Positions 1 through 64,000 of a stretch of DNA of 64,000 nt are shown piece after piece. The notes under the pieces are model-generated. The model was not told where the DNA came from and ran no database searches. It saw nothing but the letters and a program-made list of their open reading frames with translations. Every line of letters begins with the position of its first letter. The first letter of the stretch is position 1. Where the stretch lies: the NCBI GenBank assembly GCA_964016885.1, contig OZ024743.1:334242001-334306000 (forward strand), in the 5' to 3' direction. Made by a program: the position numbers and the translations under genes. Source of the stretch: Eledone cirrhosa. Lineage: Eukaryota.

Positions 1-440
1 CAATGACTCTGTATTCTGTGTCTGAAGGTGACAGTTTAAAATATTGACATTAATTCATATCATAATAGATTCAGCTTTTAGTATATTATTTGCATTAAAT
101 CAATAGTCTTGAAGAAAGTAGAATATATTTAAATAGTTAAGTGATAAGCAAGAAATTATTCCGTACCAAACTAAAATCTATTGCTTAAAAATTTGAATTT
201 ATAGCAAAACAAAATTAATCATATAAAAAGACGGATGAAATCGAATAATAGATTTTTGTCTCGGTATTTCTTGACTTAATCGATCCTTATCTGAGGTCAT
301 TAATGATTATTGATGAAATGGATAATTGTTTGAGACGTAGGTTTATAGATACTAAATGAAGTGTTTTTGGTATAAAGGATATGTGAATATAAAGATATTG
401 AGGCCATTCTCTTACATTTTTACTATCAGTAAGCAATAAC

Positions 441-618
441 TGTTTCTACTTTAGGCACAAGGCCAGCAAATACCAAGTGCATTACTGGTACTTTATTTTA
501 TCGACCCCGTAAGGATGAAAGGCAAAGTCCACCTCGGCGGGGTTTGAACTCAGATCGTAAAGGGACGTAACTATGCTGGAAAGCATGGCGTCCGACCTTC
601 TACCGATACTGCCAATCC
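441..618 (-). mobile_element. tRNA-derived SINE with Nin/Deu-type core (octopus OR-like), with target-site duplication
   Basis: The minus strand has a B-box-like gagttcaaac and the core gactttgcctttcatccttacggggtcgataaa...gtaccag. Flanked by the direct repeat actatcagtaagcaataac at 422-440 and 619-637. Confidence 0.85.
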
Positions 619-1635
619 ACTATCAGTAAGCAATAACGTTCGGATTTAATCATTTGCATTCATATGAAATCAATTGTATGGAACACCACTGTTGCAACAA
701 TAAAACGTTTCCCCTGATAACTAGCAGGATTTAAATAGTGTAATACAATAGTAATAATAGTACACATAATACAGTCACGCACAAGAAACCTACTACACAA
801 AAATGCGTGCATATATCACGACATTCACAGATTCATTATAAATCATTTGTGATCAAACAAAAGCAGATATGAATTCCGCCTCTTCGTTCGCTCATTGTTT
901 ATTTCTTAATGTCGTAGCCAGAATTCTAAGTATTTTAGGTTAGAAGTTGATTCCGCACAAATACCGGAACCTGACCGACTGCTTCCTTTTCGTATAGGTC
1001 ACTGACGTGGTATCTTTGGTCTCCGGACTGTCGTTTTCTACCACAAAATTAGGAAGAGTGCATTGCGTCCGAGAAAGGAACCTTGTGATGTGGAATGGCC
1101 GATGCAGTGTATGTCGCTGGCTGTTCTTCGTGGTAGTGTTTGCGCTATCTTTTCCGCGGAGAGTAGCTGAGATAAACCACTTATTCGTAGGTGAAGATTT
1201 TGCGCCTCCCCCCTTTTATTTCATTATTTAACCTTACCCTCTCCTTTTTTCTCCCCTTTTTACTCTCCTCTTGTTTACTATTTTAATCCTTCGTCTAAGT
1301 TAGATTTGAAATATCTCCACCGTAAAAACACGGAATATTTCTCAAATGCTACACTTACAGGATATGTACGCCATCTACAAATGTAATTAGTACCGGTCTG
1401 TAGGGCCATTGTCACTAGTAATCCGCTTATAAATCCTTTGTTCTTTGACTGGTTTAAGAACTAGGTATTTGCCTTTACTCTACAAAGTTCACACCAAATT
1501 TGGTGACCTAATTTTTCTGTACATCAAGGGTGGCGCCGTCTATGTGTCTGAGTACGTGAGCTGCGGTATGATGTATATATATTGAAACATATAGTAATTA
1601 TTGACAGATACAGCAATATAATTTGATTAAAAAGT

Positions 1636-1810
1636 AATGGTTTCTGATTTAGGCACAGGGCCAATAATTTGGGCTAGAGAAAAGTCAATTAAATCGACCT
1701 CAGTGCATTACTGGTACCTCATTTTATCGATCCTGTAAGGATGAAAGGCATAGCTAACCTCGGTGGGATTTGAACTTAGAACATAAATGAAGTTACTATA
1801 TGCCAATCCA
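1636..1810 (-). mobile_element. Degraded copy of the Nin-core SINE
   Basis: Contains ctggtacctcattttatcgatcctgtaaggatgaaaggca...gggatttgaact, similar to 441-618. Confidence 0.7.
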
Positions 1811-1904
1811 TACACATATGTAATTGGGTATGAAATTGATTGTTACTCTAAAACATTCAATTGCACACGTTATCACCATACCAAGTTTAACTATTGTGCT
1901 ACAT

Positions 1905-2060
1905 ACGACCGAATGCTTAAGGAGTTCGCTTTGCAATCATAGGATGCAGGGCTTGATCCCGCTGTGTAGTATCTAGGAAAAATGTCATTACCATAGCCAG
2001 GGGTTGATCCAAGCCTTTTGAATGGAATTTGGGTAGACGAAAACTGTTTAGAAACTCGTT
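1905..2060 (+). mobile_element. Degraded tRNA-derived SINE (octopus OK-like)
   Basis: Decayed tRNA-like head followed by ...atagccaggggttgatccaagcctttt...gtagacgaaaactg. A second decayed relative lies near 19170-19270. Confidence 0.45.
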
Positions 2061-2292
2061 GGATGGACTTCCTTAATCTTCACGCTTAATCTCCATCGGG
2101 ACTACGTTATTCTTGCACGTGTCTATGGAATACTCAACCACTTACACCTTAATATCATCAGCCGGCTGTTCTATTGATCGAAAAAAATTATAACACCAAT
2201 TGCCTAAATGGACTGAAAATCTGATGCATAATGCGTTTTTGTACATCAAGTTTCTAAAATGAAAGACACCGTTCAGCGAATTGCATTCCTTG

Positions 2293-2366
2293 TTAGGATT
2301 GCTTTTTATGAGAGAACTGTAAACTGCAGCAACTCCAGAAAGCAATGCGTCCCCTCATATCATTAT
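2293..2366 (-). CDS. Candidate terminal coding exon of the GPCR
   Basis: Acceptor ccgttcag|AT completes the phase-1 codon and gives DNDMRGRIAFWSCCSLQFSHKKQS*. Only phase and splice-site support, no homology evidence. Confidence 0.3.
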
Positions 2367-3039
2367 CTGAACGGATATATAGTATAAAAAACGTTTGCTA
2401 CATGGTGTTCAATTGCTAGTTGGATTCCAATCCTCTTATGGAACAGAATGGACTTTATAGGAGGTGTGTAATGTTAGTTTGTACACCTTTAGCAGACAAA
2501 GTCTGATCAAAGATGATGACCTATCGCAGGTACATTTCCCTTAACATATAACATCTATTCTAGAGAGCGAAACAAATTTAAGCACATTAAAATGACTTGT
2601 TTAATGACATAATTTAAAGTTCAAAGCTGAATGGAATCCACGATTTTTGATCTCGCGTGTAGCTAAATTATTTAAATGACATGCCAGATCAAACATGAAA
2701 AGTAGATTTGACGCACTGCAAAATGAGACTAATGTCTGTGAATGGTAGAGAAACTCTAACCCTAACCCTAACTTTCCCTCAACAAATAACAAGTTTAATA
2801 GCGACATTTCAAATCTGGTGAATATTTGAAATATGAAAGTTGTCATAAATAATGGCAAACTTTAATTTTGTATATAGATGAGCCACAAGTCATAAGCCAC
2901 GTGACGTACTGAATTAATTTTATTGCAACAGGACACTATTTATTCACTACGTAGAAATAAATAGTAAATACACGGACACGCAGATGGACACACAAACAGA
3001 CACACTTAGAGGCACACAGAGGCACAGACACAGGCACAC

Positions 3040-3760
<721 letters not shown>

Positions 3761-3767
3761 TACTTAC

Positions 3768-3936
3768 CGACGTAAGAATGTTTTGTATCAAAACTCAAAG
3801 ATGTCATGAATGATTTTCGAAATTTTGTAGCTCTTTTGCGCACGTTCCCAAGAAATGGCGCCGTTGATAATGTATAAAGAATTGGGTTAATTGCACTGTT
3901 GACAGGAAGAATAAACACCGCCACCCATGCGTACAC
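3768..3936 (-). CDS. Exon of the same GPCR, TM7 and start of C-tail
   Basis: Acceptor ttttcag|GTG and donor G|gtaagt. Encodes [25 protein letters not shown]... (NPxxY motif), joining phase 0 to IPPE across a ~14.4 kb intron. Confidence 0.93.
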
Positions 3937-4292
3937 CTGAAAAGTGAAAGACAGGTAACAATTACGTTTCTTGTTAAAAAAAAATAACCAAAGATTTTAA
4001 TGAAGTTCAATAATTATTTACACCCCCCCCCCCCCCCAAAAAAAAACAGGTTAGTAAGTGAGGCACCCCAGCATTGCCCCGGCCTGTCGGCTGGAACATG
4101 TGATACAGTAATACAGTAATATCATTAAATTACTCTAAATTCTTGATTATTTTCGAAATGATTTGAACGTCACAGGTATCCTCCTTCTGAGAAATGTGGT
4201 AATGACACTCATAGGAAATTGAAATCAAAATAAGATGAAACAGAAATTATAACCTCTCTATTTGTTATTTGAAGCGGATTAGGAATTTATTT

Positions 4293-4390
4293 GATTTAAC
4301 ATATGTTTCTGTGTCTATTATAATCGTGTACATATGTACTGTTCCATCATATGCAATACTTTATTATTTATCACACTTCATCAGAAAGTC
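4293..4390 (-). ncRNA. Degenerate type I hammerhead with long stem II
   Basis: Minus strand reads gacttt-CTGATGA-agtgtg...(~55 nt)...gacaca-GAAAC-ATAT-GTT-aaatc, with a palindromic stem III loop. Confidence 0.45.
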
Positions 4391-4529
4391 TATAATAGTA
4401 AAAGCGACTATTCACTCACACAGGTCCCTTACACGAGAGGAAACGGAGGGTAAAACAAAGACTCTTATGTACATGCTGTTTGCATAAGTGTGTAATATCT
4501 GACTGATAAAATGACAAGTCAGACAATCA

Positions 4530-4798
4530 TATTGGTGGCCTCCCCACAGCCCCGGCGGACAGAATGGAGAAGGCGTTTCTCCGGAGGACGACAAGGGAGA
4601 CGCGCTGGAAATACCTATCCAGCTCGCGAGGCTCACACCTCCGGCTGGCCAGCTCAGCGCCTATGGTGGTGAGTAGGGAGGTAGCCGAGGACACCAGAAG
4701 TCTCCACAGCCAGGGGTACAACCGCAAACCTGTCGGAGAGCGACCGGTATTTGAAGAGTTTAGCCTCCTCAGCCCGACGTGCAGCAGAACCTGGGTTA
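4530..4798 (-). mobile_element. CRE-clade non-LTR retrotransposon remnant (C-terminal restriction-like endonuclease)
   Basis: Two frames give PGSAARRAEEAKLFKYRSLSDRFAVVPLAVETSGVLG and EPRELDRYFQRVSLVVLRRNAFSIL, matching the CRE REL tail (AE..K..KY, P.AVET.G, FQR.S....R.NA). Confidence 0.7.
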
Positions 4799-4800
4799 AT

Positions 4801-5075
4801 GAAGACGCGTGTCTTAGTGGTTAGTGTATTCGGCTCACAATCGTAAGGTCGTGAGTTGTGTCCTTGAGCAAGACACTTTATTTCACGCTGCTCCAGCTGA
4901 CAAAAATGAGTTGCACCTGTAATTTGAAGGGTCAGCCTTGTCATATTCTATGTCACGCTGAATCCCCCGAGAACTACATTAAACGTATGTGTGTCTGTGG
5001 AATGCTCAGCCACTTGCACGCTAATTTCATGAGCAGATTACTCCATTGATCAAATTAACTGGAACACTCATCGAT
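4801..5075 (+). mobile_element. tRNA-derived SINE (different family)
   Basis: A-box-like cttagtggttag, tRNA-like arm ggctcacaatcgtaaggtcgtgagtt, then the core ttgtgtccttgagcaagacacttt. Confidence 0.7.
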
Positions 5076-5479
5076 CTACTAATATTACCTTTGTTATTTG
5101 ACCAGTAACACCTGGCAACTGAAATCCTAGCCTGACCTCAGACGTCCACAGCTCACGTACAGCTGAGCTCATCCGTATAATCGGAAGTCAGCCGCCCGTC
5201 TGAAGAAGGAGCCCTGCGAGCTTTGGTGGCTCTTGCAGTGGGTGTCACTCGCCATTGTCCGAGGGGGACAGCAGAAACACCGCCCCGATCTAGTCGTAGA
5301 ACCTGTCACCCTCCACCCTTCCCCCTCTCTTTCTTCCTAATAGTTAAGGTCAGGCCTAACAGTCCTAGCTCTTTTCCACATTTTCTTCTCATTAACAGTC
5401 CTTCTCTCTGCTTTCCTATACAGCCAGATCTGCTCTTCTCTATCCTTTTCATCCTTCTTTTCATTATTTATATAATCAA

Positions 5480-5662
5480 ACCGGCGGATTGGCAGTATCG
5501 TTAGAGAGTCGCCATGCTTTCCAGCATAGTTACGTCCCTTTACGGTTTGAGTTCAAATCCCGCCGAGGTTAACTTTGCCTTTCATCCTTACGGAGTCGAT
5601 AAAATAAAGTACCAGTAATGTACTGGGTAATTGCTGGCCTTGTGCCAAAAGTAGAAACAATT
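5480..5662 (+). mobile_element. Nin-core tRNA-SINE with target-site duplication
   Basis: Same family as 441-618. Flanked by attatttatataatcaa at 5463-5479 and 5660-5676. Confidence 0.85.
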
Positions 5663-5891
5663 ATTTATATAATCAATTATGAAAACTGAACAAATTATTT
5701 ACAATTACCAACTGTATGACAGATTTGGATAAAATAATAAACAGGAAGAGAGAAAAAAGGAGGTAAAAAGATAGCCGCGGAGAAGAGCTGGCAACATTCA
5801 CTACAGCAGCCATTCCAGGTCAAGAGGTTCTTTATTCGGGTAGACAGCATTCCTCCTGATTTTGTGGCAGAAAAACAAGTCCAGGGACTGT

Positions 5892-6370
5892 GGACAGACA
5901 TTGGCGGTCTTGATGACAACCAGCACAAGTGGACAGACATTGGAGGTCTTGATGACAACCAGCACAAGGGGACAGACATCAGAGGTCTTGGTGACATTAA
6001 ACACAAGTGGACAGACAGCGGAGGTCTTGATGACAACTAGCACAAGGGGACAGACATCAGAGGTCTTGGTGACATTAAACACAAGTGGACAGACAGCGGA
6101 GGTCTTGATGACAACCAGCACAAGGGGACATACATCAGAGGTCTTGGTGACATTAAACACAATGGGACAGACATTGGAGGTCTTGATGACAACTAGCACA
6201 AGGGGACAGCCATCAGAAGTCTTGGTGACATTAAACACAAGTGGACAGACAGCGGAGGTCTTGATGACAACCAGCACAAGGGGACAGACATCAGAGGTCT
6301 TGGTGACATTAAACACAAGGGGACAGACATTGGAGGTCTTGACAACTAGCACAAGGTGACAGCCATCAGT
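5892..6370. repeat. 39-bp minisatellite (~12 units, alternating variants forming a 78-bp dimer) inside an old repeat remnant
   Basis: Units ggacagacattggaggtcttgatgacaaccagcacaagt and ggacagacatcagaggtcttggtgacattaaacacaagt. The left flank (5760-5890, minus) resembles 1020-1150 (plus). Confidence 0.9.
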
Positions 6371-6629
6371 CGGAGCCTGTATTTGGATATATTCCGCTTC
6401 TCTGCGTTACGAGTGGCAAAGGCCTGGATTTGTGACCGAAGTGACAAAGTTGTAAAATATTCATTAATTTATTGTAATCGAAGCTGGTTTCTCAACTTTT
6501 CGTTTTTCTGTCTCTCTCTCTCTTTTTATTGATGTTTATTGATATTTCCACATTGAACTCATTGCAGCACACAATCTGTCATATGTTCCTTGCATATTTC
6601 CCATGAGATTTCCTGCCACAAACCCTCAA

Positions 6630-7770
6630 TCATACCATCAACTTCACCAACACCACCACCACCACCACCACCAGCAACAACAAAACCAACACAAGGACCA
6701 CCACCAACACCACCATATACACAACCACGACGATGACGACCATCAACACCACCACCACCGTAACTACGTAAACAACCACCACTACCACCACCACCTACAC
6801 GACCACCACAACAAGAACAACAACCACGACGATGACAACGACGACGACGACGACCACAACCATCACCACCACCACCATCATAACTACCACCACCACGTAC
6901 AAAACCACCACCACCACCACTACCACCACAACGACGACGACCACCACCACCACGACCACCACCACCTCATTATCAATGTTTTTCTTAATTTTGTTTTTCC
7001 CTCACTAATTAATTTTATCGTTATAACACCAACCATTATTGACAAGTAAATTTAATAATTATTTTCCACTAACCCTGTCGCTTCAACCAACACCAACATC
7101 ACCACCACAACCACCACCACCACTACCACCACCATCACCACCACTACCACCACCACCACCACCACCACCACAACCACCACTACCACTACCACCACCACTA
7201 CCACCACCACCACCACCACCACCACCACCACCACCACCACCACCACTACCACCGCAACCGCCACCACCACCACCACAACCACCACTACCACTATCACCAC
7301 CACCACTACCACCACCACCACCACCACTACCACCACCACCACTACCACCACCACCAACAACAACATCACCACCGCAACAACCACTACCACCACCACCACC
7401 ACCACCACCACCACTACCACCACCACTACCACCACCACCACCACCACCACCACCACCAACATCACCACCGCAACCACCACCACCACTACCACCGCCCACT
7501 AACCCTGCCGTCCCAACCAACACCAACACCCACACCAACACCACCACCACCACCATCATCACCAACACCACCACCATCCCATCTACACCATCTACTAACC
7601 CTGCCGCTCCAACCAATACCATCACTAACATCACTACTAACCCTGCCGCTCCAACCAACACTACCATCACCATCACCACAACCTACACTAACACCAACAC
7701 CATCGCCTACACCATCTTAGCTGTACTAACATCACTATACCAACCAGAGACATAAGCACTACCATCACCA
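6630..7770. repeat. Degenerate (CAC/CAA/CTA)n trinucleotide tracts
   Basis: Directly visible; source of the poly-His, poly-Pro and poly-Gly ORFs. Confidence 0.95.
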
Positions 7771-9148
7771 TTACTTCCACAATTTTAATAACTACAAACT
7801 TAGAAATTACTCAGAACTTTCGTTTAGAAATTGAAATTAATTTTGAAATAATTACAGGACATGTTCATACATTGAATATTTGTTGAACAAATGTTTACTA
7901 ATTTCATAATTAGAACGGTTGACATGTTAGAAATAACTGCAATGGTTCGATTAAATAATATTTTACTGTGTTAAAATGAGGAGAAAAATTTCAATAATGT
8001 TTGAATGAAATATGAGTGGTTAAAGCTGGCATATCTTTAATCACATGTTTTCTGGATCAGGTTTACACAAAAATAACCGCAGTAACTACACTCTTCAGCC
8101 ATTCTCAACAGAAGTTACATTCCCACCATTGCTATCCCGTATATTACCAATTATTACGACAGAGGAACAGTAATTATCCCCGCGCTAACAAAATCAACCA
8201 TGCCTGCATCCGCTTCTATTTCTTAAATCACTAGCTCTCCAACTCATCCTAGTCAAATATATTGTACAGTATAGTGGATACGTTTTCATGCTGAATATAT
8301 ACTACCACTTGAACTTCTATACTGATATAGTGTACGCATGCATGTATGTTTGTATATTTGTTTAAATTTATATGCAAATTATCTAATATGTTTGACCATA
8401 GATACATCGGTTGAAGAATCTGTACCTGTGTACGTGTATAAATGTTCTATATAAGCACGTCCCCTCATCGACTTAACTTCAGCTTCTCCCGAATTTTTCT
8501 GATAATATGCAAAATTTAACAATGTAGTGCAAGCTGGTGGATTACGTAATAATTCAAGTTTCGTACGCGATTACATAACTGCACAGAAACATGTGTTATA
8601 GATCTTATTGTATGTATAAATAAATGTGTCTTCGTACTTTAACATATTTTGCCTAGTTTTCCCTGATATTCTGTTTCTATCAAAAACAAAATTAGTTTTC
8701 GCTCAAGCATAGCGGATACGTAAATGCATTCGTGAGTTTTATATCGAATAATAATAATAATAATATTCAATTTATTTGCAAACAAACAGCCTCATAACGC
8801 TATGTGTTTTAGACGACTATCGTGATCCTTTTGTTCTAATGGTAGCAGAGAAAAACAATCGACAATTGTTATTGCCCTTTGTCAAGGTTGTGTATCACTC
8901 TTTTCTGTCTCACACTAGAACTCTTGAGATTAATTTTCAAACACATAGTGAGTAGCTACTTTGACAGGGTACACATAATATAAGGGAACTGTGATAATAT
9001 GGCAAAACCACAGTCAGTGTAATTGATATTGAGAATTAGTAAAGTTCAAAACCAAAGACAGGTTTTTTATTTAAAGATAATCAATTCTTTCTTCTATGTT
9101 GCTATCTATGATGAAAATGTTGCTAGATTATGTATGTATGTATGTGTG

Positions 9149-9561
9149 TTATCTCTTTCTCTTAATTTCGAGTATATTTTTTTGACCGGCCACCCTCCTG
9201 GTGGCAAGGCCATAAAAGAAAAGAAATTGTCATCCCTTGAATCGCAAGAATGTTTTGCAAATTTTGAAGGTGCCAGCTATCGCAGCCATTTGTAGACTAT
9301 GAATTAGGGAGCTGCGCTTTTTGTCCGCAAGTCCAAGTTCAGTCATACTTTGGTCCAAGTGGGTTGGTATATAACCCGTAGCTCCAATAATGATGGGTAT
9401 GAAGCTAAAGGTGTATCTTGGATACTGGATTTGTAAACTCCTCATCAATGGTCCGTAGATGTCCTCCTTCTCCTGTATTTTTCTGACAACGTTTACATCA
9501 AGTCGGCAGCTGATCTCCACAACAGAACACGTTTGCAATGTGTGGTCCCAAACAACAATAT
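9149..9561 (-). mobile_element. 5'-truncated R4/Dong-type LINE, family 1 (REL endonuclease end plus 3' UTR)
   Basis: Encodes TCSVVEISCRLDVNV...KICKTFLRFKG*, nearly identical to 52320-52720. Flanked on both sides by (TATG)n. Confidence 0.9.
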
Positions 9562-9624
9562 GTGTATGTATGTATGTATGTATGTATGTATGTATGTATG
9601 TATGTATGTATGTATGTATGTATG

Positions 9625-12600
9625 TTCTTCTGGTTTTATAATTTCACAAAGTTTTACCAATAGAGAGAGAGTTGGTTTCTGACATAGACACAAGACTCTC
9701 TCATTGGAATTTACACATCATCAACTAGGTAGATATGTATGTATGCATGCATGTGTAGATATGGATGTTATTGTATGTGTGGATGTGTGTTTTGAGTTGT
9801 ATATGCTTTGTATCTGTACATGTGTATATGCAGTTATTAGATGCAACATTTTTGGAATGTTTTACATATTTTTACTGTTCCATTAATGGATTGTACTTGT
9901 AATTTCCTAACTAGTTGTGTTCTTTCTGTTCCTGTGAAGCCTAGCTTCTCAAGATTTGTATTGAGGCAGTTACTAACATATCCCAGTGCCCCAATAATCA
10001 CAGGCATAAATCTGAAGGTGTAATCAGGGTGGAGTATCTGCAGATTTCTCATCAGTTCTGCATAAATATTCTCCTTTTCACAAATCTTTGATATTATATT
10101 GGCATCTGCTGGGCAGCTAATTTCCACTACTATGCATGTTTTCTTCTCCCTGTCCCATATCATAATATCTGGTCTGTTATGCCTGCATTTTATTGGGGTT
10201 TTTACTGGAACAATCCACCATTACTCTTTCATATTATGTACATGGATGTCTTCCACATTGTTGTAGCTTTTAATGTGTTTATCGGGGCTATCTTTTTTAC
10301 GAACTGCATTGTACAGTGTTTTGGCCACTATATCATGCCTCATAGGTAGATAGTACCGCGATGACTCTTTGGACAGCTGCTGATGACATGGGTCCTGATA
10401 TCACTGCTCTACACAAACACCAAAGCCTAAGTCCTGATATCACTGCTCTACACCAACACCAAAGCCCAAGTCATTACACCTGATGGGATGACAAAGTTCT
10501 TTGAGATACTGGCTGGTGTGCTCCAGGGAGATACATTGGCTCCCTACCTTTTTATCATCGTAGTGGACTATTGTATGCGCCTTGCACTGGAGAAACACCA
10601 GGACTCTGTAGCACCGGCTCGGAGCAGGAGAGTTAGGGCGAAAAAGGTATCGGATGCTGAATTTGCCGACGACATAGTTTTGGTGACAAATACAGTGAAG
10701 GAGGCAGAGGATTTGATGCGGGAGGTTGAGACTGTGTCGATGAGTGTGGGGCTGAGAATGAATGAGACTAAAACAAAATATCTTGTAGAGAATGTTGAGA
10801 AGCCAGAGGGGATCACTAATGTAGGCGGGAAGCCGCTAGAATTGGTTGAGGGCTTCCTGTATTTGGGAGCAAAGATTGGGAATACGGAAGATGATGTGGT
10901 TGAGAGGAAGAGCAAAGCCTAGGCGGCGTGCCACAGCTTGAGATCGGTGTGGAAGTCAGACCTTCGTAAATACCTGAAAATCCGCCTCTTCATTGCTGTA
11001 GTGGAGTCTGTGCTGCTGTATTGGTCTGAGACTTGGACATTGACCAAGAAACTCACTCAGATGGTGGATGGGTGCTACACGAGAATGCTGAGGATGGCTC
11101 TGAACATTAATCAGTATACACTGAGGATGAAAACCTCAGAGCTTTATGGGAGCATCCCAAAAGTCAGCTCAAAAGTGACACAGAGGAGACTGAGGTTAGC
11201 TGGACATGCTCACCGACATCCAGAGTTGACATTGCACTCAGTGCTCCTTTGGGAGCCCCTACATGGACACACTAGAAGAGGAAGACCAAGGTTAACGTAT
11301 GTTGATGCCCTAAGGACAGACACTGGTCTGTTGGAGACGCAGGACATGGCAGCGATAATGAGGGACAGAGACCGCTGGAGAGAACTCGTCCATGGATCTC
11401 GGAAATTTTACCCGCCTTAGATATCCTCGATGTTAGTTCTGCAGAGTCTACATTTGTTATCACATCTAGGTGTTTTGCCTGCATCCCTATCTCATTTCGT
11501 GCTAATCTCCTGTTCCTGGATTGCAAAAGCGTATCCTTCAAAGTGGGAGCCAATATAGCGGTTGTTGGTCCAAGATAAACTACTTTCCTTATCTATATTA
11601 CTCTCACTTTTGAGCTTCCTGGCAACATATCCATGCATGATTTTTTGCTGATAGGCATGCAGTTTTTCATCCATGGATTTACTGCGATACTGCTGAGCGA
11701 CATCCATGGGTGTGAGTTTTTGATTATCACACAGGGAATATCTCTCAAGGAGTTCCTTCCCAACTCTCATGATCTTATCTGTTTCATGCAGATAGACTTG
11801 CTCAAGAGACGGGCTCCTACGCTTCGAGATTCGTAGATGTTGTCGGAGAGATATGATGCGACATTCAAATGTTGTCTGGACTGATGTTAGGCCTCTGCCT
11901 CCCTGCTTACGTTTCACGTAAAGTGGTCTATCTCACTGTTGATGTGGAAGTTTCCAGTGTTGTCCAGTATTTTTCGAGTTCCAACATCAACTGCTCGGAT
12001 TTCGTCTATCGTCCAATTGAGTATTCCAAATGTTGGTGTTAGGACAGGCCCAGCAAACACATTGTGAACCACTGTTTTGTTTTGCGCAGAGAGTTCCGAT
12101 GACCAGATCTTTCTTAATCGTGTGTAGTATTCCCTGGTTACGCGTTCTTTATTACAGATACCATTATAGGATATGTTCTCATCTATCCCCAGGTATCTGT
12201 AGCAGTCCTCATCAGATATCGGTGAAACAGTTAGGCCATTGATGACAATGTTGCTAGATTGGGTTGTTGTTTTTCCCCGCTTTACAGTCATGTATGAGCA
12301 TTTATCTTGGCCAAACTCCATTCCTATATCCTTTGAGAACGTTGTAACCAGGTCAAGATTTTTCTTCATCCCATCCATGTTCTTGGCATAGAGTTTCAAA
12401 TCGTCCACAAAGAAATTATGGGTTAGGTTCGTATTTCTGTCCTACTGTGAGCCAATGATGTATCCCTCACATTTCTTGAGCAGAAAGGACAAGGGGTTTA
12501 ATGGCAAGATGAACAATATCACATAGAGACTGTCCCGCTGAAATATACCCCTGCAATATTTTATTTTATCAGTGAAAATAGAGTCCTTCTCCTCTGTCTT

Positions 12601-14545
12601 TAACCTTAGGATAGTAGCCCAAGAAGAAGACAGCCTCTATATGGCTCTGACAATAATGTCTGGGACTTTAGCAAGTTGGAGGGCCTCTATCATCCAAGAG
12701 TGGGGAACAGAATCGAAAGCTTTCCTGTAGTCAAGCCAGACTGTAGTCATATTCCTCCTAAGTTGTCGCACCTCCGACATCACAGTTTTGTTGATTAGGA
12801 GTTGTTCAGCACATCCCCAAACCCCTTTCTTTCCAGCTGCTTGTTCGTCTGTGATGATATTATTATTTTCACAGTGATCTTGGAGGAATAGGTTCAGGCA
12901 GGCTGTATAGATCTTATACATCAGGTTCTGGCATGCAATGGGTCGGTAGTTTTTTGCCAAGTAGGTGTCTTTGTTCTTTGGGACCACTAACGTTTGTGCT
13001 AATGTCAACCATTCTGGTATAAGTGTATCTCCCTTAAGAACTTGTTGGTAGAAGTCAGTAAGATAACTCCGATAGAATATTAGTTTTTTGTACCAGTAGC
13101 CGACAATCATGTCTCTTCCTGGTGTTTTCTTATCTTGGAGTTTTCCTATCACAAACTCAAGGGTACCCTCACTTATTTTGTATGTTTTTGTTGTAGTGTA
13201 GAAGCAATAGTTCTTTCAGATTTCTCTTAGCCACACTGCATCTTGGTTGAAATTCTTCTTTTGACGCCATATTTTTCTCCAAAAGGAATCTATGTCTTTC
13301 TGGGATGGGGCCTCAGAGACACTTATTATTTTGCCCTTCATATCTCTATAGACTGATGTTTGGTTTCGTCTGAATCTTTTATTAAGCATTTTTCTCTCAT
13401 CTACCTTCTTCAGGTATCGGCGTTTTTCGCTAACAGCTCTCAATTCTTGTTTGAGGGTGATCAGTTTATATTGGAGAGTTCTGGTTCTACTGTTACCAAA
13501 CATCGTCTCTATTTTATTTTTCACTCTTTGTTGGTGAGGAGTGAGGTTTTTTGTGTTTGTTTGCATGTAAGGAGCATTGTCACATATCCTATGTTTTTTC
13601 GTAGGTCACCACTCTTTTTTTCTATTTTAGTTACATATGATGGTATTTTTGGTGGTGTTTTGTTCTTGTTAATATCTCTGCTATCACCAAGATAATGCTT
13701 CACTGTCATTGCTGAGGCATATAAACAGGCGTTGATTTGCCAAAATGTTGGGGTTTTTATCCGTCGTAAATATTCATCCCCTATTTCGTCAATAACACGT
13801 AGTATTTCATTATTTGGTTTTTTATTCACCATTGTCGTTTTAACACGTTCAGCAAGAGACATATTTATACATGAGTTAATTTCTCTCTGGAAGATTTCGT
13901 TGAGGGAAATTTTCAATTGTTTATACTTTTGATTATCATTATCGATAGTATTTTCCACAACAGCGACCTGTAGCACGTGTTGTTGATAACATGTTTGTTG
14001 TGGGGGACTAACAATTAATAATATTTATCTTATTTTTACGTTCAACAAACGTCGCTTGTTGGCGTAATTGTTTCGCTGTGAAATAATTTAGCTCTGGGTG
14101 CATTTCGTCCCAGCGTAGCTTCATTCTATTCAAATAGCCAATGGAGGGATTGTTTTTTGCCATTTTATAACAATTAAATAAATCATCATTAAGTTCGCAA
14201 CTCCAAGAGAAATGCGATTTATAATTTCGGTTTCTTCTGTAGCTACAACTGAATAAAGTTTGATTACCTTCCTTGTTATTTGTCTTCGATACTTCCTTAA
14301 TTTTTTTGTTGATGTTGGTTTCAGCCATGCTGTTTGTAGCAAATCCTTGTAAAATGAATTATGTATTTAGTCGGATATCTCTACGAATTCGAATAAAATG
14401 TGTCTTCAGAAGGGATAGTTAGAAGAATAACCAGTTATTCAACCTGGTTGTAGTTGTGGCATTACTGTCGGAGATAGTATTCATCTTAAATTTAATAAAT
14501 AGTCTCCCAGGCCAAAATATGCGACTGATCGCGTTGACTGTCTAT
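9625..14545 (-). mobile_element. Near full-length, decayed R4/Dong-type LINE, family 2 (interrupted by an RTE insertion)
   Basis: Fragmented ORF with an N-terminal WSCELNDDL..Y..RMKLRWDEMHP domain, RT (NYRPIAC, WLDYRKAFDSVPHSW, FVDDLKLY), CCHC (CRLC..IEDITHVISSC) and REL (RPDIMIWD..VVEISCP). Both ends abut (TATG)n. Confidence 0.92.
10392..11420 (+). mobile_element. 5'-truncated RTE-clade LINE nested in the R4 family-2 element
   Basis: Encodes GVLQGDTLAPYLFII, EFADDIVL, FLYLG, KIRLFIAVVESVLLY.SETWTL, RRLRLAGH, RGRPRLTYVD. One in-frame stop at ~10920. Confidence 0.9.
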
Positions 14546-14562
14546 CTATGTATGTATGTATA

Positions 14563-14920
14563 TGCGCGGGGACATAGAATTAATCGAGCTGGATACCCGA
14601 TCGCGCGGTTAAACCACTGGGAGTGAAGGACCCTTAGCATTTGTCAGGGCATTCTTCTAGGAGAAGGCAACTCAGGAAACTGGGATAACTCCGATATAAA
14701 ACCTGCGACCCAGTAGTTACCGATGATGTTGATCTTTTCTTCTTTTCGGGTTATAGCTACTGTCGCTCAGAGAGTGGGATTGGCTCAGTGCACGGTCTTT
14801 CCTCACTTTAAAAAATATCTTTACGCACAGGCATTGCACGATAGCTTTAATTGATTACTATTAATAATGTTATATCGTGCAATGGCTATACTCGATAACG
14901 AGGGGACAACCATCATCATG
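14563..14920 (+). mobile_element. Non-autonomous RTE-derived element, type A (5'-truncated)
   Basis: RTE 5'UTR-like motif ttctaggagaaggcaactc, 3' hairpin ctcgataacgag, then a catcatg/(TATG)n tail. Repeated at 15599, 26321 and 52728. Confidence 0.8.
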
Positions 14921-14939
14921 TGGTATACATGTATGTGGG

Positions 14940-14971
<32 letters not shown>

Positions 14972-15005
14972 TGTATGTATGTATGTATGTATGTATGTAT
15001 GTATG

Positions 15006-15561
15006 TATGGTCGGGTCGTTGGCGACTAAACTGGCAACCCCACCAAGGTTTCTTGGTGAGGAGGGTGACTTTGGACATCCTGCAGGACTAAAAACAAAAC
15101 CTGTCAAAGGGCAAAGGAGCTCTTAAGAGTCAATGGCCATCCAAAATCACCGGGAGAGATGACCCCTTAGCCTTTGTCAAGGCAGAATTCTAGGAGAAGG
15201 AAAACTCTTATATAACACCTGCAACCCTGATGGTATCCAATGATGTTGACTTGTTCTTCTTTTTGGTAAATATCATCTTGGTTAAGAGAGTGGGACTGGC
15301 TTTGTGCAGTGCCTTTGCTCACTATAAAAGCTTCACGGCACAGGCATTGCTTTATATCTGGAGATCTCTCTGCACTTGTCATCACATGGTACCATGGGCC
15401 CAGCACTATGTGTCAATAATTGTCACAGGTGTAGTGTTTGTACCAGAGTTTTCAAGTCGCTGGCTGGACTAAAAAGTCACACTCGTTCAGCGCATCGGTA
15501 GGGGTTCTCCTACATGGATATAAAGTAGTGGCCGTACTCGAAAACGAGTTGGCAGCCACCA
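15006..15561 (+). mobile_element. Bipartite non-autonomous RTE element, type B
   Basis: RTE 5'UTR motif ttctaggagaaggaaaactct joined to an RTE ORF end (CSVCTRVFKSLAGLKSHTRSAH*), hairpin ctcgaaaacgag and a (TATG)n tail. Near-identical copies at 25672 and 26647. Confidence 0.85.
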
Positions 15562-15598
15562 TGTATGTATGTATGTATGTATCTATGTATGTATGTAT

Positions 15599-16131
15599 GT
15601 CGGGTCACTCTTGAGTGCTACTGGTAACGTGTAACCCAGTACGACCTGTCGCATGGTCGGGTCGTCGGCGACTAAACCGGCAACCTCACCAAGTTTCCTT
15701 GGTGAGGAGGGTGATTTAGGACACCCTGCAGGACAAAAAACAAAACCTGATAAAGGGCGGAAGAACTCATAAGAGTCAACGGCCATCCAAAGTGTGTAAA
15801 TATGTATATACACATGTACCGCGCGGTTAAACCACTGTGAGTGAAGGACCCCTAGCCTTTGTCAGGGCATTCTTCTAGGAGAAGGCAACTCAGGAAACTG
15901 GGATAACTCCGATATAAAATCTGCGGCTCAGTAGTTACCGATTATGTTGATCTTTTCTTCTTTTCGGGTTATAGCTACTGTCGCTCAGACAGTGGGATTG
16001 GCTCAATGCACAGTCTTTCCTCACTTTAAAAAATTCTTCTCGCACAGGTATTACACGATAGAATTAATTAGTAATTATTAATAATGGTATATTGTGCATT
16101 GGCTATACTCGATAACGAGGGGGCAGCCATC
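15599..16131 (+). mobile_element. Non-autonomous RTE-derived element, type A (apparently full 5' end)
   Basis: Starts gtcgggtcactc directly after (TATG)n, shares its head with type B, ends gggcagccatc-(ATGT)n. Confidence 0.82.
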
Positions 16132-16225
16132 ATGTATGTATGTATGTATGTATGTATGTATGTATGTATGTATGTATGTATGTATGTATGTATGTATGTA
16201 TGCATGTATGTATGCATGTATGTAT

Positions 16226-16935
16226 GGAATGATTTCATCACCACTGTCTCAGAAAGATTCTCGGTATCAAGTGGCTGATGCATGTGAGTGATGTTGAGGT
16301 CCTTGAGGGAAGTGAGTATCGGAGCATTGAAACTATCATCCACCAACGATGTTTGCGATGGACCGGACACCTCTGCAGAATGAAGGATGATCGAATCTCG
16401 TAACAACTTTTGTATGACAAGCTTTGTAAAGATAAGAGATCACCTCACAAAGCAAAGCTCTGATTCAATGATTGTGTAAAACAAACTGGTTTGATGGTGG
16501 CTGACTGGGAGATAGAAGTTCTTGAAAGAGAAACTTGTAGAGGAATGGTAAATGATGGGGTCCATAATTTTGAGGTCAGACGCATAGAGCACGAGACGAT
16601 CAAACGGGATGTGCGTAAGCAATGCCCAGGTGTATCTCTCGAAACGACAATTGTCTCCATTTAATAGGTGTGCCCTGAGTGGGGAAAGATTTGCTTGAGC
16701 AAATCTGGTCTCAGGATCCACAGTTGCAGCTATGTTCAAAGAGAAGCAGTGAACTATGATCTCTAGGGTATTGTGAAGGTTCACAGGTAATCTGATTCAA
16801 GACCTTAGGACAGGGAGATCCATAGTTGTTGTCAGTGTGCGAAGGAGTGCTAGTCTCTAGCAGGTTTGAAAAGCCATATCCGAGCGTCACACATCTGTAT
16901 CTGACAAGCGATTACAATACTCTTAGTAGAGAGTG
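16226..16935 (+). mobile_element. 5'-truncated, decayed RTE (BovB-like) LINE 3' end with C2H2 fingers
   Basis: Translates to FHHHCLRKILGIKW...LRWTGHLCRMKDDRI..QLLY...CPECGKICLSKSGLRIH-like...SLAGLKSHIRASH (with frameshifts). Bounded by (TATG)n on both sides. Confidence 0.8.
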
Positions 16936-16962
16936 TATGTGTGTATGTATGTATGTATATTG

Positions 16963-17481
16963 TGTCAGGTCACTCTTCAGCGCTATTGGTAACATGTAAC
17001 CTAGTACAACTTGTGCATGGTCAGTTCGTCGGCGAATAAACCGGCAGCCCCGCCAAGCTTGCTTGGTGTGGAGGGTGATTTTGGATACCTTGCGGGATGA
17101 AAAACAAAACCCATAAAAGGGCGGAGGAATTCAGGTGAGTCAACGGCTATCCAATAAAATTTTTTGTGGAGCGAGAGACTCCTAGTCTTCATTAAGACAT
17201 CTCTATGAGAAGGTCACTCTGATATAAAATCTGCGACTTCGATTGCATCCAGTGATGTAGGCCAGTTCTTATTTTGGGGCAAATGCATTCAATGTTCAGA
17301 GAGTGAGATTGGTCCCGTGCAGAGCCTTTCCTCACTTATAAAAACTTCAAGCATAGGCATCGCTTGATATGTGACATTTTGTGCAATGCATGGTAGTGCT
17401 AGCCATAGGCAAGTCCCTAGCAAGACGTGCTTATGAATCAAGCGATGGCATTACTCGAAATCGTGTTGCTGGCATCATCAT
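16963..17481 (+). mobile_element. Older diverged member of the RTE-derived non-autonomous family
   Basis: Same gtcaggtcactc...gctattggtaac head, 3' hairpin ctcgaaatcgtg and catcatc-(ATGT)n tail. Confidence 0.7.
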
Positions 17482-17586
17482 GTATGTATGTATGTATGTA
17501 TGTATGTATGTATGTATGTATGTATGTATGTATGTATGTAGTAATTATGAGCATGTGTGTGTATGGATGTATGTATGCATCAAAGC

Positions 17587-17866
<280 letters not shown>

Positions 17867-18011
17867 TGGGGTGTGTGCAACCCCCATCACGTCCCCTCCC
17901 TTTTGAGGTTATTTTCGATTATTTTCATTTTATACCCTTTTTACTCGATTGTATGTAAACTCCCCTTTGTATTTGTCCCTTCTTTTTATGCCTTTATGGT
18001 AAATAAAGAAA
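17867..18011 (+). mobile_element. Short 3' end of a Tx1/L1-like LINE embedded in (CTAT)n
   Basis: Ends ttgtatttgtccc...atggtaaataaagaaatc-(TATC)n, resembling the 3' end of the Tx1 element near 21941 (ttgtcctt...gtggttaataaagaaagc). Confidence 0.5.
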
Positions 18012-18294
18012 TCTATCTATCTATCTATCTATTTAGTTACCTATTTAAACCTGCGTGAAAAGTGAAATAAAATAGGAAATGTTATAAAAATTTGTGAAAC
18101 ATCATTCTGGTTATCACATTCTCTTGAAATAGGAGAGATAATTAAAAAATACAAGATGAAAGATAAAAGGTTCTGCATTGTAGGCCATAAAACCTCGGAA
18201 TGTTCTGTGAAAGCTGTAATGACAGCCGAAATAATTATCTGAGAATCAAATAAAATAACGATTGACAAGACTGAAAACGAATTGAATCACTTAC

Positions 18295-18709
18295 CTCGGG
18301 TGGTATTCTTGTTCCGCATAACGACGCTATACCCAATATAATGATTGGTACCCAACAGAAGAAATCGGTGAGTACAATCAGAGTGATACGTTTTGCCAAA
18401 CCACTGTCCGTCTTAGTCTCTGCTGTTGTCACTGCACTTCTGGTCTCTCTGGCTACGATAAACATCCAAAGATATGATATGAAAATGACCACGAAAGAGA
18501 GCAGATTGACAGCCAGGAAGATCATGACGGAGTACTCCCATCCGCGGGGGCGATCAGGAGTGATATGGAGTGCAAGACAAACACCTGACCTGCTGTAGAA
18601 ATCTTTGAAATAGTTTAGACCAAATAATGGCAGGGCAGACAGAAAAAATACGAAGATCCATAATACAAACATTGCGAGTTGGGCTTCTCTTAAACCCATT
18701 CGATGGGAC
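18295..18709 (-). CDS. Exon of the same GPCR, TM4-ECL2-TM5-TM6
   Basis: Acceptor ttttttttag|G and donor GAG|gtaagt. Encodes ...FYSRSGVCLALHIT...GWEYS...LAKRITLIVLTDFFCWVPIIILGI...IPPE. 415 bp, in frame with both neighbouring exons. Confidence 0.95.
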
Positions 18710-19774
18710 CTAAAAAAAAGAAGTCAAAACAGTTACAGAAATATAAGAATATTTAAAACAAAATTAGCACGATTTGATTTCAGTAGTCAGAGTGTTGTTT
18801 ATCTTCGTTCAGACGAGGAGACTATATTTGATCGAGTGAATAGGTCACAGAACAACCAACTGAATAATGTCTCTAGGATTTGACCAAGCAATTAAAAATA
18901 TAATAGATGAGCTGATGCAGCAGTTGTTAAGTCGATACATATTTACGTAAGCTTCAATTACTATGAGTGCTTCGTTGACTGGCAAAGAGAGGATAATTTC
19001 CACCTACAGAAAATGCTTTTTACGAGTTCAACGACCCATTCAGAATATGTGTATCCTATTTCCTCAATGGTATAGAAAAACACGGGTGTTTATTGGCTTG
19101 CTTTATTTACTTTCTTTGCTAAATGTAGGAGAGTAAAGAAATCTCAAATATCTTGGTGTATCAGTATTTCAGTGTGCAGTAGCTACGTCATATGTCTTCT
19201 ATCGTAGACTCAAGTCTTCAAAGGCCTTATAAGTGAAATGTCAGACGAAAAGTGTGATGAAGCCCGCCAGGAGGACGTTCCTCATCCTTGCTTGGAAAAT
19301 GTAATCTACTATCCGGTTTATTATTAGCATTGTGCTTTAGGTACCTTTTGTTTACAACCATTGAATGCAAGCCTCTTCTCTGAGAACTATCCACTTAGTG
19401 GTCTTGGAGGCCGTGAAAAAGTTTCAGGGCATTTCCTATCTCTATTATTTAGTTATAAAAAGTAAAATAAATTTCTATTGCATTTCAATAGCAGACAGTT
19501 TAGCATAACTTGCTAAAGAATCAAAATTCCAGGTACTATAAGAAAACAGATTTTAAAAATATAGAATCTGGATAGAATAATATTAGCTTCATAATATTCG
19601 TAATTTCTGGGATAGTAGGACATATACTCAATAAAAGAGATAAACCTGATAACAACTTGATAAAAGAAACCATTAATATTTTCGTAGGGGCATATGTTTG
19701 AATATGTTGATGGAAAAGGTATGGATAAATGGAAGTAATGGCTCAGAAAAAAAAACTATGTAAGTTTAACTCAC

Positions 19775-20016
19775 CTGAAAGGGAAAATAATGCAGATGAG
19801 GCGATCAAGTGTAATAACTGTTAGAGTAAACACAGAAAGCTCACTGGAAAATGTTGCGATAAATCCTGCAAAATGACAGAACACACTGCCCCGCCATAGC
19901 TTGTCATAAAGTATATAGGAGCCTCTGTAGTATGTATCTGCTACAGCAATAATCATCAGGTATATGCCCATAAACATGTCGCCTAAAGCGAGATTTGTGA
20001 TTAGGAACGAATGTAC
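19775..20016 (-). CDS. Exon of an LGR/GRL101-like (relaxin/glycoprotein-hormone receptor family) GPCR, TM2-TM3
   Basis: Acceptor ttctcacccag|GTA and donor AG|gtgagt. Encodes VHSFLITNLALGDMFMGIYLMIIAVAD...CHFAGFIATFSSELSVFTLTVITLDRLICIIFPF(R), typical LGR TM2/TM3. 242 bp; the phase-2 end matches the next exon. Confidence 0.93.
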
Positions 20017-20229
20017 CTGGGTGAGAAAGATTAAAAAATGAATATAACATATTTCATGTTGCAATAAATATAAGATATATAAGTTAAACAAATCAGTTAA
20101 ACAAATGGTCAGATTTGTAACATATTTTACGTTAAATTATGAAGGTTGCTGTTTAGTGAGAAAATGTACTGTTATTGATGTTCTTGCTATTACAGGGGTT
20201 GGTGCCGTTATTGCTATTTTTCACTGTGG

Positions 20230-21525
20230 TTGTGGCTGTTGGGTCCTGGTGTTGGCAGCAAAGAGGCCGACCATGTCGTTCGCTGTCTTCTGTTGAGGGA
20301 AGAAAGCTCTCAGGTGGCTAGTCTCCCCACACAGACGGCAACGAGGCATTTTGCCCTCAACCAATGAATGAAACTCCATTCTACCTGGCGAGCGAGGATC
20401 TTATCGAACTTCTCTGGTTTGATATGGAGGAGCACTTCCACACTGATCCCGATATGTTTTCCCACGGGTTCTTTTCACCCCGAGAAGGGTCTCATCGCCC
20501 TCCAGAACCACGCAGGCCATGATACACCAGATACAAACTCCGGTGGGATTCCTGAAATCCTGACATTCACTCTCCTTCTACCCAAATAAGCTGAATACAG
20601 AATGTATTGGTTACTTCGTCAGGGTACCACAGAGTGCTTTACAACCAGGGAATACCCTTTGAACAGCAAATGGTTCCAAATTGCCTGATTGTAGCAATGG
20701 GTTGGGTGTCCAACAATAGGTCTTTCAGTCTTTTTCTACTTCTTGTGTGTGTGCTGGCCCCGGACGTCGGGTTTTTTGCCGAAATATATCTGCAGTTGAA
20801 AGTTTTTATGGTGGTTGCTGTCAACACTACGCCAGCCGAAGCCTTGTCTAATTTGACAATTGTGGCCATTTGTGCCAAACACGAATCTCCGTCTATTAAC
20901 TCTATGTTAAACATTTGTATGACTTTTGCCGTCGTTACTGAAAAGTCTTCCTGATGTTCAAATTGTTATGTTGTTGTTGTTGCCTTTTTTGCTGTCTGCT
21001 TCTGTTATATTTTTTGTTGTTACAGTGATGGTGGTGGTGGTGAGGATGTTGGAAGTGGTAGTGATGGTGGCAGTGTTCGTGTTAGTGTTGTTGCTGTGTA
21101 TTTGTTGCATTTGTTTTTGTTCTTGTGAATGTGACGGCAGTGTCACATTTTTCAAAAGCGGAATGACCACTTCATATTTGTCCCGTGCAGAGTTTTTGAT
21201 GCTGTTGTTGTTGCTACTGCCACTGCTGTCATAGTTTTTTTTTTATCTTTGGCTGTTCCAGCTTGTGAGTAGCCCCCTGTTTATTATTGCGGAGGATTTT
21301 TTCGTTCGCCATGTCTATATTTTTTTTAATGACGGGTGTGTTTGTGAAAGAAATCCCAAACAAATTTAGCCCCAAAGGCTTACACATATAAGGAAAGTAA
21401 CCATCTCACAAAAAAGATGGTTGGTTTAGCTACAAAACAATTAGACAAAAAATCTTTTAAAAGCATATTAACAAACAATGAACTTTCTCTGCCGATGTGT
21501 AACACGTCTCGGGAGATTCAAATCA
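20230..21525 (-). mobile_element. 5' part of a Tx1/L1-clade LINE (5'UTR plus decayed gag-like ORF1)
   Basis: ATG at 21312, low-complexity N-terminus and a zinc-knuckle-like VEGKMPRCRLCGETSHLRAF near 20300-20370. The 5' end abuts (AAC)n. Confidence 0.65.
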
Positions 21526-21535
21526 ACAGCAGCAG

Positions 21536-21627
<92 letters not shown>

Positions 21628-21940
21628 GCAACAACAACAACAAACAACAACAATATCAACAGCAACAACAATAACAACAAAAACAACAACACCAGCAATA
21701 GCAACAACAACATCAACAGCAATAACAATAACAACAACATTAACAGCAACAATAACAACAACAACATCAACAGCAACAACAAGATCAACAGCGACAACAA
21801 TAACAACAACAACAGCAACAGCAGCAACAACAACATCAACAACAACAACAATAACAACAACAACAACAACAACAACAACAGCAACAATAATAATAATAAT
21901 AACAATAATAATAATAGTAGTAATAACAACGATAATAATG
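21536..21940. repeat. (AAC)n grading into (AAT)n
   Basis: Directly visible; forms the tail of the Tx1 element to its right. Confidence 0.95.
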
Positions 21941-23720
21941 CTTTCTTTATTAACCACAAAGTAAGACATTAAGGACAATACAGGACAATACAGGACAATA
22001 CAGGACGGTACAGGACAATACAGGACGGTACAGGACAATGCAGGACGGTACAGGACAATACAGGATGGTACAGGACAATGCAGGACGGTACAGGACAATA
22101 CAGGACAATACAGGACAATGCAGGACGGTACAGGACAATACAGGACAATACAGGACAATGCAGGACGGTACAGGACAATACAGGACAATACAGGACAATG
22201 CAGGGCGGTACAGGACAATACAGGACAATACAGGACAATGCAGGACGGTACAGGACAATACAGGACGGTACAGGACAATACAGGACGGTACAGGACAATA
22301 CAGGACGGTACAGGACAATACAGGACAATACAGGACAATGCAGGACGGTACAGGACAATACAGGACGGTACAGGACAATACAGGACGGTACAGGACAATA
22401 CAGGACAATACAGGACAATGCAGGACGGTACAGGACAATACAGGACGGTACAGGACAATACAGGACGGTACAGGACAATACAGGACAATACAGGACAATA
22501 CAGGACAATGCAGGACAATGCAGGACGGTACAGGACAATACAGGACAATACAGGACAATACAGGACAATGCAGGACGGTACAGGACAATACAGGACGGTA
22601 CAGGACAATACAGGACGGTACAGGACAATACAGGACGGTACAGGACAATACAGGACAATACAGGACAATGCAGGACGGTACAGGACAATACAGGACAATA
22701 CAGGACAATGCAGGACGGTACAGGACAATACAGGACGGTACAGGACAATGCAGGACGGTACAGGACAATACAGGATGGTACAGGACAATGCAGGACGGTA
22801 CAGGACAATACAGGACAATGCAGGACGGTACAGGACAATACAGGACAATACAGGACAATGCATGACGGTACAGGACAATACAGGACAATACAGGACAATG
22901 CAGGGCGGTACAGGACAATACAGGACAATACAGGACAATGCAGGACGGTACAGGACAATACAGGACAATACAGGACAATGCAGGACGGTACAGGACAATG
23001 CAGGACGGTACAGGACGGTACAAATGGGCATTTCTGCGTGTAAAAAACAAAACAAAAACAGAGGATGTAACAAAAAAAGAAATAATGAAACATTCCCCAA
23101 TAGGGGGGAGACTTCCGAGTGACATTCGTCGAGAAAGCCCATTAAAAACGCAACGGTGACCCTGACCACCAGCGCAAGTGCCCTCTCCCAGTTTTACACC
23201 TTTAATTTACAGGCGTATACTTCACTTGGGCCATTCTTGCCTCTCTCACCCATCTTTCAACAGGATGCTGGGAAGAGAGCACTTCCCTCTCTACCCTGAT
23301 TTTCCTTTTCAAATGAAATTTGAAAAAGTTAATCAGGGCATCACCGAAGAGGTAAGTGCTCGTCTTCAGCCCTTTCAAACGTGTCCACCATACTATCTCT
23401 TTCACCATGGCCACCAGACAGATTAAAAATTGCCTGCCCTTCCCGGCTAAAGGAAGAGGGCGGGGCAATATTCACGATGGACTCAGCTGATAAACGGATC
23501 CGTCCTACACGCGACAGCAGGTGTTCGACATAAACTCACAAGTCAGCAATGCTCGGACACTGGACGAGTGCGTGCAGGACGGTTTCGTCGTTCTGCGCGC
23601 ATCTCGGACATGCCCGGCTGACGGCACTTTCATGCCTGTAGAGTTTATCCCGAACTGGCAAACTCCTCGGTAGCACTGCCAGGCCAGGGATTTCTGGAAG
23701 TTGTCCATAGTCCCCGGTCC
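21941..23720 (-). mobile_element. 5'-truncated Tx1/L1-clade LINE (ORF2 zf-RVT C-terminus plus 3'UTR)
   Basis: Encodes FQKSLAWQCYRG.LPVRDKL..CPRCAQNDETVLHALVQCP and EIVWWTR...FFKFHLKRKIRVE...ERWV. AATAAA precedes an (ATT/GTT)n tail. Confidence 0.85.
21972..23022. repeat. 10-bp minisatellite (~105 units) inside the Tx1 3'UTR
   Basis: Variants caggacaata, caggacggta and caggacaatg in perfect 10-bp register. Confidence 0.97.
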
Positions 23721-23761
23721 GAATGATGATAACGATAATGATATTCATAATGGTTATTATT

Positions 23762-23945
23762 TTGGCAGTATCGGTAGAGGGTCGGACGCCATGCTTTGAC
23801 GTATAGAGTTACGGCCCTTTCCATTCTGAGTTCAAATCCAGCCGAGGTTAACTTTGCCTTTCATCCTTACGGGGCTGATAAAATAAAGTACCAGTAATGC
23901 ACTGGGTAATTGCTGGCCTCGTACCAAAAGTAGAAACAATTATTA
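23762..23945 (+). mobile_element. Nin-core tRNA-SINE
   Basis: Same family as 5480-5662. Confidence 0.85.
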
Positions 23946-23950
23946 ATATT

Positions 23951-23982
<32 letters not shown>

Positions 23983-24479
23983 ATGAATAATTATAATAAT
24001 AATTATAATAATAATGGTGATGATGATTCTGAAGTTAACGAGAACCATTATGACGATACTGGTTGAGTTTTATAGCTATAACGGTGCTATTAAAGAGAGC
24101 AGCTCTTCTGTAAATAATTATGTGATAACTTCATAAGAAATAGTATTTAATAACTCTACTTTCAATCATAATTATTTTTATGTTCCAATAAATATTTCAT
24201 TTCTATTTCTCTCTCAAGTTCTATAATTTCTTAATCAGAAAACAATTTTCTAAAAACTCTATTGTGCCTAATAACAGCAGATTATAAGCTTTTAGTCAGC
24301 TACAATAAGAACAAATTATTAATTAACACGAATTTTAACTGTGCCTGCTGGCTTTTACTTACCGTGTACAACTTCAAAAATCGAATTTAGCAGAAATCAA
24401 CTGTTAACATCGTAACTAGAATTATTTTATTTTGATGTTAAGTGACGTCAACAGGGGAAATAAAATAGCAATATATGTT

Positions 24480-24960
24480 TGTGTGGGTGTGCGTGTGTGT
24501 GTGTGTGTGTGCGTGTGTGTGAGTGTGTGTGTGTGCGTGTGTGTGTATGCGCGTGTGTGTGTGGGTGTGTGAGAGAGAGAGAGTGTGTGTGTGTGTGCGC
24601 GTGTGTGTGAGTGTGTGTGTGTGTGTGTGCGTGTGTGTGTATGCGCGCGTGTGTGTGAGTGTGTGTGTGTGTGCGTGCGTGCGTCTGTGTGCATTTATGT
24701 GTGTATGTATGTATGTGTGTATACGTGTGAGTATGTATGCATATATGTATGTACATATGTATGATTATATGTATGTGTGTGTGTATGTATGTATGTATGT
24801 ATTTATGTATGTATATATATATATATGGATATGTGTATGTATGTGTTTATGTATGTATATATATATATGCGTGTGTCTATGTATGTATGTATGTATGTAT
24901 GTATGTATGTATGTATATATGTATGTATATATGTATGTTTGTATGTATGTGAGTATGTAT
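24480..24960. repeat. (GT)n/(TATG)n compound microsatellite
   Basis: Directly visible. Confidence 0.95.
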
Positions 24961-24961
24961 G

Positions 24962-25142
24962 TTGGCTGTATCGGTAGAGGGTTGGACGCCATGCTTTCTA
25001 GCATAGTTACGTTCCTTTACGGTCTGAGTTAAAATCCCGTCGAGGTTAATTTTGCCTTTCATCCTTACGGGGTCGATAAAATAAAATACCAGTAATGCAC
25101 TGGAGTAATTGCTGGCCTTGTGCCAAAAGTAGAAACAATTAC
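24962..25142 (+). mobile_element. Nin-core tRNA-SINE
   Basis: Same family as 5480-5662. Confidence 0.85.
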
Positions 25143-25617
25143 TTTATACATTTTTACCAATAGAGAGGCGGTTTCTAACATATACAAAAGACTTTCGTTG
25201 GAATTTAGACAACATCAACTAGGTAAATTTGTATGTATGTGTGTGTGTGTATGCAGGTATGTATTGGATGTTATTGTATCTGTGGATCTGTGAATCTGTA
25301 TGCTTTGAGTCATATGTGTGCATGTACATATACTTTGTATCTGTACATGTATATATGCAGTTACTACATTCAGAATATTTGGAATGAATTACATAGATTA
25401 CATACTGTTCCATTAATGGATTGTACTAGTAACTTCCTAACTAGTTGTATTCGTTCTGGTTCTGTGAATCCCATCTTTTGAATATATGTCGAGGCAGTCA
25501 GAAACATATCCCAAATCTCCAATGATTACAGGCATAAATCTGAAGGTATAGTCAGGGTGGAGTATCTGTAGTTTCCTCATTAGTTCTGCGTATACGTTCT
25601 GTTTTTCGGCAATCTTT
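25143..25617 (-). mobile_element. 5'-truncated R4/Dong family-2 LINE
   Basis: Encodes KIAEKQNVYAELMRKLQILHPDYTFRFMPVIIG, with a 3'UTR matching 9650-9840. The 5' junction lies in (TATG)n. Confidence 0.85.
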
Positions 25618-25671
25618 ATGTATGTATGTATGTATGTATGTATGTATGTATGTATGTATGTATGTATGTAT

Positions 25672-26281
25672 GTCAGGTCACCAGTTGGTGCTACTGGTAA
25701 CATGTATCCCAGTACAACCTGTCCCATGGTCGGGTCGTTGGCGACTAAACTGGCAACCCCACCAAGGTTTCTTGGTGAGGAGGGTGACTTTGGACATCCT
25801 GCAGGACTAAAAACAAAACCTGTCAAAGGGCAAAGGAGCTCTTAAGAGTCAATGGCCATCCAAAATCACCGGGAGAGATGACCCCTTAGCCTTTGTCAAG
25901 GCAGAATTCTAGGAGAAGGAAAACTCTGATATAACACCTGCAACCCTGATGGTATCCAATGATGTTGACTTGTTCTTCTTTTTGGTAAATATCATCTTGG
26001 TTAAGAGAGTGGGACTGGCTTTGTGCAGTGCCTTTGCTCACTATAAAAGCTTCACGGCACAGGCATTGCTTTATATCTGGAGATCTCTCTGCACTTGTCG
26101 TCACATGGTACCATGGGCCCTGCACTATGTGTCAGTAATTGTCACAAGTGTAGTGTTTGTACCAGAGTTTTCAAGTCGCTGGCTGGACTAAAAAGTCACA
26201 CTCGTTCAGCGCATCGGTAGGGGTTCTCCTACATGGATATAAAGTAGTGGCCGTACTCGAAAACGAGTTGGCAGCCACCAT
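25672..26281 (+). mobile_element. Bipartite non-autonomous RTE element, type B (full head)
   Basis: Near-identical to 15006-15561; flanked by (TATG)n. Confidence 0.85.
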
Positions 26282-26320
26282 GTATGTATGTATGTATGTA
26301 TGTATGTATGTATGTGTGTA

Positions 26321-26619
26321 TGTTATCCCAGTTTCCTGAGTTGCCTTCTCCTAGAAGAATGCCCTGACAAAGGCTAAGGGTCCTTCACTCCGATATAAAC
26401 CCTGCGACTCAGTAGTTACCGATGGTGTTGATCGTTTCTTCTTTTGGGGTTATAGCTACTGTCGCTCAGAGTGTGGGGTTGGCTCAGTGCACAGTCTTTC
26501 CTCACTTTAAAAATATCTTCACACACAGGCATTACACGATGGAGTTAATTAATAATTATTAATAATGGTATATCGTGCAATGGCCATACTCGATAACGAG
26601 GCGGCAGCCATCATCATGT
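26321..26619 (+). mobile_element. RTE-derived type A element with an inverted 5' segment
   Basis: 26321-26391 is the reverse complement of the type A segment ggagtgaagg...gggataac; the rest is in sense orientation. Confidence 0.8.
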
Positions 26620-26646
26620 ACGTAAGTATGTATGTATGTATGTATG

Positions 26647-27248
26647 TCCACTTGGTGCTACTGGTAACATGTATCCCAGTACAACCTGTCTCATGGTCGG
26701 GTCGTTGGCGACTAAACTGGCAACCCCACCAAGGTTTCTTGGTGAGGAGGGTGACTTTGGACATCCTGCAGGACTAAAAACAAAACCTGTCGAAGGGCAA
26801 AGGAGCTCTTAAGAGTCAATGGCCATCCAAAATCACTGGGAGAGATGACCCCTTAGCCTTTGTCAAGGCAGAATTCTAAGAGAAGGAAAACTCTGATATA
26901 ACACCTGCAACCCTGATGGTATCCAATGATGTTGACTTGTTCTTCTTTTTGGTAAATATCATCTTGGTTAAGAGAGTGGGACTGGCTTTGTGCAGTGCCT
27001 TTGCTCACTATAAAAGCTTCACAGCACAGGCATTGCTTTATATCTGGAGATCTCTCTGCACTTATCGTCACATGGTACCATGGGCCCAGCACTATGTGTC
27101 AATAATTGTCACAAGTGTAGTGTTTGTACCAGAGTTTTCAAGTCGCTGGCTGGACTAAAAAGTCACACTCGTTCAGCGCATCGTTAGGGGTTCTCCTACA
27201 TGGATATAAAGTAGTGGCCGTACTCGAAAACGAGTTGGCAGCCACCAT
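26647..27248 (+). mobile_element. Bipartite non-autonomous RTE element, type B
   Basis: Near-identical to 25672-26281, with a (TATG)n tail. Confidence 0.85.
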
Positions 27249-27317
27249 GTATGTATGTATGTATGTATGTATGTATGTATGTATGTATGTATGTATGTAT
27301 GTATGTATGTATGTATT

Positions 27318-27982
27318 TTAATGTGTGGTCCCAAACAATTACATCTAGCCGGTTGTGTTTTAATTTCGTGGCTGTTTTTATTTTGAGTGTATATATCTAT
27401 GTCTTATCTCCTAGTTTTACTTTAATTTTTATTAATTTCTCACCAGCAGAGGAGCCGATTACTAATACAGAAGCAAGACAGTTTCAATGGAATTTAAATA
27501 ACATTAACTAAGTAATTATGTATGTACGTCAGTTTGTCTAGTACTGGGGTTAATTCTTCTTCTATATCTCTTTTTCACTTCCTCTCTCTTACTCTCTATC
27601 CTTCTCTGGTATAAATCTGCTGTATTCAGACCTGGAGAGGAGACGGCCTTCACCAGATTTAATAAATTACCCAGAAAGGTCGTATGTCAATACGGCGCCT
27701 CTACGACTCCCTCGAGAGATACAGGCCCATGCAAGCATATGCAGTTATTATATGCTAAATGTCTGGAATGATTTATATAATTCTACAGTACTTGCAATGC
27801 CTAATTAACCGTACTGATTTGTGTTGAGGCAGTAAGTTATCCAAGCACTCAAATGATCACAAGTACAAATCTAAAGTTTCCATCATTAATTAGGTATATA
27901 TATTCTCGTTTTAGCAAATATTTAACTTTATCTTAACATCTAATGGGCAGCTGATTTCATCACTGTGGTGCATACCTTTATT
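27318..27982 (-). mobile_element. Old, scrambled R4/Dong fragments
   Basis: 27318-27385 encodes KIKTATKLKHNRLDVIVWDHTLK; ~27410-27530 resembles the family-2 3'UTR; ~27900-27980 encodes EISCPLDVKI. Confidence 0.6.
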
Positions 27983-28208
27983 TGTATGTATGTATGTATG
28001 TATGTATGTATGTATGTATGTATGTATGTATGTATGTATGTATGTATGTATGTATGTATGTATGTATGCATGCATGTATGTATGTATGTATGTATGTATG
28101 TATGTATGTATGTATGTATGTATGTATGTATGTATGTATGTATGTATGCATGCATGCATGCATGTATGTATGTATGTATGTATGTATGTATGTATGTATG
28201 TATGTATG

Positions 28209-29072
28209 TTATCTCTTTCTCTTAATTTCGAGTATATTTTTTTTGACCGGCCACCTTCCTGGTGGCAAGGTTGTAAAAGAAAAGAAATTGTCATCCCTTG
28301 AATCGCAAGAATGTTTTGCAAATTTTGAAGGTGCCAGCTATCGCAGCCATTTGTAGACTATGAATTAGGGAGCTGCACTCTTTGTCCGCAAATCCAAGTT
28401 CAGTCATACTTTGGTCCAAGCGGGTTGGTATATAACCCGTAGCTCCAATAATGATGGGCATGAAGCTAAAGGTGTATCTTGGATACTGGATTTGTAAACT
28501 CCTCATCAATGGTCCGTAGATGTCCTCCTTCGCCTGTATTTTTCTGACAACGTTTACATCAAGTGGGCAGCTGATCTCCACAACAGAACACGTTTTCAAT
28601 GTGTGGTCCCAAACAACAATATCAGGCCGGTTGTGCTTTAATAGGTGGCAGTTTTTATTTTCAGGTTCCACCAGTATTCCTTAGTGCCATCTGTCTCAAT
28701 ATATTCTTCCTCGTTTGTTGTTAATTTTGTTTTCCGAAGTGCGTTCCAGATGGTTCTAGCTATCCCATCGTGTCTCATGGGGAGGTAGTAGCGAGATGAC
28801 ATTCTTTCGCAGCTGGCAACAATGTAGCTTACATCCTCGATCTTTGTTTTACATAACCTACATTTATTGTCAGCTGATGGCCCTCCCTTTTTGTGCAGCA
28901 GATATTTGGTGGGGAGTTCTTGCTCCTGTATTTCATAGAGATATCCCTCAAGGTGTGATGTCATAAACTTGTTGGAACTCCATGCCAGGCTTTTTGAGTA
29001 GTTTATCCCCTCAATGGTCTGTGTTTTACGTCTCAAGTATCCATGCACAACTTTTTCTGTAAATTGGTCAAT
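28209..29072 (-). mobile_element. 5'-truncated R4/Dong family-1 LINE
   Basis: Near-identical to 51866-52720 (HGYLRRK...CRLC...HNRPDIVVWD...EISCP...FKG*). (TATG)n on both sides. Confidence 0.93.
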
Positions 29073-29193
29073 GTATGTATGTATGTATGTATGTATGTAT
29101 GTATGTATGTATGTATGTATGTATGCATGTATGTATGAATGTATGTATGTGTGTATGTGTGTATGTATGTATGTATGAATGTATATATGTATA

Positions 29194-29228
29194 TTCTGGT
29201 TTTATAATTTTATACATTTTTACAAATC

Positions 29229-29315
<87 letters not shown>

Positions 29316-29460
29316 GGTTTCTAACATAGATACAAGACTCATTGTAATTTACACAACATCAACTAGGTAGATGTGTATGCATGTATGCATGCATGTGTGT
29401 GCAGGTATGGATGTTACTGTATGTGTGGATGTGTATGTTTTGAGTTATATGTGTGCATTT
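29194..29460 (-). mobile_element. R4 family-2 3'UTR fragment with an expanded (GA)n tract
   Basis: Matches 9625-9810, where the GA run is only about 5 units long. Confidence 0.75.
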
Positions 29461-29844
29461 GCTGAATTTATGTCCCTTATGAATTTTGATATAAATACGC
29501 CATTGCATATAAGATTTTGCTTTTTCTATCTTTATCTTTTCTATATATTCTTGAAATAAAATAATAGTAAATGAATTATTCAGAAATATATTTACATACT
29601 CATAAATTGATAAACTCCCAGAATATTTCTGTACTGTTCTGAAACGCATTCATTTCTTTGATCTTTCCTTATAAATTGTATAATATTGTTTCGAAAGACA
29701 ATACATATCATAATAAAAACTCAAGTATAGAACTAAAAATCGTCAATTTAATCACTCAAAAATTATGCAGTCACATTTAGCAAACATTGGCATGAACATT
29801 ATAATTGTTAGAAATGTTATTTATTGATTCGTTTTTCCTCAATA

Positions 29845-29990
29845 TCTATATATCTAAAACAGAGAATGTCTCTCTGACTCCCTAAAACTCGAGAACCACC
29901 CAACCGATCGTTTTAAAACTTTACACATGTAAGTGTGAGTGTTTTGAGCAAACTGTATTTCAAATTTTCAATGCCCTAGGGGCCGCATTA
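29845..29990 (+). mobile_element. Possible non-autonomous Helitron-type 5' end
   Basis: Starts A|TCTATATATCTAAAAC followed by gtctctctg...aaaactcgagaaccacccaaccgat...aaactttacac, as in invertebrate Helitron-derived repeats. No 3' end found. Confidence 0.4.
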
Positions 29991-30117
29991 GATAGCTATA
30001 ACGTCGCGCCCTTATAATATATGTCTGTATGTCTGGCTCTCTGCATTACGGCATTATGACACTAACTGTGTGTGTATATATATGTATATGTGTATATATA
30101 TATATAAGTATATATAT

Positions 30118-30544
30118 ATATATTATCTTTACATTCTTTTAATTTCCCCTCATCTTTAACAGCACTTTTCAACTGCATCTAACTCTTATTTATCATACCT
30201 ATATGTATTAGTATAATTTTATCAATATAAATATACCCATCAATTAAATTAATTTATATTCTTTTCATAGATGTATTTTTTTCACTAACATTCTTATCGT
30301 AAAACTTTAGTCACCTTAGATATTTGTATTGGCATTACTATTTTATAACAGCAACTGCTTGTATACCTTTTACTGACCACCTGACCTACTTTCACCCCTA
30401 AAATAGGCTTCAATTACTACTATTTTACCATTTGGCCAATTATTAACTTTCTATTGGTTAATTCTAAACCTCTTACCAAACAGACAGAATATATTAGATC
30501 TTTGTTGGTTTTATTCAATGAACAAATAAAATTATTTCTGAGGT
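30118..30544 (+). mobile_element. Partial copy of the Penelope-like pLTR
   Basis: Near-identical to 34195-34619 and inverted relative to ~32262-32685; preceded by (TA)n. Confidence 0.85.
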
Positions 30545-30850
30545 GTGTGTAGCGTTTTTCAAAATATTTACTTCTGCGTTCACAGATTGATTTTTTTAGT
30601 TTCAGAAGATCCCGTTAAGAGTGAAAACAGCGATTCTTCGCTTAAACTTTAATCTGTTATTTTAATATATATATATATAATTATATATTCATGTACAGAT
30701 ATTTTTGCATACACAATAACAAAATATAAACAAACGTATTTATTTCACAAAATATAAACAAACGTATTTATTTCTCAGGCGCTTCCAACAGAAATGGTCG
30801 CATTCTTTAAGGGTATGTCAATATTTATTTATAAAACTGCTCTATATTAT

Positions 30851-30913
30851 ATTTTATCTGATGAAAGCACACCACAATTTAACTTGCTGTCCTTGAAATA
30901 TGTATAATGAAAT
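30851..30913 (+). ncRNA. Minimal type I hammerhead ribozyme
   Basis: attttat-CTGATGA-aagcac...gtcctt-GAAAT-atgt-ATA-atgaaat. Stem I attttat/atgaaat; stem II aagcac/gtcctt with one mismatch. Confidence 0.6.
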
Positions 30914-31047
30914 AAATATGGTTTTATAAATATAGTTTCCATTTGTTAATATATCGTATTTTTACTCCAATTATTTGTTGAGTGCTTTATATCAGTTATA
31001 AAAATATTTGCTTGTTGTATCCAAACAATTTAAATAGAACTTCTACA

Positions 31048-31084
<37 letters not shown>

Positions 31085-31160
31085 CAATTATCCCAATGTA
31101 TTACTGGTGCTTTATTTTATTAACCCCGTAAGGATGAAAGGCAAAGTTAACCTCGGCGAG
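31085..31160 (-). mobile_element. Fragment of the Nin-core SINE
   Basis: Contains ttactggtgctttattttattaaccccgtaaggatgaaaggcaaagttaacctcggcg. Confidence 0.7.
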
Positions 31161-31414
31161 AAGATAATTATATGATATTAATCGACCAGGTCCAGTTTCG
31201 TCTTTAACCTGTTTGTATTTTCGTTGTTGTAGTGTTTTTGTGGCAACATCTCTCCGGTCGTAATTATCACTGTCACATCCCTAACGTATTGTTATTACTC
31301 TGAGCTACAATTTATCGATTTATCAATATCATCTCATTGAGTGCTTCATGCCATCCTCAGAAGATTGATTTCGAAACTGCTAATCGCAGCTGCAACTACG
31401 ATTTTACTCACTAT

Positions 31415-31474
<60 letters not shown>

Positions 31475-31630
31475 AAAGAATGAAGAATAACATGGTCGGC
31501 TGTACAATAGGGTATATTTACAGTATTAACAATTGTTTCATTAGTCCGGTGTGTCTAAAAGTCACTGATTTTTAGAAGTTACGTCACTCGACCTTAATGA
31601 CAGTCGATACCCGAACAAATCGCCAGAATA

Positions 31631-31722
<92 letters not shown>

Positions 31723-31904
31723 TAAATCTACCAAAACTTTACGGTAGTGTCCAATCCGTATGAAGAACTCAATGTAATCCGGATATCATGAAAAGAGATG
31801 TATTCAAAAACTACTTTCGGTGAAAAATAAACGGAAAACAGAGTCAAGATAAATTAATAAAATAATGAATAAACAAAGAAACAGTTCCTTATATTAAAAA
31901 AAAT

Positions 31905-32046
31905 TCATCATTTTACGATCGTTTCTAGGATATATATGTGTTAGAGTTGGTATGCATATTCTATAGATCTATGTACAATATTTATACAAACTATCAGAGG
32001 GAATATACATACCTACACATATATATGCTGTCTTCAGAAATAATGA
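31905..32046 (-). ncRNA. Type I hammerhead with ~105-nt stem II (pLTR copy 1)
   Basis: Reverse complement of 34834-34975. Confidence 0.7.
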
Positions 32047-33214
32047 TATTTGTTTATTGAAAAAAACAAAGATTCAATACAATAGGTCTGTTTGGGAACA
32101 GGTTTTGAATTGACCAATAGAAAGATAGTGAGGGTCAAGATAGTAATATAGTAGTAGAAGAACCTTAAATTATGGGTAGAGGAAGGTAGATTTCAGTTTT
32201 GGATGGAAAAGAATATTATGAATGAAGGATTATTTTAGGGAAGAAATAGGTCTTATGCTGACCTCAGAAATAATTTTATTTGTTCATTGAATAAAACCAA
32301 CAAAGATCTAATATATTCTGTCTGTTTGGTAAGAGGTTTAGAATTAACCAATAGAAAGTTAATAATTGGCCAAATGGTAAAATAGTAGTAATTGAAGCCT
32401 ATTTTAGGGGTGAAAGTAGGTCAGGTGGTCAGTAAAAGGTATACAAGCAGTTGCTGTTATAAAATAGTAATGCCAATACAAATATCTAAGGTGACTAAAG
32501 TTTTACGATAAGAATGTTAGTGAAAAAAATACATCTATGAAAAGAATATAAATTAATTTAATTGATGGGTATATTTATATTGATAAAATTATACTAATAC
32601 ATATAGGTATGATAAATAAGAGTTAGATGCAGTTGAAAAGTGCTGTTAAAGATGAGGGGAAATTAAAAGAATGTAAAAATAATATATATATATATACTTA
32701 TATATATATATACACATATATACACATACATACACACATATACACACATATATATATATACACATATATATATATATATATATATACATATACATGCATA
32801 TATACATACATACATATATATATATATATACACACATACACACTTACATATACATATAATTATTGGGGGGGGGGGAATTAGATTTATTAGTGAGAAATAA
32901 TAAAAAATATATATAGTTTTCAAGGAACATAGAGTCATAACCTGAAGTTAAATCATTATATATGTTTACTTAATGGTATCAGTTTTAGGAAATGATAGTT
33001 GTAAGAAGGAAAGCAAAATTATGTAGTTCATCAGTAGTAGAGTATTAATTATAGGTTAACTAAATTAAAAATAGTTTATATATTAATTTCTAAAGTGTAT
33101 ATTAATTAGGTTTATAATATTTAAAGTAGAATTATGTAGTTCATCAGTAGTAGAATATTAATTTTAGGTTAACTAAATTAAAAATAGTTTATATATTAAT
33201 TTCTAAAGTGTATA

Positions 33215-34124
33215 TTAATTAGGTTTATAATATTTAAAGGTTTTTCTCAGTTTATGATTCCATGATATTATTAATTCCTGTCGCTTATTTAATAGGATAT
33301 CCTTAGATTTCATTATTTCAAAAAGTTCTTGGGAACATAATCTACATTCATATCTACTATTTTGATAAGGGGTGGCTCTTTTGAGCACACTCCAGGTCAG
33401 GTCATAATCTATATTCCTTTTTCTATAACTATTAATTATTTCAGCTAAAGATGTTGTATTAGCTAGTGCCGCATTTTTAAAACTATGTTTGTAGGTATTA
33501 AATCTTACCTTAAATTTGTTAGAGGTAGCTCCTATATATGAATAAATTGAGTCCTTAGTGTTAACTTTACATTTATATACTATGTTATTAACAAGGCAAT
33601 TTCCTTTTAATGGACAATTTGCCTTGTTTCTACAGTTACAACTTTTCGTGAATCCTGTATCTGAGGAGATATTATGGTTAGTTTGATGTACTGGTGGTAT
33701 ACACATGGTTCTTTTACATTTATATGCATTATAGGCACTTATATTTTGTTTTATGTTTTTGGTTGTTGAGTAGGAGAATTTAACCGTTGATCTATTTAAG
33801 ATTTGATGGTATTTGTGGTTTGGCGGGAAGTTTTTCTGTAGGATATTAAAGAATTTTTTAGGTATATTATCCTTAATTTGTAAATTAAATGGAGCATTAT
33901 ACCATGTAACTCGTCTATTACGGTTTCGATGTTGTTTATTGTTTTTATAGGATGCATCCTGATGTTTATTAGGAGAATTATTGTTAATGACCTCACCACA
34001 CACATTTTTAGATTTAGGTGTTTTATCTTGTTTATTTGGAGTTTTATTATTAACATTTATTAGAGTTGTAGGATGAGTTGTTTTTTGAGAGTTACTATAC
34101 TGTATATTAGAAGAGTTAGAGAAA
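33215..34124 (-). CDS. Penelope-like ORF C-terminus: linker plus GIY-YIG endonuclease (RT domain lost)
   Basis: Encodes RRVTWYNAPF...NFPPNHKYHQILNRSTVKFSYS...CNCRNKANCPLKGNCL..NIVYKC...YIGAT..FKVRF..H..CRLC..E...LLNKRQE. The frame stays open upstream of the listed start, up to the palindrome centre at 34124. Confidence 0.88.
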
Positions 34125-34161
34125 TTTCTCTAACTCTTCTAATATACAGTATAGTAACTCT
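34088..34161. repeat. Perfect 74-bp palindrome at the Penelope 5' truncation point
   Basis: agagttactatactgtatattagaagagttagagaaa|tttctctaactcttctaatatacagtatagtaactct. Confidence 0.95.
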
Positions 34162-34833
34162 GTATGTATGTGTATATATGTGTATATATATATATATTAT
34201 TTTTACATTCTTTTAATTTCCCCTCATCTTTAACAGCACTTTTCAACTGCATCTAACTCTTATTTATCATACCTATATGTATTAGTATAATTTTATCAAT
34301 ATAAATATACCCATCAATTAAATTAATTTATATTCTTTTCATAGATGTATTTTTTTCACTAACATTCTTATCGTAAAAACTTTAGTCACCTTAGATATTT
34401 GTATTGGCATTACTATTTTATAACAGCAACTGCTTGTATACCTTTTACTGACCACCTGACCTACTTTCACCCCTAAAATAGGCTTCAATTACTACTATTT
34501 TACCATTTGGCCAATTATTAACTTTCTATTGGTTAATTCTAAACCTCTTACCAAACAGACAGAATATATTAGATCTTTGTTGGTTTTATTCAATGAACAA
34601 ATAAAATTATTTCTGAGGTCAGCATAAGACCTATTTCTTCCCTAAAATAATCCTTCATTCATAATATTCTTTTCCATCCAAAACTGAAATCTACCTTCCT
34701 CTACCCATAATTTAAGGTTCTTCTACTACTATATTACTATCTTGACCCTCACTATCTTTCTATTGGTCAATTCAAAACCTGTTCCCAAACAGACCTATTG
34801 TATTGAATCTTTGTTTTTTTCAATAAACAAATA

Positions 34834-34975
34834 TCATTATTTCTGAAGACAGCATATATATGTGTAGGTATGTATATTCCCTCTGATAGTTTGTATAAAT
34901 ATTGTACATAGATCTATAGAATATGCATACCAACTCTAACACATATATATCCTAGAAACGATCGTAAAATGATGA
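34834..34975 (+). ncRNA. Type I hammerhead with ~105-nt stem II (pLTR copy 2)
   Basis: tcattattt-CTGAAGA-[long hairpin]-GAAAC-gatc-GTA-aaatgatga. 9-bp stem I with one G-U pair and a palindromic GAUC stem III loop. Confidence 0.7.
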
Positions 34976-35036
34976 ATTTTTTTTAATATAAGGAACTGTT
35001 TCTTTGTTTATTCATTATTTTATTAATTTATATATA

Positions 35037-35138
<102 letters not shown>

Positions 35139-35595
35139 TATAATATTATATGTTATTTATTTATGTTCATACACGGAACAAACGCGTTACTCAATGTTGA
35201 CCATATCTCCAGAATGTAGGGGGGATCAAAATTGTGACCTGATCTTCAGGCGCTTATACCAGTTTATAAGGTACTGTTAAAAGATAATTTTATAATATAA
35301 GGTGAGAGTGACTTCCACGTTTCGACGCTACCTCTTCAAACTACTAGCTGGAATCTTTCTTTGATCTATATATTTAATTCTATGTATATATTTAATTCTT
35401 AGTTACCATATAATCATTCAATGTAAATGTAAATGTGAATGTGTTTGAAGGAAGGTACATTGGGCTTTGCGGATTTTATATGCATGATTTGTCTTGGTTG
35501 GGGTGCGGTAACTCATGTTTCGAAAGAATGACATTTGGTTATTATTGTGTATTAATGAAGAGAATTATAAGTGTCTCAACGTGTTTGGATTTGGA

Positions 35596-38500
35596 TTATC
35601 TCCTTGTCGTATGACATATGCACAGTAGCTAGAGAATTATCTCCTTGTCGTATGACATATGCACAGTAGCTAGAGAGTTATCTCCTTGTCGTATGACATA
35701 TGCACAGTACCTAGAGAGATATCTCCTTGTCGTATGACATATGCACAGTAGCTAGAGAGTTATCTCCTTGTCGTATGACATATGCACAGTAGCTAGAGAG
35801 TATCTCCTTGTCGTATGACATATGCACAGTACCTAGAGAGATATCTCCTTGTCGTATGACATATGCACAGTAGCTAGAGAGTTATCTCCTTGTCGTATGA
35901 CATATGCACAGTAGCTAGAGAGTAATCTCCTTGTCGTATGACATATGCACAGTAGCTAGAGAGTTATCTCCTTGTCGTATGACATATGTACAGTAGCTAG
36001 AGAGTTATCTCCTTGTCGTATGACATATTCACAGTAGCTAGAGAGTTATCTCCTTGTCGTATGACATATGCACAGTAGCTAGAGAGATATCTCCTTGTCG
36101 TATGACATATGCACAGTAGCTAGAGATTTATCTCCTTGTCGTATGACATATACACAGTAGCTAGAGAGTTATCTCCTTGTCGTATGACATATGCACAGTA
36201 GCTAGAGAGTTATCTCCTTGTCGTATGACATATGTACAGTAGCTAGAGAGTTATCTCCTTGTTGTATGACATATGCACAGTACCTAAAGAGATATCTCCT
36301 TGTCGTATGACATATGCACAGTAGCTAGAGAGTTATCTCCTTGTCGTATGACATATGTACAGTAGCTAGAGAGTTATCTCCTTGTTGTATGACATATGCA
36401 CAGTACCTAAAGAGATATCTCCTTGTCGTATGACATATGCACAGTATCTAGAGAGTTATCTCCTTGTCGTATGACATATGCACAGTAGCTAGAGAGTTAT
36501 CTCCTTATCGTATGACATATGCACAGTAGCTTGAGAGTTATCTCCTTGTTGTATGACATATGCACGGTATCTAGAGAGTTATCTCCTTGTTGTATGACAT
36601 ATGCACAGTAGCTAGAGAGTTATCTCCTTGTCGTATGACATATTCACAGTAGCTAGAGAGTTATCTCCTTGTTGTATGACATATGCACAGTAGTTAGAGA
36701 GTTATCTCCTCGTCGTATGACATATGTACAGTAGCTAGAGAATTACCTCCTTGTCGTATGACATATGCACAGTAGTTAGAGAGTTATCTCCTTGTCGTAT
36801 GACATATGTACAGTAGTTAGAGAGTTATCTCCTCGTCGTATGACATATGCACAGTAGCTAGAGAGTTATCTCCTTGTCGTATGACATATGCACAGTAGCT
36901 AGAGAGTTATCTCCTTGTTGTATGACATATGCACAGTATCTAGAGAGTTATCTCCTTGTCGTATGACATATGCACAGTAGCTAGAGAGTTATCTCCTTGT
37001 CGTATGACATATGCACAGTAGCTAGAGAATTACCTCCTTGTCGTATGACATATGTACAGTAGTTAGAGAGTTATCTCCTCGTCGTATGACATATGCACAG
37101 TAGCTAGAGAGTTATCTCCTTGTCGTATGACATATGCACAGTAGCTAGAGAATTATCTCCTTGTATGACATATGCACAGTAGCTAGAGAGTTATCTCCTT
37201 GTCGTATGTCATATGCACAGTAGCTAGAGAGTTATCTCCTTGTCGTATGTCATATGCACAGTAGCTAGAGAATTATCTCCTTGTATGACATATGCACAGT
37301 AGCTAGAGAGTTATCTCCTTGTCGTATGACATATGCACAGTAGCTAGAGAGTTATCTCCTTGTCGTATGACATATGCACAGTAGCTAGAGAGTTATCTCC
37401 TTGTCGTATGACATATGCACAGTAGTTAGAGAGTTATCTCCTTGTTGTATGACATATGCACAGTAGCTAGAGAGTTATCTCCTTGTCGTATGACATATGC
37501 GCAGTAGCTAGAGAGTTATCTCCTTGTCGTATGACATATGCACAGAGCTAGAGAGTTATCTCCTTGTCGTATGACATATGCACAGTAGTTAGAGAGTTAT
37601 CTCCTTGTTGTATGACATATGCACAGTAGCTAGAGAGTTATCTCCTTGTCGTATGACATATGCACAGTAGCTAGAGAGATATCTCCTTGTCGTATGACAT
37701 ATGCACAGTAGCTAGAGAGTTAACTCCTTGTCGTATGACATATGTACAGTAGCTAGAGAGTTATCTCCTTGTTGTATGACATATGCACAGTACCTAAAGA
37801 GATATCTCCTTGTCGTATGACATATGCACAGTAGCTAGAGAGTTATCTCCTTGTCGTATGACATATGTACAGTAGCTAGAGGGTTATCTCCTTGTTGTAT
37901 GACATATGCACAGTACCTAAAGAGATATCTCCTTGTCGTATGACATATGCACAGTATCTAGAGAGTTATCTCCTTGTCGTATGACATATGCACAGTAGCT
38001 AGAGAGTTATCTCCTTGTCGTATGACATATGCACAGTAGCTAGAGAATTACCTCCTTGTCGTATGACATATGTACAGTAGTTAGAGAGTTATCTCCTCGT
38101 CGTATGACATATGCACAGTAGCTAGAGAGTTATCTCCTTGTCGTATGACATATGCACAGTAGCTAGAGAATTATCTCCTTGTATGACATATGCACAGTAG
38201 CTAGAGAGTTATCTCCTTGTCGTATGTCATATGCACAGTAGCTAGAGAGTTATCTCCTTGTCGTATGTCATATGCACAGTAGCTAGAGAATTATCTCCTT
38301 GTATGACATATGCACAGTAGCTAGAGAGTTATCTCCTTGTCGTATGACATATGCACAGTAGCTAGAGAGTTATCTCCTTGTCGTATGACATATGCACAGT
38401 AGCTAGAGAGTTATCTCCTTGTCGTATGACATATGCACAGTAGTTAGAGAGTTATCTCCTTGTTGTATGACATATGCACAGTAGCTAGAGAGTTATCTCC

Positions 38501-41500
38501 TTGTCGTATGACATATGCGCAGTAGCTAGAGAGTTATCTCCTTGTCGTATGACATATGCACAGTAGCTAGAGAGTTATCTCCTTGTCGTATGACATATGC
38601 ACAGTAGTTAGAGAGTTATCTCCTTGTTGTATGACATATGCACAGTAGCTAGAGAGTTATCTCCTTGTCGTATGACATATGCACAGTAGCTAGAGAGATA
38701 TCTCCTTGTCGTATGACATATGCACAGTAGCTAGAGAGTTAACTCCTTGTCGTATGACATATGTACAGTAGCTAGAGAGTTATCTCCTTGTTGTATGACA
38801 TATGCACAGTACCTAAAGAGATATCTCCTTGTCGTATGACATATGCACAGTAGCTAGAGAGTTATCTCCTTGTCGTATGACATATGTACAGTAGCTAGAG
38901 GGTTATCTCCTTGTTGTATGACATATGCACAGTACCTAAAGAGATATCTCCTTGTCGTATGACATATGCACAGTATCTAGAGAGTTATCTCCTTGTCGTA
39001 TGACATATGCACAGTAGCTAGAGAGTTATCTCCTTATCGTATGACATATGCACAGTAGCTAGATAGTTATCTCCTTGTTGTATGACATATGCACAGTATC
39101 TAGAGAGTTATCTCCTTGTCGTATGACAAATGCACAGTATCTAGAGAGTTATCTCCTTGTCGTATGATATATGCACAGTAGCTTGAGAGTTATCTCCTTG
39201 TCGTATGACATATGTACAGTAGCTTGAGAGTTATCTCCTTGTTGTATGACATATGCACAGTATCTAGAGAGTTATCTCCTTGTCGTATGACATATGCACA
39301 GTAGCTAGAGAGTTATCTCCTTGTCGTATGACATATTCACAGTAGCTAGAGAGTTATCTCCTTGTTGTATGACATATGCACAGTATCTAGAGAGTTATCT
39401 CCTTGTCGTATGACATATGCAGAGTAGCTAGAGAGTTATCTCCTTGTCGTATGACATATGCACAGTAGCTAGAGAGTTATCTCCTTGTCGTATGACATAT
39501 GTACAGTAGCTAGAGTATTACCTCCTTGTCGTATGACATATGCACAGTAGTTAGAGAGCTATCTCCTTGTCGTATCACATATGTACAGTAGTTAGAGAGT
39601 TATCTCCTCGTCGTATGACATATGCACAGTAGCTAGAGAGTTATCTCCTTGTCGTATGACATATGCACAGTAGCTAGAGAGTTATCTCCTTGTTGTATGA
39701 CATATGCACAGTATCTAGAGAGTTATCTCCTTGTCGTATGACATATGCACAGTAGCTAGAGAGTTATCTCCTTGTCGTATGACATATGCACAGTAGCTAG
39801 AGAGTTATCTCCTTGTTGTATGACATATGCACAGTATCTAGAGAATTACCTCCTTGTCGTATGACATATGTACAGTAGTTAGAGAGTTATCTCCTCGTCG
39901 TATGACATATGCACAGTAGCTAGAGAGTTATCTCCTTGTCGTATGACATATGCACAGTAGCTAGAGAATTATCTCCTTGTATGACATATGCACAGTAGCT
40001 AGAGAGTTATCTCCTTGTCGTATGTCATATGCACTGTAGCTAGAGAGTTATCTCCTTGTCGTATGTCATATGCACAGTAGCTAGAGAATTATCTCCTTGT
40101 ATGACATATGCACAGTAGCTAGAGAGTTATCTCCTTGTCGTATGACATATGCACAGTAGCTAGAGAGTTATCTCCTTGTTGTATGACATATGCACAGTAT
40201 CTAGAGAGTTATCTCCTTGTCGTATGACATATGCACAGTAGCTAGAGAGTTATCTCCTTGTCGTATGACATATGCACAGTAGCTAGAGAATTACCTCCTT
40301 GTCGTATGACATATGTACAGTAGTTAGAGAGTTATCTCCTCGTCGTATGACATATGCACAGTAGCTAGGGAGTTATCTCCTTGTCGTATGACATATGCAC
40401 AGTAGCTAGAGAATTATCTCCTTGTATGACATATGCACAGTAGCTAGAGAGTTATCTCCTTGTCGTATGTCATATGCACAGTAGCTAGAGAGTTATCTCC
40501 TTGTCGTATGTCATATGCACAGTAGCTAGAGAATTATCTCCTTGTATGACATATGCACAGTAGCTAGAGAGTTATCTCCTTGTCGTATGACATATGCACA
40601 GTAGCTAGAGAGTTATCTCCTTGTCGTATGACATATGCACAGTAGCTAGAGAGTTATCTCCTTGTCGTATGACATATGCACAGTAGTTAGAGAGTTATCT
40701 CCTTGTTGTATGACATATGCACAGTAGGTAGAGAGTTATCTCCTTGTCGTATGACATATGCGCAGTAGCTAGAGAGTTATCTCCTTGTCGTATGACATAT
40801 GCACAGTAGCTAGAGAGTTATCTCCTTGTCGTATGACATATGCACAGTAGTTAGAGAGTTATCGCCTTGTTGTATGACATATGCACAGTAGCTAGAGAGT
40901 TATCTCCTTGTCGTATGACATATGCACAGTAGCTAGAGAGATATCTCCTTGTCGTATGACATATGCACAGTAGCTAGAGAGTTAACTCCTTGTCGTATGA
41001 CATATGTACAGTAGCTAGAGAGTTATCTCCTTGTTGTATGACATATGCACAGTACCTAAAGAGATATCTCCTTGTCGTATGACATATGCACAGTAGCTAG
41101 AGAGTTATCTCCTTGTCGTATGACATATGTACAGTAGCTAGAGGGTTATCTCCTTGTTGTATGACATATGCACAGTACCTAAAGAGATATCTCCTTGTCG
41201 TATGACATATGCACAGTATCTAGAGAGTTATCTCCTTGTCGTATGACATATGCACAGTAGCTAGAGAGTTATCTCCTTATCGTATGACATATGCACAGTA
41301 GCTAGATAGTTATCTCCTTGTTGTATGACATATGCACAGTATCTAGAGAGTTATCTCCTTGTCGTATGACAAATGCACAGTATCTAGAGAGTTATCTCCT
41401 TGTCGTATGATATATGCACAGTAGCTTGAGAGTTATCTCCTTGTCGTATGACATATGTACAGTAGCTTGAGAGTTATCTCCTTGTTGTATGACATATGCA

Positions 41501-44500
41501 CAGTATCTAGAGAGTTATCTCCTTGTTGTATGACATATGCACAGTAGCTAGAGAGTTATCTCCTTGTCGTATGACATATTCACAGTAGCTAGAGAGTTAT
41601 CTCCTTGTTGTATGACATATGCACAGTATCTAGAGAGTTATCTCCTTGTCGTATGACATATGCAGAGTAGCTAGAGAGTTATCTCCTTGTCGTATGACAT
41701 ATGCACAGTAGCTAGAGAGTTATCTCCTTGTCGTATGACATATGTACAGTAGCTAGAGAATTACCTCCTTGTCGTATGACATATGCACAGTAGTTAGAGA
41801 GCTATCTCCTTGTCGTATGACATATGTACAGTAGTTAGAGAGTTATCTCCTCGTCGTATGACATATGCACAGTAGCTAGAGAGTTATCTCCTTGTCGTAT
41901 GACATATGCACAGTAGCTAGAGAGTTATCTCCTTGTTGTATGACATATGCACAGTATCTAGAGAGTTATCTCCTTGTCGTATGACATATGCACAGTAGCT
42001 AGAGAGTTATCTCCTTGTCGTATGACATATGCACAGTAGCTAGAGAGTTATCTCCTTGTTGTATGACATATGCACAGTATCTAGAGAATTACCTCCTTGT
42101 CGTATGACATATGTACAGTAGTTAGAGAGTTATCTCCTTGTTGTATGACATATGCACAGTAGCTAGAGAGTTATCTCCTTGTCGTATGACATATGCACAG
42201 TAGCTAGAGAGATATGTCCTTGTCGTATGACATATGCACAGTAGCTAGAGAGTTATCTCCTTGTCGTATGACATATGCACAGTAGCTAGAGAGTTATCTC
42301 CTTGTCGTATGACATATGCACAGTAGCTAGAGAATTATCTCCTTGTATGACATATGCACAGTAGCTAGAGAGTTATCTCCTTGTCGTATGTCATATGCAC
42401 TGTAGCTAGAGAGTTATCTCCTTGTCGTATGTCATATGCACAGTAGCTAGAGAATTATCTCCTTGTATGACATATGCACAGTAGCTAGAGAGTTATCTCC
42501 TTGTCGTATGACATATGCACAGTAGCTAGAGAGTTATCTCCTTGTCGTATGACATATGCAAGTAGCTAGAGAGTTATCCCCTTGTCGTATGACATATGCA
42601 CAGTAGTTAGAGAGTTATCTCCTTGTTGTATGACATATGCACGGTAGCTAGAGAGTTATCTCCTTGTCGTATGACATATGCGCAGTAGCTAGAGAGTTAT
42701 CTCCTTGTCGTATGACATATGCACAGTAGCTAGAGAGTTATCTCCTTGTCGTATGACATATGCACAGTAGTTAGAGAGTTATCTCCTTGTTGTATGACAT
42801 ATGCACAGTAGCTAGAGAGTTATCTCCTTGTCGTATGACATATGCACAGTAGCTAGAGAGATATGTCCTTGTCGTATGACATATGCACAGTAGCTAGAGA
42901 GTTATCTCCTTGTCGTATGACATATGTACAGTAGCTAGAGAGTTATCTCCTTGTTGTATGACATATGCACAGTACCTAAAGAGATATCTCCTTGTCGTAT
43001 GACATATGCACAGTAGCTAGAGAGTTATCTCCTTGTCGTATGACATATGTACAGTAGCTAGAGGGTTATCTCCTTGTTGTATGACATATGCACAGTACCT
43101 AAAGAGATATCTCCTTGTCGTATGACATATGCACAGTATCTAGAGAGTTATCTCCTTGTCATATGACATATGCACAGTAGCTAGAGAGTTATCTCCTTAT
43201 CGTATGACATATGCACAGTAGCTAGATAGTTATCTCCTTGTTGTATGACATATGTACAGTAGTTAGAGAGTTATCTCCTCGTCGTATGACATATGCACAG
43301 TAGCTAGAGAGTTATTTCCTTGTCGTATGACATATGCACAGTAACTAGAGAATTATCTCCTTGTCGTATGACATATGCACAGTAGCTAGGGAATTATCTC
43401 CTTGTCGTATGTCATATGCACAGTAGCTAGAGAGTTATCTCCTTGTCGTATGACATATGCACAGTAGCTATAGAATTATCTGCTTGCCGTATGACATATG
43501 CACAGTAGCTAGAGAGTTATCTCCTTGTCGTATGACATATTCACAGTAGCTAGAGAGTTATCTCCTTGTTGTATGACATATGCACAGTATCTAGAGAGTT
43601 ATCTCCTTGTCGTATGACATATGCAGAGTAGCTAGAGAGTTATCTCCTTGTCGTATGACATATGCACAGTAGCTAGAGAGTTATCTCCTTGTCGTATGAC
43701 ATATGTACAGTAGCTAGAGAATTACCTCCTTGTCGTATGACATATGCACAGTAGTTAGAGAGCTATCTCCTTGTCGTATGACATATGTACAGTAGTTAGA
43801 GAGTTATCTCCTCGTCCTATGACATATGCACAGTAGCTAGAGAGTTATCTCCTTGTCGTATGACATATGCACAGTAGCTAGAGAGTTATCTCCTTGTTGT
43901 ATGACATATGCACAGTATCTAGAGAGATATCTGCTTGTCGTATGACATATGCACAGTAGCTAGAGAGTTATCTCCTTGTTGTATGACATATGCACAGTAC
44001 CTAAAGAGATATCTCCTTGTCGTATGACATATGCACAGTAGCTAGAGAGTTATCTCCTTGTCGTATGACATATGTACAGTAGCTAGAGAGTTATCTCCTT
44101 GTTGTATGACATATGCACAGTACCTAAAGAGATATCTCCTTGTCGTATGACATATGCACAGTAGCTAGAGAGTTATCTCCTTGTCGTATGACATATGTAC
44201 AGTAGCTAGAGAGTTATCTCCTTGTTGTATGACATATGCACAGTACCTAAAGAGATATCTCCTTGTCGTATGACATATGCACAGTATCTAGAGAGTTATC
44301 TCCTTGTCGTATGACATATGCACAGTAGCTAGAGAGTTATCTCCTTGTTGTATGACATATGCACAGTATCTAGAGAGTTATCTCCTTGTCGTATGACATA
44401 TGCAGAGTAGCTAGAGAGTTATCTCCTTGTCGTATGACATATGCACAGTAGCTAGAGAGTTATCTCCTTGTCGTATGACATATGTACAGTAGCTAGAGAA

Positions 44501-47500
44501 TTACCTCCTTGTCGTATGACATATGCAGAGTAGTTAGAGAGCTATCTCCTTGTCGTATGACATATGTACAGTAGTTAGAGAGTTATCTCCTCGTCGTATG
44601 ACATATGCACAGTAGCTAGAGAGTTATCTCCTTGTCGTATGACATATGCACAGTAGCTAGAGAGTTATCTCCTTGTTGTATGACATATGCACAGTATCTA
44701 GAGAGTTATCTCCTTGTCGTATGACATATGCACAGTAGCTAGAGAGTTATCTCCTTGTCGTATGACATATGCACAGTAGCTAGAGAGTTATCTCCTTGTC
44801 GTATGACATATGTACAGTAGCTAGAGAATTATCTCCTTGTCGTATGACATATGTACAGTAGTTAGAGAGTTATCTCCTCGTCGTATGACATATGCACAGT
44901 AGCTAGAGAGTTATCTCCTTGTCGTATGACATATGCACAGTAACTAGAGAATTATCTCCTTGTCGTATGACATATGCACAGTAGCTAGGGAATTATCTCC
45001 TTGTCGTATGTCATATGTACAGTAGCTAGAGAGTTATCTCCTTGTCGTATGACATATGCACAGTAGTTAGAGAGTTATCTCCTTGTCGTATGACATATGT
45101 ACAGTAGTTAGAGAGTTATCTCCTTGTCGTATGACATATGCACAGTAGCTAGAGAGTTATCTCCTTGTCGTATGACATATGCACAGTAGCTAGAGAGTTA
45201 TCTCCTTGCCGTATGACATATGCACAGTAGTTAGAGAGTTATCTCCTTGTTGTATGACATATGCACAGTAGCTAGAGAGTTATCTCCTTGTCGTATGACA
45301 TATGCACAGTAACTAGAGAATTATCTCCTTGTCGTATGACATATGCACAGTAGCTAGGGAATTATCTCCTTGTCGTATGTCATATGTACAATAGCTAGAG
45401 AGTTATCTCCTTGTCGTATGACATATGCACAGTAGTTAGAGAGTTATCTCCTTGTCGTATGACATATGTACAGTAGTTAGAGAGTTATCTCCTTGTCGTA
45501 TGACATATGCACAGTAGCTAGAGAGTTATCTCCTTGTCGTATGACATATGCACAGTAGCTATAGAATTATCTCCTTGCCGTATGACATATGCACAGTAGT
45601 TAGAGAGTTATCTCCTTGTCGTATGACATATGTACAGTAGTTAGAGAGTTATCTCCTTGTCGTATGACATATGCACAGTAGCTAGAGAGTTATCTCCTTG
45701 TCGTATGACATATGCACAGTAGCTGGAGAGTTATCTCCTTGCCGTATGACATATGCACAGTAGTTAGAGAGTTATCTCCTTGTTGTATGACATATGCACA
45801 GTAGCTAGAGAGTTATCTCCTTGTCGTATGACATATGCACAGTAGCTAGAGAGTTATCTCCTTGTCGGATTTCATATGCACAGTAGCTAGAGAGTTATCT
45901 CCTTGTCGTATGACATATGCACAGTAGCTAGAGAGTTATCTCCTTGTCGTATGACATATTCACAGTAGCTAGAGAGTTATATCCTTGTCGTATGACATAT
46001 GCACAGTAGCTAGAGAGATATCTCCTTGTCGTATGACATATGCACAGTAGCTAGAGAGTTATCTCCTTGTCGTATGACATATGCACAGTAGCTAGAGAGT
46101 TATCTCCTTGTCGTATGACATATGCACAGTAGCTAGAGAGTTATCTCCTTGTCGTATGACATATGTACAGTAGCTAGAGAGTTATCTCCTTGTTGTATGA
46201 CATATGCACAGTACCTAAAGAGATATCTCCTTGTCGTATGACATATGCACAGTAGCTAGAGAGTTATCTCCTTGTCGTATGACATATGTACAGTAGCTAG
46301 AGAGTTATCTCCTTGTCGTATGACATATGCACAGTACCTAAAGAGATATCTCCTTGTCGTATGACATATGCACAGTATCTAGAGAGTTATCTCCTTGTCG
46401 TATGACATATGCACAGTAGCTAGAGAGTTATCTCCTTATCGTATGACATATGCACAGTAGCTAGAGAGTTATCACCTTGTTGTATGACATATGCACAGTA
46501 TCTAGAGAGTTATCTCCTTGTCGTATGACAAATGCACAGTATCTAGAGCGTTATCTCCTTGTCGTATGACATATGCACAGTAGCTTGAGAGTTATCTCCT
46601 TGTCGTATGACATATGTACAGTAGCTAGAGAGTTATCTCCTTGTAGTATGACATATGCACAGTATCTAGAGAGTTATCTCCTTGTCGTATGACATATGCA
46701 CAGTAGCTAGAGAGTTATCTCCTTGTCGTATGACATATTCACAGTAGCTAGAGAGTTATCTCCTTGTTGTATGACATATGCACAGTATCTAGAGAGTTAT
46801 CTCCTTCTCGTATGACATATGCAGAGTAGCTAGAGAGTTATCTCCTTGTCGTATGACATATGCACAGTAGCTAGAGAGTTATCTCCTTGTCGTATGACAT
46901 ATGTACAGTAGCTAGAGAATTACCTCCTTGTCGTATGACATATGCACAGTAGTTAGAGAGTTATCTCCTTGTCGTATGACATATGTACAGTAGTTAGAGA
47001 GTTATCTCCTCGTCGTATGACATATGCACAGTAGCTAGAGAGTTATCTCCTTGTCGTATGACATATGCACAGTAGCTAGAGAGTTATCTCCTTGTCGTAT
47101 GACATATGCACAGTAGCTAGAGAGTTATCTCCTTGTTGTATGACATATGCACAGTAGCTAGAGAGATATCTCCTTGTCGTATGACATATGCACAGTAGCT
47201 AGAGAGTTATCTCCTTGTCGTATGACATATGCACAGTAGCTAGAGAGTTATCTCCTTGTCGTATGACATATGCACAGTAGCTAGAGAGTTATCTCCTTGT
47301 CGTATGACATATGTACAGTAGCTAGAGAGTTATCTCCTTGTTGTATGACATATGCACAGTAGCTAGAGAATTATCTCCTTGTATGACATATGCACAGTAG
47401 CTAGAGAGTTATCTCCTTGTCGTATGACATATGCACAGTAGCTAGAGAATTATCTCCTTGTATGACATATGCACAGTAGCTAGAGAGTTATCTCCTTGTC

Positions 47501-47965
47501 GTATGTCATATGCACAGTAGCTAGAGAGTTATCTCCTTGTCGTATGACATATGCACAGTAGCTAGAGAGTTATCTCCTTGTCGCATGTCATATGCACAGT
47601 AGCTAGAGAGTTATCTCCTTCTCGTATGACATATGCACAGTAGTTAGAGAGTTATCTCCTTGTTGTATGACATATGCACAGTAGCTAGAGAATTATATCC
47701 TTGTCGTATGACATATGCACAGTACCTAGAGAGTTATCTCCTTGTCGTATGACATATGCAGAGTAGCTAGAGAGTCATCTCCCTGTCGTATGACATATGC
47801 ACAGTAGCTAGAGAATTATCTCCTTGTCGTATGACATATGCACAGTAGCTAGAGAGTTATCTCCTTGTCGTATGACATATGCACAGTAGCTAGAGAGTTA
47901 TCTCCTTGTCGTATGACATATGCACAGTAGCTAGAGAGTTATCTCCTTGTCGTATGACATATGCA
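35596..47965. repeat. 41-bp satellite array, ~12.4 kb (~300 units) with higher-order duplications
   Basis: Consensus ttatctccttgtcgtatgacatatgcacagtagctagagag with recurring variant strings and no spacers. Confidence 0.98.
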
Positions 47966-48156
47966 TATAATTGGAATATTAAAGAACATATGTATTTATG
48001 AGTTTTAAATTCTTGATTTCTACTTATGTGTAGCTAGCCATCTTCTGAAGGAAATCTGTGGTCTGGAGTTTTCATTTCTCTTTGAATATCATCTTTAATT
48101 CTTCCGATTTCGATAAAAATGTACCAGTAGATTCTTCAGCTACATCACTTTCTGAG

Positions 48157-48300
<144 letters not shown>

Positions 48301-48505
48301 CTCTCACTCTCTCTCCTTCTCAGTTGTGTTTAGACCTTGAGAGTGATGGCTTCCACAGGTTTAAAGTACCCAAGAAATGTCGTATATCACTACCGCGCCC
48401 CTACGATTACATCAGGTGTTGCGTGTCCATACATACACACATACATACATACATACATACATACATACATACATACATACATACATACATACATACATAC
48501 ATACA

Positions 48506-51500
48506 ATAGCGACCGTTGTGGTCAGTGTCCGATAATCGGACGTGTGTAATTACGGCTTACATGAAGGCAACATACCATATATTGGAAAAAGTTGAGCTAC
48601 ATTACGCGGTAAGATTACATACAATAATTCTACATAAGTGTTTTAACTGTAAGTGTGTTGTAAAACACCTATTTATATGAACGATACATACACTTATGAT
48701 ATATGAACGATACATACACTTTAACATATAAATGCAACGTTGTTATATTACATTTATAAAGAAATATAAAGTAACGTTTTCGATTCAGAAACAAAAACAT
48801 AAGTGTTTGAACGGTGAATATGTTGTGAATAAGTTGTAGAACACCTATTTATATGAATGATACATAAACTTTAACATATAAATACAGCGTTGTTATATTA
48901 TGTTACATTCATAAAGAAATATACTAAGTAACGGTTCTTTTTGTTCTCGATTCAAACGATTCAAGAACAACGTTTAAAACACAGTTGTAGAATTAAAAAC
49001 TAACTGAAAAGAAATATTACCCAAGCTGTGAATAACTTTAAATTAGATTCAGACAGAATTTTGTCGAAACTTTTAAAGAAGATCATCGACTATTTTGAAA
49101 AATAAATACGAAATATTTGTGAATAGACGAACTCATCATGGCAAAAAGTACAAGTCTCCTTCGACCAAATCGCAACTACAACCGTTGTATACAGTGGAGC
49201 TACGAGCTTAACAAAGTATTATATGAAACATACAAACAATCTGAACCCCAAAAGTTCGGTTTTATGCAAAGGCTAAAAACTTTATGGAACTCCAAACACT
49301 CAGAATTAGACTTTTCTCCAAAGCATTTAAATGAACAGGCAAAACGTATCATCAGATGTAAATTGATACATCTAACGGAATTGAGTGATACTACAAATAC
49401 AGCCCTTGTAGACAACCACCCCACCTCCACTGACAGACAAAGAGAATGGCCAGCTAAATCTAACAGTGAACAGCTCACCAACAATTTTGCTGAAATCCAT
49501 CCCACTTCTACTGAAGAACAGCGAGAAGGTCAGCTAACTCTAGTAGTAATTGTCACCACATCAACAACGAGGCTGAAATTCATGAGTCCACTGAACAAAC
49601 AGAGCACCAAAAACTTGTGGACACCCTACAAGTGACATGGAACGATATGTTTCAAGAGATACACAGCCTTAATGTGAGTGACAGACCATACAACACCAGA
49701 ATCAGTAAAGAACCCACTAAATTGGAATTGGAAGCGGTGAATGAAATAGCTGGCAATTATCTGAAGGCTATACGATCTAAAGGTGTAGAAACGACATTTG
49801 AAACGCTTAATGTTTTGTTATATGTTTCAGCTGTTACATTGCTATCATATAACACACATCTAAAACCACGCAATCAAGATACAAACAGAAAGCCTGAACC
49901 AGCGTGGATACGAAATTTAAAAACCAAAATTTTGTCCCTAAGACGAAGTATCTCACACATCGCAGTCGTTATGAAATGCAACATAGAGAGCAACTTCACA
50001 CGACACCAGGAAGACCTAAAGAAAAAGTTAGAGAGACGATTTGGAGATACAAAATTTAAAACTTTGAACTCCAAATTACACCAGTTGAAACAACAACTCA
50101 CAGCTACAACAGAAAGACTAAAATATAAGTCAACAGCACATAAACGACAAGTGCTAAATAGATTGTTTGCCAGAGATCCTAAATCAGTTTATCGCAGCTT
50201 CGGTGGCAAAAGCTCAATCCCTGTAAACGACACCCCTTCAAAAGAACAGGTTGAGAGCTACTGGTGATCTGTATGGGAAACGGATGAGGGATTCAACAGA
50301 CAAGCTTATTGGCTAAAAGAACTGGAACAGGACTACTGCCAACATGTCCAGATAAAACAATATGTCATAGATGGGTCAATACTGGAAACAGCTCTACAGA
50401 AAATGTCGAATAGGAAATCGCCAGGCCCAGACCTCATTACAGGATACTGGTTGAAGAATTTTCACTTTTTATCGGCAAGATCTCATACGGCTGTTTACAG
50501 AAACCATTAAAGGCACACAAGAACTGCCCAGATGGTTATCAACTGCCACTACTCTCCTCATTCCCCAAAATAGCCAAACCACCCTTGCTAAAAATTACCG
50601 CCCAATAGCCTGCCAAAACATCATGTATAAATTATATACTGGGTGCCTTAACCTGTTCTTACAGGATCACTGTGCTACCAACAACATCATAACACCTGAG
50701 CAAGCTGGTGGAAAGAGGGAGGTGTGGGGTTGCATAGATCACCTACTAACTAACAAAATGATTCAGGAAAAAACAACAAAGAATCGCAGAAACATGACTG
50801 TGGTGTGGCTGGACTATCAAAAAGCATTTGATAGTGTACCTCATGGGTGGATTATTAAGGCTTTACAGTTAGCTAAAGTCCCACAACAATTGGTAGCTGC
50901 TGTTGAACGCCTGACCAAGAACTGGTACACCAGTTTGATCCTTAGAGGTGAGAAGGAGCAAGTTAAGACTGATAAGATACATTACCAGAAGGGCATCTTT
51001 CAGGGTGATAGCTTGTCAGTGCTACTCTTCGTTCTCTCACTGAATCCACTACCTTACCTACTCAGGAAACAAGGTGGACAAAGAAGTGGGCTCAGAAGTA
51101 TCTCCCATCTTTTCTTTGTTGATGACCTGAAGTTGTATGGGCCAAATATCAATGACATCAAGAAACAATTGGACCTCATTACACAATTTTCAACCGACAT
51201 CAAAATGAAATTTGGTGAGTCCAAGTGTGCATATTTGGCAATAAAACGTGGAAGAGCTGTGATCTCCTCTAGAAATCTAGAGATGAACAGCCTGACAATA
51301 CAACCTCTGCAGTCAGGTGACAACTACAGATATCTTGGACAGGATGAGAATGTCAGATATGATGAACAGACAAATAAGGAGAGAACCAGAACTGAATACC
51401 TCAGAAGAGTAAAGAAAATATGGTCATCAGAACTGTCAGCATACAACAAATACATTGCCCACAATACTTATGCTGTGCCAATTCTAACGCCAACATTTGG

Positions 51501-52720
51501 CCTGCTGAACTGGTCATTGCAAGAACTAAGTGAGATGGATGTTAGAACTTGAAAACTTCTCAGTGTTACTGGGAACTTTAACATCAATGGTGATGTGGAT
51601 AGGCTATACTTCTCACGCAAGGAAGGTGGCCGGGGTCTAAAATCAATATTAATAACATATGAGACCCGGATAGTAACACTGAAGCAACACCTTCAACAGA
51701 GGAAAAAGGTTGGCAACCATCTTGCCCAGGTTTATGAGCATGAAAAAAAATATATCATTAGAATAGCGACTGATCTGGAGGAGAGATATGGAATAAAGCC
51801 TGATATAAATCTCTCACCCAGAGAAATCGGAAGATCCTATTCAATGTTCAAACAAGATTAAAAAATTGACCAATTTACAGAAAAAGTTGTGCATGGATAC
51901 TTGAGGCGTAAAACACAGACCATAGAGGGGATAAACCACTCAAAAAGTCTGGCATGGAGTTCCGACAAGTTTATGACATCACACCTTGAGGGATATCTCT
52001 ATGCAATACAGGAACAAGAACTCCCTACCAAATATCTGCTGCACAAAAGAGGAGGGCCAGCAGCTGACAATAAATGTAGGCTATGTAAAACAAAGATAGA
52101 GGATGTAAGCTACATTGTTGCCAGCTGCGAAAGAATGTCATTTCGCTATTACCTCCCCATGAGACACGATGGGATAGCTAGAACCATCTGGAACGCACTT
52201 CGGAAAACAAAATTAACAACAAACGAGGAAGAATATATTGAGACAGATAGCACTAAGGAATACTGGTGGAACCTGAAAATAAAATCTGCCACCAAATTAA
52301 AGCACAACCGGCCTGATATTGTTGTTTGGGACCACACATTGAAAACGTGTTCTGTTGTGGAGATCAGCTGCCCACTTGATGTCAGAAAAATACAGGAGAA
52401 GGAGGACATCTACGAACCACTGATGAGGAGTTTACAAATCCAGTATCCAAGATACACCTTTAGCTTCATACCCATCATTATTGGAGCTACGGGTTATATA
52501 CCAACCCGCTTGGACCAAAGTATGACTGAACTTGGATTTGCGGACAAAAAGCGCAGCTCCCTAATTCATAGTCTACAAATGGCTGCGATAGCTGGCAACT
52601 TCAAAATTTGCAAAACATTCTTGCGATTCAAGGGATGACAATTTCTTTTCCTTTACAACCTTGCCACCAGGAAGATGGCCGGTCAAAAAATATACTTGAA
52701 ATTAAGAGAAAGAGATATAA
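48506..52720 (+). mobile_element. Near full-length R4/Dong-type LINE, family 1 (single ORF 49138-52638, broken by a few stops and frameshifts)
   Basis: N-terminal WSYELNKVLY..RLKTLW domain, RT (YRPIAC, WLDYQKAFDSVPHGW, QGDSLS, FVDDLKLY, YRYLG), CRLC..C knuckle and REL (HNRPDIVVWD..VEISCP). Preceded by (CATA)n and followed by catacata. Confidence 0.95.
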
Positions 52721-52727
52721 CATACAT

Positions 52728-53015
52728 AATGGCTTCCCCCTCATTATCGAGTATGGCCATTGCACGATTTAACATTTTTTTTTATTGAGCCGCCTGTTTT
52801 ATATCGGAGTTATCCCAGTTTCCTGAGTTGCCTTCTAAAAGAATGCCCTGACGAAGGCTAGGGGTTTTTCACTCCCAGTGGTTTAACCACGCGATCGGGT
52901 ATCCAGCCTGACTATTTCTATGTCCCCGCGCATGTAAATACATATGTACATACATATTTACAGACTTTTGGATGGCTGTTGACTCTTATGAGTTCTTCCG
53001 CCCTTTGTCAGGTTT
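52728..53015 (-). mobile_element. RTE-derived type A element (minus strand) whose tail hosts the R4 LINE
   Basis: Reverse complement of the type A 3' end (atactcgataatgagggggaagccat-tatgtatg) and body. Confidence 0.8.
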
Positions 53016-53042
53016 ACACACATACATACATATATACATACA

Positions 53043-53123
53043 TGAACTTGGATTTGTAGACAAAGAGCGTAGCTCCCTAATTCATAGTCTACAAATGGCT
53101 GCGATAGCTGGCACCTTCAAAAT
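53043..53123 (+). mobile_element. Tiny R4 family-1 fragment cut off by the satellite
   Basis: Encodes ELGFVDKERSSLIHSLQMAAIAGTFK; starts in (CATA)n and stops where the 22-bp array begins. Confidence 0.85.
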
Positions 53124-53124
53124 A

Positions 53125-56100
53125 TTTATAACGTATGCTATGTATAGTTATTGTGGATGCAATGTATAGTTATAGTGTATGCTATGTATAATTAAAGTGT
53201 ATCCTATGTATAGTTATAACGTATGCTATGTACAGTTATAGCGTATGCTCTGTATAGTTATAGTGTATGCTGTGTATAGTTATAGTGTATGCTATGTATA
53301 GTTATAACGTATGCTATTTATAGTTATAGTGTATGTTATGTATAGTTATAGTGTATGCTATATATATAGTTATAACGTATGATATGTATAGTTATAAAGT
53401 ATGCTATGTATAGTTATAGTGTATGCTATGTATAGTTATAACGTATGCTATGTATAGTTATAACGTATGCTATGTATAGTTATAAGGTATGCTATGTATA
53501 GTTATAATGTATGCTATGTATAGTTATAGTGTATCCTATGTATAGTTATGGTGTATCCTATGTATAGTTATAGTGTATCCTATGTATAGTTATAAAGTAT
53601 GCTATGTATAGTTATAGCGTATGCTTTGTATAGGTATAGTGTATGCTATGTATAGTTATAGTGTATGTTATGTATAGTTATAGTGTATGTTATGTAAAGT
53701 AATAGTGTATGCTATGTATAGTTATAACGTAAGCTATTTATAGTTATAGTGTATGCTATGTATAGTTATAGTGTATGCTATGTATAGTTATAACGTAAGC
53801 TATTTATAGTTATAGTGTATGCTATGTATAGTTAGAGTGTATGCTATGTATAGTTATAGTGTATGCTATGTATAGTTATAACGTATGTTATGTATAGTTG
53901 TGGTGTATGCAATGTATAATTATAGTGTATGCTATGTATAGTTATAACGTAAGCTATTTATAGTTATAGTGTATGCTATGTATAGTTATAGTGTATGCTA
54001 TGTATAGTTATAGTGTATGCTATGTATAGTTATGGTGTATACTATGTATAATTATAGTGTATGCTATGTATAGTTTTAACGTAGGCTATTTATAGTTATA
54101 GTGTATGCTATGTATAGTTATAACGTATGCTATGTATAGTTATAGTGTATGCTATGTATAGTTATAACGTAAGCTATTTATAGTTATAGTGTATGCTATG
54201 CATAGTTATAAGGTATGTAATGTATAGTTATAAGGTATGCTATGTATAGTTATAACGTAAGCTATTTATAGTTATAGTGTATGCTATGTATAGTTATAGT
54301 GCATGCTATGTAGAGTTATAGTGTATGCTATGTATAGTTATAACGTATGCTGTGTATAGTTATAGTGTATGCTATGCATAGTTATAACGTATGCTGTGTA
54401 TAGTTATAACGTATTATATGTATAGTTATAACGTATGCTGTGTATAGTTATAGCGTATGCTATGTATAGTTATAACGTATGCTATGTATAGTTATAACGT
54501 ATGCTGTGTATAGTTATAGCGTATGCTATGTATAGTTATAACGTATGCTGTGTATTGTTGTAGTGTATTCTATGTATAGTTATAACGTATGCTATATATA
54601 GTTATAGTGTATGCTATGTATAGTTATAGTGTATGCTATGTATAGTTATAACGTAAGCTATTTATAGTTATAGTGTATGCTATATATAGTTATAACGTAT
54701 GCTATGTATAGATATAGTGTATGCTATGTATAGTTATAACGTATGCTACGTATAATTATAGTGTATGCTATGTATAGTTATAGTAGATGCTATGTATAGT
54801 TATAACGTATGCTATGTATAGTTATAGTGTATGCTATGTATAGTTATAGTGCATGCTATGTATAGTTATAACGTATGCTATGTATAGTTATGCTTTATGC
54901 TATGTATAGTTATAAGGTATACTATGTATAGTTATAGTGTATGCTATGTATAGTTATAACGTATGCAATGTATATTTATAGTGTATGCTATGTATAGTTA
55001 TAGTGTATGCTATGTATAGTTATAACGTATGCTATACATAGTCATAGTGTATGCTATGTATAGTTATAACGTATGCTATGTATAATTATAGTGTATGCTA
55101 TGTATAGTTATAGTGTATGCTATGTATAGTTATAACATATGCTATATATAGTCATAGTGTATGCTATGTATAGTTATAACGTATGCTATGTATAATTATA
55201 GTGTATGCTATGTATAGTTATAGTGTATGCTATGTATAGTTATAACGTATAGTTATAGTGTATGCTATGTATAGTTATAAGGTATGATATGTATAGTTAT
55301 AACGTATGCTGTGTATAGTTATAGTGTATGCTATGTATAGTTATAACGTATGCTATGTATAGTTAAAGTGTATGCTATGCATAGTTATAGTGTATGCTAT
55401 GTATAGTTATAAGGTATGATATGTATAGTTATAGTGTATGCTATGTATATTTATAACGTATGCTATCTATAGTTATAGTGTATGTTTTGTAGAGCTATAG
55501 TGTATGCTATGTATAGTTATAACGTATGCTATGTATAGTTATAGTGTATGCTATGTATAGTTATAAGGTATGCTATGTATAGTTATAGTGTATGCTATGT
55601 ATAATTATAGTGTATCCTATGTATAGTTATAATGTATGCTATGTAAAGGTATAGCGCATGCTATGTATAGTTATACTGTATGCTCTATATAGTTATAGTG
55701 TATGCTATGTATAGTTATAGTGTATGCTATGTATAGTTATAATGTAGGCTATTTATAGTTATAGTGTATGCTATATATAGTTATAACGTATGCTATCTAT
55801 AGACATAGTGTATGCTATGTATAGTTATAACGTATGCTATGTATAGTTATAGTGTATGCTATGTATAGTTATAGTAGATTCTATGTATAGTTATAACGTA
55901 TGCTATGTATAGTTATAGTGTATGCTATGTATAGTTATAGTGCATGCTATGTATAGTTATAACGTATGCTATGTATAGTTATAGTGTATGCTATGTATAG
56001 TTATAACGTAAGCTATTTATAGTTATAGTGTATGCTATGTATAGTTATAGTGCATGCTATGTAGAGTTATAGTGTATGCTATGTATAGTTATAACGTATG

Positions 56101-59100
56101 CTGTGTATAGTTATAGTGTATGCTATGTAAAGTTATAACGTATGCTGTGTATAGTTATAACGTATTATATGTATAGTTATAACGTATGCTGTGTATAGTT
56201 ATAGCGTATGCTATGTATAGTTATAACGTATGCTATGTATAGTTATAACGTATGCTGTGTATAGTTATAGCGTATGATATGTATAGTTATAACGTATGCT
56301 GTGTATTGTCGTAGTGTATGTTATGTATAGTTATAACGTATGCTATATAAAGTTATAGTGTATGCTATGTATAGTTATAGCGTATGCTATGTATAGTTAT
56401 AACGTATGCTATGTATAGTTATAACGTATGCTGTGTATAGTTATAGCGTATGCTATGTATATTTATAACGTATGCTGTGTATTGTTGTAGTGTATTCTAT
56501 GTATAGTTATAACGTATGCTATATATAGTTATAGTGTATGCTATGTATAGTTATAGTGTATGCTATGTATAGATATAACGTAAGCTATTTATAGTTATAG
56601 TGTATGCTATATATAGTTATAACATATGCTATGTATAGATATAGTGTATGCTATGTATAGTTATAACGTATGCTATGTATAATTATAGTGTATGCTATGT
56701 ATAGTTATAGTAGATGCTATGTATAGTTATAACGTATGCTATGTATAGTTATAGTGTATGCTATGTATAGTTATAGTGCATGCTATGTATAGTTATAACG
56801 TATGCTATGTATAGTTATAGTTTATGCTATGTATAGTTATAAGGTATACTATGTATAGTTATAGTGTATGCTATGTATAGTTATAACGTATGCAATGTAT
56901 ATTTATAGTGTATGCTATGTATAGTTATAGTGTATGCTATGTATAGTTATAACGTATGCTATATATAGTCATAGTGTATGCTATGTATAGTTATAACGTA
57001 TGCTATGTATAATTATAGTGTATGCTATGTATAGTTATAGTGTATGCTATGTATAGTTATAACATATGCTATATATAGTCATAGTGAATGCTATGTATAG
57101 CTATAACGTATGCTATGTATAGTCATAGTGTATGCTATGTATAGTTATAACGTATGCTATGTATAGTTATAGTGTATGCTATGTATAGTTATAACGTATG
57201 CTATGTATAGTTATAATATATGCTATGTAGAGTAATAGTGTATGCTATGTATAGTTATAAGGTATGCTATGTATAATTATAGTGTATGCTATGTATAGTT
57301 ATAGTGTATGCTATGTATAGTTATAACGCATAGTTATAGTGTATGCTATGTATAGTTATAAGGTATGTTATGTATAGTTATAACGTATGCTGTGTATAGT
57401 TATAGTGTATGCTATGTATAGTTATAACGTATGCTATGTATAGTTAAAGTGTATGCTATGCATAGTTATAGTGTATGCTATGTATAGTTATAAGGTATGA
57501 TATGTATAGCTATAGTGTATGCTATGTATAGTTATAACGTATGCTATGTATAGTTATAGTGTATGTTATGTAGAGCTATAGTGTATGCTATGTATAGTTA
57601 TAACGTATGCTATGTATAGTTATAGTGTATGCTATGTATAGTTATAAGGTATGCTATGTATAGTTATAGTGTATGCTACGTATAATTATAGTGTATCCTA
57701 TGTATAGTTATAATGTATGCTTTGTATAGGTATAGCGCATGCTATGTATAGTTATACTGTATGCTCTATATAGTTATAGTGTATGCTATGTATAGTTATA
57801 GTGTATGCTATGTATAGTTATAATGTAGGCTATTTATAGCTATAGTGTATGCTATATATAGTTATAACGTATGCTATGTATAGACATAGTGTATGCTATG
57901 TATAGTTATAACGTATGCTATGTATAGTTATAGTGTATGCTATGTATAGTTATAGTAGATTCTATGTATAGTTATAACGTATGCTATGTATAGTTATAGT
58001 GTATGCTATGTATAGTTATAGTGCATGCTATGTATAGTTATAACGTATGCTATGTATAGTTATAGTGTATGCTATGTATAGTTATAACGTATGCTGTGTA
58101 TAGTTATAACGTATTATATGTATAGTTATAACGTATGCTGTGTATAGTTATAGCGTATGCTATGTATAGTTATAACGTATGCTATGTATAGTTATAACGT
58201 ATGCAATGTATAGTTATAGTGTATGCTATGTATAGTTATAGTGTATGCTATGTATAGTTATAACGTATGCTATATATAGTCATAGTGTATGCTATGTATA
58301 GTTATAACGTAAGCTATTTATAGTTATAGTGTATGCTATGTATAGTTATAGTGCATGCTATGTAGAGTTATAGTGTATGCTATGTATAGTTATAACGTAT
58401 GCTGTGTATAGTTATAGTGTATGCTATGTAAAGTTATAACGTATGCTGTGTATAGTTATAACGTATTATATGTATAGTTATAACGTATGCTGTGTATAGT
58501 TATAGCGTATGCTATGTATAGTTATAACGTATGCTATGTATAGTTATAACGTATGCTATGTATAGTTATAGTGTATGCTATGTATAGTTATAGTAGATGC
58601 TATGTATAGTTATAACGTATGCTATGTATAGTTATAGTGTATGCTATGTATAGTTATAACGTATGCTATGTATAGTTATAGTGTATGCTATGTATAGTTA
58701 TAACGTATGCAATGTATAGTTATAGTGTATGCTATGTATAGTTATAGTGTATGCTATGTATAGTTATAACGTATGCTATATATAGTCATAGTGTATGCTA
58801 TGTATAGTTATAACGTATGCTATGTATAATTATAGTGTATGCTATGTATAGTTATAGTGTATGCTACGTATAGTTATAACATATGCTATATATAGTCATA
58901 GTGAATGCTATGTATAGTTATAACGTATGCTATGTATAGTCATAGTGTATGCTATGTATAGTTATAACGTATGCTATGTATAGTTATAATGTATGCTATG
59001 TATAGTTATAACGTATGCTATGTATAGTTATAACATATGCTATGTATAGTAATAGTGTATGCTATGTATAGTTATAACGTATGCTATGTATAATTATAGT

Positions 59101-62100
59101 GTATGCTATGTATAGTTATAGTGTATGCTATGTATAGTTATAAGGTATGATATGTATAGTTATAACGTATGCTGTGTATAGTTATAGTGTATGCTATGTA
59201 TAGTTATAACGTATGCTATGTATAGTTAAAGTGTATGCTATGCATAGTTATAGTGTATGCTATGTATAATTATAGTGTATGCTATGTATAGTTATAGCGC
59301 ATGCTATGTATAGTTATACTGTATGCTCTATATAGTTATAGTGTATGCTATGTATAGTTATAGTGTATGCTATGTATAGTTATAACGTAGGCTATTTATA
59401 GTTATAGTGTATGCTATATATAGTTATAACGTATGCTATGTCTAGACATAGGGTATGCTATGTATAGTTATAACGTATGCTATGTATAGTTATAGTGTAT
59501 GCTATGTATAGTTATAGTAGATTCTATGTATAGTTATAACGTATGCTATGTATAGTTATAGTGTATGCTATGTATAGTTATAGTGCATGCTATGTATAGT
59601 TATAACGTATGCTATGTATAGTTATAGTGTATGCTATGTATAGTTATAACGTAAGCTATTTATAGTTATAGTGTATGCTATGTATAGTTATAGTGCATGC
59701 TATGTAGAGTTATAGTGTATGCTATGTATAGTTATAACGTATGCTGTGTATAGTTATAGTGTATGCTATGTATAGTTACAACGTATGCTGTGTATAGTTA
59801 TAACGTATTATATGTATAGTTATAACGTATGCTGTGTATAGTTATAGCGTATGCTATGTATAGTTATAACGTATGCTATGTATAGTTATAACGTATGCTG
59901 TGTATAGTTATAGCGTATGCTATGTATAGTTATAACGTATGCTGTGTATTGTCGTAGTGTATGCTATGTATAGTTATAACGTATGCTATATATAGTTATA
60001 GTGTATGCTATGTATAGTTATAGTGTATGCTATGTAGAGTTATAACATAAGCTATTTATAGTTATAGTGTATGCTATATATAGTTATAAGGTATGCTATG
60101 TATAGATATAGTGTATGCTATGTATAGTTATAACGTATGCTATGTATAGTTATAGTGTATGCTATGTATAGTTATAGTAGATGCTATGTATAGTTATAGC
60201 GTATGCTATGTATAGTTATAGTGTATGCTATGTATAGTTATAGTGCATGCTATGTATAGTTATAACGTATGCTATGTATAGTTATAGTGTATGCTATGTA
60301 TAGTTATAACGTATGCTTTGTATAGTTATAGTGTATGCTATGTATAGTTATAACGTATGCAATGTATAGTTATAGTGTATGCTATGTATAGTTATAGTGT
60401 ATGCTATGTATAGTTATAACATATGCTATATATAGTCATAGTGAATGCTATGTATAGTTATAACGTATGCTATGTATAGTCATAGTGTATGCTATGTATA
60501 GTTATAACGTATGCTATGTATAGTTATAGTGTATGCTATGTATAGTTATAACGTATGCTATGTATAGTTATAACATATGCTATGTATAGTAATAGTGTAT
60601 GCTATGTATAGTTATAACGTATGCTATGTATAATTATAGTGTATGCTATGTATAGTTATAGTGTATGCTATGTATAGTTATAACGTATAGTTATAGTGTA
60701 TGCTATGTATAGTTATAAGGTATGATATGTATAGTTATAACGTATGCTGTGTATAGTTATAGTGTATGCTATGTATAGTTATAACGTATGCTATGTATAG
60801 TTAAAGTGTATGCTATGCATAGTTATAGTGTATGCTATGTATAGTTATAAGGTATGATATGTATAGTTATAGTGTATGCTATGTATAGTTATAACGTATG
60901 CTATGTATAGTTATAGTGTATCCTATGTATAGTTATATTGTATGCTATGTATAGTTATAGCGCATGCTATGTATAGTTATACTGTATGCTCTATATAATT
61001 ATAACGTATGCTATGTATAGTTATAGTGTATGCTATGTATAGTTATAGTAGATTCTATGTATAGTTATAACGTATGCTATGTATAGTTATAGTGTATGCT
61101 ATGTATAGTTATAGTGCATGCTATGTATAGTTATAACGTATGCTATGTATAGTTATAGTGTATGCTATGTATAGTTATAACGTATGCTATATATAGTCAT
61201 AGTGTATGCTATGTATAGTTATAACGTATGCTATGTATAGTCATAGTGTATGCTATGTATAGTTATAACGTATGCTATGTATAGTTATAGTGTATGCTAT
61301 GTATAGTTATAACGTATGCTATGTATAGTTATAACATATGCTATGTATAGTAATAGTGTATGCTATGTATAGTTATAACGTATGCTATGTATAATTATAG
61401 TGTATGCTATGTATAGTTATAGTGTATGCTATGTATAGTTATAAGGTATGATATGTATAGTTATAACGTATGCTGTGTATAGTTATAGTGTATGCTATGT
61501 ATAGTTATAACGTATGCTATGTATAGTTAAAGTGTATGCTATGCATAGTTATAGTGTATGCTATGTATAATTATAGTGTATGCTATGTATAGTTATAGCG
61601 CATGCTATGTATACTTATACTGTATGCTCTATATAGTTATAGTGTATGCTATGTATAGTTATAGTGTATGCTATGTATAGTTATAACGTAGGCTATTTAT
61701 AGTTATAGTGTATGCTATATATAGTTATAACGTATGCTATGTATAGACATAGTGTATGCTATGTATAGTTATAACGTATGCTATGTATAGTTATAGTGTA
61801 TGCTATGTATAGTTATAGTAGATTCTATGTATAGTTATAACGTATGCTATGTATAGTTATAGTGTATGCTATGTATAGTTATAGTGCATGCTATGTATAG
61901 TTATAACGTATGCTATGTATAGTTATCGTGTATGCTATGTATAGTTATAACGTAAGCTATTTATAGTTATAGTGTATGCTATGTATAGTTATAGTGCATG
62001 CTATGTAGAGTTATAGTGTATGCTATGTATAGTTATAACGTATGCTGTGTATAGTTATAGTGTATGCTATGTATAGTTATAACGTATGCTGTGTATAGTT

Positions 62101-64000
62101 ATAGCGTATGCTATGTATAGTTATAACGTATGCTATGTATAGTTATAACGTATGCTGTGTATAGTTATAGCGTATGCTATGTATAGTTATAACGTATGCT
62201 GTGTATTGTCGTAGTGTATGCTATGTATAGTTATAACGTATGCTATATATAGTTATAGTGTATGCTATGTATAGTTATAGTGTATGCTATGTAGAGTTAT
62301 AACATAAGCTATTTATAGTTATAGTGTATGCTATATATAGTTATAAGGTATGCTATGTATAGATATAGTGTATGCTATGTATAGTTATAACGTATGCTAT
62401 GTATAGTTATAGTGTATGCTATGTATAGTTATAGTAGATGCTATGTATAGTTATAGCGTATGCTATGTATAGTTATAGTGTATGCTATGTATAGTTATAG
62501 TGCATGCTATGTATAGTTATAACGTATGCTATGTATAGTTATAGTGTATGCTATGTATAGTTATAACGTATGCTTTGTATAGTTATAGTGTATGCTATGT
62601 ATAGTTATAACGTATGCAATGTATAGTTATAGTGTATGCTATGTATAGTTATAGTGTATGCTATGTATAGTTATAACGTATGCTATATATAGTCATAGTG
62701 TATGCTATGTATAGTTATAACGTATGCTATGTATAATTATAGTGTATGCTATGTATAGTTATAGTGTATGCTATGTATACTTATAACATATGCTATATAT
62801 AGTCATAGTGAATTCTATGTATAGTTATAACGTATGCTATGTATAGTCATAGTGTATGCTATGTATAGTTATAACGTATGCTATGTATAGTTATAGTGTA
62901 TGCTATGTATAGTTATAACGTATGCTATGTATAGTTATAACATATGCTATGTATAGTAATAGTGTATGCTATGTATAGTTATAACGTATGCTATGTATAA
63001 TTATAGTGTATGCTATGTATAGTTATAGTGTATGCTATGTATAGTTATAACGTATAGTTATAGTGTATGCTATGTATCGTTATAAGGTATGATATGTATA
63101 GTTATAACGTATGCTGTGTATAGTTATAGTGTGTGCTATGTATAGTTATAACGTATGCTATGTATAGTTAAAGTGTATGCTATGCATAGTTATAGTGTAT
63201 GCTATGTATAGTTATAAGGTATGATATGTATAGTTATAGTGTATGCTATGTATAGTTATAACGTATGCTATGTATAGTTATAGTGTATCCTATGTATAGT
63301 TATATTGTATGCTATGTATAGTTATAGCGCATGCTATGTATAGTTATACTGTATGCTCTATATAGTTATAGTGTATGCTATGTATAGTAATAGTGTATGC
63401 TATGTATCGTTATAACTTAAGCTATTTATAGTTATAGTGTATGCTATATATAGTTATAACGTATGCTATGTATAGACATAGTGTATGCTATGTATAGTTA
63501 TAACGTATGCTATGTATAGTTATAGTGTATGCTATGTATAGTTATAGTAGATTCTATGTATAGTTATAACGTATGCTATGTATAGTTATAGTGTATGCTA
63601 TGTATAGTTATAGTGCATGCTATGTATAGTTATAACGTATGCTATGTATAGTTATAGTGTATGCTATGTATAGTTATAACGTATAGTTATAGTGTATGCT
63701 ATGTATAGTTATAACGTATGCTATATATAGTCATAGTGTATGCTATGTATAGTTATAACGTATGCTATGTATAATTATAGTGTATGCTATGTATAGTTAT
63801 AGTGTATGCTTTGTATAGTTATAACGTATAGTTATAGTGTATGCTATGTATAGTTATAAGGTATGCTATGTATAGTTATAACGTATGCGGTGTATAGTTA
63901 TAGTGTATGCTATGTATAGTTATAACGTATGCTATGTATAGTTAAAGTGTATGCTATGCATAGTTATAGTGCATGCTATGTATAGTTATAAGTTATGCTA
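53125..64000. repeat. 22-bp satellite array, at least 10.9 kb, running off the window
   Basis: Two main variants, tatagttatagtgtatgctatg and tatagttataacgtatgctatg, plus recurring minor variants. Confidence 0.98.

Follow-up and report, generated by a model that had tools for sequence, protein, structure and literature searches.

R4/Dong-like LINEs and RTE-type elements as probable independent users of the same (CATA)n/(TATG)n tracts on opposite strands in Eledone cirrhosa

Dong elements of the R4 clade (Bombyx Dong, DongAg, DongBg and ostracod Dong1/2) are microsatellite-specific LINEs with a single ORF, a reverse transcriptase (RT) and a C-terminal restriction-like domain, and the two families described here, R4a and R4b, resemble them in these respects. 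However, Dong in the strict sense targets (TAA)n, whereas R4a and R4b use (CATA)n and fall into a separate RT subclade; they are thus Dong-like in mode but are not TAA-Dong. Traits of the R4 clade include a 5' HDV-like ribozyme (PMC3774820) and a divergent N-terminal Myb/SANT domain, the one determinant proposed so far for the poorly known specificity of the clade (PMC7998251). Restriction-like-endonuclease LINEs are also found on microsatellites in Togen, a NeSL-related element of (TG)n, and in some HERO families (PMC4640811); by their description only, these differ from R4a and R4b in clade and repeat. The R1-clade Waldo elements (WaldoAg1, WaldoAg2 and WaldoFs1) target ACAY microsatellites, the class to which (CATA)n also belongs (PMC3812793). 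Waldo elements are insect AP-endonuclease elements, whereas neither the R4a pieces nor intact relatives gave a match to the AP endonuclease (Exo_endo_phos), so the target in common with R4a and R4b is likely convergent.

For RTE elements, the published signature is a T-stretch that precedes the target duplication by one helical turn (PMC6007223), and an octopus RTE has a microsatellite in its 3' UTR (PMC9115989). Bipartite RTE derivatives, to which our element E1 is comparable, include Bov-A, RTESINE, WALLSI3 and the RTE-derived half of the Ceph domain (PMC5786205). Unlike these, the RTE-type elements described here have a strong TA/TATG preference with strand polarity (33 of 41 5' junctions). 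In Lepidoptera, RTE 3' ends are linked to simple repeats of which RTE is reported to be the progenitor (PMC2887409), whereas the repeat that follows E2 is mostly target.

The window, which is the whole stretch of DNA analysed, comprises 64,000 nt of Eledone cirrhosa (GCA_964016885.1, OZ024743.1, positions 334,242,001-334,306,000, forward strand) and contains a nest of retroelements at 9129..53123 (Table 1). A sequence-only reading of it had proposed that R4 copies join the repeat with (CATA)n on their sense strand, that RTE elements lie within TATG, and that both groups turn over together with the repeat. Each of the 7 R4-type copies it listed indeed joins the repeat, with sense (CATA)n, at one end or both: those at 9149, 9625, 28209 and 48506 at both junctions, those at 25143 and 53043 at the 5' junction only, and that at 29194 at the 3' junction only. 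An eighth R4-like piece (27317-27985), missed in that reading, has the repeat at both junctions. Likewise, TATG-type sequence was present on either side, on the sense strand, in 9 of the 9 listed RTE-type copies, the 3' TATG of the copy at 52728 amounting to only ~2 units and the 3' repeat of that at 14563 being imperfect at its start. At 48430-53120, both groups change strand. RTEx, an RTE-type fragment within R4b (10433-11419), has no TATG junction.

Table 1. Repeat tracts and retroelement copies of the nest, in window coordinates.
Feature	Position	Strand	Remarks
(TATG)n tract	9129..9149	.	3' flank of R4a fragment
R4a, 5'-truncated	9150..9561	-	94% to 48506 copy; CATA at both junctions
(TATG)15 tract	9563..9625	.	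common to R4a 5' and R4b 3' junctions
R4b, near full-length, broken	9624..14540	-	split by RTEx; 94-97% to L251 and ~200 bp shorter; RVT_1 matches
RTEx, 3' part of a different RT-encoding LINE family	10433..11419	+	within R4b at a GATA-like site
E1 short form, bipartite RTE-A derivative	14553..14916	+	5' UTR piece and terminal 3' ~40 nt
E2, 5'-truncated, non-autonomous RTE-type	15007..15560	+	C2H2-finger coding remnant
E1 long form	15600..16132	+	E2-type head, internal TA/TATG repeat, RTE-A 5' UTR piece, RTE-A 3' end
RTE-B (further RTE-type family), 3' fragment	16227..16932	+	TATG on either side; clade inferred from end and position
E3, older non-autonomous RTE-type element	16963..17479	+	(CAT)n end
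Impure (TATG)n tract	24696..24962	.	opens second nest
Diverged R4b-like 3' fragment	25143..25617	-	79%; CATA 5' junction; SINE at 3' end
E2, full length	25673..26279	+	reference copy
E1, 5'-truncated	26322..26614	+	70-bp 5' inversion
E2, near full length	26648..27246	+
Degenerate R4-like piece	27317..27985	-	CATA at both junctions
R4a, 5'-truncated	28209..29072	-	95%; CATA at both junctions
R4b 3' UTR fragment	29194..29461	-	CATA only at 3' junction
(CATA)n tract, flipped orientation	48428..48505	.	reads CATA on + strand
R4a, full-length copy, 4.2 kb	48506..52720	+	carries RT, a zinc-knuckle-like motif and, C-terminally, an RPD/E-type motif; ORF broken (stops, frameshifts)
E1, internally deleted	52726..53015	-	tail-to-tail with R4a
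R4a fragment, 81 bp	53043..53123	+	CATA 5' junction; stops at 22-bp satellite

R4a and R4b are two R4/Dong-like LINE families with an RT identity of 56%, and the genome holds at least 4,604 R4a and at least 5,410 R4b 3' ends. The ends of R4b, as those of E2, were counted by exact patterns, their end words being too common for a DNA similarity search; a baseline sample consisted of 139 evenly spaced 10-kb stretches (1.39 Mb). In R4 junction samples that were best matches or the first along contig C1, and thus not random, the sense strand read CATA at 90 of 106 5' junctions (TATG at 3) and at 89 of 105 3' junctions (TATG at none), against a background of ~2.7% each for CATA-class and TATG-class flanks (20,000 random 40-nt windows, scored by a near-identical rule). 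Full-length R4b copies have one precise common 5' start, and their 5' flanks were CATA-rich in 30 of 30. At the other end, the genome-wide R4b 3' ends continued with AAYAYAY in 4,733 of 5,410 cases, and CATA/CACA was reached no more than 9 nt past the 3' end in 40 of 43 R4a and 53 of 56 R4b copies. The phase of the 3' junction is near-fixed, and CATA appears at both junctions regardless of the point of truncation. Because CATA is found at the 5' as well as the 3' junctions, it is target and not tail, and the possibility that it is R4's own tail was rejected. R4a and R4b are sequence-specific LINEs, with the target repeat at both ends, in truncated copies too, and in a fixed orientation; the nicking itself is predicted. 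The proposal of TATG/CATA-specific R4 LINEs, against which random 5' flanks would have spoken, was thus upheld. Literature searches yielded no description of R4 families targeting CATA, TATG or CTTA. Microsatellite targeting by the R4/Dong group is already known, but (CATA)n specificity is, as far as the literature was searched, a new target for it.

RVT_1 was matched in R4a (6e-25) and in R4b, and the window copies are broken; intact relatives (L308 and L309) are single ORFs of 1,153-1,165 aa. The C-terminus of R4a carries an RPD...E motif, which we take to be of the restriction-like-endonuclease type, and the best match of the R4 family profile against PDB was to R2 proteins, reaching the C-terminus (5e-48). 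The zf-RVT match of R4a was below cut-off, the 48506 copy reading C-x2-C-x8-Y-x4-C with Y where H is expected, and the N-terminal frame of R4a had no Pfam match. In a quick RT tree, in which the 44 other rows were R4a search matches or came from the same genome, including TAA-flanked Dong-like elements but neither a named Dong/R4 reference nor an outgroup, R4a and R4b fell into a separate subclade of 20 of the 45 rows (SH-aLRT 100). All three metagenomic members of this subclade with visible flanks adjoin (CTTA)n; TAA-flanked Dong-like families are present in the same genome and among the metagenome relatives. One clade for R4a, R4b and an Argonauta protein was rejected by the AU test (p 0.0002), a p value that is optimistic, coming from quick trees and a comparison set up after the first tree.

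On the RTE side, Exo_endo_phos (7.5e-12) and, after it, RVT_1 lie in one 801-aa frame of locus L388, and a contiguous locus (L200) has additional C2H2 fingers; from this architecture and a general resemblance, we presume the family to be RTE and call it RTE-A. E1 matches the RTE-A 5' UTR at 92.6% over 309 bp, in 4 of 8 upstream stretches, and has its 3' ~40 nt in common with RTE-A. The RTE origin assigned earlier to E1 was thereby supported; judged from its sequence, E1 is a bipartite non-autonomous RTE (RTE-A 5' UTR plus 3' end). E2 and E3 reached only 69-72% to the same 5' UTR. E2 is the commonest RTE element (24,549 copies), and none of the first 30 E2 loci held a longer, coding copy of it. 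In evenly spaced samples of 41 RTE 5' junctions, TATG was found at 18, TA at 15, other sequence at 8 and CATA at none, against a background of 2.7%, 9.3%, 85% and 2.7%, respectively.

Could these junctions have arisen without targeting, by survival or concentration of insertions in microsatellite-rich regions, or by breakage and repair of repeats? Passive accumulation of this kind has been proposed for Drosophila Waldo-A/B near CA repeats (PMC3812793), but here it is barely credible. It cannot yield the strand polarity (R4 5' junctions, CATA 90 vs TATG 3; RTE 5' junctions, TATG 18 vs CATA 0), the fixed phase of the R4 3' junction, or family-specific repeats, TAA-type Dong of the same genome lying in TAA and not in CATA.

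The sequence-only reading had further held that RTE elements synthesise (TATG)n tails, which would be the main source of targets for R4 and for further RTE insertions. Although lepidopteran RTEs are reported as microsatellite progenitors (PMC2887409), we consider this quite unlikely for E. cirrhosa. The description of RTE as ending in (TATG)n is right for the window but not for the genome, where E2 3' ends are followed by TATG in 33% (ATGTATG, 8,188/24,549) and by TA in 39% (ATATA, 9,562). RTE elements end in ~CACC(AT) or (CAT)n, and an 8-18 nt duplication of the local target follows directly from the element end. A fixed TATG tail was rejected on these grounds, and E2 has no fixed family-specific repeat tail that is missing from the 5' flank, the mark of a microsatellite progenitor. 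The 3' flank of E2 repeats locus-specific motifs of the 5' flank as imperfect duplications in 14 of 99 loci (2.9 when shuffled, p 0.001), and E2 tracts have a median length of 39 nt at the 5' side vs 42 nt at the 3' side (p 0.92). A tract at the 3' side without a scored 5' tract, as expected if tails are synthesised, was found in 7 of 43 E2 copies and the reverse in 3 of 43; because of these copies, some growth of RTE tails is possible. The RTE-A 3' UTR contains internal TG/TA/ATT repeats, and in its 15 loci these host a TAA-type Dong once (L213) and E2 once (L190), which also accords with RTE as a supplier of targets.

Multi-kb nests with R4 and RTE on opposite strands were borne out, the RTE neighbours of R4 being on the opposite strand in 60 of 61 cases. 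The adjacency is symmetric: RTE was found at the R4 5' side in 29 of 106 and tail-to-tail in 31 of 105 (p 0.76), and a second count, in which overlapping loci were kept, gave 40 tail-to-tail vs 50 head-to-head, so that a tail-side excess of R4 was seen in neither. The expected enrichment of R4 in RTE tails, scored as R4 3' tracts that meet an RTE tail, was present relative to loosely defined tracts (31/105 vs 13/109, ~3-fold, p 0.002), but was not significant relative to long pure tracts (5/30, p 0.24); an RTE 3' end opens only these 13 and 5 of the sampled tracts. A builder-and-user symbiosis of RTE and R4, in which RTE tails feed R4, was not borne out. It may also be considered that tracts pre-exist and that RTE carries a read-through repeat from its donor, which steers insertion to a matching tract and adds units, materially lengthening and purifying the tracts that R4 then prefers. 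A steering role in cleavage or priming has been suggested for RTE 3' repeats (PMC6007223), an RTE neighbour is found at 17 of 30 long pure vs 26 of 109 loosely defined tracts, and agreement between the 5' and 3' flank types of E2, which is strong (OR 17.9, p 2e-6), is also predicted. This reading is nevertheless unlikely, in that the 3' tracts are no longer than the 5' ones and, beside the 30 long pure tracts in evenly spaced samples, RTE 5' ends (downstream, 15) outnumber RTE 3' ends (upstream, 5), although 3' ends were found per family and the 5' head is common to families, which may inflate the 5'-side counts.

We regard it as quite probable that R4 and RTE elements each insert independently into pre-existing tracts, nicking opposite strands. 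The R4 restriction-like endonuclease would nick the TATG-reading strand and prime reverse transcription there, and the RTE AP endonuclease likely nicks the CATA/TA-reading strand, insertion probably being aided by pairing of the terminal CAU of the RTE RNA with the target. A tract would thereby be divided in two and gain a short duplication at every insertion, and nests would grow by shared targeting.

A wider reading, to which we give slightly less than even weight, is that an undescribed, widespread R4 sub-lineage left TAA for (CWTA)n: (CTTA)n elsewhere among animals and, in E. cirrhosa, (CATA)n. The two families on the latter repeat are deeply separated, and the data do not unite them as a clade. 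By convergence, an RTE family would have come to use these tracts too, on the other strand, and a landing pad for two enzymes would multiply itself by splitting and duplicating. If the (CWTA)n sub-lineage is real, it offers a natural high-copy system in which to map two endonuclease types on one repeat. With the series TAA/CTTA/CATA, of which the TAA and CATA types coexist in a single genome, and with relatives that are near-intact, R4 target switching becomes directly testable, which bears on the retargeting of R2-like insertion enzymes. One repeat class takes at least 10,000 R4 and 30,000 RTE-type insertions, and this accounts in part for how repeats are arranged in this 3-Gb genome. Moreover, RTE 'microsatellite tails' can be target sequence, which should be kept in mind when consensus sequences are built or markers designed.

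The relative ages also speak against RTE tails as the main source of R4 targets. Among 12 collinear interruptions, none was R4 inside an E element or the reverse (11 were SINE insertions and one was RTEx in R4b), so the order of insertion is read from divergence only. Divergence from the family majority was 1.4-1.9% for E2 vs 2.7-3.0% for R4b (p 6e-4), and this lower divergence makes it probable that many of the RTE insertions came later than that of the adjoining R4. E2 copies with R4 in their tail were not older than other E2 copies (n 10 vs 90, p 0.99), and in an underpowered paired test of tail-to-tail pairs, E2 was the less diverged in 7 of 9 (p 0.18). R4 could, however, have followed E1, since the divergence of E1 (3.5%) is like that of R4b and above that of R4a (1.2%, biased low by the non-random sample).

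The repeat (CATA)n is a real, new target for R4-type LINEs, and an RTE family uses the same target from the other strand, where it reads (TATG)n. In the window, part of a 3.0-Gb genome with 36% GC, three nests were delimited by self-comparison and by annotation against individual genomic copies (Table). They hold copies of two R4/Dong-like families, R4a and R4b, whose reverse transcriptases (RTs) are 56% identical. A domain search found an RT in both families and no match to an AP endonuclease in either. Both carry a C-terminal RPD...E motif, a name that we take to apply here; the best PDB match of the R4 family profile was to R2 proteins, and the closest named relative of the window LINE reverse transcriptase was an Argonauta hians protein (65%). 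The non-autonomous RTE-type elements E1, E2 and E3 are non-coding and 0.35-0.6 kb long. The junctions and polarity listed by the sequence-only reading hold for 7/7 R4 copies and 9/9 RTE-type copies in the window.

Features of the window and, for loci with an L number, of metagenome relatives (own coordinates)
Feature	Position	Strand	Remarks
First nest	9129-17540		
R4b, near full-length	9624-14540	-	interrupted by unrelated fragment RTEx
7TM receptor, rhodopsin family	18235-18723 and 19771-20136	-	two exons; 7tm_1 match; between first two nests
Second nest	24700-29460		
Young inverted-repeat structure	30069-35031		99% arms, 480-880 bp
304-aa ORF	33215-34129	-	inside inverted-repeat structure
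41-bp satellite	35596-47965		~303 copies, 93% matches
Third nest	48430-53123		
R4a, full-length	48506-52720	+	
22-bp satellite	53122-64000		~490 copies; rich in TATG-like words
L308	1-56		(CTTA)n at 5' end
L309	1-100 and 4822-4869		(CTTA)n at both ends
L311	4651-4694		(CTTA)n at 3' end

Exact-pattern counts, which are lower bounds, gave at least 4,604 R4a 3' ends, 5,410 R4b 3' ends and 517 R4b 5' starts in the genome. Junctions were read in four sets (the 30 best R4a hits; 99 stretches of 10 kb at even spacing; the first 30 matches each of the R4b 3' and 5' patterns, the latter with 16 extensions), with duplicates and the window's own locus taken out. On the sense strand, CATA adjoined R4 at 90/106 5' junctions (TATG at 3, two of them inverted pieces; other sequence at 13) and at 89/105 3' junctions (TATG at 0), against a background rate of about 2.7% for a CATA-class flank, bearing out the proposal that R4 is tied to CATA in a fixed orientation. 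Because the 5' junctions are scattered over many truncation points, CATA cannot be R4's own tail; R4a and R4b are target-specific for (CATA)n. The phase of the 3' junction is nearly fixed, with the repeat entered at most 9 nt from the 3' end in 40/43 (R4a) and 53/56 (R4b) cases and AAYAYAY following 4,733 of the 5,410 R4b 3' ends. A 180-bp SINE interrupts R4b at nine loci (L171, L175, L225, L226, L248, L250, L254, L255, L265), at eight of them within R4b positions 711-923 and at some in an identical position, a clustering that could reflect either a hotspot or an inherited sub-lineage.

The expectation that RTE copies carry their own TATG tail failed, as only 8,188 of 24,549 E2 3' ends (exact patterns, genome) go on as ATGTATG, and 9,562 as ATATA. 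The 5' flank of E2 was a microsatellite in 35/43 copies (TATG 22, TA 9, CATA 2, TG 1, CA 1), and 5' and 3' tract lengths in the 43 copies had medians of 39 and 42 nt (p = 0.92). Across 99 copies, flank types matched on both sides (OR 17.9), and 14 copies had an imperfect, locus-specific duplication of 8-18 nt beginning with AT immediately 3' of the element, compared with 2.9 for shuffled flanks (p = 0.001); the remaining copies had pure-repeat duplications, which are uninformative (48), or none (37). In 139 evenly spaced stretches, the 41 RTE-type 5' junctions were TATG (18), TA (15), other (8) and CATA (0), and the 15 junctions of RTEx, another RT-encoding family, were TA (4) and other (11). 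E1, E3 and the autonomous LINE RTE-A terminate in (CAT)1-3. Given the mixed 3' continuations, equal tract lengths, matching flank types and locus-specific duplications, RTE elements insert into the repeat rather than bring it, and the sequence 3' of the element is mostly target. RTEx itself (window 10433-11419; L043, L070, L089, L125) ends in GATA/TA-like repeats, and several copies begin at one common internal start.

The E1 3'-end pattern had 5,661 matches; 15 of the first 30 loci carried a different, T/ATT-rich sequence upstream, and 13 of these 15 were RTE-A, which encodes an AP endonuclease, an RT and C2H2 fingers. Since E1 has its 3' end in common with RTE-A and matches the RTE-A 5' UTR (92.6% over 309 bp), it is an RTE derivative of the bipartite type that passages of PMC5786205 describe. 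A search for an autonomous partner of E2, which covered the first 30 E2 loci, found none. Four RTE-A loci (L388, L389, L390, L393) have a common sequence, inverted in L389, upstream of the E1-matching start, and the true 5' end of RTE-A may lie further upstream. Taken together, L388 and L200 look like a nearly intact RTE-A ORF.

An RTE 3' end faced the R4 3' end across the tract in 31/105 cases and an RTE 5' side faced the R4 5' end in 29/106 (p = 0.76), and 60/61 R4-RTE neighbours were in opposite orientation. Among loose baseline tracts (at least 3 perfect units; n = 109, with 8 left out because they lay at an edge or had mixed orientation), 13 had an RTE 3' end upstream, 17 an RTE 5' side downstream and 0 the wrong orientation; among pure tracts (at least 5 units; n = 30, 4 dropped), the first two counts were 5 and 15. 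RTE tails at R4 tracts were enriched relative to loose tracts (p = 0.002), and the difference from pure tracts was not significant (p = 0.24). The RTE enrichment around R4 tracts is equal on both sides. A builder-user cycle in which RTE tails build (TATG)n for R4 to target is not supported. RTE supply of targets survives in a weak form: the RTE-A 3' UTR has internal TG/TA/ATT repeats, and among 15 such loci, read by eye, one hosts a TAA-type Dong (L213) and one E2 (L190). Divergence from the family majority was 1.4-1.9% for E2, 2.2% for RTE-A, 2.7-3.0% for R4b, 3.5% for E1 and 6.2% for the SINE (R4a, 1.2%, is biased low by best-hit selection). The commonest RTE neighbour, E2, had diverged less than R4b (p = 6e-4); the same held in 7/9 tail-to-tail pairs (p = 0.18).

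Polarity, phase, duplications and symmetry are the observed basis for a mechanism. Target-primed reverse transcription is established, and from it we infer that R4 would nick the TATG-reading strand and RTE the CATA/TA-reading strand, which would account for their opposite orientations. RTE priming would probably be aided by the terminal CAU, in agreement with the model of PMC6007223 (see also PMC13295347). Each insertion would split one tract into two, so that nests could grow without a builder.

Published Dong targets, in passages of PMC7998251 and PMC3812793, are (TAA)n, whereas R4a and R4b target (CATA)n; similar passages give ACAY repeats for Waldo, an AP-endonuclease element (PMC3812793), and (TG)n for Togen (PMC4640811). 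Passages of PMC13282606, PMC8967140 and PMC9115989 describe octopus Dong-R4 and RTE LINEs as abundant and recently active and name no target. No CATA- or CTTA-targeting R4 was found in the literature searched, the scope of which excluded Repbase, Dfam and subscription papers. At least two Dong-like families flanked by TAA are present in the Eledone cirrhosa genome (L044, L061, L074, L085, L213, L295), where they form their own tandem nests in (TAA)n. Among 80 metagenome loci, most of those whose C-terminus is visible finish in (TAA)n-like repeats. A quick ML tree of 45 RT rows (midpoint root, no named reference among the rows) placed R4a, R4b, L308-L311 and L314 in one 20-row group apart from the TAA types (SH-aLRT 100); R4a and R4b did not group together (AU p = 0.0002, for a hypothesis chosen after the tree was seen). 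L308, L309 and L311 are the three closest metagenome relatives with visible flanks (Table); no flank is visible for L310 or L314. The 1,150-aa ORFs of L308 and L309 are intact. Since a 1.39-Mb genome sample held 0 (CTTA)n tracts versus 84 for ATAC, the data would fit a shift of target to the tetranucleotide on offer in the host. At L248, an R4b copy has a (CTTA)n tract in its 5' flank and no more than a short stretch of CATA, a hint that R4b may tolerate its relatives' target.

Elsewhere in the window, the 7TM receptor exons presumably resemble leucine-rich-repeat GPCRs; a splice donor close to 18295 points to further downstream exons, and the nests may therefore be intronic. The 304-aa ORF had no Pfam match, and we take it to resemble a Penelope-type GIY-YIG C-terminus. 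The 22-bp satellite starts exactly where an 81-bp R4a fragment ends.
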